A DNA stretch of 64,000 nt from positions 310,001 through 374,000 of the IMG/VR virus record IMGVR_UViG_3300033145_003233; one strand, written 5' to 3'. Below, piece by piece: positions 1 to 64,000 of this stretch (positions are counted from its first letter, which is position 1; each line of letters begins with the position of its first letter). The notes under the pieces are model-generated. The model did no database searches. It was given only the letters and a program-made list of their open reading frames with translations, and had not been told where the DNA came from. Made by a program: the position numbers and the translations under genes.

Positions 1-457
1 GGCAAATCATCACGTTTCGCGAAGGTGTTTCTTCTACTACTTCTTCTTCTTCTTTCTCCCATCCCCGTATCCCCGCCTTACCTGAAGCAACGCCCGCTAT
101 GATACACCACGCATTTCTCTCCCTATGTGAACCCTTTATCCATTCTTTATCAGAAGCATTGCTTGTCAAACAAGGATCTCCTTTGACATTATATTTAGCG
201 GTAAAAATGCCATTAATTCTCAACCTTTCGAATGCATGACGAAGAGAATCATTCTGACCTGGTATATCTAAATGTTTTGATAGAGAAAATAAATTAGCTT
301 GCACTCCCTCTATAACAGATATGACACAAGCTATGCCAAGACACCCCTCCCAATCTGAATCTGATAATTGAGCGTACTCCTCAATTCCACAAATAGTTTT
401 TAAAAGAGGCTCGTACCTTTTTAGTCCATTGAAATTTCTACTCATTCTTTCCCCCAT
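1..457 (-). CDS. Hypothetical protein, truncated by the left window edge
   Basis: Not in ORF track. Read by eye from ATG at 457 (MGERMSRNFNGLKRYEPLLK...), open to position 1. Confidence 0.6.
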   Translation of the reverse strand, partial: MGERMSRNFNGLKRYEPLLKTICGIEEYAQLSDSDWEGCLGIACVISVIEGVQANLFSLSKHLDIPGQNDSLRHAFERLRINGIFTAKYNVKGDPCLTSNASDKEWIKGSHRERNAWCIIAGVASGKAGIRGWEKEEEEVVEETPSRNVMIC

Positions 458-484
458 GGAAATTTAAATTTTACTATCGTTGAT

Positions 485-1393
485 CTAATCTATGGCAAGG
501 TCTACTGGCAACATCGATAGAAACTTTTCATCCCTATTGATTACCCCCGCAACCGCCTCCATATAGAGCTTCCAAACTTTCTTCACATCTGGTTTATCGC
601 GAAGAACAGATTTAGGACGCATCTCTTCTGCTTTTTTAACTACTTCATCATGAAGCACTTCAAGTTCTTCCTTAGTATATTTTCCAGCTCTAATATCCAA
701 AAGTTCTTGAGCATTAGGCCTTGGAAAAGTCATCGTTCCAGTTTCCATTAATTCTGTAAGTTGTTGAACAAGACGAATAGAGTGAGCAGCACTTTTACGA
801 CAGAAACCGTATTTTTCAATATCTGCTTTTCTCTTAGCTCCAAGTCCGGTCATAGAGGAGATACATTTCTTTTCATCTACAGAATTAAGAATGTCAATAA
901 TTTGATCTATCTTTTCTTTCTTGAGCTGCCAATGACTACGAACATCATTAATAACTTCTTTTTTACTTTTATTAAATCTAGTAGAAACCAGTTTAACAGC
1001 CATAGCCTTACGCCATTCACCTGTACTATATCCCATAATCCTACCATAGATAGCATTACTGATGATATGTTCCTTTAACTCCATAATAACTTTTCCCAGA
1101 GGAGTCACAATCTTAATATGTTCAGTAGGCGCAAAAAATAATTCTGAGCATTGAGGATCTCCCTTAAGAACAAGCCTAATAAAAGCTAAAATGCTATAAA
1201 TCTTGGTGTCCCCTTCCATTTCTTGACTATCAAATTTCTTTACCCCAATAAGATAAGGAAAGGGAGGAGCTACAAACCCTCTTAGATCGTAATCTGACGT
1301 AGGAGTGGCCATGCCATAAAGATAGCTGCCAGACTCACAAAGGAAATCTGGGTTAGCTAAAGCAATTTGTAGTAATTCTTCGTCTTTTTTCAT
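485..1393 (-). CDS. Predicted nucleotidyltransferase (Pol-beta superfamily, phage Nuc-transf/RlaP-like)
   Basis: GSYLYGMATPTSDYDLRG (GS...DxD) motif; C-terminal K.AAH.IRL...ELMETG...RPNA..LLDIRAG block. Confidence 0.8.
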   Translation of the reverse strand: MKKDEELLQIALANPDFLCESGSYLYGMATPTSDYDLRGFVAPPFPYLIGVKKFDSQEMEGDTKIYSILAFIRLVLKGDPQCSELFFAPTEHIKIVTPLGKVIMELKEHIISNAIYGRIMGYSTGEWRKAMAVKLVSTRFNKSKKEVINDVRSHWQLKKEKIDQIIDILNSVDEKKCISSMTGLGAKRKADIEKYGFCRKSAAHSIRLVQQLTELMETGTMTFPRPNAQELLDIRAGKYTKEELEVLHDEVVKKAEEMRPKSVLRDKPDVKKVWKLYMEAVAGVINRDEKFLSMLPVDLAID

Positions 1394-1409
1394 TTTCTCT
1401 ATTTTCTTT

Positions 1410-1437
1410 AGGATACACTAAAATCTTTCACTTTCAA
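1410..1437 (-). promoter_or_regulatory. Candidate sigma70-like promoter for the nucleotidyltransferase
   Basis: Minus strand TTGAAA-N16-TATCCT, 17 nt upstream of the ATG at 1393. Confidence 0.4.
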
Positions 1438-1482
1438 CTACTTTTTAAAAAAAACATTTGTCTGGAAATTTAGATTATTATC

Positions 1483-1944
1483 TTATCCAAATATCTGACC
1501 TATTTCAGGTATCTCATCATCCATGATTTCCAGGATTAAAGTCCCCTCTTCTTCTTCATAAGTATTTTCACCTGGATAAACCGTGAAAACTACTTGCGTC
1601 TTCATCTCTATCTTATTGTACTTCAATTCTACATCTCTAATAGTATTCTCTATAGTAGGAGCATCAGTTACAGCAGACGCAAAAGTAAGTTTCTTTTTAG
1701 TCATCTGAACTTTATTTATTATAGAATAAATATCTGCCATAAATATCTTATTCCTTCTTTTCCTCTTTTTCTTCTTTGTTCTTTTCTTTCTAACATTTTT
1801 TACAACCTTCTTCTTACGTCTTGTAACAGCCTTTTTCTTAGTTTTTCTTTTTACAACTTTCTTCTTTTTCTGTTTCTTTAATTTTACACTCTTTTTTTTC
1901 ACTTTGATAGTTCTTTTTTTTATTTTTTTCTTAGTTTTTTTCAC
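1483..1944 (-). CDS. Hypothetical protein with extremely Lys/Arg-rich N-terminal half and acidic C-terminus
   Basis: About 65 residues dominated by K/R; GTG start overlaps the upstream TGA (GTGA). Confidence 0.6.
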   Translation of the reverse strand: MKKTKKKIKKRTIKVKKKSVKLKKQKKKKVVKRKTKKKAVTRRKKKVVKNVRKKRTKKKKRKRRNKIFMADIYSIINKVQMTKKKLTFASAVTDAPTIENTIRDVELKYNKIEMKTQVVFTVYPGENTYEEEEGTLILEIMDDEIPEIGQIFG

Positions 1945-2195
1945 TCATACTCCCCCAGTCCTTCGCAGTTATCAGCCCTAGCAGACATTTTTTCAGCAAT
2001 TGCCATTTGATCCAATTTCTCTTTAGCAGGGCTTTTTTTCATACATACATAACCTATGCTCGACAATGACAGATATCGACATGTTTCATGTTGATGATAT
2101 ATTTTACAGACAGCATCCAGATGTGCCTTAGGAATTTTTCTACTCTCATCCAGTAGATAATCATTCAACTGATTTTGAAAATCTATATAATACAT
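1941..2195 (-). CDS. Small Cys-containing hypothetical protein
   Basis: 84 aa with 4 Cys (CK...CRY...C.K...DNC); coupled to neighbours by overlapping start and stop codons. Confidence 0.65.
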   Translation of the reverse strand: MYYIDFQNQLNDYLLDESRKIPKAHLDAVCKIYHQHETCRYLSLSSIGYVCMKKSPAKEKLDQMAIAEKMSARADNCEGLGEYE

Positions 2196-3019
2196 TATCT
2201 TTTAAAAATCTTTCTATATTGATTTCTATCCATTTTCTTAGGTTTCAACTTCTTTATAACATCTGATAATTTCTCTTTATCCCACAATCTATTATCGCTA
2301 CAATTATGAATGGGCACAGGGCAATTCTCATCTACCCATTTCATAGCCGCTTTGCACATTTTTAAAGTATATGGTTTATGATCTCTATTTTTGCCATAAA
2401 AATCAGTTTTCCTACCCTTACCATATTTGCAATCTGTTCCCAACAGAACTATATCTGAACATCCTAAGGCAACAGCTACCTGAACGGCCAACACCCCAGT
2501 ATTCCCCTTACCATGGAGAACTCCTATATTAGAACCAAATTTAAATTCAGTATCCAATACCCTAAAATTAATAAAAATTCTTCCCGGATCTCCCGTGGAA
2601 CTAGACATCTTTATAGCCTGTTGTCTTATTATATTTTTTTTGTCGCTATTCCAAACCTGCTTATCTTGCCACAACAAAACAGTAGGATCATAAATATAAA
2701 AAATTCTATTTGTGCCTATAGTGAAATATGGATTCAGCAACTTTAAATCTTCTCTAGCTATGCTTGGGGCATTACCTAGTATAAAAGCAACATGACCCTT
2801 TAACAGCCCATTCCACCCTGATAAGGATTTATATCTTATTCTATCCCCTGTTTCCCATTTGCCAAGAATCGATGAAGTAATTTTTAACTTATTTTTCTTC
2901 TTAGGTCTGGTTTTCGTTATTGGGATAATATCTCTTTTCCTGGTTTTTTTTGATTTCTTGCTTTTTCTACCTCTAGGAGATATTTTTAAATCAGATATTT
3001 TTTTCCTATTCGGGTGCAT
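2195..3019 (-). CDS. Maf/MptE-like (GT42/GT29-related) ulosonic-acid transferase with basic N-terminal extension
   Basis: FILGNAPSI...TIGTNRI...ALGCSDIVLLGTD motifs. Confidence 0.7.
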   Translation of the reverse strand: MHPNRKKISDLKISPRGRKSKKSKKTRKRDIIPITKTRPKKKNKLKITSSILGKWETGDRIRYKSLSGWNGLLKGHVAFILGNAPSIAREDLKLLNPYFTIGTNRIFYIYDPTVLLWQDKQVWNSDKKNIIRQQAIKMSSSTGDPGRIFINFRVLDTEFKFGSNIGVLHGKGNTGVLAVQVAVALGCSDIVLLGTDCKYGKGRKTDFYGKNRDHKPYTLKMCKAAMKWVDENCPVPIHNCSDNRLWDKEKLSDVIKKLKPKKMDRNQYRKIFKR

Positions 3020-3028
3020 CTTTTCCTA

Positions 3029-3997
3029 TCATATAATCTTTCTAAAATAATCTATTGTCATATCCATTCCTTCCTCAAGCTTAATATCCGGGAACCAATC
3101 AATTAGTTCAATAGCAAGCTCTATATCAGGATTCCTTCTTTGAGGATCATCTTCTGGCAAACTCCTATAAACTATCTTAGACTTACTATTCGTCATTAGA
3201 ATTATCTTATGAGCTAACTCCAGAATATTTATTTCATGAGGATTACCCAGATTAATAGGGCCAGTTATATCCTTCTTAGATTCCATTAGTTTTATCATTC
3301 CCCATACTGTATCATCCACATAACAAAAACTTCTAGTTTGTTTCCCCTCTCCATATATAGTGATATCCTCGTCCCTTAAAGATTGAACTATAAAATTACT
3401 CACTACTCTTCCATCATTAATAGACATATTAGATCCATATGTATTAAAAATTCTAGCCACTTTAATTTCTAAACCATATTGTCTATGATAATCAAAGAAC
3501 AAAGTCTCCGCACAACGCTTCCCCTCATCGTAACAAGATCTGATACCTATAGGATTAACATTCCCCCAATATGTTTCTATCTGAGGAGAGATAAGTGGAT
3601 CTCCATATATTTCGCTAGTAGATGCTTGTAAAACCTTAGCTCCTGTTTTTCTAGCAGATTCCAGAACATTAATAGTCCCCTGCACATTAGTCTTTATAGT
3701 TTTAACTGGATCATATTGATAATAAAAAGGAGAAGCAGGACAAGCAAGATTATATATCTCATCTGCCTCAATAATAAAAGGATCACATATATCGTGTCTT
3801 ATTATCTCAAAATTATCCAACCGGCATAAATGATCGATATTTCTTTTACTACCTGTAAAAAAATTATCCAGACAAATAACGTCATTTCCCTTTTCTAGCA
3901 AAATTTCGCAGAGGTGAGAACCTATAAACCCACCTCCCCCAGTCACTAAGCTTATTTTATTCATGGCCTTCATCGTCCTGTTTATCTCCCTCTCCAA
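3029..3997 (-). CDS. uxs: UDP-glucuronate decarboxylase (UDP-xylose synthase)
   Basis: [46 protein letters not shown]. True start probably near 3973. Confidence 0.92.
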
Positions 3998-4415
3998 ACA
4001 TACTTATTTTCCAATCCTTGAACTCTTCAGCCAAACAATCTGTTTTCCAGTCTAACCTCTCTTCTGGGCCAATCAAGCTACTAATAAAATTCTGAGATCT
4101 ATTTCTTATACCATTTAAACCATGAGTTAATTTTAAAAGATGTAAATCCTGATCATCTTTTCCCTGTCTAACTTTAGATTCATTATACCAAATATGAGCA
4201 TTTATCTGGGCCAATACTACAACCGCCCTTATTAAATCTCCAGAAATTTTAATGTCTTTTTCTTTTATAATATGATCTAAATCATTAACAATGTGTTTCA
4301 TCTCTTTACCATAAGTCTCTTTACGCTCAGTAATAAAAACTTCTTTTAATTGATGTATAGTTAATCTATCTATTAATTCCGAAAATGTAGGAAGAAATTT
4401 TCTAACCATCTCCAC
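3957..4415 (-). CDS. DUF6165/DUF4254-like helical protein, paralog 1
   Basis: [15 protein letters not shown]...LAQINAHIW...[10 protein letters not shown]; shared with 8059-8502 and 8484-8906. Confidence 0.6.
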
Positions 4416-4434
4416 CCTCCTTATAAATAATTTA

Positions 4435-5388
4435 TTATTTTTTTATTCTTTTATACCATTCTACTGTTTTTCTTATACCTTCTTCTAATGATGTTTGAGG
4501 ATTAAACCCCAACATTTTTATGGCCTTATCAATATTTATTGCTCTCCTGGGAATCATAGTGGGCTTAGATTTATCAAAAACGATATTAGCATTTTCATAT
4601 CCATCTATTTTCAGAATTACATCCAATGTTTTTTTAATAGTATGAGATTCACCAGATGCTAAATTAATAATATCAAAACCATCTACTTTCTCCATGGCCA
4701 GAATTAGTCCATCTACCATATCAGATATATAGGTTATATCTTTAGAATCAAGACCATCGCCCCAAACTCCTATAGGATCATGTCTCTCTACAACTCTTCT
4801 TATCAAAGCTGCTGTAGAATGTGATGTTTCCCATTCATAATCATCATATTCTCCGTACAAATTACCCACTCGTGCAACAATAGTAGTCATAGGATTTTTA
4901 ATTTTGGTAGAGTACATTTCGCACATAACTTCTGAAAACTTTTTCATAGATGCCACGCAAAAATATTTATGAAAAAATTCTCCATTATCATCCTCTTCCT
5001 TAAGGGGAAAATCTACCAATGGATAAACTGTAGTACTACTAACAAATAAAAACTTCTTCACTTTGGCATGATAAGCTGCTTCTAGCATTAAAGTGTTTAT
5101 CAGTACATTAGGAGTGACATGTGCTAATGGATTATATTCCATTACGGCTGCTCCAGACGTATTGGCGGCACACATAAAAACATAATCCTGATTTTTACAA
5201 ATCTTATTACAAAAATTCTTATCTGTCAAATCCCCCCATACAAAAGAAATATTTTCATTTTCGAATTGAGGACCTTTACGATGTAAAGTTGCCTTAACAT
5301 TAGCCCCTAGATCTACTAATCTTTTAATTAAATTTGTTCCTATAAAACCACTTCCACCAGTTACTAGTATCTTCTTACCTTTTAACAT
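4435..5388 (-). CDS. NAD-dependent epimerase/reductase (GDP-fucose-synthase-like extended SDR)
   Basis: TGGSGFIG, NLYGEYD, VWGDG; VASMK where YxxxK is expected. Confidence 0.85.
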   Translation of the reverse strand: MLKGKKILVTGGSGFIGTNLIKRLVDLGANVKATLHRKGPQFENENISFVWGDLTDKNFCNKICKNQDYVFMCAANTSGAAVMEYNPLAHVTPNVLINTLMLEAAYHAKVKKFLFVSSTTVYPLVDFPLKEEDDNGEFFHKYFCVASMKKFSEVMCEMYSTKIKNPMTTIVARVGNLYGEYDDYEWETSHSTAALIRRVVERHDPIGVWGDGLDSKDITYISDMVDGLILAMEKVDGFDIINLASGESHTIKKTLDVILKIDGYENANIVFDKSKPTMIPRRAINIDKAIKMLGFNPQTSLEEGIRKTVEWYKRIKK

Positions 5389-5400
5389 TTTAACTCCTTA

Positions 5401-5931
5401 TTAAGTTATTTCCCCTGTCATGTCTCTTTTAGACAAAATGGGATCAGATATAGGCCACCAAACATTAAAACGAGGATCATCATACTTTACTGTAAATTGA
5501 TTAGCCATACCCTTATAAATACAAGATTGCTTATAAAAGAACATTGCCTCTTCACTCATGACTACATATCCATTCCCATGTTTTGGAGGGATCAAGAGTT
5601 GTTTTTTATTTTCTCCGCTTAATACAAAAGGTTGATACTTTCCAAAATTAGAAGAATCTTTATCATAATTTAAAACATTAACATACATTCTGCCATATAA
5701 ACATGTTACTAATTTCCATGTCCTATCATCACCATGAAAGCCCCTCAAAACATGACGAGAAGACACGGCAATATTATCTTCTAAGAATTCTATTTCTTCA
5801 CCTACAGCTTCTTTTATAGCTTTTGTATAATCTATTTTATTATATAGCTCTTCATAGGTTCCCCTATGATCCTCAAAACTAGAACGATCAAATAAAAAAA
5901 CATTATCCATACTTGTAGTTTGTGCTATCAT
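5401..5931 (-). CDS. RmlC-like NDP-4-keto-6-deoxysugar 3,5-epimerase
   Basis: FEDHRG, VLRGFHGD, LLIPPKHGNG, WPISDPILSKRD. Confidence 0.9.
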   Translation of the reverse strand: MIAQTTSMDNVFLFDRSSFEDHRGTYEELYNKIDYTKAIKEAVGEEIEFLEDNIAVSSRHVLRGFHGDDRTWKLVTCLYGRMYVNVLNYDKDSSNFGKYQPFVLSGENKKQLLIPPKHGNGYVVMSEEAMFFYKQSCIYKGMANQFTVKYDDPRFNVWWPISDPILSKRDMTGEIT

Positions 5932-5933
5932 AT

Positions 5934-6929
5934 TTAAACAACCTCCTCTGCAAAATAATTCTTTCTACTTTTATATTCTTCAGAATTGTCAACAAACCAT
6001 TCCCAAGTTTTTCTCAAGCCTTCCTCTAATGATGTAGATGGTTCATAATGAATCAGTTTTTTAGCAAGAGATATATCCATTACTCTTTTAGGGAAACCTG
6101 AGGGTTTAGTAGTATCAAACTCATAATTAAAGTTTAAAAAACTTTTCAAGGTTTCTACTAATTCTCTAATAGTAACACCTCTCCCACTCCCTAGATTAAC
6201 AAATTTACTATCTGTTCCATAATATAAAGCTTGAATTATTCCTTCTGCGACATCTCTACTGTAAGCAAAATCTCTAATGGCAGAACCGTCGCCCCATATA
6301 ACAACAGGATCTTCCTTGTTATAAATTCTCTGCATAAGAGTAGGAATAACCATAGCGTTCTCAGGATCAAAGTTGTCTCCTGGTCCATAAATATTGGCTG
6401 GCCTAACAATAGCAAAATTCTTCAAACCATATTGAATGTCATAGGCTTCAATTTGTTTTTCTGCCATTCTCTTTGCCCATCCTGGAAACATATCCATAGG
6501 AGGACCATCGAGATTATTATCTTCTTTAAATACCTCTGCGCTTGAATATGCTCCCACAGAGCTAGTGTACACAATCTTTTTCACATTATTATAACGACAA
6601 GCCTCTAACACATTCGTATTCATCATAAGCAATGGAACAAAAAAGCTAGCCGGTTTTTCTTTTGTTACTTTTACAGACCCCTTAATCCCCGCGATATGAA
6701 AGACATAATCAACATCTTTAGTCCATTTCAAACATAAAACATAATCATTCAAATCACCTACTATATGATGAGCGCCTGGAACTCTTATGTTATGATCTAA
6801 AGACACAATAGAAACCTTAGCACCAGCATCTATCAATATCTTAACAACCTGTCGGCCTATTAAACCCGTTCCTCCGGTCACTAAACATTTCTTATCTCTA
6901 AAACTTTCTAAAATATCTTTCTCGATCAT
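5934..6929 (-). CDS. NAD-dependent epimerase/reductase (extended SDR)
   Basis: TGGTGLIG, RPANIYGPGDNF, IWGDGSAIRDF; PGWAK where YxxxK is expected. Confidence 0.85.
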   Translation of the reverse strand: MIEKDILESFRDKKCLVTGGTGLIGRQVVKILIDAGAKVSIVSLDHNIRVPGAHHIVGDLNDYVLCLKWTKDVDYVFHIAGIKGSVKVTKEKPASFFVPLLMMNTNVLEACRYNNVKKIVYTSSVGAYSSAEVFKEDNNLDGPPMDMFPGWAKRMAEKQIEAYDIQYGLKNFAIVRPANIYGPGDNFDPENAMVIPTLMQRIYNKEDPVVIWGDGSAIRDFAYSRDVAEGIIQALYYGTDSKFVNLGSGRGVTIRELVETLKSFLNFNYEFDTTKPSGFPKRVMDISLAKKLIHYEPSTSLEEGLRKTWEWFVDNSEEYKSRKNYFAEEVV

Positions 6930-6941
6930 ATTGATATCCTA

Positions 6942-8069
6942 CTATTTCTTTCTTACATTAACTAGAATCGGCTCTTTCCAATCAAAAGCTATAACCCATG
7001 CCCAATAACGAACTCTGCCCTCTATTAACTCATAGTCATAAAATCCTGTAGGGTCATCAATGGGAGAAACTTTAACTGGATTACATTTTTTATCTTCTTT
7101 TATTCTTTCAGACAACTCAACAGGACTAGGAGCAAATTTCATATCATTAGCTACAGCTTCTTCCACTGTCTTATATACTTTTCTATTACCTCTTCCTCCA
7201 TCATCAACTCTTATTTTTTCTGGATACACATATATTTTTTCTTTCTTAAAGACCCTGCCTATATCAGAAAAATCTTTTTCTGACATATCAAAATCAGAAG
7301 CTCTAGAATTATCTTCAATATGAGAGATATTAGTACTAGCAGGAATAGCCACTACTGAATCATTATGAGTTAACCAATTTAAAATAAGCTGAACAGAAGT
7401 TATGTCGTATTTGTCTATATATTTCTCAAAGATAATTTTTTCTTTATTATTGCCATAAAATTGTCCCTGATCTAAAGGGCTATAAGCTATCAGCGTGATA
7501 TCATTTTTGTCGCAATAAGAAAGAATTTCTTCCTCCACCCCTCTTTCAAAGAGATTATATTCAAGTTGCATAGAAACAATGTCATATTCAAAATTATTAC
7601 GAGCTTTTACAAACTCTTTAAAAGAAAAATTACTAACACCAACATGTTTAATTTTACCTTCCCTAATAAGCTTACCCATAGTCCACATAGTTTCTCCTAT
7701 GGGGATTTTATAATTCGGCCAGTGGATCTGATATAGATCTATACAATCTATACGTAATCTTTTTAAGCTTTCTTCTGCCGATTTTATAACATCATTAGAA
7801 GATAAATGCTCTGGTGACACTTTTGTAGCTATAACTATTTTATCCTTTTTATGTTGTGGAATACTTCCTATAAGTTCTTCAGCATGACCATTACCATAAG
7901 ATTCAGCAGTATCAAAAAAATTAATCCCACAATCTATGGCTTTTTCTATAGCTCTTTTACATTTTTCATCATTAGAAGTATCTGGCTCTAGATAACCGCC
8001 TATCCCCATTGACCCGAAACCAATAGAGGATATATTTATATCAGTATTGCCTAATTTTTTATATTTCAT
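6942..8069 (-). CDS. Aldo/keto reductase with C-terminal ParB/Srx-like domain
   Basis: GINFFDTAESYG, IDLYQIHWP, GVSNF, IAYSPL; tail YELIEGRVRYWAW. Confidence 0.85.
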   Translation of the reverse strand: MKYKKLGNTDINISSIGFGSMGIGGYLEPDTSNDEKCKRAIEKAIDCGINFFDTAESYGNGHAEELIGSIPQHKKDKIVIATKVSPEHLSSNDVIKSAEESLKRLRIDCIDLYQIHWPNYKIPIGETMWTMGKLIREGKIKHVGVSNFSFKEFVKARNNFEYDIVSMQLEYNLFERGVEEEILSYCDKNDITLIAYSPLDQGQFYGNNKEKIIFEKYIDKYDITSVQLILNWLTHNDSVVAIPASTNISHIEDNSRASDFDMSEKDFSDIGRVFKKEKIYVYPEKIRVDDGGRGNRKVYKTVEEAVANDMKFAPSPVELSERIKEDKKCNPVKVSPIDDPTGFYDYELIEGRVRYWAWVIAFDWKEPILVNVRKK

Positions 8070-8502
8070 TTTTTCTCACATTATTAATAATATCTAAATA
8101 CCATGCATCAGGAGATATAAATGTGGCCTTTGCCCCAGGAGTAGTAAGCTCCCCAACGCTACCCGAAATCATATTCTTGATAGAATTTTTTATACCATTA
8201 TTAAATTCCTGAGATAATATAAGCTTATCCGTATAGATATCATGATTATCTTCTAATTCCATTTCGTCCTTCAGGGACCATATATGCAGATTAGCTTGTG
8301 ACATCAAAATTATCTGTCTTATTAGCTTGGGTGTTAATTTTATATCTTTCTCATCTAACACGTAATCTATATCATGCGCTAACTTTTTTATTTCTCCCGA
8401 CCAATCAGCAGATAATAACATTTCTTTTATCTGACAAATAGATAACTTATCTATTAACTCAGCAAAAGTAAAATTAACTTTTTTTACAAGCTTATCGTCC
8501 AT
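8059..8502 (-). CDS. DUF6165/DUF4254-like helical protein, paralog 2
   Basis: FAELIDKLSICQIKE...MSQANLHIW. Confidence 0.6.
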   Translation of the reverse strand: MDDKLVKKVNFTFAELIDKLSICQIKEMLLSADWSGEIKKLAHDIDYVLDEKDIKLTPKLIRQIILMSQANLHIWSLKDEMELEDNHDIYTDKLILSQEFNNGIKNSIKNMISGSVGELTTPGAKATFISPDAWYLDIINNVRKNEI

Positions 8503-8906
8503 CCTTCTAACCCATCCACATTAATATTTGTTTTAATATCAACTGTATTCGACTCATCTACTTCCTGCATAATAATATTTTTAATTCTATTTCTAATACC
8601 ATTTAACTGATGAGACAATATGAGATGCTTCCCATAATCTTCACCAGAGCTTTTTTTCATTTTCTCTTTCTCTTTCCATATATAAAGATTAATTTGAGAC
8701 AAAATAATAATTAACCTAATAAATGTTGATGATGGTTTAATATCTCTCTTTTCTAAATCTACATTTATATCATGCATTAGATAACCAATCTCTTTTTCAA
8801 AATCATCTATCTCTGCAATATTATCAACCTCTTTAATTTGCTGTATAGACAAATTATCAATCAAATCTGAAAAAGACAAATGACATTCTCTTCTACCCAC
8901 TAACAC
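8484..8906 (-). CDS. DUF6165/DUF4254-like helical protein, paralog 3
   Basis: FSDLIDNLSIQQIKE...LSQINLYIW...LSHQLNGIRN. Confidence 0.6.
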   Translation of the reverse strand: MLVGRRECHLSFSDLIDNLSIQQIKEVDNIAEIDDFEKEIGYLMHDINVDLEKRDIKPSSTFIRLIIILSQINLYIWKEKEKMKKSSGEDYGKHLILSHQLNGIRNRIKNIIMQEVDESNTVDIKTNINVDGLEGWTISL

Positions 8907-9912
8907 ACTTCCCCACTTTTCTACTAGCTATGAATTTATTATTTTTATACCATTCCATAGTCTTTTTGATGCCTTCTTCCAAATTAACTCTAGGAACAAA
9001 AGAAAGCAAGGCCTTAGCTCTATTCGTATCAAGTATTCTTATCCTGTCACCAGAAGGCTTACTACTATCCCATTTCACTTCTATCTCTTCCGGCATCAAA
9101 TCGACAAGAGTTTCAACTAATTCTTTGATAGAAATTCCTCGTCCACTTCCTAAATTTATAGGAGTACAGGGAGGAGCATCTTTACATGCCATTAAAATTC
9201 CATCTACAACATCATCTACAAATATAAAATCTCTTTCAGCAGTCCCATCTCCTGCTATTTTCATGGGGTTCTCCCCATTTACCGCTCTACTAATTAAGGC
9301 CGGAATAACCTGTGCTGTTTCGGGATCGAAATCATCATAAGGACCATATACATTTGACAATCTTACAATCCTACCTGCGTCCCATCCATATTGAAGCATA
9401 TATGCTTCCGCTTGAGCTTCTCCGACTCTCTTAGCAATCCCGGCAAATCTATCATTAGCATGGGGAGGACCATCCCAAACTGAATCTTCGTGCCGTACTG
9501 AGAGATTGGGGTATTCACAAATACTACCAACAAACAAAAACCTTTTGACATTAGCTAATCTAGAAGCTTCCATCAAATTAGTATCAGCCATCAACAATGG
9601 AACGAAAGTACTAGCAACTTTCGATTCCCCTATTTGTGTACTCCCCTTTACACAGACTAAATTAAAAACATAATCGTAATCATGAACTAGGTCCTTACAA
9701 GCTTGGAAATCAGTTAAATCTACATATAAATTATAAACATCATATCCCTTAAAAACAGCCATAACCCTTTCCACTGAATCAATAGAAGCGACTGTTACAT
9801 ATGCCCCCATATCCATAAGCCGCTTAACTAATGGAGTTCCTATAGTTCCACTTCCTCCAGCCACTAATATATTTTTATCTTTATAAAATGAAATAAGATG
9901 TTCTGGAAACAT
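8893..9912 (-). CDS. NAD-dependent epimerase/reductase (extended SDR)
   Basis: AGGSGTIG, NVYGPYDDF, GDGTAERDF; AGIAK where YxxxK is expected. Confidence 0.85.
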   Translation of the reverse strand: MFPEHLISFYKDKNILVAGGSGTIGTPLVKRLMDMGAYVTVASIDSVERVMAVFKGYDVYNLYVDLTDFQACKDLVHDYDYVFNLVCVKGSTQIGESKVASTFVPLLMADTNLMEASRLANVKRFLFVGSICEYPNLSVRHEDSVWDGPPHANDRFAGIAKRVGEAQAEAYMLQYGWDAGRIVRLSNVYGPYDDFDPETAQVIPALISRAVNGENPMKIAGDGTAERDFIFVDDVVDGILMACKDAPPCTPINLGSGRGISIKELVETLVDLMPEEIEVKWDSSKPSGDRIRILDTNRAKALLSFVPRVNLEEGIKKTMEWYKNNKFIASRKVGKCVSG

Positions 9913-10636
9913 ATCTATATCTTTCTAATTTAATATTATTCAAACCCATCACCTCTCTTAATGCTACCGTCTCTCCTGGAGAATCCCGATCATTTAACTC
10001 GTCAAATCCCAACACGCTCCCCTTAACCAAATAAGGCTTTATAATTTCGAGACATTTTTTAGTAGGCTCATATAAATCAAAATCAAAATAAGCTAAAGAT
10101 ACAATAGTTTCTGGATGCGCCTTTAAATATTCAGCTAATTTCTTAGGGCCATCTCCCTTTAATATCTCAAATTTCTTTATATGAGAAATAGGATTGTCTT
10201 TTTCTTGTAAAGTTAAAATGTGTTCTAAATATTTTTCATAGTTGTTAGTTACATTATCTGCCCCATCAACCATCAAAGCAGATTTTCCATCTTTTTTATT
10301 AATATTTATAAAACCTTCAAAAGTATCAAAAGCTAATATCTTTCTATGTCTATTAAATGGCTCATATATACCTCTCAATGCAGCTAAAATAGATGCGTTT
10401 TGTCCCCACCGAGTACCAAATTCTATAATAATTCCATGCTTATCAATTATCTTGTTATATAAAAAATCAAAAAACAAAATACGAGAAAGATTTTTAGAAT
10501 TTAGAAATAACCCCAGATTAGATAAAATTTCATCATCAGGAAGAGGGTTCTCCTTAAAAGCAGTAAGCATTTCATTCCTAGCTTCTTCCTCTTTATCGCT
10601 ACTAAAATCTATATTTCCCAATTTTGTTTTACTCAT
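9881..10636 (-). CDS. TylF/MycF-family sugar O-methyltransferase
   Basis: IIEFGTRWG, FDTFEGF, AYFDFDLYEPT, GFDE. Confidence 0.85.
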   Translation of the reverse strand: MSKTKLGNIDFSSDKEEEARNEMLTAFKENPLPDDEILSNLGLFLNSKNLSRILFFDFLYNKIIDKHGIIIEFGTRWGQNASILAALRGIYEPFNRHRKILAFDTFEGFININKKDGKSALMVDGADNVTNNYEKYLEHILTLQEKDNPISHIKKFEILKGDGPKKLAEYLKAHPETIVSLAYFDFDLYEPTKKCLEIIKPYLVKGSVLGFDELNDRDSPGETVALREVMGLNNIKLERYRYVSRTSYFIL

Positions 10637-10637
10637 T

Positions 10638-11597
10638 TTATAATTTTTCCCAAACAGTTATAGAATAACCATCTCCCAATAGGCTTCCACATGGGACTCT
10701 CACCATTTTAATTATTTTAATTATTTTCTCTTTTTCCATCCTCATTAATTTTGTAAAGAAACCTTTCAAATAATTTCTATTATTTTCTAACTTACAAATA
10801 ATATAATCAGTCAAATTAGTGTCAGTATCATAAAACTCTAACATCGAATTGACATGTACATGTCTACTAAAAGGCTTGTCTAGTAAAAATTGTAAAAAAT
10901 CACCATATCTATTGCCTAGTTGTTCCAATGCTCCCAAAGTAAAGCTAACCCCGCCATCTTGAACTAAAAAATCATTATCAGGATAAAACATATCAAAAAT
11001 GCCACCATGAATATCATAATGAAATTTATCTCTGATAAGATTAATGATTGCTTGCGGTTGGCGGACCCAATCAACACCATAATAACTTTTTTCTGGAGCC
11101 ATCTCACAAAAAGATAACAAATTAGCACATGAGCCACAACCGAACTCGTAGATATTATCCTTGTCTTTTAAAAATGAATCAAAAACAAATGCTCTTATTA
11201 AATCTACAAAATTTTTCTCAAAATTATCATCCACTGATCTCACATAATCTCCAAACAAACGAATAGGAGAACCGCTCCTGAAATACTGAGGAGCCAAAGC
11301 AGCTTTGTCATACCCACTCTCAATAAAATTATCTTGTATTTCCCCCCAACCCTTCTCCCATTTTTCTTTTTTACCTTCACCAGATTTAGTAAAAATCTCT
11401 GCATCTATTCTTTTTATGAGTTCAAGTATTATTTTATCTCTTTCCCTCCTATCAATATGCCTATACCTAAAATCCCTATTATTAATTATATTAACACAGG
11501 ATAATGGCATCTCATTTTGATCAATATCAAAAATCATAGAGAAATCTTTAACGGTAAGATTGTGAATGTTTTCTCCCACTTTATTATTTTTCCACAA
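10638..11597 (-). CDS. Class I SAM-dependent methyltransferase
   Basis: IYEFGCGS, YYGVDW, GALEQLG. Confidence 0.75.
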   Translation of the reverse strand: MWKNNKVGENIHNLTVKDFSMIFDIDQNEMPLSCVNIINNRDFRYRHIDRRERDKIILELIKRIDAEIFTKSGEGKKEKWEKGWGEIQDNFIESGYDKAALAPQYFRSGSPIRLFGDYVRSVDDNFEKNFVDLIRAFVFDSFLKDKDNIYEFGCGSCANLLSFCEMAPEKSYYGVDWVRQPQAIINLIRDKFHYDIHGGIFDMFYPDNDFLVQDGGVSFTLGALEQLGNRYGDFLQFLLDKPFSRHVHVNSMLEFYDTDTNLTDYIICKLENNRNYLKGFFTKLMRMEKEKIIKIIKMVRVPCGSLLGDGYSITVWEKL

Positions 11598-12543
11598 AAG
11601 ATAAAATAGATTTAATTATACTATCTTTATCGAGTCCATATTCAGAACGAATCCAATTTCTGTCCCCGTATTTTTTACAAAATTCATCTGGCAAAGATAT
11701 TTTCTTTAATGGCTTATATATATTATTCTCAACCATAAGCTCACTTATTATACTTCCCAATCCACCGATACAAGAATGCTCCTCCACCACAACTACTCTT
11801 TTAGAACCTGATATTATTCTAGCTGCTTCTTTATCATTAAATGGTTTAATCCTAAATACATCTCTATAAGTAGTGAATACTCCTTCTTTATGAGTTAAAT
11901 ATTCTGCTGCTTCTATTACATCATACATGTTAGTCCCAGTAGAAAAAATTACAACATCTGGTTTCCCATAAGGACCACATATTCCAAGACTAAACGGAAC
12001 TGAGTCCTTATTTGGTTCTGGAAAAATAAAGTTATCATATTCTGGCAAGGGAGAATAATCACCCTTATCTAATCTAATATATGTTGGACCATCATTCTCA
12101 TATGCCTTCTGAGCAACATAAGAATTCATAACTGGACCTGAAGGACTATATATAGTTAAATTAGGAAGAGTTCTCATGATCGCGATATCATTAAGAGAAT
12201 GATGAGTAGGCCCATCATTACTAAACGTAAGACCAGCCCCGATACCAATAATTGTAACAGGTAAATTCATGCAACATAAGTCAATTTTTATCTGCTCAAA
12301 ACACCTTTCTGTTACAAATGGAGTGATAGTATAAACACAAACTTTTTTGCCAGCTTTGGCTAACCCAGCCGCTACACTTATCATATTCTGTTCAGCTACG
12401 CCAACATTGATAAATCTACGCCCCAGTTTTTCTTTAAACTTAGATAAACTAAATGCCCACATATCAGCAGTAAGAAAATAAAAATTATCATCATCTTTAA
12501 CTAAATCATATAATCTGTCAAAAAATGCGTCTCTAAGGTCCAT
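11584..12543 (-). CDS. Transketolase, C-terminal subunit
   Basis: INVGVAEQNM, EQIKID, GPTHH, GPTYIRL, VEEH...GGLGS. Confidence 0.9.
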   Translation of the reverse strand: MDLRDAFFDRLYDLVKDDDNFYFLTADMWAFSLSKFKEKLGRRFINVGVAEQNMISVAAGLAKAGKKVCVYTITPFVTERCFEQIKIDLCCMNLPVTIIGIGAGLTFSNDGPTHHSLNDIAIMRTLPNLTIYSPSGPVMNSYVAQKAYENDGPTYIRLDKGDYSPLPEYDNFIFPEPNKDSVPFSLGICGPYGKPDVVIFSTGTNMYDVIEAAEYLTHKEGVFTTYRDVFRIKPFNDKEAARIISGSKRVVVVEEHSCIGGLGSIISELMVENNIYKPLKKISLPDEFCKKYGDRNWIRSEYGLDKDSIIKSILSFVEK

Positions 12544-13312
12544 TTATTTCCCTCCTAGCAATTTCTAATTGTTCATCATTAGGAACTCCGTGATGCCATT
12601 TGGGAACATTCTCCATATAAGATATCCCCTTTCCCTTAACAGTATTAGCTATAATAACCAATGGTTGATATGGATTAACTTTCTTACCCTTCTTAATATA
12701 TTCAATTATCTGTTTTACATCATGGCCATTAATATTACAAACTGCCCATCCACACTGACGAAGCCGACCTCCCAAATATTGTAATGAACAAGAATCCTTC
12801 ATAAAATCAGTGGCGCAAATATTATTCTTATCTATAATTAAAATTATATTATTTAAACTGTGTTGAGCAGCAAATAAAATAGATTCCCAAACAGATCCCT
12901 CATTACATTCTCCATCCCCCATCAGAACATATATGTCCCCTTTTTCTTCATCATTTATTCTAGCCAATGCCATACCACAAGCGACACCAAGACCATGACC
13001 TAAGGACCCAGTATCAAATTCAACTCCCTTAATATTTATATCTGGATGGCCTCCCAATGGATTCCCATTTAAATAACATTCTTCATAATCCTTATCATTT
13101 ATATATCCCAAATCATGCAAAATAGGATAGAACGCCATAGAAACATGTCCTTTACTTAAAATAAATTTATCATCTTCCTCAAGAATTCCACCATAATAAA
13201 GGGCCACCAATATTTCCACACATGAAAGAGCACCTCCGACATGTCCTTTCTTAGATCTATATAATATATCTAAGATCTCATTTCTTAACCATTTACATTT
13301 ATCTTCCAGCAT
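12533..13312 (-). CDS. Transketolase, N-terminal (TPP-binding) subunit
   Basis: GHVGGALS, LSKGH, TGSLGHG, GDGECNEG...N TPP motif. Confidence 0.92.
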   Translation of the reverse strand: MLEDKCKWLRNEILDILYRSKKGHVGGALSCVEILVALYYGGILEEDDKFILSKGHVSMAFYPILHDLGYINDKDYEECYLNGNPLGGHPDINIKGVEFDTGSLGHGLGVACGMALARINDEEKGDIYVLMGDGECNEGSVWESILFAAQHSLNNIILIIDKNNICATDFMKDSCSLQYLGGRLRQCGWAVCNINGHDVKQIIEYIKKGKKVNPYQPLVIIANTVKGKGISYMENVPKWHHGVPNDEQLEIARREINGP

Positions 13313-14358
13313 TAAAATGGACCTTTAAATTTATTTTCATAATTATAAAATTCTTCACCTTCCACATTAATAGAAGATAAACCGAACATCTTTTCAACTG
13401 TTCTAATAATATCAACAGAATCAGGATAAAACTCATTTTCTAGATGTCTAGCCGTAGGACAAGGAGTGTGAGCGAAACCCATTCTTTCTATAGGGCAATC
13501 TAATAACCGGAAACAACTACTATATATTGTCGCTGCCAGTTCCGCACCAAAACCGCAGTGAACCCAGTCATAATCTGCTATTATACATTTACGAGTTTTG
13601 CTAACAGACTCAACCATTGGTTTCAAATCTACAGACGATATACACCTAGCATCTATTATCTCAACAGATATCCCGTACTTCTCTAAAACTTGAGCGGCTC
13701 TCAATGCCTCGACATTCATCCACGAGGTAGCTATAATAGTAACATCCTCTCCGTCCCTTATCTTGCTGGCCTTATCTAGGGGAACTCTAAAACTCTTTTC
13801 TTCTACTTCTCCCTCCTGGAAATATAACCACCTATGTTCCATAATCATAACCGGATTATCATCACGAATAGCTGCTATCATCATTCCCTTTACATCTCTT
13901 ACAGTTGTGGGCATCACAACTTTTAAACCTGGGATATGAGCGAAAATAGATTGCATAGTTTTAGTATGTTGACATCCCTGCCCCCAACCCCTACCTATAA
14001 TATTCCTTATTACGATAGGAATTTTCAATTTACCATCAGACATATATCTAAAACTTGATATTTGATTAATTAATTGATTCATAGCTAGAAGAGAAAAGTC
14101 AACTCTCATATGAACAAGGATAGGTCTCAACCCATTAATTGCTGCTCCAAGAGCAAACCCTGTTAGACTATCTTCAGATAAAGGAGTATCAAAACACCTA
14201 TCTTTTCCAAAAGTTTCTTGCAATCTTTCAGTTGTGCCAAAAATCTTCTTACAATCAGGAACGCCTATGCCATAAATAAAGACATTCTTATCCCTTTCCA
14301 TTTCTTGATAAATAGCCTCGTTAATTGCTTCTTTATATGTTATTTTTTTATCTCTCAT
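13312..14358 (-). CDS. 2-oxoacid/acetoin dehydrogenase E1 beta-like subunit
   Basis: FDTPLSE, GLRP, HIPGLKVVMP, EHRWLY. Confidence 0.9.
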   Translation of the reverse strand: MRDKKITYKEAINEAIYQEMERDKNVFIYGIGVPDCKKIFGTTERLQETFGKDRCFDTPLSEDSLTGFALGAAINGLRPILVHMRVDFSLLAMNQLINQISSFRYMSDGKLKIPIVIRNIIGRGWGQGCQHTKTMQSIFAHIPGLKVVMPTTVRDVKGMMIAAIRDDNPVMIMEHRWLYFQEGEVEEKSFRVPLDKASKIRDGEDVTIIATSWMNVEALRAAQVLEKYGISVEIIDARCISSVDLKPMVESVSKTRKCIIADYDWVHCGFGAELAATIYSSCFRLLDCPIERMGFAHTPCPTARHLENEFYPDSVDIIRTVEKMFGLSSINVEGEEFYNYENKFKGPF

Positions 14359-14360
14359 AA

Positions 14361-16187
14361 TTACTCAAATAAAACATTATTATAAAGTTCACTAACATCT
14401 GAAGATTCTGATACCTTAGCAAATTCCAAACTTCTATATATTTGCTCATCTATTTCTTTATTTACTTTTTCTATGTCCAAATCCGGATGATCTTTAAGCA
14501 ACAAATCTCTTGAATATTCTAAAGGATCTTCTACCTTATTCAACTCATCTCTACTACGATACCCAGCTTCCCAATCATCGCATACTCCAACATGTTCCAG
14601 ACATCTAAGATAATTAAATGACATGAAATGAGGTCGATTAGTTGCCCTTATATCTTCTACTATTTTTTTTGTATCATGATAAATATGATCAACTTTTGTA
14701 GTTTTGTAATTATGCACAGTTAACCTGAAATTATCCATAAAGTCACATATATCATCATAACCATGTCTTTCTTTTTTTGAAGTACACACAGCTAAATCAT
14801 TATCTTCATACACAAATAGAACTGGAAGTTGCCATAAAGATGCCATATTTATACTTTCCCAAAAATTCCCCTCATCAACAGCCCCGTCCCCAAAGAACAC
14901 AACCACTACTCTACCATTTTTTTTCATTTTATTAGCAAACGCTGCCCCAGTCGCTACAGAAATATTGCTAGCAACGATAGCAGATGATGACATATACCCC
15001 TCTTCAGGACAAGCTATATGCATAGAACCAGCTTTGCCTCTAGCCTCTCCAGTTTTTTTCCCATACATTTCTGCAAAAAAGCCATGAGTATCTCTTGTTT
15101 TAGCCAGATATGGAGCATGAGTGCGATATGTAGTAAAAATTTGATCGTCATCATTCAAAGCTCCTATAATTCCAACTGATATAGCTTCTTCTCCTCTCGA
15201 CATATGCATAGGAGTTTTCATTTCATCATCAAAATAATTATCTATTATTACACTCTCTGCTTTTCTAATTAAATAAATCTTTTTATACAACTCCAAACTC
15301 AAGTCCCACTTTTCACTTGTCCTGCCCTGAGAAATAGTAGTCAACTTCTTATCATTAACATATGTTGCAACTGGATCAGATCTCTTAGACCTTGCCACTA
15401 CAATGCATCTCTCCACCTGTCTTTTTGTTGCCCTAATAATTCTGTCAATTCCATATTTTTCTGAAGAATTTAATCTCCATTCACACCACAAAGAAGAAAA
15501 TAAAGCTGCATCTCGAGCTGCTAGAGATGGACTAATAGAACCATAACCTTCATTATTCTCTACTGTTCTAACTTCTTTTACATAAATAGATTGCCCGCCA
15601 GCTTCATAAAGACGCATAGCAAAATCTTCAGCATAATAACTACAAATAAAATTCTTATCAATTCCACCTAACTTGAAATATGCTTCCTTATGGAACATTA
15701 AACCAGCCCCATTAGGGAGAAAAGGACAATAATAACCCCTGCTTAAATGTTTACCACTACGCTTACCAAAAAAGAACCTACTAGGACTAGCTCTTTTACA
15801 TATCACAAATTTATCTATCTTAGGCTTATAAATATAACGACCCAATGCACCTGCTGAAAAATTATATTCATTATTACCTAATTCTATCAAATGATCATAT
15901 AAGCAATCTAATGCATTCTTATTGGGATAACTCAAATCATCACCACTATTAAAAATAAAATCTCCTCTGGCCTCCAACATTCCTATATGAAAACACTGAG
16001 CTGGTTTTACTTCGGCATAAATATATCTAAAATTTTCAGGTAGTTCAAAATCCGGTCTTATATGTCCAATAAAAATAACTTCAAATGGTATATAATTCTC
16101 TTGTAAGCCATCATAATACTCTTTCCAAAAATCTATTTTAATAGCTGGAGAAACAACACTTACTATTGGTTTTATATAAGAACACAT
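14361..16187 (-). CDS. In-frame fusion of a GT2-like glycosyltransferase (N-terminal ~295 aa) and an E1 alpha TPP subunit (C-terminal)
   Basis: N-terminal part aligns with 41560-42417; C-terminal part has PMHMSRGEEA, GSMH and FGDGAVDEG...DN. Confidence 0.8.
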   Translation of the reverse strand: MCSYIKPIVSVVSPAIKIDFWKEYYDGLQENYIPFEVIFIGHIRPDFELPENFRYIYAEVKPAQCFHIGMLEARGDFIFNSGDDLSYPNKNALDCLYDHLIELGNNEYNFSAGALGRYIYKPKIDKFVICKRASPSRFFFGKRSGKHLSRGYYCPFLPNGAGLMFHKEAYFKLGGIDKNFICSYYAEDFAMRLYEAGGQSIYVKEVRTVENNEGYGSISPSLAARDAALFSSLWCEWRLNSSEKYGIDRIIRATKRQVERCIVVARSKRSDPVATYVNDKKLTTISQGRTSEKWDLSLELYKKIYLIRKAESVIIDNYFDDEMKTPMHMSRGEEAISVGIIGALNDDDQIFTTYRTHAPYLAKTRDTHGFFAEMYGKKTGEARGKAGSMHIACPEEGYMSSSAIVASNISVATGAAFANKMKKNGRVVVVFFGDGAVDEGNFWESINMASLWQLPVLFVYEDNDLAVCTSKKERHGYDDICDFMDNFRLTVHNYKTTKVDHIYHDTKKIVEDIRATNRPHFMSFNYLRCLEHVGVCDDWEAGYRSRDELNKVEDPLEYSRDLLLKDHPDLDIEKVNKEIDEQIYRSLEFAKVSESSDVSELYNNVLFE

Positions 16188-16192
16188 AAAAA

Positions 16193-16909
16193 TTACCCTT
16201 TACCATTTTTTAAACAAGATAAAACTTCATTTATTTCCAAATTGGCTCTATAGGCTGAAACCTTATCTATTTTATAAAGTTTTTTAACCAACTGAATCTT
16301 ATCATTATCAACAATAGAAGTATTAATATATACCACTTCACGCCATTTAGGACTTTTTTTATTAATAATCCTTGCTGGCACAAAAGAACAAGCTGACAAA
16401 AAATCATGCACAACATTTAAAAGAGGGATACCCTCATAACATCTTTTAAGCCACATTTCTAAATGAATAACAATAATCTGGTTCATATAATTCTTTACAT
16501 TCTTCAAGATATCATATTCAGAACCTTGAGCATCTATCTTTAAAACATCAATACCGTGACCACTTTGTTCTATAATCTTAGCAAGGCTCTTACATTTGAC
16601 AGGCTTAGAATCAACGACTTCCATACAATCAAATTCTATACGATCATCTTTATAATATTTCATATCGGGAACAAAAAGAGAACTATTTTGCCCATCTTTA
16701 GTTATATAAAGAATCTTCTCTTTCCCATCTGAAATAGCACAATCATAATAGAAATATTTATCATCTATTACCTTATTGCTTTCAAATCTAGGATCCAAAC
16801 CGATATACTTTTCTATGTATTTGCGATATCTTTTTTTATCAAAAGGAAAAACAAATCCACCAAAAGCACCTACATCAAAATATATTAACTTACTTATTTC
16901 TTGCGTAAT
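16193..16909 (-). CDS. FkbM-family methyltransferase (ORF track starts at 16798; frame extends to a likely non-canonical start)
   Basis: LKIDAQGSEY; the in-frame upstream extension encodes motif I YFDVGAFGG. Confidence 0.75.
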   Translation of the reverse strand: MTQEISKLIYFDVGAFGGFVFPFDKKRYRKYIEKYIGLDPRFESNKVIDDKYFYYDCAISDGKEKILYITKDGQNSSLFVPDMKYYKDDRIEFDCMEVVDSKPVKCKSLAKIIEQSGHGIDVLKIDAQGSEYDILKNVKNYMNQIIVIHLEMWLKRCYEGIPLLNVVHDFLSACSFVPARIINKKSPKWREVVYINTSIVDNDKIQLVKKLYKIDKVSAYRANLEINEVLSCLKNGKG

Positions 16910-17870
16910 ATTCTCTCCAGAAATTTAAAGTATCTTTTAATGTAATATCAAAATCAATGGTAGGCTCCCATCCAGTTTCTTTTTTAAATTTATCAACACA
17001 TGGAATTTGCAATGTCACATCAGATGGCCTTAGTAAAGACTTATCAACTATAACCTTCATATTTTTCGTAGTTGACATCCCTATTAATTTATCCAACATC
17101 TCTCTAATAGTCATTGTGAAATTACCACCTATGTTATATACTTCTCCATATTTACACTCATTAACCATCATCCAGTATGCCCTCACTGTGTCCCTAACAT
17201 CAGCAAATGTCCTAACGCTATCCAAATTACCCACTTTAATAATAGGCTCTTGCAATCCAGCTTCTATCTTTGCTATCTGTTTAGCAAAAGCCGCAACTAC
17301 AAAAACATCTCCTCTTTTAGGCCCAGTATGTGTAAACATTCTTGACCTAATAGTTTTTATTCCGTAAGAAATCCAATATTGTAACCCAAGCATATCCTCC
17401 CCAACCTTAGAAACGGCGTAAGGAGAAGCAGGCTTAAGAGGACAATCTTCTTCTATAGGAATATCTTTTTCATCAACCTGTCCGTACACTTCTGAGGACG
17501 AACAAATATGAACAATAGGATCATAGTCTTCCTCTTCTTTTATAATCTTAATCGCCTCTAATAAATTACATGTCCCTATCACATTTGAATCCAATGTGGC
17601 GGCAGGAACATCAAAACTATATGGTACGTAAGACTGAGCAGCCAAATGAAAAATATATTTTGGCATAACCTTCTTAATTATACGATATAAAGAAGAAAAA
17701 TCTGTTAAATCTCCATGATGAAAAGTTACAGAATCCAGCAAATGCAAAATATTTTCTTTTGGAGATCTCCATCTAGTTAACCCATGAACCTCTACATCTG
17801 TTTCTGCTAACAAATAATCTGCTAAATGACTTCCTACAAAACCAGTTACTCCAGTAATAAATGCTTTCAT
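16890..17870 (-). CDS. gmd: GDP-mannose 4,6-dehydratase family
   Basis: TGVTGFVGSHL, HLAAQSYV..SF, SSSEVYG, SPYAVSK, GNLDSVR, LRPSDV. Confidence 0.88.
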   Translation of the reverse strand: MKAFITGVTGFVGSHLADYLLAETDVEVHGLTRWRSPKENILHLLDSVTFHHGDLTDFSSLYRIIKKVMPKYIFHLAAQSYVPYSFDVPAATLDSNVIGTCNLLEAIKIIKEEEDYDPIVHICSSSEVYGQVDEKDIPIEEDCPLKPASPYAVSKVGEDMLGLQYWISYGIKTIRSRMFTHTGPKRGDVFVVAAFAKQIAKIEAGLQEPIIKVGNLDSVRTFADVRDTVRAYWMMVNECKYGEVYNIGGNFTMTIREMLDKLIGMSTTKNMKVIVDKSLLRPSDVTLQIPCVDKFKKETGWEPTIDFDITLKDTLNFWREYYARNK

Positions 17871-17906
17871 AATTTACTCCCTAACTTTATTAAAATAAAA
17901 AATATT

Positions 17907-18623
17907 TTATTGTTCAACTTCCTTTGCCCCATAAGAGTCCCAGCATTTAACCCTTATTTTTTTCAACACTATGCCAGCACAAACCGCTGCCCTCCGATTG
18001 CCCCATAATAATTTATATCCCTTGCTCCCATCAGGAGAGACATATCCCCTTACAACATTAATAAGATTACCATCATTATTATATTCTCCCTGACAATATC
18101 CATGTTTTTTTATACTTTCTGTTAATTCTATTAATCGAGAGGCTGATTTAAGAGCCTGATTTCCTTTTTTAAGCCTCCTTGTATGAATATTATCTATATT
18201 TTTTTTAGCTATTATAAATGTTTCAATCGCCCATTTTGTCAATACATGATTATCTAAATTCTCCAATACTCCCAAACCCATCCTAAGATAATCCCTAACG
18301 AATGTTGCCCATGGAGAATTACCAATTCTAAGAACATTATCTCCATCTTCCCTCCAATATTTCAAAAAAGGATCTTGCCATTCTCGATAAGGATAATATA
18401 ATGATTCTATATCTATAACCTTTATCTTTTTAGGAATCTCTGAAAATATCTTGGCTCTTTTTTTTCTTCTGCCTATCCTGGCTAAATGCTTCGGCAGTTT
18501 TCGAATAAACCTGGCCCTATATTTAGCCCTTTTTCTTGCCCTTCTTCTTGCTTCTTTTTTTTCTTTTTCGCTATCCATTGTAATTAACTTAAAAAGTGCA
18601 TTTAAAAATAGATCTACGGACAT
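17907..18623 (-). CDS. ParB/Srx-fold protein with basic N-terminus
   Basis: ESIKKHGY...YKLLWGNRRAA; paralog of 51427-51906. Confidence 0.6.
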   Translation of the reverse strand: MSVDLFLNALFKLITMDSEKEKKEARRRARKRAKYRARFIRKLPKHLARIGRRKKRAKIFSEIPKKIKVIDIESLYYPYREWQDPFLKYWREDGDNVLRIGNSPWATFVRDYLRMGLGVLENLDNHVLTKWAIETFIIAKKNIDNIHTRRLKKGNQALKSASRLIELTESIKKHGYCQGEYNNDGNLINVVRGYVSPDGSKGYKLLWGNRRAAVCAGIVLKKIRVKCWDSYGAKEVEQ

Positions 18624-19248
18624 GATCTCTTATATTGCCTATAAATTCTATTTTTTTAGCTTTAACATTCAAAGACAGTACTTCCTGTAATTCTTCTCGA
18701 CTATTCCTTCTATGTCCTTCAAACCAGCAGGTATCTCCACAATAACGATTGATTATATTCCATAAAACATTTTTGTCCTTAACATGATGATAAATAGAGA
18801 GAGCAAATATATAATCAAATTTTTCTTCTCCCAAAACTCCTGCAATCGACTCAAAACCCTGTTTGTTTAGATCATAACTAATAAGAGATATGTCACAATT
18901 ATGTCTAGAAAAGATATTAGAAGAAGCATTTAAAAGAATAGAATTTTTATCTAGCCCGACAACACGACCAGCTCCCCTGATTTTAGCATTATGGCACATG
19001 GCCCCCAAATTACATCCTATATCTAATACTGATTTTCCCTCAAAATCATTTGGTAGCTTCATAAATTTGCATCTTGCTTCCGTATCTCTAGTCCCTTTTA
19101 TAAGTCCAATTGTTTGATAAGGCTTTTTTCGATGTTTCTTATTAGTAAGTTTTGCTGCTTTCAAAATTTCCTTTTTATCCTGATCACTTAAATCTATTTT
19201 TTTCATACTTATTACCTTTTTAATATATCGATTAATACTTCTAAGCAC
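18589..19248 (-). CDS. Class I SAM methyltransferase (CmoB/DUF1698-like)
   Basis: GKSVLDIGCNLG, VVGLD, FALSIYHH. Confidence 0.85.
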   Translation of the reverse strand: MLRSINRYIKKVISMKKIDLSDQDKKEILKAAKLTNKKHRKKPYQTIGLIKGTRDTEARCKFMKLPNDFEGKSVLDIGCNLGAMCHNAKIRGAGRVVGLDKNSILLNASSNIFSRHNCDISLISYDLNKQGFESIAGVLGEEKFDYIFALSIYHHVKDKNVLWNIINRYCGDTCWFEGHRRNSREELQEVLSLNVKAKKIEFIGNIRDHVRRSIFKCTF

Positions 19249-19896
19249 CTATAACAATTCAGATAGATTGTGAATTATCGTAATATTTTTATCTGCAAAA
19301 TAACTTCTCCAGTCATACATATTCGTGTACCCGCTAACAAAAATAAAATCCATGTTATTCTCAACCGATACTTCATAATCATATTTCGCATCACCCACAA
19401 AGATAGCTGGTTCTAAATAGCCCTCCTCTCTTATAGATGAAATTATTTCATTCTTAGTTCTTGGGCTACCATAAACTCCCTTAAAATTTTTATGCAACCC
19501 CCTAAGACGTAAAACATTATCCACTTCTTCTTGCTTCCCTCCAGAAACAACAAATATATCCTTCCCACTACCTATAACTCTCGCCAGAAACTTCAATGCC
19601 CCCTGAGTTTCCCTACAACCAGTTAATAAACGAGCACATTCTTTACCAAATTCATCTACTAACATTTGCACTGTTTTGTCATTAATATCTTCTTTTAAAA
19701 CTTCAAAAACAAATTTATTTATTTTTTCATACCTTGTAACCCCTCCCATCTCCTTATGTAGCATTACAAACTTGCGAGCTGCACACTCTCCGTATAGCAT
19801 ACCTATTCTATGAAAAGCTTTAGTTTTAACCCAATTCGAATCAATCAAAACTCCATCGCAATCAAAAAACCATGTATTATATTTTGTTAAGTCCAT
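19249..19896 (-). CDS. HAD-family phosphatase
   Basis: FDCDGV, VSG, GSPRTK, FVGDAKYD. Confidence 0.9.
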   Translation of the reverse strand: MDLTKYNTWFFDCDGVLIDSNWVKTKAFHRIGMLYGECAARKFVMLHKEMGGVTRYEKINKFVFEVLKEDINDKTVQMLVDEFGKECARLLTGCRETQGALKFLARVIGSGKDIFVVSGGKQEEVDNVLRLRGLHKNFKGVYGSPRTKNEIISSIREEGYLEPAIFVGDAKYDYEVSVENNMDFIFVSGYTNMYDWRSYFADKNITIIHNLSELL

Positions 19897-20669
19897 AATC
19901 TTTGCTGTATCCCCCTTTTCAAAAATTCTCTACATTTTTCTTCCATAAAAACAGCGTCAGTCCCCACAGCTATCATCCGATAACCTTGAATAGTAGCTTC
20001 TTTAATTTTTTCCACAGTTGGCCTCACTACATGAATACCCATAGGTATATTATGCTCTTTAGACCTTTCTTGATAAAAAGATAAAATATTCTTATAATCT
20101 TTGCTTTCAAAATCGCCTGGCTTACCGAGAGAACCAGATAAATCATATGGGCCAATAAAAGTTCCATCAATCCCCTTAACACTCAAAATAAAATCTAAAT
20201 CTACCATCGCATCAACATGCTCAATCTGAAGAATAATAGAAATCTCATTATTGGCATTTCTCACGTAATTATCAAAATCGCTTCCGTACCAATTAGCACG
20301 ACTATAACCAAAACTTCTTCTTCCAAGAGGAGGATATAAAGCCTCTCCTACCGCCTGCTCAGCCTCACTATGATTTTTTATCATCGGTATAATTAAACCC
20401 TTGGCCCCGGCGTCCAAAACTCTGTGAATCCATATATAATCATTCTTAGGAATCCTAACTATAGGAGTTATATCAAACCTTTCAATAGTTCTTATAAGAT
20501 TAGTCATGGACTCCATACCAATAACCCCATGCTCCATATCTATACAAATCCATTTAAGATTATTATTACAATTATTGGCCATTATTTCAATAATAGCAGG
20601 ATGAGGTATTTGTATCCAAGCCCCAAAACAAGCCGAATTGTTTTTCAAAGAATCTTTTAATTTATTCAA
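19887..20669 (-). CDS. HpcH/HpaI class II pyruvate aldolase
   Basis: IDMEHG, LDAGAKG, YPPLGRRSFG, QIEH, FIGPYDLS. Confidence 0.9.
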   Translation of the reverse strand: MNKLKDSLKNNSACFGAWIQIPHPAIIEIMANNCNNNLKWICIDMEHGVIGMESMTNLIRTIERFDITPIVRIPKNDYIWIHRVLDAGAKGLIIPMIKNHSEAEQAVGEALYPPLGRRSFGYSRANWYGSDFDNYVRNANNEISIILQIEHVDAMVDLDFILSVKGIDGTFIGPYDLSGSLGKPGDFESKDYKNILSFYQERSKEHNIPMGIHVVRPTVEKIKEATIQGYRMIAVGTDAVFMEEKCREFLKRGIQQRLWT

Positions 20670-21615
20670 AATCTTCCTCCGTAACTAAATTTAATGGCTC
20701 TGCTCCATTTAAAACTCTAATACAATTTTGAGCTGCCCCCAGTTCCATCAAAAATCTAGAATTTCTATCTGAAGCTCCAATATGAGCAGTAAAAAGGACA
20801 TTATCATATTCTCTCAAACCACCATCATAAGGTTCATTTTCAAATACATCTAACGCTGCACCCCCTAAATGATGATTATAAATACAACTCTCTAAATCTT
20901 TCTCATTTAATATAGGACCTCTCGATGTATTAACGATATAAGATCCCTTTTTCATACTCGACATATCGTTGAGAGTTACAAAATGATAATTTTTTTCATT
21001 CAAAGGAATATGGATAGTAACCAAATCGCTTTTTTCAAACAACTCATTTTTATTTACCCACTTAATCCCATCTATACCAGCATTCGGTTTTATATCACAA
21101 GCATATATATTTTTAGGATTAAATGGTTTTAATCTTTCTATAACTCTACTACCTATTCTTCCTACTCCCAAGACACCTATTGATAAATCTCTTATAGATG
21201 CCCCAAGAATACGATTCCATCTCTTATCTCTTACCGATTTATCAGAAATAACAATGCCCCTAAACAAGTTTATTATTTGAGCAATAGCTAGATCTGCCAC
21301 AGAATCACAAGGAGCATTAGGGGTATAGGCAACTGTAATATTATTTTTCTGACAATACGGAAAATCTATACCATCTAAACCAGATCCCACTCTTGAAATA
21401 ACTTTCAATTCTTTGAAATCCTTAATAAATTCACCTGCATATGATTCCGTTCCAGCTATAACCCCATCTATGCCGTCCAATAAATCTCTCACTTCTCCCT
21501 TTTTTATTCTTCTCCCTAGTGAATTATAAGTTATATTCCATCCTGTTTCATTAAGAAGCTTAACTGGCAAATCTCCACATAAACCAAATGGATAAGTAGC
21601 TATAAATATATTCAT
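20662..21615 (-). CDS. D-isomer-specific 2-hydroxyacid dehydrogenase (PGDH-like)
   Basis: GVGRIG, HIPL, NTSRG, LDVFENEP, AHIG. Confidence 0.9.
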   Translation of the reverse strand: MNIFIATYPFGLCGDLPVKLLNETGWNITYNSLGRRIKKGEVRDLLDGIDGVIAGTESYAGEFIKDFKELKVISRVGSGLDGIDFPYCQKNNITVAYTPNAPCDSVADLAIAQIINLFRGIVISDKSVRDKRWNRILGASIRDLSIGVLGVGRIGSRVIERLKPFNPKNIYACDIKPNAGIDGIKWVNKNELFEKSDLVTIHIPLNEKNYHFVTLNDMSSMKKGSYIVNTSRGPILNEKDLESCIYNHHLGGAALDVFENEPYDGGLREYDNVLFTAHIGASDRNSRFLMELGAAQNCIRVLNGAEPLNLVTEEDFE

Positions 21616-22376
21616 ATAGATCTATCCTCTCCCTTTATAGTAGAGCGTTTTTTTATTATTTCCACAATCCTATTTCTATCTTCTGGAGTGTCCACACTAA
21701 TGCTATCATGCTCAGTATATCTCATATGTATCTCTATGTCATTTTCTATCAATCTGTTCAACCCTATGCCCTCCATATTTTCCAATGGTGATGATTTTAA
21801 ATAGCTATATAGTTTTAACATCTCCCCAGAAAATGCATATACTCCTATTTGTTTTATTATCTTAACATCATCATTCGTTCTTTTTGTTTTCTCATCATGA
21901 TATGGTATAGAATATCTAGAAAAATATAGCGCCTTTTGATTCCTTGACACCACAACTTTGACAGCATTGCTATCATACATATCGTAAGGATCATGCACCT
22001 CAGTATAAAAATTAACAATTGAAGGAGACAAATCCACATTTAATGTTTCGGTGTTGAATAAAGGCTCATCTCCCTGAATAACAATATACCTATCCGCAAA
22101 TGTCCCGCTATCTTCCAATCTTTCAACAACTTCTGCTGCCCTGTCTAGACAATCTGTATGACTATCCTTAGTCATTATAAAAGGAATAGAAAAATCCGTA
22201 CATTTTCTAGCTATGTCTGAACTATCAGTAGCAACAAAAACTTTGTCCCATTTATCCCAGACCATAACGGAATCATAGACACGTTTTATCATTGGCATCC
22301 CCAGGATATCACACAAAGGCTTACCTGGAAAACGAGAAGACTGATAACGAGCAGGTATAATACCTATATATTTCAT
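21612..22376 (-). CDS. kdsB: CMP-Kdo synthetase-like cytidylyltransferase
   Basis: IPARYQSSRFPGKPL, IQGDEP, ALYFSR, SVDTPED. Confidence 0.85.
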   Translation of the reverse strand: MKYIGIIPARYQSSRFPGKPLCDILGMPMIKRVYDSVMVWDKWDKVFVATDSSDIARKCTDFSIPFIMTKDSHTDCLDRAAEVVERLEDSGTFADRYIVIQGDEPLFNTETLNVDLSPSIVNFYTEVHDPYDMYDSNAVKVVVSRNQKALYFSRYSIPYHDEKTKRTNDDVKIIKQIGVYAFSGEMLKLYSYLKSSPLENMEGIGLNRLIENDIEIHMRYTEHDSISVDTPEDRNRIVEIIKKRSTIKGEDRSI

Positions 22377-22379
22377 TTT

Positions 22380-23060
22380 TTACTTTACCTCCTTTAATAT
22401 TCCATTAACATAAAAACTATCAAATTTAGTTGGTGTTATAATTTTAAAATCTATCCCATATTCCCATAAAGAAAACAAACATTCATCTACTAACCTATCC
22501 TTCTCTAGACATTCTTTCCAAGTCGCATCATCAGTATACCCGTCCCCATAACAATGATGATTTTCTTCTTCTTTATCTAATTGACCTTTTGGATGCAAAG
22601 TAAAACCATCCATACCAACCACATATATATTTTCTGCCCCCATCAAATGAGCTAACATAATAGCTAAAGCACCAGCTGTCCTAAAATGACCAGATATCTT
22701 CCCATCCTTATACCCAATACTCTCTTTTCTCGCCTTTAACAATCTAAATGTATAATCAACAACATAATAATCTCCATCATAATGACGTTTTATAAGCTTC
22801 TCTGGCATACCAATACCAAATAAAAATGAAGATTTCTTATCAACACATTGACCCAAATCTCGATATCTTTGTTTATTTGTCCATAAATGATAATCAGGAG
22901 TACACAATGAAGACATATAATTTATTCCTATAGTTTTTATATTTTTCTCAATTATTAAATTAAGTATCTCATCCTTATATTTTTTTATAGATGAACCACT
23001 ACCAATAACTATAATATCTTTACCTTTTTCTATGCCCTCACACTTTTTAAATTCTATCAT
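22380..23060 (-). CDS. Maf/MptE-like (GT42/GT29-related) transferase
   Basis: IVIGSGSSI, TIGIN, MGAENIYVVGMDGF. Confidence 0.7.
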   Translation of the reverse strand: MIEFKKCEGIEKGKDIIVIGSGSSIKKYKDEILNLIIEKNIKTIGINYMSSLCTPDYHLWTNKQRYRDLGQCVDKKSSFLFGIGMPEKLIKRHYDGDYYVVDYTFRLLKARKESIGYKDGKISGHFRTAGALAIMLAHLMGAENIYVVGMDGFTLHPKGQLDKEEENHHCYGDGYTDDATWKECLEKDRLVDECLFSLWEYGIDFKIITPTKFDSFYVNGILKEVK

Positions 23061-23806
23061 TATATATTACTTCTCCTGACAAATTTATAAAAACTTATAT
23101 CATATTTATTAATTTCCTTTAACAAATCTTGAATACTTTTATCTTCCCAAGGAAACTTAATAGAGCGTTTTGAAACCCTCTTCATTACTTCACCATATTT
23201 TCTAAGTCCATAATAGTCGCATAGTCTTATTTGATCCTTGTGCCCATTATCAACATATCCTACAAAATCTATTTTTTCTTTTATATTGTATTTAGCAACT
23301 TGTAACATTTCTTCCATATCTTTATCCGTATTGTGCTCTTTGCGAGCATTCCATCCAAACATACCATGATAACCAAAATCCTTATCTGCACTATATTTCC
23401 TTGTGGCTACAGATTTAACATTTTCTTTTTTCTCCAGCCCAGATATCTGTTTAACCATCAAATTACATGCTACTTCTTTTTCCAAGCACCAATTCATAAA
23501 TCTCTTTAAATCTCTTTTATTCCTATTAAACAATTCACTTCCCCAAGAATCCTCTGATTCTATCCCATGATAAAATTGAGATATCCACCTTTGCACTGGA
23601 TCTCTAAGAAAAGTAAAATAAGAAAATTCTTCAGTATCAAATTGTTTATGCACTCCATATGGGAAATGTCCAGATATAATATCTGGAACATGTCCTTTTT
23701 TTGCGAAATATTTAAACCAAAAACTAAATTTTTGATTTTTCAAAATATAATTAATAGAGCTTCCTGATGTTTTCTGTATATGTAGAAAGATAATCACTAG
23801 TTCCAC
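23060..23806 (-). CDS. Sulfotransferase family 2 protein
   Basis: FLHIQKTSGSSI (5'-PSB) and FLRDPVQRWISQFYH (3'-PB). Confidence 0.85.
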   Translation of the reverse strand: MELVIIFLHIQKTSGSSINYILKNQKFSFWFKYFAKKGHVPDIISGHFPYGVHKQFDTEEFSYFTFLRDPVQRWISQFYHGIESEDSWGSELFNRNKRDLKRFMNWCLEKEVACNLMVKQISGLEKKENVKSVATRKYSADKDFGYHGMFGWNARKEHNTDKDMEEMLQVAKYNIKEKIDFVGYVDNGHKDQIRLCDYYGLRKYGEVMKRVSKRSIKFPWEDKSIQDLLKEINKYDISFYKFVRRSNI

Positions 23807-24459
23807 CTTCCGGTTAGGGTAAGGTGTCTCTCGTCTCTATGAATATCCATTTTTCTATTTTTAGCAAAATATTCCTTGTTAAAATCAGTTCTTTCCGTGT
23901 CCATGCCAGTTAAAAATTTTTGTTCTATAACTCCATATTTAGAAATTAAATTCATTAATTTAAAAATATTAAAAGGGGTACTATAATATTTTTTCTTACG
24001 AATATACTTTGATTCCAAATCACCATTCTTCCCCATCCTCCACATAAACAAATTAAAATAAAATTCCTTACTCACTCTAGAAACCTCTTTAATCGTCTTG
24101 CAAATATTAGGAGAATGCTCTATAACAGAACTCATATATATTATATCAAAAGATTTTTCTTTAAAAGGAAGCTCAACCATGTCCGCTTTATAAACCTTAA
24201 CATCCTTAACTTCTCTCGCCATATCTAGAAAAAAATCTGATATGTTAGCTGTACTATATGATATATAAGGAGCTTTTTCTAGGATAAGACAAGCCTCCCT
24301 CATTTCTCCCCCGCCTACTTCTAATATATTTTTTATATCCTTTCTCCTTATAATATAATTAACATATTCTTCCCTACAGGGATGATACCTATTTGTATTA
24401 ATCCATTTTACCTTACCAACCTTATAGTTGTTCCATTTTGTTGTATATTCATGTTCCAT
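23797..24459 (-). CDS. Class I SAM methyltransferase (type 11)
   Basis: ILEVGGG, LPFKEKSFD, VIEH. Confidence 0.8.
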   Translation of the reverse strand: MEHEYTTKWNNYKVGKVKWINTNRYHPCREEYVNYIIRRKDIKNILEVGGGEMREACLILEKAPYISYSTANISDFFLDMAREVKDVKVYKADMVELPFKEKSFDIIYMSSVIEHSPNICKTIKEVSRVSKEFYFNLFMWRMGKNGDLESKYIRKKKYYSTPFNIFKLMNLISKYGVIEQKFLTGMDTERTDFNKEYFAKNRKMDIHRDERHLTLTGRWN

Positions 24460-24470
24460 AATTTTATTTC

Positions 24471-25004
24471 CTATAAGCTCTTATATCTTTCGTGTACCTT
24501 GCCATAACACTGATTAGTACCTGGCATCTCATCTTCAGCCAAAATAACCCTAACACGATCAATTCCCAATGCTAATAATGCCCCTATCCTATGATGTCCC
24601 ATAAATACCTCAGGAGATTTAATAGAAATATTCTTAACATTGTACCTTGAAACCACCAATGGGATATCCAACAAAACTATATAATTATTATTATATCCAT
24701 TTCTTAAATACCCCTCCTTAATAGAATCTAACAAGTGAATCTTTCTCATAGAAAGATATTTTTTACCATTTACGATACAACTAGCAATATGATATTTCGT
24801 ATTCTCATAATTTTCTTCCATCCATTTAAGACCCCGGCTATAATACAAAGAAGCGAACTCATAGTGAGGAGAATTTAACATTGATCTATCTATAACCCCA
24901 TCCGAATTTCTTAATATCTCTTCCATATCTGGAAAATATTGCATATAGGTTTTTTTTAAATCAACTTTGCTAATATTCTTACTTCTTAACCCATATCTTT
25001 TCAT
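24471..25004 (-). CDS. ParB/Srx-fold protein
   Basis: LLDSIKEGY...EVFMGHHRIGAL. Confidence 0.6.
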   Translation of the reverse strand: MKRYGLRSKNISKVDLKKTYMQYFPDMEEILRNSDGVIDRSMLNSPHYEFASLYYSRGLKWMEENYENTKYHIASCIVNGKKYLSMRKIHLLDSIKEGYLRNGYNNNYIVLLDIPLVVSRYNVKNISIKSPEVFMGHHRIGALLALGIDRVRVILAEDEMPGTNQCYGKVHERYKSL

Positions 25005-25027
25005 ATAATTAAGTGAGTCTCTTTTTG

Positions 25028-25666
25028 CTATGATATTCTCCTTTCCCCAATAACAATAGGTTTTTGATAGTTATTCCATCTGTAAACCCTGTATATAGAA
25101 TAGGAATGTTTTTCTAATATTTCTTTCATCCCCTCTACCCCAGCTTCTTTCTGGTTCTTTTTTACAACCCTTGGGATATTACCTTGTAATACTATAAAGC
25201 GATGATTGGGAATATTCTTAATTAAATTACTAAAAACTTTTTCCTGATAAGGCCTCAAATGATACAAAACGCAAAACATCGTTACTATATTAATGGCATT
25301 AGATTCAATAATCTCCTCAGTGATATTTAATCTCTTAATTTTCGGTTTCCACTTTTTACCCCTATTCTCAATCATAAATTTTTTATAGAATTCTATATGA
25401 TCCGTATTCATATCTATTGCCAAAACATCTGCCCCCATCCTTGTCATCTCATGATCATACAATCCCATATTACATCCTATATCTAGGACAGACGGACGAT
25501 CAAAAAGAGAAAACAACTCATTCATAACTGGCTTAATCCTATTCCAGTTATATACTCCCAGCGCCTCATCTCTTTTCTTTTTAGCATTAACCTCGACACC
25601 ATCAAAATTATAATAATAGTACCAGTGTTTATCTTTTATAAAAGCTTCTATTTCTTTTTTATTCAT
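25028..25666 (-). CDS. Class I SAM methyltransferase (CmoB/DUF1698-like)
   Basis: VLDIGCNMG, VLAID, VLYHL. Confidence 0.85.
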   Translation of the reverse strand: MNKKEIEAFIKDKHWYYYYNFDGVEVNAKKKRDEALGVYNWNRIKPVMNELFSLFDRPSVLDIGCNMGLYDHEMTRMGADVLAIDMNTDHIEFYKKFMIENRGKKWKPKIKRLNITEEIIESNAINIVTMFCVLYHLRPYQEKVFSNLIKNIPNHRFIVLQGNIPRVVKKNQKEAGVEGMKEILEKHSYSIYRVYRWNNYQKPIVIGERRIS

Positions 25667-26469
25667 AATTCCAATTCTACAATTTTTTTCCTGAATTTCT
25701 CCTTCTCATTATCCTTACCAAAATAATGATCAAAATAATCCTTATGCTCTGGACAAAAGAAACGAGAGCCACCGCTCCAGTCTATGTCTAAAATATTAAT
25801 AGCTGCATTCATAGGTTTTTGATCTCCACCACCTTCATGAGATCCAAATCTAGTAGAATTATGCACACAGCATTCATACGTTAACTTAAGTACCTTTTCA
25901 TGATCCCTAGGGTGTAATAAATACAAGCCAGCAACCGCTTCTCTATCTGGTATTTTTTTACATCCATATTTCACCATAAGATGTGCCTGTGGCTCACTAC
26001 ACCATTCTTTAAGAGAATTAACATCCGTAACATCTATTTGAGACTTGGAATATTTAGACCTAGATTCTAAATCTTTTCCATGGTGGAACCACGTCTTGCT
26101 ACATTTGGTTTCAAAAAATTCTGCTGGATTTTTATACCACAGAACATCACCATCAAAATAAATCATATATTTATTTTCAACAGGTTTGGGAAAAGCCTTA
26201 TATAAAGAAGCTATCTTAAACAAAGAATATTTTCTTTTTCCCTTAGAATACTTCCAAACCACTTTGCTCAAATCCTCATTAATAAGATATATATTTTCCA
26301 ATTCTGGTAACATTCTTTTAATGCATTTTTTATCATCTTTATTATTTACTGCAAGATGAATATCTGACACCCCAACCCCAGCCTTAATCAAAGACTTAAT
26401 AGAATATTTAGTATAATTATTTAAGAAGAGCCTGCCAGAACCAGCTGTAACATAATAAAATTTACCCAT
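25663..26469 (-). CDS. GT-A fold glycosyltransferase (GT8-like)
   Basis: IYFDGDVLW DxD motif; GDQ..MN; HYFG. Confidence 0.7.
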   Translation of the reverse strand: MGKFYYVTAGSGRLFLNNYTKYSIKSLIKAGVGVSDIHLAVNNKDDKKCIKRMLPELENIYLINEDLSKVVWKYSKGKRKYSLFKIASLYKAFPKPVENKYMIYFDGDVLWYKNPAEFFETKCSKTWFHHGKDLESRSKYSKSQIDVTDVNSLKEWCSEPQAHLMVKYGCKKIPDREAVAGLYLLHPRDHEKVLKLTYECCVHNSTRFGSHEGGGDQKPMNAAINILDIDWSGGSRFFCPEHKDYFDHYFGKDNEKEKFRKKIVELEL

Positions 26470-26477
26470 TATTTACC

Positions 26478-27365
26478 CTATATTTTAATAACTATTTTTT
26501 CAGAACCATGCTTACCCATAGTAGAAGGAGTCCATCCATCAGGAATACACAAGTCCTCTATAAAAGAAAATCTTTTCTTATCTTGGTTTCTTCTTATTTT
26601 TTCTATTTTACCTTGCGGCAATATTTTCAAATAATGCTTATTAGGTGGAGGGAAATATTTACCAAATCGCTCATGCCCTCTCACATAAGCACAATCAAAT
26701 ATCATCCCAGCATTAGCCATATAACAAACTGCTCTTTTATATCCATATTTCGAACATCTCTTACCGAACCATAACTCACCATTCATCTTTCCAACATATC
26801 TATCTTTGCCGTGTCCCCAGCTAATTGCCTTAGAAGGATATGCTCCAACCTTATTATAAACAGAAACTCTAGTAAATCCATTATCACAAGGGTTCTTGTC
26901 CATCATAATGGCATAATTAAATTTAGAATTTATATTCTTTAATTTACCATGCCTATCTTTCTTCCTCTTCCACATTAAATTAGTATTTATTTGAACTACA
27001 TTATCATTTGAATTAAAAATGTTAATTACATCATCTAATAAATCATCATTCCTATATAAAAATTGAAAATCATCTTGAATCAGATTAACTATATCATATT
27101 TACATTTTTTAGCATATTCTATCGTCCAGTTCATAGCTCTATATAATTCGTTTCTTGTTCTGTCCTCAAATCTTTTTACAGTTATATTTTTATTATTTGC
27201 TATATTATTAAGATACTCTTCATACCCGTCCTCTATAGAACAATTGTCACAAATAAGAACATCTATCCTATCAAGATCATGACATTCTAAAATAGATTCT
27301 ATACAATTCTTAAGATAATAAAATCTATTACACGTAAAAATAGCAAATAATATTTTTTTATTCAA
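26478..27365 (-). CDS. GT2 glycosyltransferase
   Basis: TCNR, ICDNCS, IQDD. Confidence 0.8.
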   Translation of the reverse strand: MNKKILFAIFTCNRFYYLKNCIESILECHDLDRIDVLICDNCSIEDGYEEYLNNIANNKNITVKRFEDRTRNELYRAMNWTIEYAKKCKYDIVNLIQDDFQFLYRNDDLLDDVINIFNSNDNVVQINTNLMWKRKKDRHGKLKNINSKFNYAIMMDKNPCDNGFTRVSVYNKVGAYPSKAISWGHGKDRYVGKMNGELWFGKRCSKYGYKRAVCYMANAGMIFDCAYVRGHERFGKYFPPPNKHYLKILPQGKIEKIRRNQDKKRFSFIEDLCIPDGWTPSTMGKHGSEKIVIKI

Positions 27366-28036
27366 TTATTCTTTTCCCCAATCTAAATCCTTATTTTTGA
27401 AAAGCACATCTCCATAATGACGAAAACTTCCATCAGCATTATAATAAGCAAAAATATTTACTACCTCAAAACAAGGGGCAACTAATTCTATTAATTCAGG
27501 CAAAAGAGCCATACCCTCGTACATCTCTTTTTCATTATATTCGCAATAAAGATATCTTGTATTTTTTAATGTCTCTTTAGCTCCATTTATCATGTCCCTT
27601 TCTGAACCTTCTACATCAGACCATATAAAATCTATAACTTCTAATCCGGATTCTTTATACCAAGTGTCTAATCTAATTGTTTTAACCTTTATAGGAGAAC
27701 TATTATATTTTCTCGGTTGTAAACAAGTTGGTTTTCTCAGAGATGAAGAATCCTTATGAGATACATCCAAATAAAAATCTGCTTCCCGTCCCTATCAGAT
27801 ACTGCCATATTATAAAAAGTGCAAGAAGAGAATAGCGGACCCATCCTTTTTCTTAAACGTTTAAAAAGACCATGATGAGGTTCAAATCCAAAAACATGAG
27901 CATCTGGAGAATATTTAAAAAAACTAGCAATTTCTTTGCCCTTATTTACTCCTATATCTAGTATGATTTTTGATCTGGCTATAATAGGAAAAATTATAAA
28001 CTTCGCCCTATCTACATCAATTTTTTTTTCGTTCAT
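27366..28036 (-). pseudogene. FkbM-family methyltransferase split by a one-base frameshift
   Basis: N-half has ILDIGVNKG...GFEP; C-half has SSSL...DFIWSDVEGSE. One extra T in the T5 run (A5 on the plus strand, 27773-27777) restores KQIFYLDVSHK. Confidence 0.75.
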
Positions 28037-28037
28037 T

Positions 28038-28724
28038 TTATAATCTACCCATATGGTTATAAAAATTAGTTTTATATTTCTTATTCAACTTTCTTAAGAA
28101 ACCTCTCCTCAACTCATATTGTTGTTCCAACGTCATTTTGAAATTGCCCATGTGCTTTCTTAGCCATTTTTCTTTGCTCTTAAAATTATCTCCAGTAGCT
28201 TCTCCTCTCATACTCCAGTATTCGAGATGTTCAGAAATAGTAGAACAAGCATGTATGGCTAATAAATCATCGGTATAAACAACTTTAAACCCTAAATTTT
28301 TAGAATCTTTAGTAAAAGGTTTATCTATTTTACCAAGATGATCTATTCTAAAACCTATTTTTTTAGCATTTTTAAGATTATAAACCTTAATCCCCTTACA
28401 CCTTTTATTGCTCCATGGCTCCCATAATCTCCAACCTCTTAACGATACTTTAGACGACAATCCAGAAACACAATTATACATAAATTTTAAAGCATATGGA
28501 TTAAGCATCATGTCATCATCTACTCTTAAAAAAAAATTAGATCCACAATCTTTTAATATTTTTTCATGAGCAGAAAGCCAGTCCATATTTTCATGGACTC
28601 TTAAATTAAAATTAATGCCCTTCTGTTCCTCCACTGATTTCATACAATAGGGAAAAGTAGATCTTCCATTAGTTATAATGAAGACATCTATTATTCCATT
28701 TAAATCTATCAAATGTCTATTCAC
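28038..28724 (-). CDS. GT2-like glycosyltransferase
   Basis: FLRVDDDMML DxD motif. Confidence 0.65.
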   Translation of the reverse strand: MNRHLIDLNGIIDVFIITNGRSTFPYCMKSVEEQKGINFNLRVHENMDWLSAHEKILKDCGSNFFLRVDDDMMLNPYALKFMYNCVSGLSSKVSLRGWRLWEPWSNKRCKGIKVYNLKNAKKIGFRIDHLGKIDKPFTKDSKNLGFKVVYTDDLLAIHACSTISEHLEYWSMRGEATGDNFKSKEKWLRKHMGNFKMTLEQQYELRRGFLRKLNKKYKTNFYNHMGRL

Positions 28725-29631
28725 CTTTTAAAAATTTAATCCAATACCCTATTTTTTTACTCCAACAATGATACTCAACTACATCTTTTCTAATATTCTT
28801 ACTCATAAAACTTCTAAAATCATTATCCTTCATTATCTCTATTTTCTCGGCTATATCTTTTACATTTCTCTCGACAAACAACCCGTTTATACTATGTTTT
28901 ATTAGTTCCATACATCCTGTTATCCTCGTAGAGATAATAGGTATTCCACAAGAAGCAGCCTCGAGAACACTCAGAGAAAATCCTTCAGATGAAGAAGCAC
29001 ATATATAAGCATCTAATGTATTGTAAAAATTAGGCATCTCCTCCAGAGGAATATAAGTGTTGGTTCCCCTCATCGCTAATTTTGTTTTAACTTGAGCTTT
29101 CTGAGCAGCAGGAATAATGAACTCCGATATCCCTTTCCTCCAGTCATGTGTCTTTGTCCCTGAATAACCTACAGTAAAATCACCAGTCATGGTATCATTG
29201 GAAGGCACAAACAACGTAGTGTCAACTCCATTAGGAGTATAGTAAAGTTTTTTTAATCCTGCCTCTTTAAATAAATCATATAAATATTTAGAAACAGCAC
29301 CAACTCTTAAGAAAGTATTCAAAAGATTCACCAATTCTGTGGATGGAGTAACTATATCTGTTGGGCTAGTTTTTTTGCCGTCCCATGAATGACAAGAGTG
29401 TATCCCTACTATAGTTTTTTCTTTAGGTAAAAAATTTATTCTATCATATGTTTTAAAACCCATAACATAAAACAAATCATATTTACTATATATTTTTCTT
29501 ATATTCTTTTCATTACCCTTAATGGGATGGATATCAAGATTAAGTTTGCTATCATAATTAAATTTTAACAAATTCTTGGCGATGGTGTCAAAAGCCCAGT
29601 TAGGCTTATCTGTGAGAATGAGAACTCTCAA
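28717..29631 (-). CDS. GT4 glycosyltransferase
   Basis: PNGVD, EGFSLSVLEAASCG (EX7E). Confidence 0.9.
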   Translation of the reverse strand: MRVLILTDKPNWAFDTIAKNLLKFNYDSKLNLDIHPIKGNEKNIRKIYSKYDLFYVMGFKTYDRINFLPKEKTIVGIHSCHSWDGKKTSPTDIVTPSTELVNLLNTFLRVGAVSKYLYDLFKEAGLKKLYYTPNGVDTTLFVPSNDTMTGDFTVGYSGTKTHDWRKGISEFIIPAAQKAQVKTKLAMRGTNTYIPLEEMPNFYNTLDAYICASSSEGFSLSVLEAASCGIPIISTRITGCMELIKHSINGLFVERNVKDIAEKIEIMKDNDFRSFMSKNIRKDVVEYHCWSKKIGYWIKFLKGE

Positions 29632-29639
29632 ATTTTCCC

Positions 29640-30131
29640 CTATAAATTATAAGTTTTCAACCTGTAATCTAAATTAGCTTTTCTTATCCTTTTAGATTCT
29701 TTTTCTGAAAAAAGCTTTTCATATATAAATAGATTAACTTCGGTTTCAAGAATATTTAAATGTAATAAAATAGATAATCTATGAGATCCATCTATCCTAC
29801 ACCCATCGTCTGTAATAATAATTGAAGAGCCATTGTCAAAAGACTTATAACCATATCTTCTTATATCTTCATATCGCTTTTTGTAGTAACTTATTTTAGA
29901 AATAACTGCATTCTCCGGTTTCTTACCCTTATAATAATTCCAATACTCACTTTGTTCAAAATTAGATACATGTCCATCAAACAGGTATAATAATTCTCTA
30001 TGACGACTGCACTCATAACAGAAATCTGAGATATTAGCTTTGACAAGATTAGGATGTTTCTTAGCAAATTTGAAAGCTTTTTTCTGCCATGGAGATGAGG
30101 GCAGTCCTATTACCGGAGTTTTTATATTCAT
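29640..30131 (-). CDS. ParB/Srx-fold protein
   Basis: DIRRYGY...RIDGSHRLSIL; close paralog of 31604-32140. Confidence 0.65.
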   Translation of the reverse strand: MNIKTPVIGLPSSPWQKKAFKFAKKHPNLVKANISDFCYECSRHRELLYLFDGHVSNFEQSEYWNYYKGKKPENAVISKISYYKKRYEDIRRYGYKSFDNGSSIIITDDGCRIDGSHRLSILLHLNILETEVNLFIYEKLFSEKESKRIRKANLDYRLKTYNL

Positions 30132-31006
30132 TAAATTGCAATCCTATTAAAAAAATCTATATATTTCTTATATATTATCGACCAATCCCATTCCATTACA
30201 CTATTTCTGGCAGCGGCACTCATATAATAATATCTATTTTCTGAGATATCCTTATTATCATTTATGCAACTAATAAAAGATTTTAAATTATCTTCACAGA
30301 GAAAACCACCCACACTATCATTAACTATTTCAGCCATATTGCCAACTCGAGTAGAAATAACGGGAACACCACACGACAATGCTTCTAATCCAGGGTTAGG
30401 AGTCCCCTCAGCGGAGCTAGTTATTAAAAAGAAATCTAACGAATGATAAAAATCTTTCATTTCTTCAACATTCAACAAATCGTTATATTTAGACTTTTTA
30501 TAGGTGGCTACCTCCTTAAAAATAACTCCTGACATTTTCTTTTTCAAAGGCTTCATAATAGAGTGATAATTTTTTACTGCTCTATCCACATTACCCACCC
30601 ATCCCATAACCAATTTTTTACTCCGAGATTTATTCTTAAAAGAAAAATGATCGGTATCCACACCGCTAGGAGTGTAGCACAACCCGTTTACCTTATCTTT
30701 AAATATATTGAAAAGGATAAGACTATTAACAGACACCGCATCGAAAACCTTCAAAACCTGTAAGGTTTTTTTCATATTATTGAGACATTTATGGCTTGTA
30801 ACAGTGGCTACCTTCTTATTGTCGCAAGGTCTTTTCTTATATAACGAGAAATGAGTATAATAAACTAAATCATATTTTTCAGGACAAAATTTATCATTTA
30901 AAGAAATAACATCTATATAATACTCTTTAATATATCTCTTCAATATATGCATAATATTATACAAGCACCATCCCTGCTTATCTGTGACACATAATAATTT
31001 CTTCAT
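30131..31006 (-). CDS. GT4 glycosyltransferase
   Basis: PSGVD, EGTPNPGLEALSCG. Confidence 0.9.
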   Translation of the reverse strand: MKKLLCVTDKQGWCLYNIMHILKRYIKEYYIDVISLNDKFCPEKYDLVYYTHFSLYKKRPCDNKKVATVTSHKCLNNMKKTLQVLKVFDAVSVNSLILFNIFKDKVNGLCYTPSGVDTDHFSFKNKSRSKKLVMGWVGNVDRAVKNYHSIMKPLKKKMSGVIFKEVATYKKSKYNDLLNVEEMKDFYHSLDFFLITSSAEGTPNPGLEALSCGVPVISTRVGNMAEIVNDSVGGFLCEDNLKSFISCINDNKDISENRYYYMSAAARNSVMEWDWSIIYKKYIDFFNRIAI

Positions 31007-31548
31007 TAGTCGATATCTTTCCTAAATAACATAACAATATTACATTTAGATGGAGTTTTGCAGAACTTGCCGCAGAAAATAAGATTATCATATCTAAATA
31101 AATGCCTCAACTGCTCAATAGGAATATATTGTTTATGATGCTTATTACGCAAACATAACTTCTTATTCTCAGGAACAGTAATACAGATAATTCCATTAAT
31201 TTTAACAACCCTTCTTATCTCATCTACTGCTTTCAATATGTCTTTATCATCAAGATGTTCCAACGTCTCAGAACAAATAAAAACATCAGCATAGCAATCA
31301 TCACACGGAAGGTCACAAATACTAGAGATGGCGGCAGTGACACCCCTCTCAACAGCCGCTGAAACACATCCCTTCGATATATCATAACCAGTAACATCTA
31401 AATCAGCGGAACTTAAAATATGAGAACCGTATCCGTCTCCACAAGCACAATCTATTACCTTTGAACCAGCGTTCACCCCATATCTCAAAAGATGTTTAAG
31501 TATGTATTCATATCTTTTATTCCTGGGCTTAGCCATCCCGAACTCCAT
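31006..31548 (-). CDS. Class I SAM methyltransferase
   Basis: VIDCACGDGYG, ETLEHL. Confidence 0.88.
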   Translation of the reverse strand: MEFGMAKPRNKRYEYILKHLLRYGVNAGSKVIDCACGDGYGSHILSSADLDVTGYDISKGCVSAAVERGVTAAISSICDLPCDDCYADVFICSETLEHLDDKDILKAVDEIRRVVKINGIICITVPENKKLCLRNKHHKQYIPIEQLRHLFRYDNLIFCGKFCKTPSKCNIVMLFRKDID

Positions 31549-31603
31549 AATATCTAATAACGATACTCTTTATTATTTTGAATTTTTATTTTTTTACTTT
31601 TTT

Positions 31604-32140
31604 CTATCTTACTTTTTTCTCCAAATTTCTTCTATGTCTTTTATTCCTTCCTTCTATTCGTGAAGATTCTATATCAGAAAATAACCTTTTATACTTAAAA
31701 ACGCTCATATAAATTTCTAATATATTTAGATGCTTTAGAATAGATAACCTGTGCCCTCCATCTACAAGAATCCCGTCTTCTGTAATAATAATTGAAGATC
31801 CATGCTTATGCCTATGTCTGAAATTTTTCCCACTTTCAATTCTTTTTTTTATACCACAATATAATTTTATAAATTTTTCTATTTTTTCTGAAATGATATA
31901 GTTTCCCAATCCTCGTTCTTTAAAATATGTCCAATATTCAGTATCCTTAAAATATTTTTCTTTTTTATCGAATAATGACAACAATTCTTTATGACGACTA
32001 CACTCAAAGCAGAGATCAAGTATATTTAACTTAACGAAATTACGTTTTTCCCTTTTTCTAACAAACCTAATAACATCCGCATACCAAGGACGTATTTTTT
32101 CATATAAAATAGGAATAACAATATACCTTACATTAGCCAT
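31604..32140 (-). CDS. ParB/Srx-fold protein
   Basis: ILVDGGHRLSIL; paralog of 29640-30131. Confidence 0.65.
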   Translation of the reverse strand: MANVRYIVIPILYEKIRPWYADVIRFVRKREKRNFVKLNILDLCFECSRHKELLSLFDKKEKYFKDTEYWTYFKERGLGNYIISEKIEKFIKLYCGIKKRIESGKNFRHRHKHGSSIIITEDGILVDGGHRLSILKHLNILEIYMSVFKYKRLFSDIESSRIEGRNKRHRRNLEKKVR

Positions 32141-32873
32141 CCCAAACTCCTAGATAATTAGCTAACAAAGATTTCTTGTTATAAACATACATCCTAAGCT
32201 TAAAACGATTTTTCTTAACCTCTCTGATTAAATTAACAATATCTTTCGCGGTTTGGTGTTGAGAATTCATATCCTTATTTTTTTCTTTGACAGAATATCT
32301 GGTCTCATTATCATCTAGCCAAAAATATCTTGAATCATATAGATCGAAACCCACAAAGATTATCTTCTTATATCTCATCCAAACAGCAAAATGTAGAGCA
32401 TTAGTCAAAGTATTTTTACCATGATATATACCTCTTTCAAAAATACTCTTTTTTCTCCACAATCCCACACCAGGATTGTTGCCCCTTAACTTCTTATCTT
32501 TAACAACAATGTATTGACTTTTAAACTTTTCCCTATTATCTTTTAAAGAATAATCATAAGCATGAGGAGAATGTTCTGATAAATCATGAAGGATCAAACA
32601 ACTATCTTTATAACTACAATTCATTATGCTATAAAAATTATCTATGTTTTCTTCTCCATGTACCCTCTTTTTTATATTCGCTTGTTCTCTCACTAGGTAG
32701 TAAGTGGTAGGAATATCAGAGAAACAAAACCAATTAAATGAACAAGAATCATAACAGGACAACCTTTCAAATTCATGTTCTTTTAATTTATTTATAGACG
32801 ATCCGCATCCATAAATAATAATAGTTTTTGATTTTTTAAACTCTTTTAATTTATTTTCGTTTATTAAAGGCAT
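32133..32873 (-). CDS. Maf/GT42/GT29-like transferase
   Basis: IIYGCGSSIN, SFNW, YKKIIFVGFDLY. Confidence 0.6.
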   Translation of the reverse strand: MPLINENKLKEFKKSKTIIIYGCGSSINKLKEHEFERLSCYDSCSFNWFCFSDIPTTYYLVREQANIKKRVHGEENIDNFYSIMNCSYKDSCLILHDLSEHSPHAYDYSLKDNREKFKSQYIVVKDKKLRGNNPGVGLWRKKSIFERGIYHGKNTLTNALHFAVWMRYKKIIFVGFDLYDSRYFWLDDNETRYSVKEKNKDMNSQHQTAKDIVNLIREVKKNRFKLRMYVYNKKSLLANYLGVWDG

Positions 32874-33660
32874 CTTTCATTCTCTGCACATATTTTAACC
32901 TACTTTTTCTCATTTTTTCTCTAGTTTTTTCTGAAGGCTTTCTACCCTTATTAGCCTCTGAAATTTTTCTCTTAACTGCTTCTGATCTTGGCCCCCTCTT
33001 AACTCCAGACAGCTTTTCACTCATTTTCTTTTTAGCTTCATCAGTATGCTTATGACCCTTGTGAAAACTAGTCCCTATTTTAGCTTTACTCATCTTTGTT
33101 CTAGATTCCTTACTAACTGAGTGCCCCATCAAAGATCTACTAATCTTCTTTTTTGTCATAGAGGAATGTTTTTTATTATGAGATTGTTTGTCTATATTAT
33201 ATCCAATTTGTCTATCATACGATCTAAAACTGTTTAAATAAAAATCTTCTCTCAATCTTAAAATATTTACATTTACCAGCTCTATGATGAAAAAAGAAAA
33301 ATTATTCTCTCCATACTTTAAAAAAGCATTTTGCAAATGAGGATTAGGATGGTTGTGATTTTTTAATAAAGATATATGACTTTTTTTTCTTTGCCCATAA
33401 TCAACGGTGCTGCCGATATATAGCTTAGAATTAATGATATTTTTTATCCCATAAACACATGATATTCTGCCATAAGGCTCATCAAAAACTCCAGTAATTA
33501 ATATATTTTCTATTTTTTCCAAAGAATATCTTCGATGCCCACCTGATGTGATCAAATCAGCTTTCAACCTACCAGTTTTATGCCACTCAGATATAGTGCG
33601 AGAACTTACTCCGAACATTTTAGCCAAATCACCTGATCTTATCATATCCCCTTTATTCAT
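32851..33660 (-). CDS. Free-standing GIY-YIG homing endonuclease with N-terminal MerR-type HTH and NUMOD3 repeats
   Basis: AKMFGVSSRTI..W...T.GGHRRY; VYGIKN....KLYIGS; LQNAF.KYG..NF; repeated HS/HT..xK.K.S motifs. Confidence 0.88.
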   Translation of the reverse strand: MNKGDMIRSGDLAKMFGVSSRTISEWHKTGRLKADLITSGGHRRYSLEKIENILITGVFDEPYGRISCVYGIKNIINSKLYIGSTVDYGQRKKSHISLLKNHNHPNPHLQNAFLKYGENNFSFFIIELVNVNILRLREDFYLNSFRSYDRQIGYNIDKQSHNKKHSSMTKKKISRSLMGHSVSKESRTKMSKAKIGTSFHKGHKHTDEAKKKMSEKLSGVKRGPRSEAVKRKISEANKGRKPSEKTREKMRKSRLKYVQRMKDAFNKRK

Positions 33661-33791
33661 AATATTTTCTTATATTTTACTTTTTTTTATTAACTCCTTG
33701 TTATTATTTAAATTTAAATTAATTCCTATTTCTCTAAAATTTAACTAATTTAATATAATATCATCACAGAAAAATAATATGATATGGACAT

Positions 33792-33834
33792 AAAAAAAAA
33801 CATATCATTATTGAAACTTTTCAATAATGATATG
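33792..33834 (-). terminator. Intrinsic terminator
   Basis: Perfect inverted repeat CATATCATTATTGAAA-CT-TTTCAATAATGATATG (33801-33834) followed by T9 on the minus strand. Confidence 0.7.
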
Positions 33835-33873
33835 TTAAAGCCAAACTCTTAAATATTTTAAACACTTATCCCA

Positions 33874-34593
33874 TTAATGTTCCCATCCTTTTATATGATG
33901 ATCTTGTCTTAATGTGTCAAAAACTTCCGGAAATAATTTAGCACATATCCCACCCATCTTCTCAAAATTATTCATTAAGACACGTTCTCTAGGATTGCCC
34001 CCATTATACTTTATAAAATCAGGAATAATAGATGATCGTATCAAAGCAGGATTGAAACCCGCGTGATAATTACATTTAGATAAACGATATCCTTCAAATG
34101 TTTCTTCTTTTTCATATCTTATCTTCTCTCCCGTAATTATATTCTTCTTCTTATCCTTTTTTTTATTCAATCTTATGTAACACACACCCCTATTATTATC
34201 CATATAGTTCTCTAGTGCACTGAATGGAATACGCTTAGTACAAGGAAAATCATTTTGTAGATTAAGAACGAAATCATAACCCATATTCATTCCTTCCATC
34301 CATGCCTTAGTAGAAGCTCTGAATATGCCCTCATTTGTTTTGTTTTTTATGATTCTATAGCCATGCTCTTCAAGGAAACCCACTGTTCCATCTTCTGAGC
34401 CATTGTCAACAAACAAAAAGTCCAATTCTTTTCCGTTATGTTTGTATAATGTATTAAGGGTATGCCGGGTTTTTTTAAGCCTATTCCATGTCAGAATGAC
34501 AATTAAAGTCCTATTCACATTAACCCCATCTTCCTTTTTGATATTTCCTGTAATCTTTTTCGCATTCTTGGATTTCCAATCCCCTCTCTTCAT
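33874..34593 (-). CDS. GT2 glycosyltransferase
   Basis: LTWNR, VDNGSEDGT, LQND. True start probably GTG at 34518. Confidence 0.85.
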   Translation of the reverse strand: MKRGDWKSKNAKKITGNIKKEDGVNVNRTLIVILTWNRLKKTRHTLNTLYKHNGKELDFLFVDNGSEDGTVGFLEEHGYRIIKNKTNEGIFRASTKAWMEGMNMGYDFVLNLQNDFPCTKRIPFSALENYMDNNRGVCYIRLNKKKDKKKNIITGEKIRYEKEETFEGYRLSKCNYHAGFNPALIRSSIIPDFIKYNGGNPRERVLMNNFEKMGGICAKLFPEVFDTLRQDHHIKGWEH

Positions 34594-35311
34594 TCATTCT
34601 CTCATAGATATTTAAAAATTCCCTTATCTCTGCAAATTCATTAGGAAGAAGAGCAAATTTATTATCTCTACCTGGAAGGCCATGATCTATCGTGAAATGT
34701 TTTTCTATAACAGTAGCCCCGTAACAAATAGCTACAATGGCATCATACACTCCAGACAAATGTCCACTATAGCCAACCCTATCTGTTAATGTTTGTAAAA
34801 ATCTAAATTTATTAAAATTAATACTATCATAATCACAAGGATAGGAAGAGACACAATGTAACAACGTAACATTAGAGTATTCCGCCCATTTGAGATATTC
34901 ATCTGGATAGGAAGCTCCAGTAGACAAATAAACTTCTTCAAATTCATCCACAGATTTTCTCATTAGCTCATAATCATATGCTTCTGGACTAGGTATTTTA
35001 ATCTCATTTGTGAATTTTTTTATTAAATCTATATCATCCACACAGAAACAAGAAGTCAGAAATTTAATGCCTATCTGATCACAAAAATCTTTTACTATTT
35101 GATGTTTCTTTTCAGTTAACTCGGCTTTCTCGTAAATTTTTCTCCTGCCATCCTCATCCCACGGACCTTTTCTTAATCTTTCTACCTTCCATGTTTGAAA
35201 TTTAGCATAATCTGCTCCAGCTTCCTTAGCAGCATGAATCATTTTCTTAGCTATCTCCATATCACCCATATGATTCCAGCCTAGTTCAGCTATTAATTTA
35301 ACTTTTTTCAT
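34520..35311 (-). CDS. neuB: NeuB-family ulosonic acid synthase, short form lacking the SAF/antifreeze domain
   Basis: IAELGWNHMGD, KFQ, KIPS, LHCVSSYP, IEKHFT. Confidence 0.88.
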   Translation of the reverse strand: MKKVKLIAELGWNHMGDMEIAKKMIHAAKEAGADYAKFQTWKVERLRKGPWDEDGRRKIYEKAELTEKKHQIVKDFCDQIGIKFLTSCFCVDDIDLIKKFTNEIKIPSPEAYDYELMRKSVDEFEEVYLSTGASYPDEYLKWAEYSNVTLLHCVSSYPCDYDSINFNKFRFLQTLTDRVGYSGHLSGVYDAIVAICYGATVIEKHFTIDHGLPGRDNKFALLPNEFAEIREFLNIYERMNEERGLEIQECEKDYRKYQKGRWG

Positions 35312-35322
35312 ATTTTCTCCCT

Positions 35323-36018
35323 TTAGTTCCTAATTTTTTCTTTAAATTTATTTATAGCATCGCCCAGCAAAGGATAAAATACTTCTTTCCTTTGTTTCTT
35401 ACTCAATGTTCTATGTCCCTTAGGATAATGAGACAGTAGCTCCCTTTCTGTGGTATAATGGTATCTCCCAATTTTTCTTGCTAATTCTGATATCCACCTA
35501 TCAACATTGGGAACGGGAGCTACACACCCAAGAACATCACACCACTCTCTAGTAACTATATTAATACCACATATTTGTTTATATCCCTTTCCATTATCCA
35601 TCGGAACAGCTATATTGAATATATTATCTTTATACATCTTCTTATCTAAAATTTTCAGAATAGATCTTCTCCAATCTCCACGAATTATTCTACAGTCAGG
35701 ACCTATGGCCCATATTAATTCACCTGATGAAATACCATATAGATTATTATAAGCTATGTGATTAGATAATATCCTATTAAGAGGTGGATAAATAAGTATC
35801 TTATATTTAAAAATACTATTGTCTAAAATTTTGAAATATTTCTCTATATCAGTATGATCATCTGTTTTAAGAAGTATCTCAACATCATCAAATGTATTAG
35901 ATGAAGATAATAGGGTATCGCACATCAACTCAAATTGATTGTAGTCCTTACAAGAAACCAGCAGGCTTACTCTAACACCTGTATAGGGATCAGCTATTAT
36001 TTCTTTTATATTTTCCAC
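35323..36018 (-). CDS. GT2-like glycosyltransferase
   Basis: GT-A-like pattern (EILLKTD.., SGELIW, IVTREW, VDRW); divergent. Confidence 0.55.
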   Translation of the reverse strand: MENIKEIIADPYTGVRVSLLVSCKDYNQFELMCDTLLSSSNTFDDVEILLKTDDHTDIEKYFKILDNSIFKYKILIYPPLNRILSNHIAYNNLYGISSGELIWAIGPDCRIIRGDWRRSILKILDKKMYKDNIFNIAVPMDNGKGYKQICGINIVTREWCDVLGCVAPVPNVDRWISELARKIGRYHYTTERELLSHYPKGHRTLSKKQRKEVFYPLLGDAINKFKEKIRN

Positions 36019-36020
36019 CT

Positions 36021-36626
36021 TTAACTTCCTTTTCTCCTTCTTCGTAAAAGTCTTATAATATAATTTCTATTCCCCTTACTTCTTTTTTTATACATATAAT
36101 TATATTTCGGATCTAACACCCTGTAATCATGAACCCATTTCCGCTTTTCCCCCTTCATAGTCCCCACAGAAGTTTCTCTTAAAAGAATATATTCTGGTTT
36201 CCATTTATCTCTTAATGCATCTAGAACAAAAGAAGCACAATTGGGAGGCAAATGCATTAAATGATCAGAAGAAATAAATAAATCAACCTTATGAGTTTCT
36301 TTTCCAAACAAGAGAAAAGTATCTTTTTCTATAAAGACAATCTTCTCTTTCAAAATATCTTCCATATAACGAAAACATTCTTTTTTTACAAGGTCATTCC
36401 CGAAATATTGCATGTTATAACCAGTTTTTTCTATACAAGATAAGTTTCTTCCGCAACCGCACCCAGCTTCAAATATTTTCATACCATTAGATAAAATTTT
36501 ATTCTTCTTGAGAATACTCACTAATTCCAATGAATTTTTTTTCAATTTTTTCGACATGGATATATGCTTTTGATAATTCTTTTTTAAATTTTGTTTAAGC
36601 CAGTTATTTAAAATCTTTTTTTTCAT
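36021..36626 (-). CDS. Class I SAM methyltransferase
   Basis: IFEAGCGCGRNL, GND, LMHL. Confidence 0.8.
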   Translation of the reverse strand: MKKKILNNWLKQNLKKNYQKHISMSKKLKKNSLELVSILKKNKILSNGMKIFEAGCGCGRNLSCIEKTGYNMQYFGNDLVKKECFRYMEDILKEKIVFIEKDTFLLFGKETHKVDLFISSDHLMHLPPNCASFVLDALRDKWKPEYILLRETSVGTMKGEKRKWVHDYRVLDPKYNYMYKKRSKGNRNYIIRLLRRRRKGS

Positions 36627-36644
36627 TATCTTTGATCCGTTTTT

Positions 36645-37331
36645 CTAAAGTTTTTTATTTTTCCAAATTTCATTTATATTGTGTGTCTTTACCACACAGC
36701 GAAATCCCATCTTTTTGAGAAAAGGCGCGATCTTCTTCGAAGAGTCAAAATAACTATTTTTCTCAAAATGAATATATCTCACATAAGGCAACACATCCCT
36801 ACTATCCTCGAGAATATCAATCTCCCTACCCTCAACATCTATCTTTATAAGATCGATATTAGTTATACTACGTGTTTTAACAAAATCTGCTAACCTGATT
36901 ACCTTACAAGTTATTTCCTTGCTCAATTTCTTCTTCCCGACTTTAATAGTATATAAACCATTATTCCCCTCGCGCTTGCGGCCAGGAGGTATCCCCATAA
37001 TTACATCTCCCTCCTTACTATCAAAACCTAAATTAAAAGGCTCAATAAATTTTTCAAAATTATTAAGTTTTATGTTTTTAACAAGAATTTCATAATTAAC
37101 TGGAACGGGTTCAAAAGCATATATCTTTATATTATTACTCCTAAATCTTTTAGCAAACAATAAAGAATATACCCCAATAAAGGCCCCTATATCCAAAACC
37201 ATGCTGGTGCTTTTGCCCGTAATCTTCCTTATACTCCTCATTTCTTTCTCAGTCTTCCATAAGGTGCGGTTAAGAGGATGCTGAACTAATTTTATTTTAC
37301 TTCTTTTCAATCTCTCCCCCACGAACTTCAT
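36645..37331 (-). CDS. FkbM-family methyltransferase
   Basis: LDIGAFIG, YAFEP, IKIDVEGRE. Confidence 0.9.
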   Translation of the reverse strand: MKFVGERLKRSKIKLVQHPLNRTLWKTEKEMRSIRKITGKSTSMVLDIGAFIGVYSLLFAKRFRSNNIKIYAFEPVPVNYEILVKNIKLNNFEKFIEPFNLGFDSKEGDVIMGIPPGRKREGNNGLYTIKVGKKKLSKEITCKVIRLADFVKTRSITNIDLIKIDVEGREIDILEDSRDVLPYVRYIHFEKNSYFDSSKKIAPFLKKMGFRCVVKTHNINEIWKNKKL

Positions 37332-38010
37332 TGCTCAAAAGCAATCTAGCGCATTCTAAATCTATAGGCTCATCTATATTTATACTTCGCTCTTCCGACA
37401 TAATATATGGCCTAATCAAACCACTCAATCTAATCCCAGTTTCTAGTAATCTATCCATAGAAGTAATATAAATAGATCCATTTCTAACATATGCAAATGG
37501 AGTTAAATCTTGCCTTCTAGTTTCGGGGGTTTCTGGGAAAAAGTCATAAAGCTGGTCTCCTTGTATAAACTTCACTCTAGATGGGTGATGATCCCATATC
37601 CTAACAACCGAGACTACAGAATCAGCATCAGTAGAATCTATTTTTTCGATACAACCATCAATATCTTCAACTGTTTTTAATGGATTAGTACACATTATTT
37701 CAACAATATAATAATATTCTTCGTCAAGGCTCTTGACCAATTCAATAATAGCATCAGAAGATTTGGCAGTGTCAGAAGCATATTTTTTACCCCGATAAAA
37801 ATACCAAACACCCAACTCTAAACAAACATTAATTATTTCCTGATCATCAGTAGAAACAATATATGTATCTATATACTTACTTTTTTTAACTTCATCAGTT
37901 GTATACTGTAATAACGGTTTTCCACCGATATCAGCTATATTTTTTTTCTTTATTTTAGTAGAGCCACCCCTGGCCAAAGTAATAGCAATTACTTTTTTAC
38001 CATTAATCAT
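37297..38010 (-). CDS. neuA: CMP-N-acylneuraminate synthetase
   Basis: ARGGSTKIKKKN, VSTD, TNPL, NGSIY, SINIDEPID. Confidence 0.9.
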   Translation of the reverse strand: MINGKKVIAITLARGGSTKIKKKNIADIGGKPLLQYTTDEVKKSKYIDTYIVSTDDQEIINVCLELGVWYFYRGKKYASDTAKSSDAIIELVKSLDEEYYYIVEIMCTNPLKTVEDIDGCIEKIDSTDADSVVSVVRIWDHHPSRVKFIQGDQLYDFFPETPETRRQDLTPFAYVRNGSIYITSMDRLLETGIRLSGLIRPYIMSEERSINIDEPIDLECARLLLSNEVRGGEIEKK

Positions 38011-38977
38011 TTTTATCCCCTATGTACTTTTTTAATTTATCTATAGAATTAAGATAAGCTATTTCCTGTGCTTCTTTAGTCATACCTGCTATGTGGGGGC
38101 TAATAATGATATTCAAACCATTATTCATAGCATCTATTAATGGACTATCCTTTATATCATCACTTAACTCATTAGATATTACATCGGTAGCATAACCCAT
38201 TAATTTCCGATTTCTGATGGCATCTATAACCTCTACCTCATTAACCACATCCCCCCTAGACGTATTAACCAAATAAGGAATCTTCTTCATTTTGGATATC
38301 GCATTTTTATTTATCATATGATATGTTTCTTGGTTTAGATGAACATGCAAAACTATTACATCTGATTTTTCTAACAACTCATCTAGTTCCACTTTAACAT
38401 ACCCACTCACATCCTTATACGGATCTGTAATTAATATTTCTTTAAAGAATGGAGAACAAAATCTAGCATAATGCTCTCCCAATCTACCATATCCTATTAT
38501 ACCAACTGTGAGATGATCTAATTGTCTTCCTATATATTTTTCATAATCCCACTCATATTTATGAACTCCCATAATTGCACTAGGAAGATTCCTGATAAGA
38601 GACAACATCAAAGTAAATGCCATCTCTGCGGTAGAAGTTATTTTTTTTATTATGTCATAATCTTTAGTTAAGGATAATACAACCATGTTATTATTTCTAC
38701 AATATGCCATATCTATATGATTTGTTCCCGTAGAAGCAGTACTAATTATTTTTACAGAACTACCACATAATAACTCTTTATCAATTCTAAAAGTTTGCTT
38801 GTTAGGATTGGTAAAAATAATATTTATATTCTCTGATAGTAGTCTATCTCTAAGAGATGATTTATCTATATCCGGAAAATAATAGGTTTCTCCACATTTT
38901 CCTAGTTTGTCAGATGCTCCATCAATATGCTTAATAGGTGTAATGCAAATTATTTTTTCATTCATTATGTGCCCCAT
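38003..38977 (-). CDS. D-isomer-specific 2-hydroxyacid dehydrogenase
   Basis: GYGRLG, NTSRG, YATDV, SPHIAG. Confidence 0.88.
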   Translation of the reverse strand: MGHIMNEKIICITPIKHIDGASDKLGKCGETYYFPDIDKSSLRDRLLSENINIIFTNPNKQTFRIDKELLCGSSVKIISTASTGTNHIDMAYCRNNNMVVLSLTKDYDIIKKITSTAEMAFTLMLSLIRNLPSAIMGVHKYEWDYEKYIGRQLDHLTVGIIGYGRLGEHYARFCSPFFKEILITDPYKDVSGYVKVELDELLEKSDVIVLHVHLNQETYHMINKNAISKMKKIPYLVNTSRGDVVNEVEVIDAIRNRKLMGYATDVISNELSDDIKDSPLIDAMNNGLNIIISPHIAGMTKEAQEIAYLNSIDKLKKYIGDKND

Positions 38978-38984
38978 TAAATCA

Positions 38985-39002
38985 CGATATATCTATATAT
39001 CG
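38985..39002. promoter_or_regulatory. Palindrome in the only divergent intergenic gap
   Basis: CGATATAT-CT-ATATATCG lies between the divergent starts at 38977 and 39026. Confidence 0.45.
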
Positions 39003-39025
39003 ACAAATATTCAAGAGGCCTTTAA

Positions 39026-39940
39026 ATGAGAAGAAAGTTTTTATATATAACTAGAAGCAGCAAAAAAGCTAGCATAACATCTATCTTCTTACAGGTACTA
39101 GATAATCTCAGTAAATGTGAAAAAGAGAATTTAATCCCTATTGTCAGTCTTAAAAATACTAATTTATTATGTTATGATTCTAGATATGGAGACAACTTAT
39201 GGGAATACTACTTTGAACCAGTATCTCCTTTCTCAGATGAGATTTTAAGCGAAAAAGATAAAAAAAACAAAAAAATTAGATCATCATTCATGTCAAAACC
39301 ACAACATTTAAATTATCTTCTAGGAATAGCAGGAAAAGAACACTCTTATACATCAAAATTTAAAAATAGAGTTCCACCTGAATTTGATCTTTCCCACAGA
39401 AACCATTTTAAAAAAATAATAGACAAATATATAAAAATAAAACCATACATTTTAGAAGAAGAAAATGATTTCTATAATAAATACATGAAAAATAAAAAAA
39501 TCACCGGAGTATTTGTTAGAGGAACTAACAAGTTTAATAAAAAATCTGGAGGAACAACTTTTAAAAAAAGAAAAAAATTAACGATAAAAGACTATATGAT
39601 TACATGCAAAGAAGAAATGAATAGAACCGGAACAGATTACATATATTTAGCATCAGATAGCCATGAATCTGTGGAAATATTCAAAAAAGAATTCAATAAT
39701 AATCTTATATATCAAAAAAATAACATAAGATACAAATATCATTCTTCTGATATAGATCCTCCTTGGGGAGATCCTGATTTTGGACCAATGAAAGGAAAAA
39801 CCAAAGGAGATTTGGGCAAAGAAAATATAATAGAAACCCTATGTTTGTCAAAATGCAAATCACTAATTCATACAGAAACTAATATAGCAATTGCAGCTAT
39901 GCTATATAATCCTAATCTTGAAAATAAATTTATATCATAA
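39026..39940 (+). CDS. NodZ/GT23-like fucosyltransferase-fold glycosyltransferase
   Basis: NLWEYYFEP, GVFVRGTNK, IYLASDS, LSKCKSLI...TN. Confidence 0.75.
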   Translation: MRRKFLYITRSSKKASITSIFLQVLDNLSKCEKENLIPIVSLKNTNLLCYDSRYGDNLWEYYFEPVSPFSDEILSEKDKKNKKIRSSFMSKPQHLNYLLGIAGKEHSYTSKFKNRVPPEFDLSHRNHFKKIIDKYIKIKPYILEEENDFYNKYMKNKKITGVFVRGTNKFNKKSGGTTFKKRKKLTIKDYMITCKEEMNRTGTDYIYLASDSHESVEIFKKEFNNNLIYQKNNIRYKYHSSDIDPPWGDPDFGPMKGKTKGDLGKENIIETLCLSKCKSLIHTETNIAIAAMLYNPNLENKFIS

Positions 39941-39953
39941 TAAAGGAGATCTC

Positions 39954-40553
39954 ATGAAAAATCAACTATTGAAAAATTTATTAAACCTATCAAAAATAGA
40001 GAGTGATATAAATGAGCACTTACCCCTCATGACCATTCTTTGCACATTAATGAAGCCTAAAACCATAGTAGAATTAGGAGTTAGAGCAGGAGTGTCAACT
40101 CAAGCCTTCTTAGCTTACGTAGAAGCAAACAATGATTCAAGACTATACAGCTATGACATTAGAGACGTTTGTTCAGAAAGCTATTATAAAAATTGTGGAA
40201 TACTAGAAAGATTTCCGAAAGCTAAAAATTTTGATTTCTGGAATTTCGAAATAGGGGACAGCCTGAAGGTCCATAATAAATGGGAAGATAATTCTATAGA
40301 TATCTTATTTATAGACACTAAACACAAACCAGAACAACTAAGACTAGAGCTAGAATCATGGCATAAAAAAGTAAAATCTAATGGCATAATAATTATGCAT
40401 GATGTCGTCCTGAAAAAAGCAAAATTAAAAATAGGAATAACCCAATTTCAAGAAAAACATCCTTCTTTTAAATATATGGAATGTGATTATAATTATGGGT
40501 TAGGAATATTATATCAACCTATTGAATGGATAGAAACTCTTCTAAAAAATTAA
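39954..40553 (+). CDS. Class I SAM methyltransferase (Methyltransf_24-like)
   Basis: VELGVRAGVST, LFIDT.H, MHD. AAGGAG RBS precedes the ATG at 39954 (ORF track starts at 39891). Confidence 0.85.
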   Translation: MKNQLLKNLLNLSKIESDINEHLPLMTILCTLMKPKTIVELGVRAGVSTQAFLAYVEANNDSRLYSYDIRDVCSESYYKNCGILERFPKAKNFDFWNFEIGDSLKVHNKWEDNSIDILFIDTKHKPEQLRLELESWHKKVKSNGIIIMHDVVLKKAKLKIGITQFQEKHPSFKYMECDYNYGLGILYQPIEWIETLLKN

Positions 40554-41560
40554 ATATCAAAAACCTTATAAGGTCCTTTCTTAGCATAATCATATTTATA
40601 AAACTCATATAAAAGAGTTCCTTTATACTTTTTTTTAACCTTCTCAAAAGTCTTTGGATATTGATGATCCCACCCCCATATCTTAATCCATTCTTTAGGA
40701 CCATGTCCAGAAGCACTATGATACTTGTTTTTCCCTTTCTTAACTGGCTTAACAGAGAGATATGGCAAATCAAATTTTCTTTTAGAGTCTGGCCTGTGCT
40801 CTACATAAAAATCTGGCAATACCAAATTATACACATTATGCAATAAAAATTGAAGAGAAATATCATCCCACGATTTAAAATAATAAAATGGACGATTTTT
40901 GTCAATGTGCTCCCTATAAGTCTTAACATTTATACCTTGACAAAAGAAATTAGCCTCTGAACATGCAAATGGTTTAGAAAATAATTCTTTAGAAATAGGA
41001 TGTAATATCCTACTTTTAACTTTATATCCACAATAATATAAATCTCCTGGCCCCACAGATTCTAAATGAGATCTCGTCAGAACACCCAGAGGCTTCTTGC
41101 CTTCTTCAAACTCTTTAAAAATCTCATCAAATTGATTATCATGTTTAAACATATTTTGAGCCAATGCATTAAAAGTCAGCAATCCAAACTTAGATAATTT
41201 GTCTTGTGATACTAATTCATTAAGTCTATAAAAGAAATCTTTTTGAATGGGCCAACAATCATGTTGAAACCAAACTAAATACTTAATGTCTTCTCCAAAA
41301 AAACGAATAGCAGTGTCGATATTATGATGCATACCAGGCTCTTCTCTATCCATGTAGGTCATATTTTTATATTTATCACATATCTTTCTACCTTTATTCT
41401 TTTCTTCCTCAGTAGAATCCTCATCTATATTTAAAATTTTGATATTATTAATATCACAATCAACAAGAGTTTTTCTAGCCCATACAGCGTCCATATAATC
41501 ATAATTATTCCTACTTGTCATTACTATAGCTATACTTGGCTTATCCCAATTATTATTCAT
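40550..41560 (-). CDS. GT2-like glycosyltransferase
   Basis: TSRNN, IDEDS, FQHD, WDD. Confidence 0.7.
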   Translation of the reverse strand: MNNNWDKPSIAIVMTSRNNYDYMDAVWARKTLVDCDINNIKILNIDEDSTEEEKNKGRKICDKYKNMTYMDREEPGMHHNIDTAIRFFGEDIKYLVWFQHDCWPIQKDFFYRLNELVSQDKLSKFGLLTFNALAQNMFKHDNQFDEIFKEFEEGKKPLGVLTRSHLESVGPGDLYYCGYKVKSRILHPISKELFSKPFACSEANFFCQGINVKTYREHIDKNRPFYYFKSWDDISLQFLLHNVYNLVLPDFYVEHRPDSKRKFDLPYLSVKPVKKGKNKYHSASGHGPKEWIKIWGWDHQYPKTFEKVKKKYKGTLLYEFYKYDYAKKGPYKVFDI

Positions 41561-42417
41561 TATCTATCCCATTTACCAAATACACTACCTTGAGATATCG
41601 TTAAAATATCTTTATCATCAAATGGCTCAAATTCTTTTTGCCTATTCTTCGGTATATATCCTCTTCTATTGTATACATAAAAAGGATCTCCACTTTGCTT
41701 AAGCTCTACTTTATTCTTGTATTTTTTTGTTCCTATTCTTTTTATAAATTTATCTTTATTCCAATAACACCACCACAATTCATGGAAATATTTTTTATCT
41801 ATACGCCCCGTGACACTGCTCAATTCTGTATGGTCCTTATTTTTATCAGGACATTCATAAAATTTGTCCCTACTAAGAACACATTTTCCCCCTATTTCCA
41901 GAATCCTCATCATAAGGTCCCAATGATGAACCAAAGATATAAAATTCCTATCCAATCCTCCCATTTTTTTATATAGTTCATTCGTCAAGAAAAAATCCAT
42001 TGGCAATTCCTGATTAGGCTGAGCGTTACCTGTCCACAATCTACATGTTCTTCTTTGTGTATCCCTTCCAAAATAATGCAAACCACCTACAATTATTTTA
42101 TCTGTAGAAAACTTCTCAACTTGTTTCTTATGAAAAGCTAACATACTATCATAATAACCATCTTCATGATAACAGTCATCTGATACCATAGCCACATATT
42201 TTCCACTACAGTTCCTTGCAGCTATCTCAAAACATTGAGATGGTTTTACTTCACTATAAATAAACTTGAAATTTAAAGGCAATTTATAAGATGGATACTT
42301 GTCTCCAACAAAAACCAATTCAATAGACACTTTGTTTTTCATAAAACTTTTATATATCTTTTTCCACATATCTGGTCTAACAGCAGAAGAAAAAAGACTT
42401 ATATCATATTCGCTCAT
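41560..42417 (-). CDS. GT2-like glycosyltransferase
   Basis: VSDD, GGLDRNF; paralog of the N-half of 14361-16187. Confidence 0.7.
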   Translation of the reverse strand: MSEYDISLFSSAVRPDMWKKIYKSFMKNKVSIELVFVGDKYPSYKLPLNFKFIYSEVKPSQCFEIAARNCSGKYVAMVSDDCYHEDGYYDSMLAFHKKQVEKFSTDKIIVGGLHYFGRDTQRRTCRLWTGNAQPNQELPMDFFLTNELYKKMGGLDRNFISLVHHWDLMMRILEIGGKCVLSRDKFYECPDKNKDHTELSSVTGRIDKKYFHELWWCYWNKDKFIKRIGTKKYKNKVELKQSGDPFYVYNRRGYIPKNRQKEFEPFDDKDILTISQGSVFGKWDR

Positions 42418-42437
42418 GCACTCGCTCCTTATAAAAA

Positions 42438-42977
42438 TTATTTAATAGCTTCCACATTAAGATGCATTAACTTACCATTCTCTTTATCCATATGTGGCAA
42501 ATAAGCCTGGCTAAAATCATCTATATGAGAATGTTCTGTTTCTCTCCAGTCATATCTATGAATGTTTTTAAAACCCATTTCTTCTAGGTCTCTTTTTAAG
42601 CTATCAAAATCCCAGCACATGTGATGAAAATTTTGATCGTAATCTTGGCCTCCATATAAGAGACCTATAAGAGAATCTATGACATTATTATGATTATAAT
42701 AATGATCTACAATAGCCTCAAAATCAGGAACACCCAATCTTAATATCCCTCCCGGCTTTAATAGCTCATACCACCTCCTAAGAACGTTCTTGTATTCCCA
42801 TCTTGAAAAATGCTCCAGTACCGAACAGCTATAAATAACATCAACCGTAGAGAGCTTAAACGACCTAAGATATTTTATGTTATCAACTTTATTAACACTA
42901 TCCATATATCTAATATCTATATTAATATATCCATCAATATGCTTCTCTCCGCAACCCAAATGTAATTTTAAAGACAT
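42438..42977 (-). CDS. Class I SAM methyltransferase (type 11)
   Basis: KLHLGCG, VLEH, LKPGG.LR..VPD. Confidence 0.88.
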   Translation of the reverse strand: MSLKLHLGCGEKHIDGYINIDIRYMDSVNKVDNIKYLRSFKLSTVDVIYSCSVLEHFSRWEYKNVLRRWYELLKPGGILRLGVPDFEAIVDHYYNHNNVIDSLIGLLYGGQDYDQNFHHMCWDFDSLKRDLEEMGFKNIHRYDWRETEHSHIDDFSQAYLPHMDKENGKLMHLNVEAIK

Positions 42978-44122
42978 GTGATCTCTCCATCTAAAATTTT
43001 ATTTATGTAATCTATATATATATCAGAAGAATTATATTCTACTCCACCAGCAATCGTGTCAGCGATAAAATCTAAATCTCTACCTTTATCTTCTTGCTTT
43101 TTAAAAGACACTCTCATCTTTTTAGCATTAGGGCGCATTAGCCCTGAAAAATTACCAAAATTACCATTCATACCAAACTTACTTAAAACAACTGTTGGGA
43201 CACCTAGCTGAATTGGCTTAAACGTTAAAGTAGATGGAGCACTTATAACACAACATGAATCTGCCATAAGTTTATTATCATCTTCACAAACACTCATAAA
43301 TTTAACTATACTTTTATATTTCTTTAAAGATTTTCTCAATGATAAATCTTCATAATACAATCTATATTTCTCTTTTATAAGAATCGGACAATTATATTCT
43401 TCACTCAACTTAGCTAATTTTAATTCTTTAAATGTTTCTATAGTAAATGGTTTTTGCCAAGATGTTTGCCCCCCCTGTGGTGGCCGTTTAGTAAAATTAA
43501 CAATTAACAAAATATGATCTTTATTTCTTGGATAATCTTTTAATTTATCACTCGCTGGAAGACCAGCAGGCAACAATCTATCAGCGTTACCGACATATTT
43601 TCGATCAATCTTACATAATTTTCTTTTCTCCTTTTCCCCGAAAACAAAAGAAAAATCATATAATCTTCCCACCCTTTTAAGAGCCTTATACCTCAAATAA
43701 TCTTTATTACCATGAGGGCAAGCAAGATAAGGTATATTTTGTTCAGCGAAATGACGATAGATTGGTCCCAATCCCATTCTTTTCCAATGAGTATTATTAT
43801 CGATCATAACCAAATCATAATAATTACGCTTAAACACATTATCTAAATTCTCACGAAACTTAATATAAGTCTTTACATTAACCTCTTTATCGCTAACAAC
43901 CTTAGGAGCATGCATAGTTTTTATACCCAGACTATCACACCACTTATAAAACTTCTGTCTTGGATCAAGCTCCCATTTGCCCTTCCATGCAGTATACTTA
44001 GACATCTGAAATAAATTTAAGACATCTATATTATGTATTTTGCTTAATTTAGGAAAAATAGGATAAACTATATTTCCTGTTCCATAAGCTGTCGTCATAA
44101 ATAGAATATTTTTTCTTTCCAT
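42968..44122 (-). CDS. GT-B fold protein (TagB/TagF- or sialyltransferase-like)
   Basis: PHG, FVFG, GLP.SD, VISAPST....IQLGVP. Confidence 0.5.
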   Translation of the reverse strand: MERKNILFMTTAYGTGNIVYPIFPKLSKIHNIDVLNLFQMSKYTAWKGKWELDPRQKFYKWCDSLGIKTMHAPKVVSDKEVNVKTYIKFRENLDNVFKRNYYDLVMIDNNTHWKRMGLGPIYRHFAEQNIPYLACPHGNKDYLRYKALKRVGRLYDFSFVFGEKEKRKLCKIDRKYVGNADRLLPAGLPASDKLKDYPRNKDHILLIVNFTKRPPQGGQTSWQKPFTIETFKELKLAKLSEEYNCPILIKEKYRLYYEDLSLRKSLKKYKSIVKFMSVCEDDNKLMADSCCVISAPSTLTFKPIQLGVPTVVLSKFGMNGNFGNFSGLMRPNAKKMRVSFKKQEDKGRDLDFIADTIAGGVEYNSSDIYIDYINKILDGEITCL

Positions 44123-44137
44123 GTCCTTACCTATATA

Positions 44138-44959
44138 TTATCTACGTGGTATTTTTTTTAAAATACATTCTTCACAAATATCTACAGCAGCTTTTTTACT
44201 TTTTTCAATATCCCCATCTGTTCTAAGATATTCTTCATAATCTAAATAGTTATCAATAAGCTCTCTATTTTTCTGCACCGAGTGCCAATTTATATGAACT
44301 TTCCTACCAAAACTTTCTAAAGAATAAGATTCACAACCCTTAATTAAATCATTTCTTATAAAAAATAAATCTGTGCCCTTAACAACATGAACAAGAGTAT
44401 ATCCGAATTGATTTCCCACCATCTTCAGAGCCTTTAAAGATGCTCCATACATCCTTCTTTTCTGAGGCCCTTTTAATTCAGAAACTACTAACTTAGTATC
44501 ATTTGATATGGTTATTGCCCTATCTATCGGAAAATGAGCATTATACTCAACAGATGCAACCATTGGGCTATATTTCGACAAAACACCCCTAAATAGCCAC
44601 AAGTCTATAGAATCAACATCAATACTAAGATACTCAAATTCTTTTGGAACTTCATAGGATTTAAAAATATCACATATATTTTCTTCTGTTAAAAAATGTT
44701 TGTATAAATTAATTTCAGGATTTTCATAATCTCCGTCTAACAACAAACATTCCCAACCCTTATTCTTAACCAAATTTGCGACATTTGACCCAGAGCCACC
44801 CTTTAAAGAAGATGAGTTAAATCCAAATTCAATACAAAAGGGCGGACTATTCTTTGTTGATATATTATTAAAAATATAATCAAGAACTCCATCCTGTCCT
44901 AACTGAGAATATTTTTTTTTCTCATGTCTTCCTATTTTCAACATCCATTTCTTATTCAT
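44138..44959 (-). CDS. FkbM-related methyltransferase
   Basis: YSQLGQDG, EFG, LSIDVDS.D, VEYN, YGASL.A. Confidence 0.75.
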   Translation of the reverse strand: MNKKWMLKIGRHEKKKYSQLGQDGVLDYIFNNISTKNSPPFCIEFGFNSSSLKGGSGSNVANLVKNKGWECLLLDGDYENPEINLYKHFLTEENICDIFKSYEVPKEFEYLSIDVDSIDLWLFRGVLSKYSPMVASVEYNAHFPIDRAITISNDTKLVVSELKGPQKRRMYGASLKALKMVGNQFGYTLVHVVKGTDLFFIRNDLIKGCESYSLESFGRKVHINWHSVQKNRELIDNYLDYEEYLRTDGDIEKSKKAAVDICEECILKKIPRR

Positions 44960-45002
44960 TTGCCACCTTAACTCTAATAAAATATTTTTCTCATGTAATT
45001 AT

Positions 45003-45680
45003 CTATATCCTTATAATATGCAAATTTTCTTTCGACTTAATAGTGTTACAACAAGTGTACAAATGAAAATTTATATCTTTTTCAGTTTTGCATAAAAGTT
45101 TAAAAAATTCTATCATCTCGGCAGTTCTACCTCTATTTTTTGAAGCACTGACTTGAAATCTTTCTCTAGCAAAATAGGAAGAACAATAAAAATCAAGTCC
45201 AATGATATGTATGTTTTTAGGCTCAAAGGATGCTGCTAAATCAACCCCAAATAAACCAGTGGTTGGATACGCCCCTGGACTTTCAGAGACCTTCCTCTTA
45301 GATCTAAAACGATTATTCCTGCTCTTAAAAGCCGAAGGAAGGGGATGAACCTTTAACCATCTATTCTTCTTCCTATTCCTTTTAAATTTATGAGCTTTTC
45401 TCTGACTTAAAGTAGGGTCCATAGCAACCTGCATATCTATTATATTATATTTCTCGCATACTAATGGATTTGTCTTAAAGATAATTCCCCCTGTTACCTG
45501 AATCAGCTTACTTTTTTTAAGATGCTTACCTATTATTTTCAAAGACTCCTCATGTTGCCCCACCAAAAAAGAATAAGTAAAATGTTTTTTGTATTCACCT
45601 ATTTTGCCCAAAGAAGCTCCTCGGCAAATCACACCTATCTTATCAAGACCGCTAGCATTACCGCACTGATATATTGGCAT
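45003..45680 (-). CDS. GT29/GT42-like (sialyltransferase-like) transferase
   Basis: VICRGASL, YPTTGL, IHIIGLDFY. Likely start ATG 45680 (ORF track 45779). Confidence 0.6.
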   Translation of the reverse strand: MPIYQCGNASGLDKIGVICRGASLGKIGEYKKHFTYSFLVGQHEESLKIIGKHLKKSKLIQVTGGIIFKTNPLVCEKYNIIDMQVAMDPTLSQRKAHKFKRNRKKNRWLKVHPLPSAFKSRNNRFRSKRKVSESPGAYPTTGLFGVDLAASFEPKNIHIIGLDFYCSSYFARERFQVSASKNRGRTAEMIEFFKLLCKTEKDINFHLYTCCNTIKSKENLHIIRI

Positions 45681-45696
45681 CTTTATACTAATTATA

Positions 45697-46395
45697 CTAA
45701 ATCCTCCACGTAGTAGATTTCCTAGATATTCCGCCAATCCCTGCCGTTGCCTTCCATTCTCTTCCAATATCCTGAACAATACTAGGGGCGTGAGCTTTAC
45801 GTTTCATAAATGAATTTGTAAATAAATATGCATTTGTTCGAGATAATTTAAGTTCCTTATTAATTTTTATTCTTGCCCTGCTTTTAGGCATCTTCATACT
45901 CTGTTCTGGATTTTTATTTGAAGAAATAAAATGAGATATTTTTAAAAACTTACTTTTGAATAAGGACGGAGCTAATAATATCCTATCATTCTTGCCCTCT
46001 CTACCCCCTCCGATATTACGCAATCTGACGCATACAATAGTAGGATCGGTAGCATACACATCAATTAATTCATCTACATTAACCTGAGTTAAAAGTTTCC
46101 AATCCTCCTCCAAATGAAAAACATATGGAGTTTTAAAATTATTGCCCCAACACCATTTAAGAGCCTGAGCGAAATTGGGCTTTTTATTAACATGATGTAC
46201 AACCTTACCAAAAAAACTTTTAGAAATCTCAATACTTTTCTCGATACTACCCATCTTCTTGTAACAATCCAGATTTAAGAATAAAGTTGATTTAGAGAAA
46301 TCCACCCCTTTAAATTTTTCAGCAAAACTGCTATAGGTAATAGCTAATAAATCAGACATACAACAAGATGTGGTTGTAAAAGTAATTGGCAGCAA
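45697..46395 (-). CDS. GT2-like glycosyltransferase
   Basis: YVFHLEEDW, PSL, DIGREW. Confidence 0.7.
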   Translation of the reverse strand: MLPITFTTTSCCMSDLLAITYSSFAEKFKGVDFSKSTLFLNLDCYKKMGSIEKSIEISKSFFGKVVHHVNKKPNFAQALKWCWGNNFKTPYVFHLEEDWKLLTQVNVDELIDVYATDPTIVCVRLRNIGGGREGKNDRILLAPSLFKSKFLKISHFISSNKNPEQSMKMPKSRARIKINKELKLSRTNAYLFTNSFMKRKAHAPSIVQDIGREWKATAGIGGISRKSTTWRI

Positions 46396-46399
46396 TCTC

Positions 46400-47353
46400 T
46401 TATCCTATCTTGTTATTTTTTAATGTAATTAATATAACATTTTTTTCTCTATAAATGACATCATAATCTTTAATATCATATTTCTCTATATCCTCCATAT
46501 CTCTACACAAGATAATATCATAAGAATATTCATGCGGCATATCCCTACTAAAATATATGTTATCTTTATTATAATATTTCTTTATCTCATCTGATATTTT
46601 TAATTTATAAGATGAAGGAGTGATACCATAAATAGACTTACAATGATCAGATAAATTTACATCTAAATATCCATTATCATCTATAAGATTTAATATATTT
46701 CTATTTCTTATGATTGCTAAAAATTCCTTATCTACTAAAAGATCATTACTATCAAACTCTCCTCTCAATCCAAGATCTGCAATATTATATCTAAATTCTC
46801 CTTTAATTTTTCCACTGATCACTCCTTTTATAAATAAATTATTAATTTTTCTCCTGAATAATAATTTATCTATAATTTCAGCAGGCATGCCAACAAAATG
46901 TCTTGAAGATACGCTCCTATCCCTGTGGGGATGATTCCATATACTATCATCTTCAGTGGGAATAACATGAGCACTCATATGAGAATGACCTAGTACATAT
47001 GCGGCAGGAAGTCTTGTCTGCCCACCCGCTGGATAATAAAAACCTGTTTTTTTCTGATAAGAAAAACGAACATTTTTCAATATCTGACCCTCGTGAAAGC
47101 CTGTCTTCCATGCAAATTTTGTAGTCTTTACTGGGGTATCTTTAATTGCCTTAAACCACTTCATTAAATATTTATGGGTATAAGTTTTTTTCCTATTTCC
47201 TTTTCTACCGTGATCTACCCTTCGCCACAAATCAGCAGCGTCAACATCATTAGTCATTAATATATATATTTTAAATGCCGCAGCATCTTTATAGTCATAA
47301 CAAATTCTATTTAAAGGAACATTGGCGACTGGATAGCTTTCTGGACGAGGCAT
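46400..47353 (-). CDS. Hypothetical protein with ParB/Srx-like segment and degenerate methyltransferase-like C-terminus
   Basis: YYPAGGQTRL..AYVLG; C-terminal RNILNL...GY...L...CKSIYGI...YDIIL. Confidence 0.45.
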   Translation of the reverse strand: MPRPESYPVANVPLNRICYDYKDAAAFKIYILMTNDVDAADLWRRVDHGRKGNRKKTYTHKYLMKWFKAIKDTPVKTTKFAWKTGFHEGQILKNVRFSYQKKTGFYYPAGGQTRLPAAYVLGHSHMSAHVIPTEDDSIWNHPHRDRSVSSRHFVGMPAEIIDKLLFRRKINNLFIKGVISGKIKGEFRYNIADLGLRGEFDSNDLLVDKEFLAIIRNRNILNLIDDNGYLDVNLSDHCKSIYGITPSSYKLKISDEIKKYYNKDNIYFSRDMPHEYSYDIILCRDMEDIEKYDIKDYDVIYREKNVILITLKNNKIG

Positions 47354-47368
47354 GGTATTCTTTTCTCC

Positions 47369-48007
47369 TTATAAAATTTCCATATTAAAAATTACGGACT
47401 GTTTATGAACATTACAATACTTCACTTCAGTTTCTTTAAGTTTTCTTAAAAACTTATCTTGCTGCGATTGATATTTTCTATTTATTAAAACACCAGAATA
47501 TATCCCTAAAGATTTATACATCATAATGATATAATCATCTTTGTTTATGGCTTGTATATCATATTCATAATGATGGTCTTCCGCATCATGAAATACTACG
47601 AAATCAAAATATTTATATAAATTCACAAGAGCTATATTCCTCAATCCCCTGAAATTATCTATAAATAGAAAATCTATTTTATTATTATTTATAATATCAA
47701 TATAGTAATTTACATATTCTGTTTTGATCAATTCTGAAATATTTTTACACCTTGTCCCCTTTGTTATCCCCTCAATTTTATGAAGGATAAGTTCATTGCC
47801 ACCAATAAAATCTATAGAGCCGCTCAATTTCTCAAACCACTCTTCATCATTCTCTACGCTGATACATTTCATATCCTTATCATGAAAATATTTGGTACTA
47901 AATCTACCCGCTCCAAGTTCTAAAACCGATTCAGGAGAGAATACCTCACAAATAGCCCTAACAACAGGACGATGAGAACCAAATTTAAATCTTTTTAATT
48001 TAGGCAT
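47369..48007 (-). CDS. Class I SAM methyltransferase-like protein
   Basis: VLELGAGRFST, SVENDEEW, LFID, VFHDAE. Confidence 0.75.
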   Translation of the reverse strand: MPKLKRFKFGSHRPVVRAICEVFSPESVLELGAGRFSTKYFHDKDMKCISVENDEEWFEKLSGSIDFIGGNELILHKIEGITKGTRCKNISELIKTEYVNYYIDIINNNKIDFLFIDNFRGLRNIALVNLYKYFDFVVFHDAEDHHYEYDIQAINKDDYIIMMYKSLGIYSGVLINRKYQSQQDKFLRKLKETEVKYCNVHKQSVIFNMEIL

Positions 48008-49457
48008 AAAAATTAATATTTATCTTTCTATCTGATATGTCTAATTTGTTTATATTAAAATCGGCATAAATTGAATCATCTGTGTAATGTGTGGTAGAGA
48101 CTTCTTCAATAACGCAACCCTCATTACTTTTAAAAGAATGATTAACACCTCTTGGTATCAAAATAGGCAATCCTCGTCTCATGCTAATCATAGTTCCATC
48201 TTTCTGAAGATCACAATCTCCAAACAACAATTCAAAAGATTCTTCCTTCCTTAAATGTCTATGAGAAGGATGGGACTGACCACCCAAAACAACAATAATT
48301 TTCTTACAATATTCTCTATTAATTTTAGAAACTATCAGAACCCCTACATCAAAAAAATTCTCAATTCCATAATGACAAGATAATTCCACCTGATCTTTTT
48401 CAGATAAAGCCACATTTGCACTATCAAGCAATTCTCTAGTTTCCCTCTTAATCCTATCAATGATAGTATTATGAGAATAAGATTTAAAAAAAGATTCCAC
48501 CAATTTAGAATCTGACTTTATATTAACTAATGTTATTTTACCCAAACACTCATACACCATAGAAGCATCCATCTGATCTTCTTGAATAGGCATAGATAAA
48601 TAAATATCATTTTCTCTTAGAATTTCGCCCTTCTTTATATCTCTTTTAGCATATAAGCCTCTTTTTAATTTCTTCAGGGTCTTTACTTCTTCATCGGATT
48701 TACCCCTATAAGCTGCTTCAAAGATAGATATTTCAGCTAATAAAGATCTAATATCATCAGGACAACAAGAATAGGCATTTAAATCAGCCGCAAACCCCAC
48801 ATGTTTTTCAATTATAGAACATCCCATAGCCATAGCATATAAAACCATAGATTTATCTCTGGGACTTTCATGAGTAGAGAATCCTATCTCTATATCAGGG
48901 AATTCCTGTTTCAGAATATTAATCTTACTCAAATTAGCGTGACTAGTCATGGTAGGATATTCTCCCACACAATGTAAAAAAGCAAAATCTCTATTCTTGC
49001 TTTTAAATATATTATATACTTTTTTCAGAGTTTTAAGACTCGCCCCACCAGTAGATATAATAATCTTTTTATTAATTTCGCAAATATCTTTTAATAACAA
49101 CCAATCATCTATAGAACAACTAGCGACCTTAACAACTTCGATATCTAAATCACTTAGCCATTTAATAGATTTATTATCAAATGGGGTAGCTACAGTTTTA
49201 AGCCCCTTGAGCCTCACATAATCTGATAGTTCAGCAAATTCTTTTTTAGACAATTTAGTTTCTTTAAATCTTTTCACATATTTTAAATCAGAATTTATAA
49301 AATCCTTATGTATAAATGAAGATAATTGTCTGAACTGAAACTTAATACCAGCATTAATACCATAATCTTGAGCTATTTGCGAAAATTGGTCTATAATCAT
49401 TTTAGCATGATTAATGTCCCCCATATGATTATTGGCCATTTCAAATATATAAAACAT
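48000..49457 (-). CDS. NeuB/SpsE-family synthase with SAF domain and C-terminal cupin (D-lyxose-isomerase-like) domain
   Basis: FEMANNHMGD, KFQ, TPFD, LHCVGEYP, EKH; YCKK...QSHPSHRH..KEESF...HSF...EEVST. Confidence 0.88.
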   Translation of the reverse strand: MFYIFEMANNHMGDINHAKMIIDQFSQIAQDYGINAGIKFQFRQLSSFIHKDFINSDLKYVKRFKETKLSKKEFAELSDYVRLKGLKTVATPFDNKSIKWLSDLDIEVVKVASCSIDDWLLLKDICEINKKIIISTGGASLKTLKKVYNIFKSKNRDFAFLHCVGEYPTMTSHANLSKINILKQEFPDIEIGFSTHESPRDKSMVLYAMAMGCSIIEKHVGFAADLNAYSCCPDDIRSLLAEISIFEAAYRGKSDEEVKTLKKLKRGLYAKRDIKKGEILRENDIYLSMPIQEDQMDASMVYECLGKITLVNIKSDSKLVESFFKSYSHNTIIDRIKRETRELLDSANVALSEKDQVELSCHYGIENFFDVGVLIVSKINREYCKKIIVVLGGQSHPSHRHLRKEESFELLFGDCDLQKDGTMISMRRGLPILIPRGVNHSFKSNEGCVIEEVSTTHYTDDSIYADFNINKLDISDRKININFYA

Positions 49458-49472
49458 AATTTCACCTAATAC

Positions 49473-50132
49473 TTATTGTTTTAATTCCGCAACAGATGGA
49501 AGCTCTCCATAACTATCAAAAGAATAATTAAGATTATCTAAATCCCATTTATAAAATTCTTTTATAATATTTTTTTCATCATCTCCGTACTGATCTTTAT
49601 AACCCCTAGTATCAACAGGAAGATTGCATCGAGGAATATGCACATCTATTCCTCTCTCCTTCAATATGTTTCCTAACTCTTTCTCAAACATTTCAAACCT
49701 ATATAATCTATACCTTTTATCCATCTTATCTATAGATGTTTTCATAGATTGAAAATGAGGATTCTCTACAAATAAAAACCTAAATAATTCTCCTTTTAAA
49801 AATTCACCGAACTTCATAGTTCTTACAATAGGGTATTTGTTCCAATTCAGAAAATATCTATATGAACTAAAAACTCTATCATAAGGATTTCTCATAAAAG
49901 CGATAAAAATATATTCACTTGTGTCCTTAGGCTTACGACGCATCTCTGGTTTGTATTCTGTAATAATACGCCTATATTCAGAATGCCCATGTGACGGATC
50001 TGAAGTTATCGGTATTCCTCCCAGCAAATGAGGATAATCAAGAGCAAAAGCCAACCTATAGATAGAAGATGTCCCTGTCTTATGAATATGACAAAAAGCT
50101 AACCTACATTTCCTAATATATATTTTTTTCAC
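49473..50132 (-). CDS. Sulfotransferase family 2 protein
   Basis: FCHIHKTGTSSI, RNPYDRVFSSY, YKWD...LNYSF. Confidence 0.85.
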   Translation of the reverse strand: MKKIYIRKCRLAFCHIHKTGTSSIYRLAFALDYPHLLGGIPITSDPSHGHSEYRRIITEYKPEMRRKPKDTSEYIFIAFMRNPYDRVFSSYRYFLNWNKYPIVRTMKFGEFLKGELFRFLFVENPHFQSMKTSIDKMDKRYRLYRFEMFEKELGNILKERGIDVHIPRCNLPVDTRGYKDQYGDDEKNIIKEFYKWDLDNLNYSFDSYGELPSVAELKQ

Positions 50133-50811
50133 GTTTGTAATAAGATTCTAATAATTTAAATTGCCATTCATAATCTATATCTAAAGATTCTTCTTCTTTA
50201 ACCTCAAACATAACTGGATCATTCGGCTTCTTAAAAGTTCCCAACCATATATTATTTTCTATTGACTTAATGCTACTAGCCCCAATACAATGAGCAGCCT
50301 CGTATAGAGGTTCTACCAACTTAGTATTAGTGAACTCTGTCTCTGATGACCAGCTATTAAGCATAATCCCCTCTTTGTCCATAAAGAAATTTTTCTTTTT
50401 AATGACAGAAAATAATCCGTCTTGTTCATTTTCTAAATAAGTTTTTACAAACTCTTCAACAGTATTAACAGTTAAAAAAGGGCAACATGCGTTTATCATA
50501 ACTGCATATTTATAACGATCTTTAGCAAATTCGTACCACTCAAATAAACTTTTCAAATTATATTCTTCATTTATGGATTTATGGCTCCTCTTAAAAATAT
50601 TTAGAATATATTTTTCCCCCAGCTCAATTAACTTTTTATCTCCCACGCAAAGATAAAAATTGTCCTTTGGAATCAATTCTGAAGATAGAATTTTATTGAT
50701 AGCTATATCCATTAAAGTAGTCTCAGCAAAAGGTCTAAGCATCTTATTAGGAACTCTTTCTGAATTCAACCTAGCTTGGATAAAGAAAAAAACATCATTA
50801 ATATCTTTCAT
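50113..50811 (-). CDS. CMP-ulosonate synthetase (NeuA-like cytidylyltransferase)
   Basis: QARLNSERVPNKM, CPFL, SLDIDYEWQF. GGGAGG RBS precedes the ATG at 50811 (ORF track 50862). Confidence 0.85.
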   Translation of the reverse strand: MKDINDVFFFIQARLNSERVPNKMLRPFAETTLMDIAINKILSSELIPKDNFYLCVGDKKLIELGEKYILNIFKRSHKSINEEYNLKSLFEWYEFAKDRYKYAVMINACCPFLTVNTVEEFVKTYLENEQDGLFSVIKKKNFFMDKEGIMLNSWSSETEFTNTKLVEPLYEAAHCIGASSIKSIENNIWLGTFKKPNDPVMFEVKEEESLDIDYEWQFKLLESYYKREKNIY

Positions 50812-50815
50812 AATA

Positions 50816-51427
50816 TTATCCCCTCCCAAATAAAAAAATATGCTGAATTGCATCTCTATCAAAAGTAGTGACTATCTTATTATTTTCACATTTTTTCGTA
50901 GAAAAGCCAATCTCACTGCATATATCTAGCATATTTTTAACAGAAAATCCTTTATTATGGAAATCATGCTGGCTATCAAGATCTATATCTTCAACAGTAG
51001 TAAGAAATAAACCACCACCCGGCTTTAAATTGCGATAACATGAATTAAGAAACCCCTCATAATTATCCAAATGTTCAATAGTTTCAATAGAGCATATAAA
51101 ATTGACATTACCCAGCAAAATATCATTATTTAAATCAAAGTTTATAAAACTCCTATTTAAAGCAGTATATTTATCTCGAGCAAAATCAATAGCATCTTTA
51201 GATATGTCCATACCGACATACGTATTCTTTTTAAAAATAAGAGAGCCATACCCGCAGCCACAAGCGACATCAAGAACCATACCCCTTTGAGGGGCGAATT
51301 CAGAAGCTTCATTATATCTATCAAGATGTCTGATTGTATTCATCTCATTAAAATTTGATATCTTCTTCACATCATCATAGAATATACGTTCAAGAGTTAA
51401 AAATCTTTTATCTTTATATATTTTCAT
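50816..51427 (-). CDS. Class I SAM methyltransferase
   Basis: HLDRY, VLDVACGCGYG, ETIEHL, LKPGG. Confidence 0.9.
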   Translation of the reverse strand: MKIYKDKRFLTLERIFYDDVKKISNFNEMNTIRHLDRYNEASEFAPQRGMVLDVACGCGYGSLIFKKNTYVGMDISKDAIDFARDKYTALNRSFINFDLNNDILLGNVNFICSIETIEHLDNYEGFLNSCYRNLKPGGGLFLTTVEDIDLDSQHDFHNKGFSVKNMLDICSEIGFSTKKCENNKIVTTFDRDAIQHIFLFGRG

Positions 51428-51906
51428 TATGTTAATTTAATCCTAACTTTTTTAATACCCAATGCACAACAAACTGCCGCCCTATGTTTCCTACTTTTCA
51501 ATACATATGATTTTTTATCTGGAGAATATTTATCATGATTTGAAGTTTTATAAGCCCTTATCAAATGCCTCGTCTTATCATATTTCCCCTCACAATAACC
51601 ATGTTCCTTTATAGACTCCACCATTCTTATCACTCTATTAGCAGCATTATATTTGTGTCTGTCATCTTTCACTGTTTCAGCATCAGAATATCTATCATAT
51701 TCATATTGTATAAATATATGAGAGTCCAAATTATCCAGAATATCTTTACCATGCTTAAGATAGTCTTCTGCGAAGATGGCAAGAGGATGATTTCCCATCC
51801 ATAAATAATTACCATCTTTTCTCCAGTACTTTTTGTAATAAGATTTTAAATCAGGCTTATAAGGGAAGAACAACAAGTCTATAGGTATCGTTATAATAGA
51901 TGGCAT
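51427..51906 (-). CDS. ParB/Srx-fold protein
   Basis: ESIKEHGY...YVLKSRKHRAAVC; paralog of 17907-18623. Confidence 0.55.
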   Translation of the reverse strand: MPSIITIPIDLLFFPYKPDLKSYYKKYWRKDGNYLWMGNHPLAIFAEDYLKHGKDILDNLDSHIFIQYEYDRYSDAETVKDDRHKYNAANRVIRMVESIKEHGYCEGKYDKTRHLIRAYKTSNHDKYSPDKKSYVLKSRKHRAAVCCALGIKKVRIKLT

Positions 51907-51907
51907 A

Positions 51908-52819
51908 TTATATCTCCAAAACTTTATAAAAAAAATCCAGATAGTTCCTAGCTATATATCCGATATCCAATCCAGGAGCTTTAGGGTATATAGGATTGTC
52001 ATTCATTGACAATAGGGCTTTAGCAATAGCATCTACATCTAATATCGGAGGCTTATACAAAAAAACTGGTGAGAAATCCCACTGAACATCTTTTATGGCA
52101 ATACCTCCCAACCTTCCTATCTCTCCCGAACCTCCGGAATCGGAATAAAGCACGGGACAACCAGCTACCAAAGATTCTACCATAGCATTAGGGCACCAAT
52201 CCAGCCATGACAAATGAATAGTAGCAATAGCATGAGATAAATGCTTTTTTATTTTATCCTGAGATATCCACCCTAGATATTTAATATTGGGATGGTTTAT
52301 TCTTTCATTCTTATCTATATCTCCGGCTATATACAGAAAAGAATCCAGCCCATTTTCTAATGCTCTAATAAAACCATCACATATATTATTTAATCTTTTG
52401 TGAGGCCTCCATCGACAATAAGAAAAAAAATAATTATGCACATCTCTTTTAAGGAATTCCCTGGGATCAGCACCATTATGAAGACAAGTATTATATTTTT
52501 TAACCTTCAAGAATTTTTCATATGCCTTTTTACAAAATACTCCCTGATAGATTATAGCATCGCTTTTCCCTATATATCTAAGGATCTTTTTATTTTTCTT
52601 CTCATATGATTGAGCCTTATTTAATATCAGGCCATCAACCCTCATTATTATTTTCTTAGCCCTTAATTTACTTATTTTTCTACCTATATGCAATAATACA
52701 TCAGCATCGTTGTCCACTATTTTTATACCTATATGTCTCAATTCAGTTGACAACCTATTAAGAAATTTATGCTTACCAGAATCCGTTCTTCTTATATCTT
52801 CTGAAAAACACAATCTCAT
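51908..52819 (-). CDS. GT4 glycosyltransferase
   Basis: RVDG, HNG, WRPHKRL, DWCPNAMVESL.AG.P. Confidence 0.85.
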   Translation of the reverse strand: MRLCFSEDIRRTDSGKHKFLNRLSTELRHIGIKIVDNDADVLLHIGRKISKLRAKKIIMRVDGLILNKAQSYEKKNKKILRYIGKSDAIIYQGVFCKKAYEKFLKVKKYNTCLHNGADPREFLKRDVHNYFFSYCRWRPHKRLNNICDGFIRALENGLDSFLYIAGDIDKNERINHPNIKYLGWISQDKIKKHLSHAIATIHLSWLDWCPNAMVESLVAGCPVLYSDSGGSGEIGRLGGIAIKDVQWDFSPVFLYKPPILDVDAIAKALLSMNDNPIYPKAPGLDIGYIARNYLDFFYKVLEI

Positions 52820-53628
52820 TAAATTCTCATATTCTTTATCATTCTCTGTATGCAGTCATTTTTAGAATTCTTTTTATAATAAGAAAAAACTTCTCTCCAT
52901 TTCTTCTTATGAGTACTTTTTAAATACTTAGCACAATCCATAGCTTTAACCAAATAACCTTGCTTAGAACTAGGACAATGCTTTTCCATTTGCTTAAGAG
53001 TTCTTAGGACATAAGATAATGCCGCATCATGTTCTCCCAACCGAGCAAAATATTTAAAACACCAGAAAAAAGGAGTAAACATTTGTTTAAGGCTATTACA
53101 TTTATAAGCCTCTTCAGCAGACTTTAAATAACATCGTTCCATCTCTATTTTCTTATCATCTTCCGAATTTAAAAAAGCCTCGTCCCCCAATCTATGAGCT
53201 TCCATCTCATAAAAGAGACACAAACCATAATATTTTTTCTGTTCTTTAAATTTATCTTTCAAAGCCAACATAAATTTACGAGAAAGATCCCAATCTATAT
53301 CTTCTCCCTGCATCCTCTGTAAGTCTTGCTCTGACCTTAATATCCCCTGTTTCTCAAATTGCCCATATATATATCTAATACAAGCAGCATAACCAACATG
53401 ATTGTTAGGTGGCTCATAAGGATATCTCTCGCTAAGAACATCAACAATGATTTTAAATTGCACCTCATCTAATTTAGGCAAAGCAAAATATACATCTTTT
53501 CCTGGCCGGCCCAAATATTCCCCACCATTAAATGCTCCCTCCATGTTTCCTGGCCCTTTAGGAACTTTTGCCAATATTTTTTTTGAGCACAATTCAACCA
53601 AATTATCAAAACTTAATTTGTATTCCAT
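52819..53628 (-). CDS. Hypothetical alpha-helical protein
   Basis: 269 aa coupled ORF with no recognisable motif; C-half looks TPR-like. Confidence 0.6.
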   Translation of the reverse strand: MEYKLSFDNLVELCSKKILAKVPKGPGNMEGAFNGGEYLGRPGKDVYFALPKLDEVQFKIIVDVLSERYPYEPPNNHVGYAACIRYIYGQFEKQGILRSEQDLQRMQGEDIDWDLSRKFMLALKDKFKEQKKYYGLCLFYEMEAHRLGDEAFLNSEDDKKIEMERCYLKSAEEAYKCNSLKQMFTPFFWCFKYFARLGEHDAALSYVLRTLKQMEKHCPSSKQGYLVKAMDCAKYLKSTHKKKWREVFSYYKKNSKNDCIQRMIKNMRI

Positions 53629-54125
53629 TATTCCACCTTATCAAAAATAGCGAACCACGTTCCCTTCCCTCTATGATCTCTTCCCTTATAATTAGTATAG
53701 TCCCTTCCAACTTTATCCTTAACTGCCTGAATCAACTTCGCCTCTCTGCCCCTATCAGAATCATCAAATAACATAATAACATTTGTGTTAAACAAGTCCA
53801 TAAATTCTGACATTTTCTTCCTACCAACCTTAGTTCCATCAACTTTTCTTGGTGGGCCATCTACCAATAATAAATCATAATGCTTAGGCAACTTCTTGCG
53901 TAGAGCTTTTACATCGTACCATCCATCTTTTATTGACGCATATATATATGTAGAATTATATTTATTCATCCACCTTTTATCATGTTCTACCGAAAACATC
54001 TTATATTTTTCAGCCAACCTAGCTGTTCCCTTACCGCTGCCTAATTCTAGAATAGTACTACCTTCAGGTAAATTATCATGAATCCATTCATGTATTTCAT
54101 CACACATTAGAAACCCTTTTCCCAT
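53628..54125 (-). CDS. Class I SAM methyltransferase-like protein
   Basis: ILELGSGKGT, SVEHD, LLLVDGP, FDD. Confidence 0.8.
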   Translation of the reverse strand: MGKGFLMCDEIHEWIHDNLPEGSTILELGSGKGTARLAEKYKMFSVEHDKRWMNKYNSTYIYASIKDGWYDVKALRKKLPKHYDLLLVDGPPRKVDGTKVGRKKMSEFMDLFNTNVIMLFDDSDRGREAKLIQAVKDKVGRDYTNYKGRDHRGKGTWFAIFDKVE

Positions 54126-54143
54126 CTTCCTTCCCCCTTTCTT

Positions 54144-55151
54144 TTATAATTTAGTTAAAAAACGAGACAATTCCTCATATGCCACATAGGAATATTTCTT
54201 ATGGCCTTCTATCTTATTAATAATAGAGGCCAGTCTTTTAGATGTCCTTTTAAAACCATATTTACTCATATAATCTCGCCTAATAGAATCTCCATTAAAC
54301 TCTTTATCTTTCATCTCCAAAAGAGATGTTTTTATTTCATTATAATAATATTCTTCATTATCATTTATATCATCTAATGAAGATGGAGAATCAAAAAACA
54401 ACCCATTTGTCTCATTAATATATTTCCACCCTCCCCAGATATTCTTATTCATCAGAACGGGTTTGCCCCTTAACAATGTTTCGGGTATAGTTCTTGGACT
54501 AGCATCCCGAGTATTGGGAAATAAAACGAATTTGCATTTCTGCATTAATCTAGTAATTTCTTTTTGACTTTTTACACCTCTTTTTATTACCAGATTATCA
54601 CAATCCTTTAACTCCTCTCTTACTATATGTGCCTGACCAGAGCTAGATTCTTTTAACTCCTTACTATAATTAGGCCTAGGAAACACATGATAATAATCTA
54701 AGACTATTCCCCTCATCCCTAGTTCATCAGCTACTCTAGAAATCATTGGCAAAGCATGATATCCCTTACACCTAATTCCCTGAACACTGTCAATAGTAAA
54801 ACAAAAAAAATCATATTCATATTTTTTCCGATCTTCACAAACCCTTATATCTCCCATCCATTCGTTATCGCAAAAATCAGATTCAGAAAAAAGATATAAA
54901 TCTCTATCTGTAGGAAATATTTTAGTTTCATCAAAAGGATGGCAAATAGCTTTTATATTTTTAGACCATCCCCTAGTCTTGTACTTAAATACAAAATTAC
55001 ACACTATGCAAATAGAATTAGAATTTAATTTTCTATCTTGTTCTTCCTTCCACTTGAGCTTTCTCATCACCATATTAGGAATCTTAACCAATTTTTTTCC
55101 CTTTTTGGTTATAGCCATCAACTTCTTATATACAGATGGTTTTATGTTCAT
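54144..55151 (-). CDS. GT4-like (GT-B) glycosyltransferase
   Basis: FPNTRDASPRTIPETL..GKPVL, ETNGLFF. Confidence 0.7.
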   Translation of the reverse strand: MNIKPSVYKKLMAITKKGKKLVKIPNMVMRKLKWKEEQDRKLNSNSICIVCNFVFKYKTRGWSKNIKAICHPFDETKIFPTDRDLYLFSESDFCDNEWMGDIRVCEDRKKYEYDFFCFTIDSVQGIRCKGYHALPMISRVADELGMRGIVLDYYHVFPRPNYSKELKESSSGQAHIVREELKDCDNLVIKRGVKSQKEITRLMQKCKFVLFPNTRDASPRTIPETLLRGKPVLMNKNIWGGWKYINETNGLFFDSPSSLDDINDNEEYYYNEIKTSLLEMKDKEFNGDSIRRDYMSKYGFKRTSKRLASIINKIEGHKKYSYVAYEELSRFLTKL

Positions 55152-55154
55152 GTA

Positions 55155-55895
55155 TTAATATCTTTCCATAAAAGTATCATAAGTATATTTCTTACCCTTA
55201 TCCATAACTGTCTTACTATGATCTAAAATGAGATTATGGGCAACAGCATAATCAATAAATTGTCTTCTATAGCACTTCCCATCTTTATAAAAATTAGTTC
55301 TCTCAATAACATTATCTTTCACACAATACGATCTCATGTTATGGCTTGTTTTGTTTCTTACTGCCCGCCTAGTCGTTTTTGCTCCCCTTCTTTCGTAGTC
55401 CCAAGCATCTAAACCAGGTTGTAAAGTCAATTCAAAATATTTCCTCCTCCATAATGATGGCTGCAAAGAAATATGATAACGATATCTAGTAGAGATAGGG
55501 AATATATCTTTCTTTTCCGATCCACTATCAGGCATTACTTTGTGCTTAGTATTGGACAATCTTAAAAACCCCATATCTGAATGAGATTCAAAATAATTAA
55601 AATAATGCTCCCACCTATTAATATCATTTTTATCTGTAAAAATATGATCATCACAACATACTAAAAAAATATCTTCTTCTACATATTTTAACGCATGTAA
55701 CATATTAGAGCTAAACTGTAGATCTTTCTTTAATCTTATTATCTGACAGTTATCTCCCAAATCAATTTCTCCCTTATAATCCGTTACAATATAAAACTTA
55801 TCAAAGAAACCAAATCTATTAGCCTCATTATAAAATGCGGGAATAACCTCAAAAAGAAAAGCCGGAGTTTGAACTAAAATAACTCTTTTACTCAT
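55155..55895 (-). CDS. GT-A-like glycosyltransferase
   Basis: VCCDD, FLRL, SLQPSLWR, W.YE. Likely start ATG 55895 (ORF track 55928). Confidence 0.6.
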   Translation of the reverse strand: MSKRVILVQTPAFLFEVIPAFYNEANRFGFFDKFYIVTDYKGEIDLGDNCQIIRLKKDLQFSSNMLHALKYVEEDIFLVCCDDHIFTDKNDINRWEHYFNYFESHSDMGFLRLSNTKHKVMPDSGSEKKDIFPISTRYRYHISLQPSLWRRKYFELTLQPGLDAWDYERRGAKTTRRAVRNKTSHNMRSYCVKDNVIERTNFYKDGKCYRRQFIDYAVAHNLILDHSKTVMDKGKKYTYDTFMERY

Positions 55896-56244
55896 GTATA
55901 CCAAACCCCCCAACGCTATCTCTAACAATATCTTTAGAATCTAACTCAACCCAATAAACCTCATAAGCTACACTATCTTTAAGCACAGTAAACTTATGAT
56001 ATTCACCAGGAGAGACTATGCAAGATTGACCTGCTTTCAAAATGGTTTTATCAACTAAATTATAATCATTCTTCCATATGCTTATCCTAATTTCCCCCTT
56101 TTCCAAAAAAAACATATTGAATTTATGATCGTGTTTGTGTTTAGAACAATGATGATTCTTCTTTCCCTCTATTCTGTGAATCTCAACATTATTCTTATCA
56201 AATATTTTAGAGGTACTCCCCCAAATTTTTCCACTTATATCCAT
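55888..56244 (-). CDS. Cupin-domain protein (sugar isomerase-like)
   Basis: KIWG, CSKH.H..K.N.F, PGEYHKF, EVY, DIVR. Confidence 0.8.
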   Translation of the reverse strand: MDISGKIWGSTSKIFDKNNVEIHRIEGKKNHHCSKHKHDHKFNMFFLEKGEIRISIWKNDYNLVDKTILKAGQSCIVSPGEYHKFTVLKDSVAYEVYWVELDSKDIVRDSVGGFGIHE

Positions 56245-56253
56245 CTCTCCCTC

Positions 56254-56994
56254 CTATCTCAAAAATTCGACTCCAGATAAATCTGTTTTCCTCTTCTCTA
56301 TTAAAGATAAAACTTTTCTTTGTAATTGTTTATTAATCTTTAATTTTTCCTTAGATCTATGCATTTGCCTTTTATGCCTACGATACATACTAACATATTT
56401 ATCGACATATCCGATTTTAAATCTATGATTGAATACTCTTGCCCACATTTCCCTATCGCTTTTGCTTCTTAAAGATTCATCATACAAACCTATCTTCCGA
56501 TGAATATCTTTTTTAAGCATAACGCTTTGAGCGTGTACTAGTTTATAACATGAAGCATCTTTTTTGCCATTTAGCCATTTCTGCCAAAGCCTCGATTCTT
56601 TTGTTTTAATACTATCCTCTCTAACACTAAAATCAAGAACTGGGCCATGAACAAAATCAAAACCTTGTTTAATCTTCTCATATCTTAGGGCTATACCATT
56701 TTCTGTAGTCATATCATCAGCGTCCAACATCACTAAAATATCAGCACTAGCCATATTTATACCGACATTCTTAGCATGAGAATAGCCACAGTTTTTACGA
56801 AGTTTAATATATTTAACTCTATCTGATATGTATTTTTTTATATTTGGATAAGGATTATCAATAGAATTATCATCAACTATAATCATCTCTGAATTTTTAA
56901 AATTTTGCTTGAGGAAAGATTCAATACAATCAACGATATAGTCTCTGTAATTATACAATGTTGTTATAACTGAAATTTCATACGTAATACCCAT
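56254..56994 (-). CDS. GT2 glycosyltransferase
   Basis: VDDNS, AKNVG, LDADD, GLYDE, DREMWAR. Confidence 0.9.
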   Translation of the reverse strand: MGITYEISVITTLYNYRDYIVDCIESFLKQNFKNSEMIIVDDNSIDNPYPNIKKYISDRVKYIKLRKNCGYSHAKNVGINMASADILVMLDADDMTTENGIALRYEKIKQGFDFVHGPVLDFSVREDSIKTKESRLWQKWLNGKKDASCYKLVHAQSVMLKKDIHRKIGLYDESLRSKSDREMWARVFNHRFKIGYVDKYVSMYRRHKRQMHRSKEKLKINKQLQRKVLSLIEKRKTDLSGVEFLR

Positions 56995-56995
56995 T

Positions 56996-57934
56996 CTATA
57001 TTTCGCTTCTCAACACGCTAACATATTTTTTAACCACATATTTAATATCTAAATCAGAACGATCTGATCGTTTCCCATTATCTTTGCTAATAAGTTTATG
57101 AATACCCTTAGCTACTATACTTGGATTAATATTGTCCTTACATCTAATGGTTAAAGGATGAAAATCCCACTTATCAATATCTAAAATAACACCATCATCT
57201 TTCACAATTTCCCTAGTCCCGCCTAGATTAGTATATAATATCCTCAAACCACATGATAGCCCTTCTATAATAGAGTTAGGGCATGAATCTATTTGTGTCA
57301 AATGTATTTGATACGAACATGCTTTAAAAACAGATATAACTCTCTCGAAAGTACATTCCCCTAGGAAATGTATTCTTTTATTTTCTTTATATCGTTCTAT
57401 TTTATTATCAACCTTAGAATGACCACCTATTATATATAAATGATTCTTAACAGATGCTTTTAAAAAACCCTTGATCATAGAAAAAGGTCTTTTGTTCTTC
57501 CTCCATATAGCGCATGCCACAAACGAGCCAGGAGGAATTTCCTTATCTGGTTGTATATTCTTAATACTATCTAAATCAATTCCATTATGAATAACGGTAT
57601 CGGGCTTTTTGATATTCATGACTCCCTTACACATTTTTCTAGAGAAATCAGATTGATAAATTACATATTTAGATTTATTAATAGAATTTTTATATACCTC
57701 ATTCATCTTTTCATGATCCCCACCATGATAACATCCATCCACCCTTATAATAATAGGTTTATTATGAGATACCTGATGGCGCAAAAAACACAACTCTCCA
57801 TCAAATTCTTTTGTTGGATCATGTACTATTTCTATATCTTCATCAGCAGCATATTTGAGAAAAGCATCAACTAATCTCTGACGAAAAATTTTAGGACCAC
57901 CGCTAAACTTTTTCATAATTACTAATATTTTCAT
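56996..57934 (-). CDS. GT4 glycosyltransferase
   Basis: RVDG, YQS.FS, IHNG, DSCPNSIIEGL; paralog of 51908-52819. Confidence 0.85.
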   Translation of the reverse strand: MKILVIMKKFSGGPKIFRQRLVDAFLKYAADEDIEIVHDPTKEFDGELCFLRHQVSHNKPIIIRVDGCYHGGDHEKMNEVYKNSINKSKYVIYQSDFSRKMCKGVMNIKKPDTVIHNGIDLDSIKNIQPDKEIPPGSFVACAIWRKNKRPFSMIKGFLKASVKNHLYIIGGHSKVDNKIERYKENKRIHFLGECTFERVISVFKACSYQIHLTQIDSCPNSIIEGLSCGLRILYTNLGGTREIVKDDGVILDIDKWDFHPLTIRCKDNINPSIVAKGIHKLISKDNGKRSDRSDLDIKYVVKKYVSVLRSEI

Positions 57935-58596
57935 TGATCTTCCTTAACTATCTGTTCCCAGATACTCTTACTAAATTCAGATTTACCCTTGACCAAACAA
58001 CATGAACGTAATTTTTTCTTATTAAATGGATGAAAATATGCACTATCATTGTTTTCACTTAAAAATTCATCAACTACTTTTTTAATCCCGTACCATTTTT
58101 TATCCCCATAATCGTGAAAGAATACAACTCCACCCTCAGTCATTAAGGGCCAAAAAGAATCAAATGAAATTTGAGCAGGTTCATATAAATCTGTATCTAT
58201 ATGAAGCATCATAATAGACAACTCTTTATTTTCTTCCACAAAAAGAGGAACTGTTTTTAAAATATCTCCTCTAATCATGGTACATAAATGTATAACCCCA
58301 TTTTTAGTCAAGCTCTCTAAACAATCATCATAAGTGTCAGAAGCATTTTCAATCCTCTCTTTAAATTTCTCTGGATTTGTGAAAGGAGTAAGATCTATTT
58401 TAGAAAAATGAGGAAAGCCATGCCACGTATCAAACAAATAACCTTTAATATACAAACTAGTAGCCATAATGACCGAAGCCGTTCCCTGTTTCACTCCACA
58501 CTCCACAAAACTAACATCTTCTCTATTTCCCACATATTTAAAAAGTATTTGAGAGATTCTCTTTATAAAAAGACGATGCCACTGTTTTTTTGTCAT
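57931..58596 (-). CDS. TylF/MycF-family O-methyltransferase
   Basis: VECGV, FDTWHGF, LHIDTDLYE, FHDY. Confidence 0.88.
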   Translation of the reverse strand: MTKKQWHRLFIKRISQILFKYVGNREDVSFVECGVKQGTASVIMATSLYIKGYLFDTWHGFPHFSKIDLTPFTNPEKFKERIENASDTYDDCLESLTKNGVIHLCTMIRGDILKTVPLFVEENKELSIMMLHIDTDLYEPAQISFDSFWPLMTEGGVVFFHDYGDKKWYGIKKVVDEFLSENNDSAYFHPFNKKKLRSCCLVKGKSEFSKSIWEQIVKEDQ

Positions 58597-59354
58597 ATCT
58601 CACCTTCTATTATTGGATAAGGTTTTAAATTGTATTTTTCTCTTCTCACAATAGCTTCTTGAACCAATCTCTTCCATGTTACCTTAGTGCTCTCTTTAGA
58701 CACTATGCTTCTTTTAACGCCTTGTCTATACCTATAGCAAATTCTATTAATAAACATACCATTTCCAAGTTCTTCTAATCTATATCCCATATATTTATCA
58801 ACAGCGCACCTTAATCCTTTAGGCAACAAGTGTTTTAAATCATTACAACGCCGAGAAAAAGTTCTCCAATGAGAATAAACATGTTTTCTTCTCTCCCCAG
58901 AATCCAGCATAGACCCCCACTTAGTAGGCATTCTACAAAAACCCACCTTTATATCTTTCATATTAACATTGCAAATCTTGAATTGAGTATAGATCCACGC
59001 TATATCTTTGTATTTATTATATTTTCTCATGATATATTCTACAGCATCATTTACTAACATATCGTCAGCATCTAATACCCCCATAAAATCTCCAGTTGCA
59101 TTATTAATTGCCACCCTATAAGAACTACTACAATGCATCCTTTTCTTATTTGTTATATGTTTAAATGAAATATCTGAATCATTAAATTTGCCCATTAATT
59201 TTTGTATGATGTTATTAGTATTATCTCCCGAGCGGTCATCTACAAATACAACCTCTAGAGGCCTATATTCCTGCTTCAAAATAGATTGGCCCCATTCATG
59301 CAAATATTTTTCCTTATTAAAACTAGATGTTACAATAGTAAATTTAGATTCCAA
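58593..59354 (-). CDS. GT2 glycosyltransferase
   Basis: VDDRSGD, LDADD; duplicate of the C-terminal domain of 59355-61244. Confidence 0.9.
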   Translation of the reverse strand: MESKFTIVTSSFNKEKYLHEWGQSILKQEYRPLEVVFVDDRSGDNTNNIIQKLMGKFNDSDISFKHITNKKRMHCSSSYRVAINNATGDFMGVLDADDMLVNDAVEYIMRKYNKYKDIAWIYTQFKICNVNMKDIKVGFCRMPTKWGSMLDSGERRKHVYSHWRTFSRRCNDLKHLLPKGLRCAVDKYMGYRLEELGNGMFINRICYRYRQGVKRSIVSKESTKVTWKRLVQEAIVRREKYNLKPYPIIEGEI

Positions 59355-61244
59355 TTAAAAATCCTTGCATATATCAATCTTAAATGGAGATAAACTATAT
59401 CTCTTCCTTCTATGTGTAGCTTCATCCATAATGCTATGCCAAACTTTTATTGCTTCTTTAGTAGATGACACTGAATTAGGAGACCCTACTGGATGTTGAC
59501 GATACTTATAACACACTCTATTCACGAACATGCCAGGTCCAAATTCTTCTAATCTATACCCCATAAATTTATCAACCCCGCATTTTAATTTTCTATTAAA
59601 TAATTTACGAGGTTTTTCTATTTTATAATTAAATGTTCTCCAGTGACCAAAACCATGAACTCTTTTTTTACCGATATCGAGTAAACAATCTGACCCAGAC
59701 GGAGCAGAACAAAATCCTTTTCTTTTCTTATTCATCTTCATATCACATATTTGAAATTGGGTATATATCCATGCAACATCAGGATACTTATTATATAATT
59801 TCATTATAAATTCCACCGAATCATCTACCAAAGCATCATCAGCATCCACCACCCCAAAAAAAGAACCAGTAGCCGAATTAAACAAATTATGATATGATGC
59901 TCCACAATATAATCGTTGTGGACTTTTAACTAATTTAAATTCTATATCATTTTTAGAAAAATCTTCTTGCATTGTCTTTATTAATTGAGAAGTGCCATCA
60001 TTGGAACAATCATCAGCAAATACCACTTCTAGAGGTCTATATTTTTGTTTAAGAATAGAATGATGCCAATCCATTAAATAAGGAACCTTATTAAAACTTG
60101 ATGTCAAAATGCTAAATTTATCATTATCTCTTTTCGTTTTTACGCTTGCTATGGATGGTTTCTCATCTATTATCTTCACTGGAGCATAATCATCTTTAAT
60201 GCCGCATAATTTATTAATGACACTAATATAGCCTCTAGCCATATATTTAGCATCCAGCTGTTCTTTAAAATATTCTTTCGTACTTATCTTAAGCCTCTCC
60301 AACTTATCAGGATTTTTTATTAAATTAGATAATATCTTTTTGGCTCTTTTTCTATCACTAAAAATATATCCATTAACTCCATGTTTTATGATTTCTTTAT
60401 TGCCATAATTATCGCTACAAACAACAGGAATACCACACGCCATAGCTTCCAAGATTGCCATACTAATACCTTCATCCCTGTTTGTCTCATAAAGAAAAAT
60501 GTCCCAATCTTTCATCATAGCAACTTTTGTTTTAAAATCATTAACTCCTCCCAACATTTGTACTTCATTTTTTCCCCGCTTAGTCATATTCCTAGAACGT
60601 CTATGCCCAGATACTTTATCTCCTATATAATGATGAATCAACCGGCATGGTAAATCAACCTCCGCACACCATTTCAGCCATCCGTCAGAATGCTTCCAGC
60701 TACATACCCTATTGATCCTACCAGTAAGCAAAGCTCCCTTCTTATTCATCCCCCTTGGAGTTATAGGCTCATATCTTTCTTGATTCACCCCATTGTAGAT
60801 AAAACAATGTTTAAGATGAGGATACCATTTACCAAGTTGACGATTCATATTATCGCTTACACCTATCATCAAATCTAATTCCCTCAATCTACCCCATGAA
60901 GTTGTTTTAAATAAAGTATGGTTTATAGCTATAACCTTAGCTTTAGTCCCTTTTTTTATTTGCCTTACAAGATTAACACTAGAATTGGCTAGTTTATGAT
61001 ATAATACAACAGCATTTTTATATTCAGCTATTGTATTTACTATCTTTCTTTCATCTTTCATCCTAACACACGGAACGGCAGAGGTAGAAACAAATAAACT
61101 ATTATAATATCTCTCCGTAGTATAAATAACTATTTGTTTGTGTTCAGGATGGTATTTTTTAATGGCATAATAAAGCTCAAACAACATACTCTGTGCTCCT
61201 CCCACCCCCATGTTGTCAATAATATGAAAAATACAAAAAGACAT
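59355..61244 (-). CDS. Bifunctional GT4-GT2 glycosyltransferase
   Basis: GGAQ, YNGV, EGISMAILEAMACG; then DDCSNDGT, VDADD. Confidence 0.9.
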   Translation of the reverse strand: MSFCIFHIIDNMGVGGAQSMLFELYYAIKKYHPEHKQIVIYTTERYYNSLFVSTSAVPCVRMKDERKIVNTIAEYKNAVVLYHKLANSSVNLVRQIKKGTKAKVIAINHTLFKTTSWGRLRELDLMIGVSDNMNRQLGKWYPHLKHCFIYNGVNQERYEPITPRGMNKKGALLTGRINRVCSWKHSDGWLKWCAEVDLPCRLIHHYIGDKVSGHRRSRNMTKRGKNEVQMLGGVNDFKTKVAMMKDWDIFLYETNRDEGISMAILEAMACGIPVVCSDNYGNKEIIKHGVNGYIFSDRKRAKKILSNLIKNPDKLERLKISTKEYFKEQLDAKYMARGYISVINKLCGIKDDYAPVKIIDEKPSIASVKTKRDNDKFSILTSSFNKVPYLMDWHHSILKQKYRPLEVVFADDCSNDGTSQLIKTMQEDFSKNDIEFKLVKSPQRLYCGASYHNLFNSATGSFFGVVDADDALVDDSVEFIMKLYNKYPDVAWIYTQFQICDMKMNKKRKGFCSAPSGSDCLLDIGKKRVHGFGHWRTFNYKIEKPRKLFNRKLKCGVDKFMGYRLEEFGPGMFVNRVCYKYRQHPVGSPNSVSSTKEAIKVWHSIMDEATHRRKRYSLSPFKIDICKDF

Positions 61245-61867
61245 TATGCTGCTCCATAAATAATTTTATTACCTTTTATTATATTATCTTTCGCCCACAA
61301 TGGCTGAAGATTATTTAAAGACCAACAATATTTAAATTCTACGTCATCAGTGCTTTTATATTTAAAAAATGATTTAGGGATGATATGATCAATATGCCAT
61401 TCTATTGAATTATTCCAAGACATCCCTGGCTGAAATAATTTTTCTAAATGTTCTTTTAAATCCTGAAGAGTATAACCAACAAGGAATTCCCAATGTCTAC
61501 CATTTTTAGATATGCCATTAAAATTAAGAGAATTTCTAATCCCTTTAGATATGTTCTCATTTAATCTAATTATAGGATCTTTCCTTCTCTTTGCCCAATA
61601 TTTTCTATACCATTTTGACCTACAATCTGCAATCTCTGGTCTAGATTGATATTTTCTTTTTTGAGCCATTATTTGATCTTTGTTATCTATAGCATATTTT
61701 TTTTGTTGTTCTTTAACTTTTTCTTTATTTTTTTCATAATATTCTTTCCTTTGTTCTTTAATTTTTTCTTTATTTTCTATATAATATTTCTTTCTTCTTC
61801 TCTTTATCTTTTCTTTATTTTTTTCATAATAATCTTTTTTATATTGCCTTACTTCATCTGTTCTCAT
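61244..61867 (-). CDS. HNH/EndoVII-like free-standing endonuclease with N-terminal YYEKNKEKI-type repeats
   Basis: GMSWNN..EWHIDHIIP...NLQPLW..DN..K. Confidence 0.85.
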   Translation of the reverse strand: MRTDEVRQYKKDYYEKNKEKIKRRRKKYYIENKEKIKEQRKEYYEKNKEKVKEQQKKYAIDNKDQIMAQKRKYQSRPEIADCRSKWYRKYWAKRRKDPIIRLNENISKGIRNSLNFNGISKNGRHWEFLVGYTLQDLKEHLEKLFQPGMSWNNSIEWHIDHIIPKSFFKYKSTDDVEFKYCWSLNNLQPLWAKDNIIKGNKIIYGAA

Positions 61868-62009
61868 TTTTATCCCCTCTATTCTTCTGATCTAAATATT
61901 GATCTAAGACTTGTCTTATCAAAGAAGAAGCAGATGTTTGAATTCTTTTAGCTTCTTTCTTAAAAAACCGTTTTTGTCTTTTTGTAAAATAAATTTGAGT
62001 TCTTATCAT
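61854..62009 (-). CDS. Ribbon-helix-helix (CopG-like) DNA-binding protein, 51 aa
   Basis: Not in ORF track. MIRTQIYFTKRQKRFFKKEAKRIQTSASSLIRQVLDQYLDQKNRGDKNENR*; AGGTG RBS; stop overlaps the HNH start. Confidence 0.75.
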   Translation of the reverse strand: MIRTQIYFTKRQKRFFKKEAKRIQTSASSLIRQVLDQYLDQKNRGDKNENR

Positions 62010-62021
62010 TTTAACACCTAT

Positions 62022-62043
62022 ATACATATATCATACATATATC
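62022..62043. repeat. Perfect 11-bp tandem direct repeat (candidate RHH operator)
   Basis: ATACATATATC twice, directly upstream of the RHH gene RBS. Confidence 0.55.
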
Positions 62044-62134
62044 ATATATTTCCAAGTATGCGCAAAAAACTCCTTTATTTCATTAAAAGAATAAAGCAAG
62101 AAATGATTAAAATTTCACTATTTAGAAGAATATT

Positions 62135-63154
62135 TTATCTATTGCTCAAATATTGTTGTTCAATCCAAACATATGTCTTCTCCATCCCCTCTTCTAAAGA
62201 AATTGATGGTTCCCAATTCAAGACTTGTCTAATAAAATTATTATCACTATTCCTACCCCTAACCCCCTCTGGAGCATTCAGGTCATAAATTTTCTCAACC
62301 TTAATATTAGCAATATCCTCAACAAGTGATACCAATCTATTAATAGAAACAAGTTGACTAGAACCAAGATTAATAGGAGTAGCTATTAATTTGTCACAAT
62401 GCATAATCATATCAATACCATTTAGACAATCTTCTATATATGTGAAAGTGCGTGTTTGTAACCCATCTCCCCATATAACTATTTTATGATTACTTGTAGC
62501 TTTAGCATCTATAACCTTGCGACAAATAGCAGCTGGAGCTTTTTCTCTTCCTCCTTTCCACGTTTCGAAAGGTCCATAAATATTATGAAAACGAGCAACA
62601 AAAGTTTTCATCTTGCGCTCGACCCAATATTCTTTACAAAACATTTCCGATATTAACTTTTCCCAGCCATAACCTCGTTCTGCCATCGCTGGATACGCAT
62701 CAGATTCTTTTAATGCAGTACTATCAGAATCACCTTGTAAAGAAATATTGTAAGCACATGCTGATGAAGAAAAAAAATAACGATTGACTCCGGCCTTGTA
62801 TGCCGCTTCAATCATATGTGTATTAATTAAAATGCTTCGAAGACAATCAACCCTGAATTTCTGAATAAAACCTATCCCCCCCATATCAGCAGCTAGATTA
62901 TATACTTCTACCGCTCCCTCACATACCCTAGCACAATTGTCCTTCTCTGTTAAATCTAGGCATAAAGATTCAACACCCTCTACTCTCTGATGCCATTCAG
63001 AAAGCGGTTTTTTATCCACAGCACGAATTCTAAAAAAACCTAGATTGCTGAAATACTTAACTAAAGAGCCTCCGATAAATCCACCCGCTCCGGTAATGAC
63101 AATCAAATCTTCCTTATCAAGCACATCAATAGCTTGCTTGTTTTCCCCCACCAT
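62135..63154 (-). CDS. GDP-mannose 3',5'-epimerase
   Basis: TGAGGFIG, NLAADMGG.GFI, SSACAY, YGWEKL, GGREKAPAAICRK, PEGVRGRNSDN. Confidence 0.88.
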   Translation of the reverse strand: MVGENKQAIDVLDKEDLIVITGAGGFIGGSLVKYFSNLGFFRIRAVDKKPLSEWHQRVEGVESLCLDLTEKDNCARVCEGAVEVYNLAADMGGIGFIQKFRVDCLRSILINTHMIEAAYKAGVNRYFFSSSACAYNISLQGDSDSTALKESDAYPAMAERGYGWEKLISEMFCKEYWVERKMKTFVARFHNIYGPFETWKGGREKAPAAICRKVIDAKATSNHKIVIWGDGLQTRTFTYIEDCLNGIDMIMHCDKLIATPINLGSSQLVSINRLVSLVEDIANIKVEKIYDLNAPEGVRGRNSDNNFIRQVLNWEPSISLEEGMEKTYVWIEQQYLSNR

Positions 63155-63175
63155 AATAACTCCCCCTTGAAAAAA

Positions 63176-63910
63176 TCATACCCCTTTATAAACGTTCTTC
63201 ACATATTTAGACAATATAAGATACGCCATAGTTAAGTTATCGGAATTAAAAACAAAATCTTCATACTTATAAGACGGTGACACTCTTAATAAATGACATG
63301 GAATAGTTGGCCTCACCAAATCCTCTGATATAAATTTACCAATCATTTCCATCTCTTCTTCTATCTTATCGTCAGAAAAATATAATGGGATGCTAATCTC
63401 TATATGAGGATTGGCAAAACGAATAGCCCAGTTATTACAAGCTTGTCGTATTCTATCTTTAATTACATAATGCTTAACACCAGCAATAGAATAAAATGAT
63501 TCCTCAGATCCCTTCCAATCTATATTAATAGCATCAGCTACCAAACAAATATATCTCCATGGCCTTTCCTCGACATAAGCATTAGTCTTTATAATAAACT
63601 TAAGATCATTCTTATGACATTCTTCTCCTAGTTCTATCAAAAATTCATAATGAATGGTAGGTTCATTAAATGTCATGCAAATACTATCACAATCGCTCTG
63701 TTTAGCCATAGTAACCAGCTGTAAGGGATCATAATGAAAAGACTTAACCTGCAAATCTTGCTGACTAATCTGCCAATTTTCACAATTATGAACTATGAAG
63801 CCATTAGCAACATAATTTTCATATCCTGGGACATTAAAATTATATACCTTCTGCTTCTTTTTTAATCTTTTAATAGATTTTATTTTTTTATATTCTAAAT
63901 TATCATCCAT
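63176..63910 (-). CDS. C-terminal intein fragment (IntC, 42 aa) fused to the C-extein of an AmmeMemoRadiSam/PflA-like radical SAM enzyme
   Basis: VYNFNV...NYVANGFIVHN/C (blocks F and G), then CENWQISQ, TFNEP, TNAY, NIDWKG. Confidence 0.85.
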   Translation of the reverse strand: MDDNLEYKKIKSIKRLKKKQKVYNFNVPGYENYVANGFIVHNCENWQISQQDLQVKSFHYDPLQLVTMAKQSDCDSICMTFNEPTIHYEFLIELGEECHKNDLKFIIKTNAYVEERPWRYICLVADAINIDWKGSEESFYSIAGVKHYVIKDRIRQACNNWAIRFANPHIEISIPLYFSDDKIEEEMEMIGKFISEDLVRPTIPCHLLRVSPSYKYEDFVFNSDNLTMAYLILSKYVKNVYKGV

Positions 63911-64000
63911 AATATCATTGCACTGTCTTTCTCAGAATTACATGACTCTTATCTCACTTAATTTTAAAATGGATTGATTCTTTTATATATATGATTCGAA

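What the first reader, a model, noticed from the sequence alone, without database searches (positions are those of the whole stretch)
2195..63154. A ~61-kb, apparently all-soluble glycosylation supercluster with no export machinery, probably on a huge viral genome
Seen: about 70 consecutive, mostly translationally coupled genes, including roughly 24 glycosyltransferase-like genes, 17 methyltransferases, 2 sulfotransferases and many NDP/CMP-sugar enzymes. None shows an evident transmembrane segment, and there is no Wzx, Wzy, Wzm/Wzt, Wzz or polyprenyl-phosphate initiating transferase. Known: cellular O-antigen, capsule and S-layer loci usually include or need such membrane components, whereas flagellin glycosylation islands and giant-virus capsid/fibril glycosylation are cytoplasmic. 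Inference: with two free-standing homing endonucleases, an intein fragment and a phage-type nucleotidyltransferase nearby, this looks like an autonomous system for coating virion proteins (or another cytoplasmic target) with complex methylated, sulfated, acidic glycans.
Basis: partly seen in the sequence, partly recalled or inferred. Interest (0 to 1): 0.88.

Follow-up and report, generated by a model that had tools for sequence, protein, structure and literature searches.

The report
Huge-phage 61-kb soluble glycan factory
A 548-kb bacteriophage devotes 61 kb (78 tightly packed genes) to making unusual acidic, methylated and sulfated sugars and joining them without any membrane protein. This is the largest virus-encoded glycosylation cluster I could find described, but what it decorates is still unknown.

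Summary
Window 2195-63154 carries 78 genes, 76 on the minus strand, 98.6% coding, with 58 of 77 junctions overlapping or at most 10 nt apart. I could verify 13 GT2/GT4 genes (9 firm, 4 weak), 4 sialyltransferase-fold (MptE-like) genes, 13-14 methyltransferases and 2 sulfotransferases. I also verified 3 CMP-ulosonic-acid modules, a 6-deoxyhexose module and two thiamine-diphosphate C2-transfer enzyme pairs. Twenty genes have no family; the one I modelled has a GT-B (NeuC-like) fold. No gene has a convincing transmembrane segment. No priming transferase, flippase, polymerase or ABC exporter lies in the window or in 9.5 kb below and 31.7 kb above it.

The window is bases 300001-364000 of a 547,943-bp IMG/VR contig. 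That contig also carries a terminase, a sigma-70 factor and a peptide deformylase, so it is a huge phage of a bacterium. A 387-kb relative keeps the same supercluster (at least 52 kb) with gene gain and loss.

The target is not shown. My best guess is cytoplasmic glycosylation of phage (virion) proteins (about 0.45). The main rival is rebuilding of host envelope glycolipid through host export (about 0.3).

The parts
485..1393 (-). Flank: RlaP-type nucleotidyltransferase, a conserved core neighbour and not a sugar gene
   Evidence: PF10127. tblastn finds relatives in 635 phage records. 63-74% identical in related huge contigs.
1483..2195 (-). Flank: two small conserved proteins (153 aa with a Lys/Arg-rich N-terminal 65 residues; 84 aa)
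   Evidence: No Pfam hit. Conserved next to the anchor gene in 6 related loci. Sequences read.
2195..3019 (-). Sialyltransferase-fold (MptE-like/DUF115) protein with a disordered basic N-tail. It is the conserved low-end anchor of the cluster, and its membership in the pathway is uncertain.
   Evidence: PF01973 E 3e-5, below the gathering score. AlphaFold pLDDT 87; best Foldseek hits are CstII, the Maf glycosyltransferase 5mu5, human sialyltransferases and also archaeal HPPK. 100 homologues, 50 IMG/VR loci.
3029..9912 (-). 6-deoxyhexose module. It holds a LegB/RmlB-like dehydratase (3029), three GDP-fucose-synthase-like epimerase/reductases (4435, 5934, 8893), an RmlC-like epimerase (5401), an aldo-keto reductase (6942) and three small paralogues of unknown function (3957, 8059, 8484).
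   Evidence: Pfam and NCBIfam hits, all below equivalog cut-offs. Paralogy. Partly conserved, 63-82% identity, in relatives L010, L013 and L015.
9881..11597 (-). Weak class-I methyltransferase (9881-10636) and a 319-aa gene with no family (10638-11597)
   Evidence: Methyltransf_24 E 9e-4; nothing for the second gene.
11584..16187 (-). Two thiamine-diphosphate enzyme pairs. One is a split transketolase-like pair (12533 N-part, 11584 C-part). The other is a pyruvate-dehydrogenase-E1-like beta (13312) and alpha (14361), the alpha fused to a GT2-like N-domain. The inferred role is transfer of two-carbon branches onto keto-sugars.
   Evidence: E1 beta 313 bits against a cut-off of 321. The N-domain is homologous to 41560-42417. 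The role is inferred from antibiotic branched-sugar pathways (my own knowledge).
16193..19248 (-). FkbM-type methyltransferase (16193), Gmd-like 4,6-dehydratase (16890), an unknown protein with a basic tail (17907) and a methyltransferase (18589)
   Evidence: (gmd 191 bits, below cut-off).
19249..23806 (-). Ulosonic-acid module C. It holds a HAD phosphatase, an HpaI/GarL-type pyruvate aldolase, a D-2-hydroxyacid dehydrogenase, a KdsB-like CMP-Kdo synthetase, a sialyltransferase-fold transferase (22380) and a sulfotransferase (23060).
   Evidence: The KdsB-like gene is above the NCBIfam cut-offs NF003952 and TIGR00466. PF01973 E 2e-5 and Sulfotransfer_2 at 32.7 bits against 22.
23797..28036 (-). 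Tailoring block: methyltransferases 23797 and 25028, a GT2 (26478), an FkbM piece (27366) plus a possible split N-piece (27737), and unknowns 24471 and 25663
28038..32140 (-). Two GT4 transferases (28717, 30131), a methyltransferase (31006), a paralogous unknown pair (29640, 31604) and unknown 28038
32133..32873 (-). Sialyltransferase-fold (MptE-like) transferase
   Evidence: PF01973 E 4e-6, below the gathering score.
32851..33660 (-). Free-standing MerR-HTH/GIY-YIG/NUMOD3 homing endonuclease, a selfish insert
33799..33836 (-). Terminator-like 17-bp hairpin followed by a T run, in the only large gap (213 nt)
   Evidence: This is a consensus match only.
33874..38977 (-). Nonulosonic-acid module B. 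It holds a GT2 (33874), a NeuB-like synthase (34520), an unknown (35323), methyltransferases (36021, 36645), a PseF-like CMP-transferase (37297) and a D-2-hydroxyacid dehydrogenase (38003).
   Evidence: 44-75% identical and syntenic in relative L096.
39026..40553 (+). The only two plus-strand genes: an unknown 304-aa protein and a Methyltransf_24. The inversion is conserved in the relative.
40550..42977 (-). Two weak GT2-like genes (40550, 41560) and a methyltransferase (42438)
   Evidence: GT2 E 1e-3 and 8e-3. 78% and 68% identical in L096.
42968..44122 (-). GT-B-fold protein closest to UDP-GlcNAc 2-epimerases, including NeuC. It probably feeds a NeuB-like synthase, but it could instead be a GT-B transferase.
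   Evidence: No Pfam, PHROG or NCBIfam hit. AlphaFold pLDDT 94; Foldseek E 1e-11, TM about 0.6. 77% identical in the 387-kb relative.
44138..48007 (-). Unknowns 44138, 45697, 46400 and 47369, plus a sialyltransferase-fold candidate (45003)
   Evidence: PF01973 E 0.015, weak. No PHROG hit for 44138 and 46400, the only two scanned. Three are conserved in L096.
48000..51427 (-). Nonulosonic-acid module A: a NeuB-SAF-cupin fusion (48000), a sulfotransferase (49473), a divergent CMP-transferase (50113) and a methyltransferase (50816)
51427..56244 (-). A GT4 (51908), weak GT1-like (54144) and weak GT2-like (55155) genes, a cupin (55888), and unknowns 51427, 52819 and 53628
   Evidence: All are 52-63% identical and syntenic in L096.
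56254..61244 (-). Transferase block: GT2 (56254), GT4 (56996), a TylF-like O-methyltransferase (57931), GT2 (58593) and a GT4-GT2 fusion of 629 aa (59355)
61244..62027 (-). A possible HNH endonuclease (weak) and a 57-aa possible ribbon-helix-helix protein
   Evidence: E 0.016-0.048.
62135..63154 (-). High-end boundary gene: a GDP-fucose-synthase-like short-chain dehydrogenase
63176..63910 (-). Flank: an ORF that starts with the C-terminal splicing block of an intein; the extein is unidentified
   Evidence: PF14890 E 5e-9, residues 3-42.

Best explanation
The region is a phage-encoded, membrane-independent glycan assembly line.

Shown:
- It lies on a 548-kb tailed-phage genome of a bacterium.
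- It encodes three routes to CMP-activated 3-deoxy-2-ulosonic acids. Two are NeuB-like routes; one is a pyruvate-aldolase route with a KdsB-like activator.
- It encodes a 6-deoxyhexose route with two thiamine-dependent C2-transfer enzyme pairs.
- It encodes at least 13 GT2/GT4 transferases, four sialyltransferase-fold proteins, two sulfotransferases and 13-14 methyltransferases.
- All are soluble, and nearly all are co-oriented and tightly packed.

Inferred:
- Host NDP-hexoses, PEP/pyruvate, CTP, SAM and PAPS are converted into rare sugars.
- Soluble transferases add these sugars one at a time to an acceptor in the cytoplasm during infection. The glycans are then methylated and sulfated.
- The acceptor is most likely one or more phage proteins that end up on the virion surface. 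This parallels giant-virus fibril glycosylation, mycobacteriophage capsid/tail glycosylation and Maf-type flagellin glycosylation.
- Gene turnover between relatives would diversify the coat.
For: Viral genome:
- IMG/VR membership.
- Terminase, sigma-70 factor, RNR and HNH genes on the same contig.
- Peptide deformylase, inteins and Apyc1 nearby.

Enzyme content.

Sialyltransferase fold of 2195-3019. A GT29 Pfam hit on a neighbouring paralogue in L045. PHROG 4603 'sialyltransferase' for the paralogue in L037. Three of the four fold-mates sit within 5 kb of a CMP-transferase gene; one is directly adjacent.

No membrane proteins. No priming or export families among the hits in the window and 41 kb of flanks.

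Selection: 50-78% identity and synteny over 21 kb in a 387-kb relative, with the same 40-kb spacing to the anchor. Sugar genes next to the anchor vary between relatives.

Precedents:
- Tupanvirus cluster, 49 kb and 33 genes, with clade-specific content between conserved flanks (PMC10117803).
- Mycobacteriophage virion glycans (cited in PMC12619734).
- Maf enzymes put Kdo and Neu5Ac on Ser/Thr (10.1101/2020.06.03.131540).
Against: - No acceptor was identified, and no structural gene is adjacent.
- The four MptE-like proteins are 226-274 aa. They lack the flanking domains of about 600-aa Maf enzymes, and all score below the Pfam gathering score.
- The same fold is used by an archaeal pterin pyrophosphokinase.
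- The closest paralogues of 2195-3019 in other phages sit in a Macro-HNH-DHH-AAA-RNR context without sialic-acid genes. That anchor may therefore not be a glycan enzyme at all.
- Lipooligosaccharide-type pathways also need no dedicated membrane genes.
- Only about 126 kb of the 548 kb was seen.
- Transmembrane prediction was a simple hydropathy scan.
Confidence: 0.45

Rival explanations
1. Host-surface remodelling. The phage builds a new oligosaccharide on a host lipid acceptor at the inner face of the membrane, either lipid A-core as in lipooligosaccharide or a host-primed undecaprenyl carrier. Host MsbA/Lpt, Wzx or ABC systems then export it. This would change the infected cell's surface, for example to exclude other phages or grazers.
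For: - Lipooligosaccharide loci are made only of soluble transferases plus neuBCA/cst-type genes (my own knowledge).
- The authors of P-SSM2 proposed this for its 24 'LPS' genes (PMC1079782).
- Huge-phage surveys class glycosyltransferases as host-manipulation or envelope genes.
- A distant cellular homologue in Marinicaulis sits with the same enzyme mix: sulfotransferase, GT2, methyltransferase, CMP-transferase and 2-hydroxyacid dehydrogenase.
- The window has no NDP-hexose nucleotidyltransferase, so it depends on the host anyway.
Against: - No heptosyl- or Kdo-transferase family (GT9/GT30) and no GT8/GT25 core transferases among the Pfam hits.
- I found no experimental case of a lytic phage rebuilding host LPS with soluble enzymes. 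Virion glycosylation by virus-encoded clusters has been shown experimentally.
- 11% of the genome is a high price for a transient surface change.
Confidence: 0.3
2. The products are not attached to protein or envelope lipid. They could be soluble or secreted glycans, a glycosylated small molecule, or a matrix around the infected cell.
For: - The thiamine-dependent C2 branching enzymes, many methyltransferases and deoxysugar genes resemble antibiotic sugar-tailoring sets (my own knowledge).
- An acyl-carrier protein and a radical-SAM gene lie about 30 kb above the window.
Against: No polyketide, non-ribosomal peptide or terpene scaffold genes were seen. There is no exporter. At least 13 transferases imply a long glycan rather than decoration of an aglycone.
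Confidence: 0.1
3. DNA hypermodification. Some of the sugars are attached to modified bases of the phage genome.
For: - 2195-3019 and its neighbour 1483-1944 carry Lys/Arg-rich tails.
- Paralogues sit beside RNR, HNH and Macro genes.
- A relative has a T4-gp1-like dNMP kinase 9 kb away.
- Phage DNA glycans are known (reference listed in PMC12619734).
Against: No hydroxymethylase or known DNA glycosyltransferase was seen. A 61-kb pathway with sulfation and acidic nine-carbon sugars is far beyond any known DNA modification and would hinder packaging.
Confidence: 0.05
4. The contig is cellular (an Asgard archaeon, as NCBI labels assembly GCA_054384775.1) or chimeric, and the cluster is an ordinary surface-polysaccharide locus.
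For: Identical fragments sit in a bin named Candidatus Asgardarchaeia.
Against: - Terminase, bacterial sigma-70 factor, peptide deformylase, homing endonucleases and Apyc1 are present.
- The flanks are dominated by genes with no family, and no ribosomal or tRNA genes appear in the window or the flanks examined.
- GC and skew are uniform.
- The same synteny occurs on 387- and 394-kb contigs from other samples.
Confidence: 0.02

Closest known systems
Glycosylation gene clusters of giant viruses (Megavirinae; largest reported is Tupanvirus, 49 kb and up to 33 genes; PMC10117803, PMC9614988)
   Same: Both are virus-encoded. Both combine bacterial-type rare-sugar pathways, many transferases and sulfotransferases. 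Content is lineage-specific between conserved flanking genes, and no membrane step is required.
   Different: The host here is a bacterium and the virus a tailed phage. The cluster is larger (61 kb, 78 genes). It is rich in CMP-ulosonic-acid modules and methyltransferases. Attachment to virions is shown for giant viruses but not here.
Flagellin glycosylation islands with Maf (DUF115) nonulosonic-acid transferases
   Same: Both are cytoplasmic and independent of a lipid carrier. Both have NeuB-type synthases, CMP-transferases and DUF115-fold transferases side by side, with methyl and other tailoring. Content is hypervariable.
   Different: The phage proteins are only the catalytic core (226-274 aa against about 600 aa). 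There is no flagellin. There are many more GT2/GT4 genes, plus sulfation.
'LPS' gene clusters of T4-like cyanophage P-SSM2 (24 genes in two clusters; PMC1079782)
   Same: A lytic marine phage carries sugar epimerases, transferases and synthases without export genes, and the function has not been tested.
   Different: This cluster has three times as many genes in one block, and it includes ulosonic-acid, sulfation and C2-branching chemistry.
Mycobacteriophage virion glycosylation (Freeman et al. 2023, as cited in PMC12619734)
   Same: Phage-encoded soluble transferases modify capsid and tail-tube proteins in the cytoplasm.
   Different: Those phages have a few transferases and no sugar biosynthesis (transferase number and position from my own knowledge and an abstract). 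Here it is a complete sugar factory far from the known packaging gene.
Campylobacter/Neisseria-type lipooligosaccharide loci (neuBCA plus cst sialyltransferases)
   Same: Both consist only of soluble transferases plus sialic-acid synthesis, with GT42-like fold enzymes.
   Different: Those loci are chromosomal and flanked by waa heptosyltransferases, with lipid A-core as acceptor. None of these features is seen here.

Membership tests
Huge tailed phage (Caudoviricetes, at least 200 kb) | Terminase large subunit on the same molecule | tested here: met
   L037:17783-19681, phrog_2 E 3.5e-24. tblastn hits annotated terminases and a 485-kb uncultured phage.
Huge tailed phage (Caudoviricetes, at least 200 kb) | Genome above 200 kb, classed as viral, lacking cellular core genes | tested here: inconclusive
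   The contig is 547,943 bp and is in IMG/VR. Only about 126 kb was inspected. No capsid gene was identified and completeness is unknown.
Virus-encoded autonomous glycosylation cluster (giant-virus type) | Sugar-nucleotide synthesis and transferases clustered on the viral genome | tested here: met
Virus-encoded autonomous glycosylation cluster (giant-virus type) | Lineage-specific content between conserved flanks | tested here: met
   The anchor and core flank are conserved while adjacent sugar genes differ. The middle of the cluster is syntenic with gene gain and loss.
Virus-encoded autonomous glycosylation cluster (giant-virus type) | Glycans found on virion proteins | not testable with these tools
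   This needs particles and glycoproteomics.
Maf flagellin nonulosonic-acid glycosyltransferase | Central DUF115/MptE-like sialyltransferase-fold domain | tested here: inconclusive
   PF01973 E 3e-5 to 0.015, all below the gathering score. Foldseek finds Maf 5mu5 (E 1e-5), but the pterin kinase 8sd5 scores similarly.
Maf flagellin nonulosonic-acid glycosyltransferase | Full-length architecture with N- and C-terminal acceptor-binding domains (about 600 aa) | tested here: not met
   The window proteins are 226-274 aa. The 632-residue 5mu5 is covered only at TMt 0.25.
Maf flagellin nonulosonic-acid glycosyltransferase | Flagellin as acceptor | not tested
   No flagellin family appears among the hits in the window or flanks. 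The rest of the contig was not seen.
Wzx/Wzy- or ABC-transporter-dependent O-antigen/capsule locus | Polyprenyl-phosphate priming transferase (WecA/WbaP type) | tested here: not met
   No such Pfam family and no polytopic ORF.
Wzx/Wzy- or ABC-transporter-dependent O-antigen/capsule locus | Flippase plus polymerase, or Wzm/Wzt, and a chain-length regulator | tested here: not met
   None in contig 290.5-395.7 kb. No ORF in the window or the scanned flanks has two or more hydrophobic segments; contig 387.6-395.7 kb was checked by Pfam families only.
Lipooligosaccharide-type core-extension locus | Only soluble transferases plus sialic-acid genes | tested here: met
   Same evidence as above. This feature is shared and so does not discriminate.
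Lipooligosaccharide-type core-extension locus | Heptosyl- or Kdo-transferases (GT9/GT30) and waa context | tested here: not met
   No such hits. Twenty genes remain unassigned.
NeuB/NeuA sialic-acid pathway | NeuB-family synthase and CMP-transferase meeting equivalog scores | tested here: not met
   NeuB-like genes score 160-167 bits against cut-offs of 340-400. The PseF-like gene scores 113 against 206. Only the KdsB-like 21612-22376 passes its cut-offs. These are divergent enzymes and the products are probably not the standard sugars.

The most novel reading that the evidence does not exclude
A lineage of marine huge phages carries the largest known viral glycosylation system. It uses the system, with no membrane step, to coat its own particles with lineage-variable glycans rich in sulfated, methylated ulosonic acids and branched deoxysugars. 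That would be a phage counterpart of giant-virus fibrils, built with short sialyltransferase-fold enzymes that act directly on proteins.
Probability: 0.4. Interest if true: 0.85.

Novelty: new variant of a known kind. Interest (0 to 1): 0.72.

Why it matters
Virus-encoded glycosylation is established for giant eukaryotic viruses. For phages it is known only as a handful of transferases. This is a 78-gene sugar factory, 11% of a phage genome, conserved yet shuffled among relatives. That implies strong selection on a glycan phenotype in uncultured marine phages.

The cluster offers a large set of soluble, divergent enzymes for glyco-engineering. These include ulosonic-acid synthases and activators, short sialyltransferase-fold transferases, carbohydrate sulfotransferases and thiamine-dependent sugar-branching enzymes.

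It also poses a testable question: do huge phages wear their own glycan coat, or do they re-dress their host? The main huge-phage surveys I could read do not describe such clusters.

Tried and rejected
- Sequence search of 2195-3019 against PDB, alone and as a profile, gave only chance or marginal hits. The fold search was needed.
- GenBank phages hold no relative of that protein.
- PHROGs gave nothing useful for the seven unassigned cluster genes scanned (one chance-level hit, E 0.007); the hits it gave were to flank proteins.
- I tried to locate the high-end boundary in relatives using the 353-aa neighbour and the peptide deformylase. Only the contig itself came back.
- I hoped peptide deformylase homologues would name a host. 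They are lineage-specific and below 50% identity to cellular ones. The one close named hit is an 'Atribacterota' bin, probably also misbinned. The host remains unknown beyond 'bacterium'.
- The topoisomerase search in the phage collection was uninformative.
- There is no Rfam family and no tRNA in the window. Promoter-like sites are not above shuffled expectation.
- An Asgard-archaeal origin was rejected (see rivals).
- Stop-codon recoding was rejected. All three stops are used and ORFs tile cleanly.
- Literature searches by sample or accession number found nothing.

Full report
**Where the window comes from**

Exact protein look-ups place the window at bases 300001-364000 of JGI metagenome contig 3300033145|Ga0366840_1000004, which is 547,943 bp long. 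The same contig is IMG/VR entry UViG_3300033145_003233.

A second stretch of the contig (about 32.7-53.3 kb, locus L037) came up because it holds a paralogue of a window gene. It carries these genes:
- a terminase large subunit (phrog_2, E 3.5e-24);
- a sigma-70 family factor;
- a ribonucleotide reductase;
- a nicotinate phosphoribosyltransferase;
- a Macro domain protein;
- two HNH endonucleases.

The terminase aligns with annotated terminases of cultured phages. Its best match is a 485-kb uncultured phage, at only 26% identity.

The window flanks hold a peptide deformylase, intein pieces, an Apyc1 anti-defence gene, a UvrD helicase, a type IA topoisomerase, and many small genes with no family. 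Start codons are preceded by a moderate purine-rich signal, and all three stop codons are used. GC is 0.28-0.36 and GC skew is about -0.3 in nearly every 2-kb bin (weakest at the two inverted genes).

This is a huge tailed phage of a bacterium, and the host is not identified. NCBI assembly GCA_054384775.1 holds identical 7-12-kb fragments and is labelled Candidatus Asgardarchaeia. Given the bacterial-type and phage genes, I read that label as misbinning.

**The observation**

From 2195 to 63154 there are 78 genes. Of these, 76 are on the minus strand and the region is 98.6% coding. Forty junctions overlap and 18 more have gaps of at most 10 nt. The only sizeable gap (213 nt) holds a terminator-like hairpin just before a free-standing GIY-YIG/NUMOD3 endonuclease.

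The content, from precomputed and fresh Pfam/NCBIfam scans, is as follows.

1. A deoxyhexose module (3029-9912, 16890, 62135).
   - It has two 4,6-dehydratase-like and four GDP-fucose-synthase-like short-chain dehydrogenases, an RmlC-like epimerase and an aldo-keto reductase.
   - All score below equivalog cut-offs.
2. Two thiamine-diphosphate enzyme pairs (11584-16187).
   - One is a split transketolase-like pair.
   - The other is a pyruvate-dehydrogenase-E1-like pair whose alpha subunit is fused to a GT2-like domain.
   - By analogy with branched antibiotic sugars (my own knowledge), I infer transfer of two-carbon branches.
3. Three CMP-ulosonic-acid modules.
   - Module C (19249-23806) has a HAD phosphatase, an HpaI/GarL-type pyruvate aldolase, a 2-hydroxyacid dehydrogenase, a KdsB-like activator that passes its NCBIfam cut-offs, a sialyltransferase-fold protein and a sulfotransferase.
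   - Module B (33874-38977) has a NeuB-like synthase, a PseF-like activator, a 2-hydroxyacid dehydrogenase and methyltransferases.
   - Module A (48000-51427) has a NeuB-SAF-cupin fusion, a sulfotransferase, a very divergent activator and a methyltransferase.
4. Nine firm and four weak GT2/GT4 genes.
5. Thirteen to fourteen methyltransferases.
6. Four MptE-like (ex-DUF115) genes at 2195, 22380, 32133 and 45003.
7. Twenty genes without any family, several in small paralogous groups.

However, one orphan (42968-44122) modelled confidently (pLDDT 94) as a GT-B fold. It is closest to UDP-GlcNAc 2-epimerases, including NeuC, so more transferase-like genes may be hidden among the orphans.

**Membrane and export components**

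A 19-residue Kyte-Doolittle scan gives seven real genes with a single peak of 1.6-2.1. Each peak lies inside a soluble enzyme domain or family. The highest peak, in 2195-3019, is a buried helix-strand with pLDDT above 95 in the model.

No ORF in the window has two hydrophobic segments. The same holds for contig flanks 290.5-300 kb and 364-387.6 kb. No WecA/WbaP, Wzx, Wzy, Wzz or ABC-2 family appears among the hits from 290.5 to 395.7 kb. About 420 kb of the contig remains unseen.

**The sialyltransferase-fold proteins**

Sequence searches of 2195-3019 against PDB failed. An alignment-based model (pLDDT 87) was then searched by fold. It matched:
- Campylobacter CstII (E 4e-6);
- the Magnetospirillum Maf glycosyltransferase (E 1e-5);
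- Pasteurella and human sialyltransferases;
- nearly as well, the archaeal pterin pyrophosphokinase MptE.

The first 65 residues of the model are disordered and Lys/Arg-rich.

A paralogue in L037 hits PHROG 4603, annotated as a sialyltransferase. A neighbouring paralogue in another phage passes the GT29 Pfam model. Three of the four window members sit within 5 kb of a CMP-transferase gene (one directly adjacent), which fits CMP-sugar transferases.

They are short catalytic cores, not full-length Maf enzymes. The case for 2195-3019 itself is the weakest:
- It is the conserved anchor at the cluster edge (55-63% identical in relatives).
- Its closest paralogues in some 40 IMG/VR contigs lie in a recurring Macro-HNH-MptE-like(x2-3)-DHH-AAA-RNR arrangement without NeuB or CMP-transferase genes.
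- It may use a host donor such as CMP-Kdo, or it may do something unrelated to glycans.

**Relatives**

Contigs of 394 and 387 kb from other samples share this gene order: anchor, 84-aa gene, 153-aa gene, RlaP, topoisomerase. The sugar genes next to the anchor differ and include LicD, B12/radical-SAM enzymes, APS kinase and a UDP-GlcNAc 2-epimerase.

In the 387-kb contig, a 77%-identical copy of 42968-44122 lies 40 kb from the anchor, as it does in the window. The surrounding 21 kb is syntenic with window 34.5-56.2 kb at 50-78% identity, including the two inverted genes. Six window genes are absent there and others are added. The supercluster (at least 52 kb there) is thus a conserved, evolving trait of a phage lineage.

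Above the window, at contig 375-388 kb, there is a further NeuB, a HAD-type hydrolase, a CMP-transferase and another MptE-like gene.

In cellular genomes the anchor family is rare and distant, at 27-35% identity, mostly in marine Alphaproteobacteria. One such locus, in Marinicaulis, combines the same enzyme types. No flagellin or export gene was among the ten largest ORFs scanned there.

**Mechanism**

Shown: a complete set of soluble enzymes for making CMP-ulosonic acids and modified deoxyhexoses, joining them, and methylating and sulfating the products, all on a phage genome.

Inferred: host NDP-hexoses (the window has no nucleotidyltransferase), PEP/pyruvate, CTP, SAM and PAPS feed the pathways. 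Relatives carry an APS kinase, but this window does not. Sugars are added stepwise to an acceptor in the cytoplasm.

The acceptor is unknown. I favour phage proteins destined for the virion (about 0.45). The reason is that the experimentally resolved cases of virus-encoded sugar clusters all decorate particles: giant viruses (PMC10117803, PMC8456856) and mycobacteriophages (cited in PMC12619734). In addition, Maf-type enzymes are known to place Kdo and sialic acids directly on Ser/Thr (10.1101/2020.06.03.131540).

The main rival (about 0.3) is remodelling of host lipid-linked glycans exported by host systems, as proposed for cyanophage P-SSM2 (PMC1079782). Lipooligosaccharide-type assembly needs no dedicated membrane genes, so their absence here does not decide the matter. 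Free glycans or glycosides (about 0.1), DNA modification (about 0.05) and a cellular origin (about 0.02) are less likely.

**Novelty**

The largest giant-virus cluster I found described is Tupanvirus, at 49 kb and up to 33 genes. P-SSM2 has 24 genes. The huge-phage surveys I could search mention glycosyltransferases only as a common class.

This is a new, much larger and chemically richer variant of a known kind. Its function is not yet demonstrated.

Noticed in passing
window 2195-3019 and loci L002, L004, L007: NCBI assembly GCA_054384775.1, labelled Candidatus Asgardarchaeia, contains 7-12-kb contigs with proteins identical to this phage's. Close homologues also sit in bins named Pacearchaeota and Atribacterota. 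These are probably phage contigs misbinned into low-GC MAGs.
   Followed up: partly
L037:8899-13177; L019:8780-12520; L027:9285-13186; L045:9242-11490: A recurring phage module appears in dozens of IMG/VR contigs of 17-500 kb, without sialic-acid synthesis genes. Its order is Macro domain, HNH, two or three tandem MptE-like/GT29-like genes, DHH phosphoesterase, AAA ATPase, ribonucleotide reductase. Its role is unknown; nucleotide metabolism or anti-defence are possibilities.
   Followed up: partly
L098:6338-17212 (contig about 378.4-389.3 kb, above the window): A satellite sugar module (NeuB, HAD-type hydrolase, CMP-transferase, MptE-like) is interleaved with an Apyc1 anti-Pycsar gene, NADAR, endonuclease VII and a cREC_REC protein. 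An acyl-carrier protein, CYTH, a UvrD helicase and a radical-SAM gene lie further up.
   Followed up: no
window 63176-63910; L006:940-1512 and 2910-3971: Intein pieces are scattered. One ORF begins with the C-terminal splicing block. A 190-aa Hint-like ORF with a weak helicase PHROG hit lies 2.5 kb away, separated by a 353-aa ORF and three opposite-strand ORFs. This may be a disrupted or split intein-bearing helicase gene.
   Followed up: partly
window 1483-1944, 2195-3019, 17907-18623: Three proteins carry extremely Lys/Arg-rich tails (20-28 K/R in 40 residues). In 2195-3019 the tail is predicted to be disordered. It could bind nucleic acid or act as a packaging signal.
   Followed up: no
window 27366-28036: A 99-aa ORF with a weak methyltransferase N-terminal match overlaps by 34 nt a 134-aa FkbM-type ORF. 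This looks like one methyltransferase split by a frameshift.
   Followed up: no
window 1-64000: GC skew is very strong, about -0.3 in nearly every 2-kb bin (about -0.15 at the two inverted genes), with nearly all genes on one strand across at least 100 kb of the contig.
   Followed up: no
L074:1747-6480 (Marinicaulis chromosome): A 1577-aa soluble fusion protein (GT2, MptE-like, GT4, FkbM methyltransferase) lies next to a sulfotransferase, a CMP-transferase and a 2-hydroxyacid dehydrogenase. It is a cellular counterpart of the phage enzyme mix, and its glycan is unknown.
   Followed up: no

Follow-up and report, generated by a model that had tools for sequence, protein, structure and literature searches.

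We assign about even odds to a reading in which the region from 3029 to 17870 of the window (the whole 64,000-nucleotide stretch analysed, positions 310,001 to 374,000 of IMG/VR record IMGVR_UViG_3300033145_003233) is the phage version of an NDP-sugar tailoring cassette that is conserved and has spread horizontally. The figure covers the reading as a whole. Three GDP-fucose-synthase-like SDRs (SDR1, SDR2 and SDR3) without the usual Tyr would represent three old, separate orthologous groups, each large and conserved, with a rewired active-site helix. The small helical bundle proteins encoded among them (smallA, smallB and smallC) would be accessory or partner modules of sugar-tailoring enzymes, not donors of the missing tyrosine, and the position of smallA beside SDR1 would be an accident of gene order, its placement not being conserved. 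The phage that carries the cassette is a giant phage.

The cassette contains a Gmd-like 4,6-dehydratase, an RmlC-like epimerase, two ThDP enzymes (one E1 alpha/beta-like, the other a split transketolase), three methyltransferases, an aldo/keto reductase and the three SDRs. All of its genes lie on the minus strand, as do the SDR and small-protein reading frames described in the initial annotation. The same gene set is found in near-identical order in MAGs of Dehalococcoidia, Omnitrophota, Rhodospirillaceae, Elusimicrobiota, Bacteroidia and Pelagibacteraceae and also in metagenome contigs. Across six prokaryotic phyla, related cassettes combine three SDRs with one or two small proteins, and one or two aldo/keto reductases are always present beside the cassette. 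GHMP kinase and NTP-transferase/SIS genes occur in the prokaryotic cassettes and were not found in the phage.

The Gmd-like NDP-hexose 4,6-dehydratase (16890-17870; PF16363, 3e-80), which matches the gmd model TIGR01472 at 2.5e-56 but below the model cut-off, is the likely entry step. The RmlC-like cupin, an NDP-4-keto-sugar 3,5-epimerase by family (5401-5931; PF00908, 1.3e-36), is a conserved cassette member. The aldo/keto reductase (6942-8069; PF00248, 7e-67, residues 16-270 of 375) accompanies the SDR3-bundle pair throughout, in conserved synteny, and its C-terminal extension of about 100 aa gave no Pfam match. The pyruvate-dehydrogenase-E1-like ThDP pair (13312-16187) consists of E1 beta (13312-14358) and E1 alpha (14361-16187); the latter matches TIGR03182 at 7.7e-72 over residues 298-606 and begins with an extension of about 300 aa that gave no match. 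The split transketolase-like ThDP enzyme (11584-13312; TktC, 11584-12543, and TktN, 12533-13312; PF02779/PF02780 and PF00456) is conserved beside SDR3 in related loci. One methyltransferase belongs to the FkbM family (16193-16798; PF05050), and another is an NDP-sugar O-methyltransferase homologous to the TDP-rhamnose 3'-O-methyltransferase CalS11 (9881-10636; PDB 4gf5/3tos, E 7e-56). The third, MTx (10638-11597, 319 aa, motif YEFGCGSC), is an uncharacterised putative class-I methyltransferase. MTx itself matched nothing in Pfam, NCBIfam or PDB, and the MTx-homologous domain of fusion protein P0013 gave weak methyltransferase matches in Pfam (E about 1e-3). In some loci with SDR3 and a bundle gene (L001, L015 and L017), the flanks that were fetched do not include MTx.

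SDR1 (4435-5388, 317 aa), SDR2 (5934-6929, 331 aa) and SDR3 (8893-9912, 339 aa) all match Pfam Epimerase PF01370 (1e-41 to 1e-46). The initial annotation had read VASMK, PGWAK and AGIAK in them where YxxxK is expected, and alignment bears this out. When the three are aligned by MAFFT with the UXS-like SDR of the window (3029-3997, UDP-glucuronate decarboxylase type), which has an intact YDEGK and serves as Tyr-bearing reference, the Lys columns line up and the Tyr column holds V, P and A, respectively. In a HMMER alignment of SDR3 with the solved GDP-fucose synthase 8du0, Ala faces the Tyr of Y-a-i-A-K. Tyr is kept in the other SDRs of the window, as had also been noted: besides the UXS-like protein, the Gmd-like dehydratase has an intact YAVSK and a sixth SDR (62135-63154) reads YGWEK. 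The GFS-like reductases of Campylobacter jejuni keep Tyr as well.

Because the loss of Tyr is conserved across homologues, it is not due to chance. SDR1 reads Y-F-C-V-A-S-M-K, and its homologues have V at K-4, the usual Tyr position, in 109 of 111 cases and Y at K-7 in 110 of 111; the resulting spacing, Y-x2-V-x3-K, is that of the 'divergent' SDR enoyl reductases. SDR2 reads D-M-F-P-G-W-A-K-R, and the 18 motif-matched SDR2-type proteins from the fetched loci have P, A or S at K-4 and Y in none, together with D at K-7 and W at K-2 (17/18 each). SDR3 reads N-D-R-F-A-G-I-A-K-R. Among its 117 homologues K-4 is P in 43, M in 41, T in 16, A in 11, V in 3 and Y in 1 (P, M, T, A or V in 114), while N-D-(R/K) at K-8 to K-6 and G at K-3 are each present in all 117. 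Thus, K-4 is hydrophobic or variable across the three families, GxxGxxG, Ser and Lys are retained in all of them, and the K-7 residue, three positions upstream of the usual Tyr site, is invariant or nearly so as Tyr in SDR1 and Asp in SDR2 and SDR3. Judged from these patterns, the chemistry of SDR1-3 looks relocated, not missing, and the three proteins would still be NAD(P)-binding enzymes with a relocated acid/base.

The three small proteins, smallA (3957-4415, 152 aa), smallB (8059-8502, 147 aa) and smallC (8484-8906, 140 aa), share the motif originally quoted for them, with pairwise identities of 32-36%, and profile-profile comparison between their subfamilies gives a probability of 99.9%. 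An AlphaFold (AF2) model of smallC is a four-helix bundle with a pLDDT of 90. A profile search with smallC recovered 484 homologues, and a polar cluster is conserved in the family (D17, K25, D46, N73, W77, N102, R105 and N110 in smallC numbering), the invariant Asp, Lys, Arg and Asn being spread over all four helices. No conserved Tyr or His was found in the bundle. The label 'DUF6165-like' did not hold up at the level of sequence: in a Pfam search, smallA, smallB and smallC matched neither DUF6165 (PF19662) nor DUF4254 (PF14063) even at E up to 10, and among close relatives DUF6165 was matched by one of 43, at E 0.32. Weak, sub-threshold DUF4254 matches are common among relatives (15 of 75 and 33 of 43). 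ESM Atlas neighbours of the bundle carry DUF6165 and DUF4254, and a DUF6165 cluster aligns structurally with it (TM 0.60/0.80). Both families are helical, of similar size and of undescribed function. The bundles belong to an uncharacterised superfamily that is distant kin of DUF4254 and DUF6165, with DUF4254 the nearest Pfam family, below threshold.

The claim that the small proteins are partner subunits of the SDRs is supported for a single pair, SDR3 with smallC. The gene order is as described initially, smallC and then smallB following SDR3 and smallA following SDR1. The smallC gene overlaps the stop end of SDR3 by 14 nt, and in 7 of 9 distinct loci, drawn from several phyla, a smallC-type gene comes immediately after an SDR3-type gene. 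The order smallC then smallB, the latter a tandem paralogue that shows the same conserved polar residues in alignments, is found in 4 of 4 loci. Among the best 120 SDR3 homologue clusters, 12 are single proteins of 468-487 aa in which a bundle with 41% identity to smallC (E 6e-36) is fused C-terminally to SDR3. The SDR3 tree requires six changes of the fused state, and well-supported branches force at least three of them, so that fusion or fission took place at least three times. In addition, there are ten bundle-bundle-MTx fusions (610-618 aa, MTx C-terminal) and at least five tandem bundle proteins (287-307 aa), the second bundle being smallB-type in both. Conserved adjacency and these recurrent fusions couple smallC and smallB genetically to SDR3 and MTx. 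The transketolase joins this set because MTx also occurs as the C-terminal domain of TktC-MTx fusions (36% identity, E 6e-67). Neighbouring genes of an operon can, however, fuse without physical contact between their proteins.

A partnership that includes SDR1 or smallA is not supported. No fusion was found among 120 SDR1 homologues, all of 315-344 aa, and in the closest phage relatives another gene separates SDR1 from smallA. SmallA belongs to a separate, virus-typical subfamily: IMG/VR contigs encode at least 549 relatives that are 55-65% identical, and its ESM Atlas neighbours are Uroviricota clusters. In many viral sugar loci a smallA-type gene is found by itself, amid neighbours that differ from locus to locus. 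Of 156 occurrences, 8 have an SDR immediately upstream, and in 90 of the 156 no such SDR is present anywhere in the locus. Co-occurrence across genomes links smallC and smallB with SDR3 but neither smallA with an SDR nor SDR1 and SDR2 with a dedicated bundle. The 3:3 ratio of SDRs to small proteins, once taken as a hint of stoichiometry, is a coincidence, as the one or two bundles of the related cassettes indicate.

The initial annotation proposed that the small proteins supply the chemistry missing from the SDRs, so that the bundle would be an obligate subunit of a two-component NDP-sugar oxidoreductase, equipping its Tyr-less active site with residues for catalysis or metal binding. The adjacency and repeated fusion of SDR3 and smallC and the invariant polar residues on all four helices are in line with this, as is the variability of K-4 in SDR3, which implies that this position does no chemistry. 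However, all three SDR families have a K-7 Tyr or Asp of their own, the bundle offers no conserved Tyr or His, related cassettes lack a dedicated bundle for SDR1 and SDR2, and smallA-type proteins mostly occur away from any SDR. Moreover, methyltransferases, glycosyltransferases and acetyltransferases, which need no such help, are equally fused to the bundle. We therefore regard this proposal as improbable. It is more improbable still that the Tyr-less SDRs are dead pseudo-enzymes acting as NDP-sugar binders or scaffolds, with redox steps left to the aldo/keto reductase and others. The absence of the usual Tyr, the lack of conserved equivalents of the GMER epimerase residues Cys109 and His179 in SDR3 and the constant presence of aldo/keto reductases would agree with it, but the three families are strongly conserved across phyla with GxxGxxG, Ser and Lys intact and K-7 and K-8 invariant, and Tyr-less sugar-nucleotide SDRs with activity are known.

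The bundle might instead be an enzyme in its own right that converts a keto-sugar nucleotide, for instance as an isomerase, epimerase, dehydratase or hydrolase, with the fusions joining consecutive steps. The eight conserved polar residues would fit an enzyme equally well, the solitary smallA-type genes agree with independent function, and the fusion partners vary widely. This alternative is doubtful, although less so than the other two, because the bundle has no similarity in fold or sequence to any known enzyme, and a smallC-smallB tandem in which both copies keep the site, combined with many unrelated partners, is more usual for a module that binds or docks. Fusions of the bundle fold to FkbM methyltransferase, GT9 and TPR proteins (AFDB) and, in giant viruses, to glycosyltransferase and GNAT acetyltransferase (BFVD) are in keeping with an accessory module of general use. 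In the best reading, the bundle docks enzymes or holds a ligand and does not stand in catalytically for Tyr; because no solved structure resembling it was found, this accessory, non-catalytic role is one that we infer.

GDP-L-fucose synthase (GMER/Fcl/WcaG; 8du0, 1bsv) is the best sequence match of SDR1-3, with which it shares the extended-SDR fold, GxxGxxG, the Ser107 and Lys140 equivalents and a Gmd-like dehydratase nearby. However, SDR1-3 score 142-165 bits against this best NCBIfam model, whose equivalog cut-off is 500, and differ from it at the Tyr136 equivalent and in their invariant K-7 residue. CapE, with MxxxK, and other SMK-triad sugar-nucleotide SDRs lack Tyr and are active enzymes [PMC3699295, PMC2279256]. 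These CapE/WbpM-type proteins are likewise extended SDRs of NDP-sugar pathways, and Met is found at K-4 in many SDR3 homologues; however, they form a Polysacc_synt_2-type clade that carries out 4,6-dehydration with 5-epimerisation, have no helical partner and conserve the Met at a position that is variable in SDR3. In divergent SDRs with YxxMxxxK spacing, Tyr and Lys are still near in space [PMC2792337]. SDR1 shares this spacing with FabI/InhA but differs in its extended architecture, in having GxxGxxG rather than GxxxxxSxA and in belonging to a sugar-nucleotide pathway, not to fatty-acid synthesis. GDP-heptose modification in C. jejuni uses Gmd-like dehydratase, cupin C3/C5 epimerases and GFS-like C4 reductases [PMC7949155]. 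The cassette has the same trio of enzyme families, and the GHMP kinase and NTP-transferase/SIS protein of its prokaryotic versions are typical of GDP-heptose activation. However, the C. jejuni system has no ThDP enzymes, bundle or MTx, and the phage copy has no activation genes.

ThDP-dependent two-carbon branching of NDP-keto-sugars is known for YerE in yersiniose and for the E1-like AviB1/AviB2 in avilamycin. By the types of its enzymes, the cassette resembles these systems in placing E1 alpha/beta-like and transketolase-like pairs beside a 4,6-dehydratase and reductases, but they are not known to have the bundle or Tyr-less SDRs. By analogy, this arrangement suggests a deoxysugar with a C-branch or an extended chain as the product. 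A physically associated unit for consecutive steps would be formed by SDR3, smallC/smallB, MTx and the transketolase, and the substrate of SDR1-3 may be a branched or extended keto-sugar whose carbonyl is placed differently or that offers an enone.

SDR1 (4435-5388), SDR2 (5934-6929) and SDR3 (8893-9912), the three GDP-fucose-synthase-like SDRs of the window, belong to the extended SDRs. Their matches to the Epimerase family PF01370 (E 1e-41 to 1e-46) clear the gathering score by a wide margin, and all three keep GxxGxxG at the N-terminus and the Ser of the catalytic triad. As the initial annotation had noted, they lack the Tyr of the YxxxK motif. In an alignment with the UXS-like SDR of the same window, the Tyr column is occupied by Val in SDR1 (VASMK), Pro in SDR2 (PGWAK) and Ala in SDR3 (AGIAK), and the Lys is common to all four proteins. 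When SDR3 is aligned by HMMER to 8du0, a solved fucose synthase, Ala again falls at the Tyr site. The Tyr is kept in the UXS-like SDR, the Gmd-like dehydratase and a sixth SDR of the window (62135-63154). The loss is conserved within each of the three SDR families. The best curated match of SDR1, SDR2 and SDR3 is GDP-L-fucose synthase (NCBIfam NF047922), with scores of 142.4, 165.5 and 142.8 bits against an equivalog cut-off of 500 bits. The triad of this enzyme, Ser107-Tyr136-Lys140, is incomplete in the window proteins: Ser and Lys align, and Tyr is replaced by Val, Pro or Ala. Cys109 and His179 of GDP-L-fucose synthase act as the epimerase acid/base pair (PMC2279256). This pair is not conserved in SDR3 orthologues, in which the Cys site is C, G or N and the His site is Y, F or H; the two sites are T/V and Y/G in SDR1 and SDR2. 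The Tyr at the His179 site of the GMER pair ('GPYDDF') was considered as a compensation for the lost Tyr and was rejected because this site varies among Y, F and H across orthologues.

Family statistics from homologues in the fetched loci and in a large protein collection reveal a conserved residue at K-7, seven residues upstream of the catalytic Lys and three upstream of K-4, the canonical Tyr site. In the SDR1 family, Val occupies K-4 in 109 of 111 homologues and Tyr occupies K-7 in 110 of 111, giving the typical motif Y-F-x-V-G-W-M-K-R-F. The SDR3 family has Asn at K-8, Asp at K-7, Arg or Lys at K-6 and Gly at K-3 in all 117 homologues, and K-4 is free to vary (P43, M41, T16, A11, V3, Y1). 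SDR2-type proteins from the loci have Asp at K-7 and Trp at K-2, each in 17 of 18. Divergent SDRs are defined by YxxMxxxK, in which Tyr and Lys remain close in space (PMC2792337). Only SDR1 fits this spacing, as Y-x2-V-x3-K in 110/111 homologues; K-7 in SDR2 and SDR3 is Asp, not the Tyr of YxxMxxxK. SDR1 is a 317-aa extended SDR with GxxGxxG, whereas divergent SDRs are one-domain proteins of about 250 aa with GxxxxxSxA.

Active SDRs without the canonical Tyr have been described. CapE is an active sugar-nucleotide SDR with MxxxK (PMC3699295), and SMK triads have been reported for SDRs (PMC2279256). In CapE/WbpM-type enzymes, a Polysacc_synt_2-type clade, a conserved Met replaces the Tyr, whereas the window SDRs have Val, Pro or Ala. 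Met occurs at K-4 in only 41 of the 117 SDR3 homologues, and PF02719 matches of the window SDRs are weak or partial. Judged from their sequences, SDR1, SDR2 and SDR3 each represent a conserved family in which the motif is shifted, and they are not decayed genes. The conservation within the families, the spacing of divergent SDRs and the precedent of active Tyr-less SDRs together suggest that they are functional NAD(P)-binding enzymes, in which the acid/base would be relocated.

The genes of the cassette region all lie on the minus strand. In transcription order, MTx, a putative class-I methyltransferase (10638-11597), comes first and is followed by a CalS11-like methyltransferase (9881-10636), SDR3, two small four-helix-bundle paralogues named smallC (8484-8906) and smallB (8059-8502), an aldo/keto reductase (6942-8069), SDR2, an RmlC-like epimerase (5401-5931), SDR1, the third bundle paralogue smallA (3957-4415) and, last, the UXS-like SDR (3029-3997). 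A plus-strand ORF of 136 aa (8930-9340) lies wholly within SDR3 in antisense and is most likely a spurious frame. The aldo/keto reductase carries a C-terminal extension of about 100 aa (residues ~275-375) with no Pfam match; its counterparts in other cassettes are also long (359-393 aa), and the first of the two aldo/keto reductases in the bacterial loci L190 and L192 has weak 4Fe-4S (Fer4) matches.

Relatives of the small proteins lead to related cassettes in MAGs of Dehalococcoidia, Omnitrophota, Rhodospirillaceae, Elusimicrobiota, Bacteroidia and Pelagibacteraceae as well as in metagenome contigs. The gene set, in mostly constant order, comprises a Gmd-like dehydratase, the alpha and beta subunits of a ThDP-type E1 pair, the split transketolase halves TktN and TktC, SDR3, one or two bundles, MTx, one or two aldo/keto reductases, SDR2, the RmlC-like epimerase, SDR1 and the CalS11-like methyltransferase. 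Some cassettes also have a B12/radical-SAM enzyme after SDR2. The window copy spans 3029-17870. Its E1-alpha-like subunit (14361-16187) has an N-terminal domain of about 300 aa (residues 1-300) with no family match, and the prokaryotic counterparts (315-339 aa) are without it. Some prokaryotic cassettes additionally contain a GHMP kinase and an NTP-transferase/SIS protein, which suggest a GDP-heptose-type start; both genes are absent from the phage. Because related cassettes have three SDRs with one or two bundles, the 3:3 ratio, from which partner subunits or metal-binding bundles had been proposed, turns out to be a coincidence.

The window covers positions 310001-374000 of an IMG/VR virus record. 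This record is 547,943 bp long, has a CheckV completeness rating of 100% and carries nearly all genes on one strand. PHROGs matches to a portal protein (phrog_16240, 2e-43), a large terminase (phrog_2, 3.5e-24) and tail fibres identify it as a tailed phage. The Pfam NCLDV capsid, Terminase_6N, Terminase_6C and sheath models have no match in the phage genome. The record also encodes a ribonucleotide reductase, a CCA-adding enzyme and 29 tRNA genes at 65-183 kb. Window positions 17900-64000 form a single long glycosylation island on the minus strand, containing at least five GT1/GT4-type glycosyltransferases, a GT4+GT2 fusion (59355-61244), a NeuB-like nonulosonate synthase (48000-49457), two 2-hydroxyacid dehydrogenases, a HAD hydrolase and several methyltransferases. 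Traces of mobile elements at 32851-33660 and 63176-63910 are a MerR-HTH/GIY-YIG/NUMOD3 homing-endonuclease-like gene and an ORF with an intein splicing domain. Two MptE-like/DUF115 proteins are encoded at 2195-3019 and 22380-23060. The ORF at 1483-1944 begins with about 65 residues that are almost all Lys or Arg (K-rich low complexity), followed by a short acidic domain, and its neighbor at 2195-3019 also has a basic, Lys/Arg-rich N-terminus. Relatives of these two ORFs are again found downstream of smallA in the related phage contigs L018 and L021.

The three small proteins are paralogues, as initially annotated, and share 32-36% identity. The model of smallC is a confident four-helix bundle (pLDDT 90). 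Foldseek against the PDB gives nothing at E below 1, and VIA-align against a wide PDB set gives only generic helical hairpins (Z up to 8.9 over about 65 residues). The small proteins have no match in PHROGs or NCBIfam, and tblastn against cultured phage records finds none. The label 'DUF6165-like' finds no backing in Pfam: none of the three proteins matches PF19662 (27-bit cut-off) at E up to 10, a six-frame search of the phage gives only an unrelated 13.7-bit match elsewhere, and only one of 43 smallA relatives matches DUF6165, at E 0.32. ESM Atlas neighbors carry both DUF6165 and DUF4254, which for DUF6165 is only a lead. DUF4254 (PF14063, 27-bit cut-off) also leaves the three window proteins unmatched. 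Sub-threshold DUF4254 matches occur in 15/75 and 33/43 relatives (best E 1.8e-4), and a DUF4254 cluster in AFDB aligns at TM 0.65, so that the relationship between the bundle and DUF4254 is a distant one. No DUF4254 was found in five cassette-bearing MAG genomes, and a literature search returned no described function for either DUF.

Among 75 diverse bundle members, W77 and N102 are invariant, and L15, D17, L19, K25, D46, N73, R105 and N110 are each kept in at least 90% of the members. The conserved residues are retained in smallB and in fused bundles. In the AlphaFold DB, the fold is fused to a 614-aa methyltransferase, an FkbM methyltransferase, a GT9 glycosyltransferase and TPR proteins, and in giant viruses to a glycosyltransferase and a GNAT acetyltransferase. 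The bundle homologues P0041, P0063 and P0094 are called HNH/NUMOD3 endonuclease fusions in databases.

The proposal that the small proteins are partners of the SDRs is supported for SDR3 with smallC and smallB, by adjacency and fusion, and finds no support for SDR1, SDR2 and smallA. Of nine distinct loci, seven have a smallC-type gene immediately after an SDR3-type gene; the two exceptions are due to a contig end or to an intervening CalS11-like gene. smallB follows smallC in 4/4 loci. In 12 of the best 120 SDR3 homologue clusters, one polypeptide of 468-487 aa combines SDR3 with a C-terminal bundle, which shares 41% identity with smallC (E 6e-36). A maximum-likelihood tree built from the SDR parts requires six changes of fusion state. 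Well-supported branches force at least three of these, and the other major clade contains one fusion. These recurrent natural fusions argue for a physical interaction between SDR3 and the bundle. A complex prediction for SDR3, smallC and smallB scored 0.00 and carries no weight either way, and AF2 modelling of P0216, a natural fusion, from a 12-row alignment gave only low confidence (pLDDT 57, pTM 0.54). It is very probable that SDR3 and smallC/smallB are functional partners. In L011-L017, L190 and L192, no bundle is dedicated to SDR1 or SDR2, and none of 120 SDR1 homologues is fused. Only SDR3 co-occurs consistently with a bundle, namely smallC. The smallA subfamily has at least 549 copies in IMG/VR contigs. 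An SDR lies directly upstream of a smallA-type gene in 8/156 occurrences, and SDR1-3-like genes are absent from 90/156 smallA-type loci. In L018 and L021, the nearest phage relatives, another gene separates SDR1 from smallA. The single smallA protein as a locus-search query found no viral relatives.

Fusions extend the linkage beyond SDR3. A profile search yielding 484 representatives contains bundle-bundle tandems (287-307 aa) and proteins of 610-618 aa with two bundles followed by an MTx-homologous C-terminal domain. A pairing of the small proteins with the aldo/keto reductase by fusion was rejected, as the ~610-aa proteins are methyltransferase fusions. TktC is fused to MTx in L190 (4531-6474) and L192 (2606-4543), with 36% identity and E 6e-67, and this fusion ties the ThDP enzyme to the methyltransferase in some bacterial cassettes. 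The SDR3-bundle, bundle-bundle-MTx and TktC-MTx fusions thus form a chain of SDR3, bundles, MTx and transketolase. MTx itself reaches only E about 0.1 against PDB sequences and has no match in NCBIfam.

The initial annotation proposed that the bundles supply the chemistry missing with the Tyr. This is unsupported, as the bundle is attached to many unrelated sugar-modifying enzymes. Such attachment, together with tandem duplication, fits better with a docking or ligand-holding accessory module than with a domain completing one particular active site. Less probably, the bundle is an autonomous enzyme. A stronger version of the partnership would make SDR3 and the DUF4254/DUF6165-like bundle a true composite enzyme in a channelled transketolase-methyltransferase-bundle-SDR assembly. 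There, the bundle would hold an NDP-keto-sugar or assist in its conversion, and the three K-7-rewired SDR families would carry out chemistry new to extended SDRs, such as reduction of an enone or a side-chain carbonyl. The pathway would end in a methylated sugar of a new type, C-branched or chain-extended, for use by uncultured bacteria, archaea and giant phages. We consider this version unlikely. Most likely, this is a conserved multi-enzyme cassette for sugar tailoring, in which three SDR families are rewired at K-7, combined with a bundle module that would join SDR3, MTx and transketolase. The system is a variant within known enzyme kinds, and its partner domain, the bundle, is uncharacterised. 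A literature search returned no paper on such a cassette or SDR-bundle system, and nothing specific on Tyr-less fucose synthases or ThDP branched sugars.

Families of the SDR1-3 type are currently annotated as 'GDP-L-fucose synthase' or 'epimerase/dehydratase', and for two of the three, about 1,500 to 3,000 clusters of homologues are recovered at E up to 1e-40. If the Tyr or Asp at K-7 is the working acid/base, these large and so far unstudied families would be three groups of sugar-nucleotide SDRs whose catalytic center has been relocated. The bundle is an abundant domain, with 484 representatives in the profile search and more than 549 viral copies in one subfamily, and its fusions to SDRs, methyltransferases, glycosyltransferases and acetyltransferases provide a first testable lead to its function. 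Taken as a whole, the cassette suggests that many uncultured phyla make a complex sugar not yet described. A 548-kb phage carries the cassette too, within a glycosylation island that spans at least 60 kb.

Follow-up and report, generated by a model that had tools for sequence, protein, structure and literature searches.

Two pairs of thiamine-dependent (ThDP) enzymes normally known from central metabolism lie next to each other in a 13-kb run of genes carried by a 548-kb bacteriophage, and the question raised by this locus is what they do there. We examined these genes at positions 4435-17870, all on the minus strand, of the 64,000-nucleotide window analyzed here (the whole stretch IMGVR_UViG_3300033145_003233:310001-374000). 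Our data support a role in sugar chemistry and not in central metabolism, the most likely product being an undescribed carbon-branched GDP-sugar, a reading to which we assign a probability of about 0.62. A first-pass annotation made from the sequence alone had listed 15 genes in this interval and had proposed a self-contained module building an unusual branched or higher-carbon O-methylated sugar on GDP-4-keto-6-deoxymannose. The observation was confirmed, since all 15 genes are present in the listed order, whereas the interpretation was supported only in part: the assignment of both ThDP pairs to a nucleotide-sugar pathway and the absence of E2 and E3 held, but the claim of self-containment did not, and the starting sugar may be a different one. 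That the DNA belongs to a megaphage, and that the cassette is widespread in bacteria, could not have been seen from the sequence alone.

The genome is that of a phage-G-like megaphage of 547,943 bp, with portal, tail fibre and RNR genes, 29 clustered tRNAs, a portal closest to that of Bacillus phage G, and an IMG/VR virus record with a CheckV completeness of 100. The 15 genes are the last-transcribed part of a roughly 79-kb glycosylation island, in which glycosyltransferases (GTs), NeuB, CMP-transferases and Maf-like genes are spread across the window and upstream, and in which no polytopic membrane protein was found. We considered whether the region could be cellular DNA wrongly joined to a phage contig. 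However, GC content and strand skew are uniform across the contig, a homing endonuclease and inteins lie inside the island, and the same cassette is found on four other viral contigs, in one of them next to terminase and portal genes. We regard this possibility, together with the auxiliary metabolism hypothesis discussed below, as very unlikely.

ORF prediction combined with Pfam and NCBIfam profile searches and precomputed Pfam annotations showed that the genes overlap or abut (–41 to +19 nt), apart from one gap of 91 nt. The first enzyme (16890-17870) is a GDP-sugar 4,6-dehydratase of the DdahA/WcbK/Rmd-like type (GDP_Man_Dehyd, PF16363, 270 bits). It had been labelled gmd, but it scores 191 bits against the 415-bit cut-off of TIGR01472, and its best solved relative is 7US5, a GDP-D-glycero-D-manno-heptose 4,6-dehydratase (296 bits), ahead of Rmd 2PK3 (211 bits), true GMDs (about 150) and RmlB (about 105). 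It is followed by an FkbM-family methyltransferase (16193-16798; PF05050, E 1.6e-9; TIGR01444, 37 bits) and by a 608-aa protein (14361-16187) in which a GT2-like (GT-A) domain (residues 1 to about 296) is fused to a ThDP-binding E1-alpha (residues 297-608; E1_dh at 307-585, GDG-X27-ND motif at residue 433). Pfam did not confirm the GT2 label, but the ESM Atlas supports it (score 0.97, TM 0.65-0.68) and the DD and GGxDxNF motifs are kept; a paralog lies at 41560-42417. The identical ORF sits on an NCBI MAG contig, the full-length protein is a singleton, and its relatives have a stand-alone E1-alpha. E1-beta (13312-14358; Transket_pyr and Transketolase_C, PF02779 and PF02780), separated from E1-alpha by 2 nt, scores 313 bits against PRK09212, just under the cut-off of 321, and is 53-74% identical to the E1-beta of cassettes in other genomes. 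Next come the N (PP-domain) subunit (12533-13312; Transketolase_N, PF00456) and the C subunit (11584-12543; Transket_pyr and Transketolase_C) of a split transketolase-like (TK-like) enzyme. The motifs of the ThDP enzymes are intact and their genes are translationally coupled.

The remaining genes encode methyltransferase-like proteins, reductases, an epimerase and small proteins of unknown function. The 319-aa product of 10638-11597 has no Pfam hit, but ESM Atlas features place it with class I SAM methyltransferase clusters (0.98-0.99), and it is conserved at this position in bacterial cassettes. The protein encoded at 9881-10636 is TylF/Methyltransf_24-like, with a weak match (PF13578, E 8.9e-4), a paralog at 57931-58596 that hits TylF weakly, and orthologs 53-67% identical in other cassettes. 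It is followed by an extended SDR (8893-9912; PF01370), a GDP-fucose-synthase-like ketoreductase/epimerase whose best PDB hits are GDP-L-fucose synthase and GDP-mannose 3,5-epimerase. Two paralogous predicted four-helix-bundle proteins of unknown function (8484-8906 and 8059-8502) have no Pfam hit. An alignment for the former shows invariant polar residues, and the latter, modelled by AF2 with a pLDDT of 86, has no PDB fold match, is fused to methyltransferases in AFDB and lies near DUF6165/DUF4254. A third paralog by blastp (3957-4415), just outside the annotated interval, is probably part of the module, being the DUF copy most often matched in bacterial cassettes. Then come an aldo/keto reductase (AKR; 6942-8069; PF00248, 226 bits) conserved in phage and bacterial cassettes, a GDP-fucose-synthase-like extended SDR (5934-6929; PF01370; best PDB hit GDP-fucose synthetase 1E6U; orthologs 60-78% identical), an RmlC-fold GDP-4-keto-sugar 3- or 3,5-epimerase (5401-5931; dTDP_sugar_isom, PF00908) and a last extended SDR (4435-5388; PF01370), a probable terminal reductase/epimerase with PDB hits to GDP-mannose 3,5-epimerase and GDP-fucose synthase, whose 46-63% identical orthologs end the cassette elsewhere. 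The best PDB hits of the RmlC-like enzyme are Campylobacter jejuni GDP-D-glycero-4-keto-D-lyxo-heptose 3-/3,5-epimerases (8DCL/8DCO, about 110 bits) against 89 bits for dTDP RmlC. As the dehydratase, the epimerase and the three SDRs are all closest to GDP-sugar enzymes, the nucleotide is very probably GDP. The module is not self-contained, because PF00483, SIS_2 and GHMP kinase are absent from the genome: with no sugar-1-phosphate nucleotidyltransferase or precursor genes, the host must supply the GDP-sugar.

The first-pass annotation had named in advance an outcome that would overturn its reading, namely that the E1 and transketolase pairs group with housekeeping enzymes, and trees did not show this. 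The phage TK-C falls in a clade with an SH-aLRT support of 100 whose 42 rows comprise 38 bacterial rows from loci with other sugar-module genes, 3 phage rows and 1 row on a short contig, while 24 of the 25 TK-only rows, including canonical TKs, lie outside it, as do the housekeeping TK copies of the same genomes. The phage E1-alpha falls in another SH-aLRT-100 clade of 14 rows, all from sugar loci or phages, and the housekeeping E1-alphas of the same genomes lie outside it, although some cassette-linked E1-alphas (labelled L044, L053, L064 and L118) fall nearer to housekeeping E1s. In addition, searches of the whole 548-kb genome with PF00198, PF00364 and PF02852 revealed no E2, lipoyl domain or E3, and three small CPR genomes that carry the cassette have the cassette E1 as their only E1 and no E2 at all. 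Phages can carry pentose-phosphate genes, and the Pfam and NCBIfam names here are PDH E1 and transketolase, which could suggest auxiliary metabolic genes boosting host pyruvate oxidation and the pentose-phosphate pathway. However, all curated cut-offs are missed (TIGR03182, 242 against 394 bits; PRK05899, 204 against 488), and the enzymes have neither the partners nor the phylogenetic position expected of a 2-oxoacid dehydrogenase E1 or a housekeeping transketolase.

The same collinear cassette occurs in Omnitrophota, Levybacteria, Acidobacteriota, Planctomycetota, Chloroflexota and Pseudomonadota genomes. The order dehydratase-E1a-E1b-TKN-TKC-SDR-DUF-DUF-MT-AKR-SDR-...-RmlC-SDR was found in an Omnitrophota MAG and in about 15 further GTDB species from at least 8 phyla, and the cassette is also present in phage contigs of 351, 215, 56 and 46 kb. 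The arrangement is not due to chance, because the same gene order recurs in unrelated genomes. The nearest E1-alpha relatives (54% and 48% identical) lie between a 4,6-dehydratase and SDR/RmlC genes, together with GmhA, GmhB and an NTP-transferase, and the E1 gene directly follows or overlaps the 4,6-dehydratase gene in relatives. A different hypothesis is that the two ThDP enzymes make a small non-sugar acyloin or deoxy-ketose unit, as in acetoin or DXP chemistry, later attached to a conventional 6-deoxy sugar. In its favor, TK-C scores about equally against DXS and TK models, acetoin:DCPIP oxidoreductase belongs to the same E1 superfamily (PMC12247030), and automatic source names call the relatives acetoin dehydrogenase. 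We consider it unlikely, since TK-N scores far higher against TK than against DXS (204 versus 59 bits), the cassette has no acyl-, CoA- or phospho-transfer gene to attach such a unit, and the E1 gene is closely tied to the dehydratase gene.

The active site of the TK-like enzyme bears on a further alternative. TK-N (166 bits to split TK 6YAK) keeps the equivalents of His26, His66, His100, GDG, Asn185 and His261. TK-C (140 bits to 6YAJ) keeps those of Arg358, Glu411, Asp469, His473 and Arg520, but the His461 equivalent is Gly and the Ser385 region is altered, so that the full set of phosphate-binding residues of canonical transketolase (EC 2.2.1.1; Arg358, Ser385, His461, Arg520) is not present. 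The change of His461 to Gly is found throughout the subfamily, the Asp469 equivalent is lost in two phage copies, and a GxGxG...DGPTHH motif is shared by the 120 best homologs. Because the two phosphate-binding Arg residues, like the TK catalytic histidines, are invariant, the enzyme could still act on sugar phosphates. It is thus possible that only the E1 pair branches the GDP-keto sugar and that the TK-like pair works upstream, making sedoheptulose-7-phosphate or an unusual longer ketose phosphate that feeds the GmhA/HddA/GmhB/HddC route to the GDP-heptose precursor. Consistent with this, an HddA-like kinase is present in about 27 of the 80 bacterial loci, GmhA, GmhB and an NTP-transferase are often adjacent, the kinase, GmhA and GmhB sitting next to the TK pair in many loci, and the 56-kb phage has GmhA and a GHMP kinase right beside the TK pair. 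However, this megaphage, its 351-kb relative and the 215-kb phage keep the TK pair but have no GmhA, kinase or nucleotidyltransferase. Cassette-bearing bacteria also keep other TK_N-family genes, even in CPR genomes of 0.8-1.1 Mb, one of them scoring higher than the cassette's copy in four of the five genomes checked, and the TK genes sit inside the run of late-step genes, between E1-beta and the SDR/AKR genes, not with the precursor genes. We view this as the strongest of the alternatives but still unlikely.

A model based on these data would begin with a GDP-sugar supplied by the host, either GDP-D-glycero-D-manno-heptose or GDP-mannose, that the DdahA/Rmd-like dehydratase converts to a GDP-4-keto-6-deoxy sugar, followed by epimerization at C3 and/or C5 by the RmlC-like enzyme. 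The E1-alpha/beta pair, working without E2/E3, would then decarboxylate pyruvate and add the resulting two-carbon unit to the sugar ketone, giving a tertiary alcohol with an acetyl branch, as the alpha-KADH2 enzymes of antibiotic sugars do, and the split TK-like pair, with TK catalytic histidines but an altered acceptor pocket, would add a second two-carbon ketol unit, either to the same intermediate or to the new side-chain ketone. The three SDRs and the AKR would reduce the ketones, up to three methyltransferases would methylate the product, and the GT2-like domain fused to E1-alpha would bind or transfer the finished GDP-sugar. The phage setting and the identity of the genes as a copy of a conserved cassette are demonstrated by our analysis, and the first two steps rest on family membership demonstrated here, whereas everything from the E1 reaction onward, including the order of steps, the donors, the carbon attacked and the product, is inferred, no member of the cassette having been assayed by us or others. 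The product would be an undescribed C-branched, higher-carbon, methylated 6-deoxy sugar added to a cytoplasmic acceptor; no acceptor was identified and no expression data could be found, but virion proteins are the most likely one. In a bolder version of this model, which is tentative and in our view somewhat less likely than not, the phage encodes a complete late pathway for an undescribed doubly ThDP-extended, C-branched, methylated higher-carbon GDP-sugar of about C10-C11 with which it glycosylates its own virion, the split TK-like enzyme being a true keto-sugar carboligase in series with the E1 carboligase. This would be the first such pair anywhere and the first ThDP sugar-branching system in a virus, and the cassette would then mark an unrecognized class of surface sugars in CPR bacteria, Omnitrophota, Planctomycetota, Acidobacteriota and marine SAR11/Prochlorococcus cells.

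Among known systems, YerE, proposed by the first-pass annotation as an analogue, is the wrong one. YerE-like ThDP lyases (yersiniose, erwiniose, caryophyllose) also produce C-branched, sometimes higher-carbon sugars of surface glycans by addition to an NDP-4-keto sugar, but YerE is a single-chain enzyme of the decarboxylase superfamily acting on CDP-sugars, and no such ORF is present among the 15 genes. Viruses that carry their own glycosyltransferases and sugar-nucleotide modifying enzymes include mycobacteriophages with virion glycosylation and phages with DNA glycosylation (Freeman 2023 and Pyle 2024, as cited in PMC12619734). Mimivirus, with its fibril glycans, is another such virus. ThDP-dependent sugar branching was not found in any record of the GenBank phage collection, where no TK-C relative exceeds 33% identity, and the island described here is much larger in scale, about 79 kb with at least 10 GTs and 3 NeuB. 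The C. jejuni GDP-6-deoxy-heptose pathway (4,6-dehydratase, C3/C5 epimerases, C4 reductases) provides the best solved relatives of the dehydratase and the epimerase, and related cassettes carry GmhA, HddA-like, GmhB and HddC-like genes, but the phage lacks these supply genes, which leaves the substrate undecided, and the Campylobacter pathway has no ThDP enzymes, AKR or DUF proteins.

The two ThDP pairs each have a precedent as documented or proposed keto-sugar branching enzymes (PMC12247030, PMC4802897). Split-gene transketolases, with separate N and C subunit genes in a sugar-modifying cluster, are proposed to transfer hydroxyacetyl to a ketone acceptor in miharamycin and amipurimycin biosynthesis, ketol transfer to a sugar ketone having been shown for no member of the family; the 13 predicted cases are all from Streptomycetes and none has been characterized (PMC12247030). 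The subfamily described here is widespread, as at least 585 loci in GTDB species representatives matched the scan and 42 of the 81 best fall in the sugar-locus clade, and it is paired with an E1 system and present in viruses. Sequence relationships to AviB1, Plm8, KbDH and the Streptomyces TK enzymes were not examined, nor was pyruvate-dependent C2 transfer assayed. The alpha-KADH2 enzymes of actinomycete antibiotics, AviB1/AviB2 (avilamycin), Plm8/Plm9 (paulomycin), AlmDI/DII (aldgamycin) and KbDH-alpha/beta (kibdelomycin), share with the phage locus an adjacent E1-alpha and E1-beta gene pair without E2/E3, placed in a pathway that starts with an NDP-hexose 4,6-dehydratase and includes a 3,5-epimerase, ketoreductases and O-methyltransferases, and they add a pyruvate-derived C2 unit to C3 or C4 of a keto sugar (PMC12247030, PMC4802897). 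These known cases act on dTDP-deoxysugars for secondary metabolites in Actinomycetota. In the cassette the enzymes are of GDP type, the setting is a glycoconjugate island, the carriers are a phage and many non-actinomycete phyla, the alpha subunit of the phage is fused to a GT2-like domain, and a second ThDP enzyme always accompanies the pair.

The DNA examined here is coded almost entirely on the minus strand, and between 4435 and 17870 it contains 15 ORFs in exactly the order listed by the first-pass annotation, whose observation is therefore confirmed. Pfam and NCBIfam profile searches confirm most of the assignments: a GDP_Man_Dehyd-type SDR (16890-17870), an FkbM methyltransferase, a 608-aa protein whose C-terminal half is an E1-alpha, an E1-beta, Transketolase_N and Transket_pyr/Transketolase_C subunits, a weak Methyltransf_24 protein, three further extended SDRs, an aldo/keto reductase (AKR) and an RmlC-fold protein. 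Three labels that Pfam could not confirm are supported by other evidence. The first 296 residues of the 608-aa protein resemble GT2/GT-A proteins in ESM Atlas features and predicted structure and keep the DD and GGxDxNF motifs, the 319-aa protein resembles class I SAM methyltransferases, and the two DUF proteins (8059-8502 and 8484-8906, minus strand) are paralogs of each other and of a third copy at 3957-4415 (minus strand). The genes overlap or abut (–41 to +19 nt, with one 91-nt gap), and both ThDP motifs are intact. In a promoter and terminator scan, counts were no higher than in shuffled sequence, which gives no information on transcription units, and a search for sequencing runs listed none for the TK/E1 stretch, so that there is no expression or habitat evidence. 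A 7-kb contig in a deposited MAG (GCA_054384775.1, JBQSEL010000068.1) is 100% identical at protein level to window ~11.8-18.6 kb, and represents either phage DNA binned into a cellular MAG or the same sample assembled twice.

The window is part of a single 547,943-bp contig (G000:C1:310001-374000, that is, positions 310,001-374,000) with 33.6% GC, in which 502 of 646 long ORFs lie on one strand and the GC skew is steady. Twenty-nine tRNA genes cluster within 12 kb, at 171-183 kb, and a 5139-aa ORF lies at genome 486468-501887. PHROGs profiles detected a portal, a tail fibre, a ribonucleotide reductase and a tRNA nucleotidyltransferase. The best GenBank relative of the portal is Bacillus phage G, at 31.7% identity and E 6e-71, and the record is an IMG/VR virus with CheckV completeness 100. 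This is therefore a phage-G-like megaphage, read in the standard code.

Precomputed Pfam hits for the genes of the contig, together with profile scans upstream, show that the module ends a glycan island of about 79 kb, which runs from about window 2195 to about 80.8 kb upstream of the window start (window 2195-64000 and the adjoining locus L008, window +64 to +81 kb). The island holds at least 10 glycosyltransferases, three NeuB synthases, at least five CMP-sugar synthetases (CTP_transf_3), at least five MptE/Maf-like proteins, about a dozen methyltransferases, two sulfotransferase-like proteins and an HpcH aldolase/2-hydroxyacid dehydrogenase/HAD set. A sub-module of HAD phosphatase, HpcH/HpaI aldolase, 2-hydroxyacid dehydrogenase and CMP-transferase at window 19249-22376 (minus strand), partly repeated at 37297-38977 (minus strand), suggests a CMP-activated 3-deoxy-ulosonic or related acid that is distinct from the NeuB products. 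The gene at window 3029-3997 (minus strand), directly downstream of the GDP module, is not part of it but is a UDP-glucuronate decarboxylase (UDP-xylose synthase; 379 bits to human UXS1), representing a separate UDP-sugar branch. The island is interrupted by a GIY-YIG/MerR homing-endonuclease-like ORF and two ORFs with intein-splicing/Hint domains (window 32851-33660 and 63176-63910, and L008:2423-3115, all minus strand), and two plus-strand genes (39026-40553) break the minus-strand run. A metallo-beta-lactamase-fold protein resembling the anti-Pycsar nuclease Apyc1, a peptide deformylase and a RecA lie upstream of the window (L008:9948-10778, L008:2976-3614 and, in the upstream locus L009, 7337-8593, all minus strand). 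None of the proteins of the island has more than one predicted membrane helix, so there is no flippase, polymerase or initiating phosphoglycosyl transferase, and glycosylation must take place on a cytoplasmic acceptor. The acceptor (virion proteins or DNA) was not identified; DNA glycosylation is not excluded but is less likely given the Maf-like protein glycosyltransferases and the CMP-sugar genes.

The best solved relative of the dehydratase is the Campylobacter jejuni GDP-D-glycero-D-manno-heptose 4,6-dehydratase (296 bits), followed by the GDP-rhamnose enzyme Rmd (211 bits), whereas true GDP-mannose dehydratases score about 150 and dTDP-glucose dehydratases about 105. The RmlC-fold protein is closest to the C. 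jejuni GDP-4-keto-heptose 3- and 3,5-epimerases, and the three SDRs are closest to GDP-fucose synthase and GDP-mannose 3,5-epimerase. The pathway is therefore GDP-based. The phage has no NTP_transferase, SIS or GHMP-kinase gene and must draw GDP-heptose or GDP-mannose from the host. The first-pass interpretation, a self-contained module in which the two ThDP enzyme pairs build an unusual sugar on GDP-4-keto-6-deoxymannose rather than serving central metabolism, is thus supported only in part, since the module is not self-contained and its precursor may be either of these two GDP-sugars.

That annotation had specified in advance that its reading would fall if the E1 and transketolase pairs grouped with housekeeping enzymes and did not act on NDP-keto sugars; several lines of evidence show that they do not group with housekeeping enzymes, which led us to reject a role in central metabolism. 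The whole phage lacks E2, lipoyl and E3 domains, and all curated family cut-offs are missed. The nearest E1-alpha relatives in a collection of 5.8 billion proteins (54% and 48% identity) lie directly after a 4,6-dehydratase gene and are followed by an E1-beta, SDRs and an RmlC-like gene, next to GmhA, GmhB-like and NTP-transferase genes. An Omnitrophota MAG carries dehydratase, E1-alpha, E1-beta, TK-N, TK-C, SDR, two small DUF proteins, a 310-aa protein, AKR, SDR, radical SAM, AKR, RmlC and SDR, which is almost the phage order. A scan of GTDB species representatives with a TK-C alignment returned at least 585 loci, and among the best 80 the full collinear cassette is present in Levybacteria, Yanofskybacteria, Omnitrophota, Latescibacterota, Chloroflexota, Acidobacteriota, Planctomycetota, Myxococcota, Acidimicrobiia and Pseudomonadota, with an HddA-like kinase in about 27 of these loci. 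In a TK-C tree, an SH-aLRT-100 clade of 42 rows holds 38 bacterial rows from loci with other sugar-module genes, three phage rows and one row from a short contig, while 24 of the 25 rows without sugar genes, including canonical transketolases, lie outside it. In an E1-alpha tree, the phage enzyme lies in an SH-aLRT-100 clade of 14 rows, all from sugar loci or phages, and housekeeping E1-alphas fetched from two of the same genomes lie outside it. The five cassette-bearing genomes we checked each have other TK_N-family genes, and in four of them one scores higher than the cassette's copy. In the three small ones (0.8-1.2 Mb; two Levybacteria genomes and a 1.2-Mb gammaproteobacterial MAG), the cassette E1 is the only E1 and no E2 was found. 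Even so, the two Levybacteria genomes keep a second, higher-scoring transketolase, whereas the other TK_N-family hit of the gammaproteobacterial MAG scores lower than the cassette's. These reduced genomes invest in this sugar pathway.

We compared the transketolase-like enzyme with the solved split transketolase of Carboxydothermus hydrogenoformans. The N subunit keeps the equivalents of His26, His66, His100, the GDG motif, Asn185 and His261. The C subunit keeps the equivalents of Arg358, Glu411, Asp469, His473 and Arg520, but has Gly in place of His461 and a rearranged Ser385 region. The motif GxGxG...DGPTHH is shared by all 120 best homologs and by the phage copies, and two small-phage copies also lose the Asp469 equivalent. 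The cofactor chemistry and donor handling therefore look like transketolase, while the acceptor pocket differs from it.

TK-N relatives lie on four further IMG/VR contigs. A 351-kb contig carries almost the same module in the same order, at 53-78% identity, with a stand-alone E1-alpha, and also shares the upstream CMP-transferase, methyltransferase and dehydrogenase genes. A 215-kb phage has a GT2-like homolog, SDR, TK-N, TK-C, SDRs, RmlC and the dehydratase next to DNA ligase, and a 56-kb contig with terminase and portal genes has SDR, GmhA, a GHMP kinase, RmlC, TK-N, TK-C, SDR, AKR, a methyltransferase and GT4. A portal search in the related phage contigs gave only a weak match in the 215-kb phage, and the 351-kb contig, which is 73% complete, lacks the portal, so kinship of the phages rests on island synteny alone. 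The full-length GT2::E1-alpha protein found nothing in IMG/VR and has no full-length relative among the 5.8 billion proteins; the fusion is specific to this phage. The GT2-like domain stands as a separate gene directly upstream of the TK pair in the 215-kb phage, and twice in a Candidatus Nealsonbacteria locus in which the unit [MT319-like, GT2-like, TK-N, TK-C] is tandemly duplicated, which links it functionally to the ThDP enzymes. No record in the GenBank phage collection has a TK-C relative above 33% identity.

The three paralogous DUF proteins belong to a family that is conserved in bacterial cassettes and is modeled confidently as a four-helix bundle (pLDDT 86), with invariant Asp, Lys, Glu, Arg, Asn and Trp residues. 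A fold search matched no solved structure, and in AlphaFold DB the same fold was found only in fusions, to methyltransferases, an FkbM protein and a GT9 fragment. It could be an accessory or substrate-binding subunit of the methyltransferases, but this is a guess, and no function is assigned to the family.

The favored explanation, which is inferred, is that the host GDP-sugar is dehydrated to a 4-keto-6-deoxy intermediate and epimerized, extended twice by C2 units, by the E1 pair and by the TK-like pair, reduced by the three SDRs and the AKR, methylated, and handed on by the GT2-like domain. What our analysis demonstrates is the family memberships and intact cofactor motifs, the absence of E2/E3, the GDP type of the partner enzymes, and the conserved synteny and separate clades; the order of steps, the carbons attacked and the donor of the TK step are not specified by these data. 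The main alternative is that the TK-like pair acts on sugar phosphates upstream of GDP-heptose, and the invariant Arg pair and the frequent HddA/GmhA neighbors favor this alternative. Three points argue against it: the TK pair is kept in phages without any precursor gene, cassette-bearing bacteria keep other TK_N-family genes (higher-scoring than the cassette's in four of five genomes), and the acceptor pocket is altered.

The phage spends about 14% of a 548-kb genome on cytoplasmic glycan synthesis, including three nonulosonic-acid synthases and this branching module, which is comparable to giant eukaryotic viruses and suggests that virion glycosylation in megaphages can be largely independent of the host, apart from the basic sugar nucleotides. 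ThDP-dependent branching of NDP-keto sugars is itself a known class of chemistry, found in LPS sugars (YerE type) and in actinomycete antibiotics, and these enzyme classes have been surveyed by genome mining (Krug et al., 2024, Angew. Chem.). In the literature we could search, we found no description of an E1 + TK + GDP-heptose cassette, and the combination of an E1 pair with a TK-like pair in one conserved GDP-sugar cassette, its wide distribution outside Actinomycetota, its presence in viruses and the GT2::E1-alpha fusion are likewise not described. E1-alpha/beta pairs (alpha-KADH2) add a pyruvate-derived C2 unit to C3 or C4 of NDP-keto sugars in aldgamycin, kosinostatin, kibdelomycin, paulomycin and avilamycin biosynthesis, whereas split transketolases are proposed, but not proven, to transfer hydroxyacetyl to a keto sugar in miharamycin and amipurimycin, all 13 predicted cases being from Streptomycetes and none having been assayed (PMC12247030; PMC4802897). 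Compared with these systems, our study shows a distinct TK-like subfamily permanently coupled to an E1 pair in a conserved GDP-sugar cassette spread over many phyla and several phages, which provides soluble, compact and testable candidates for the unproven TK reaction and points to a class of surface sugars that has not been described.
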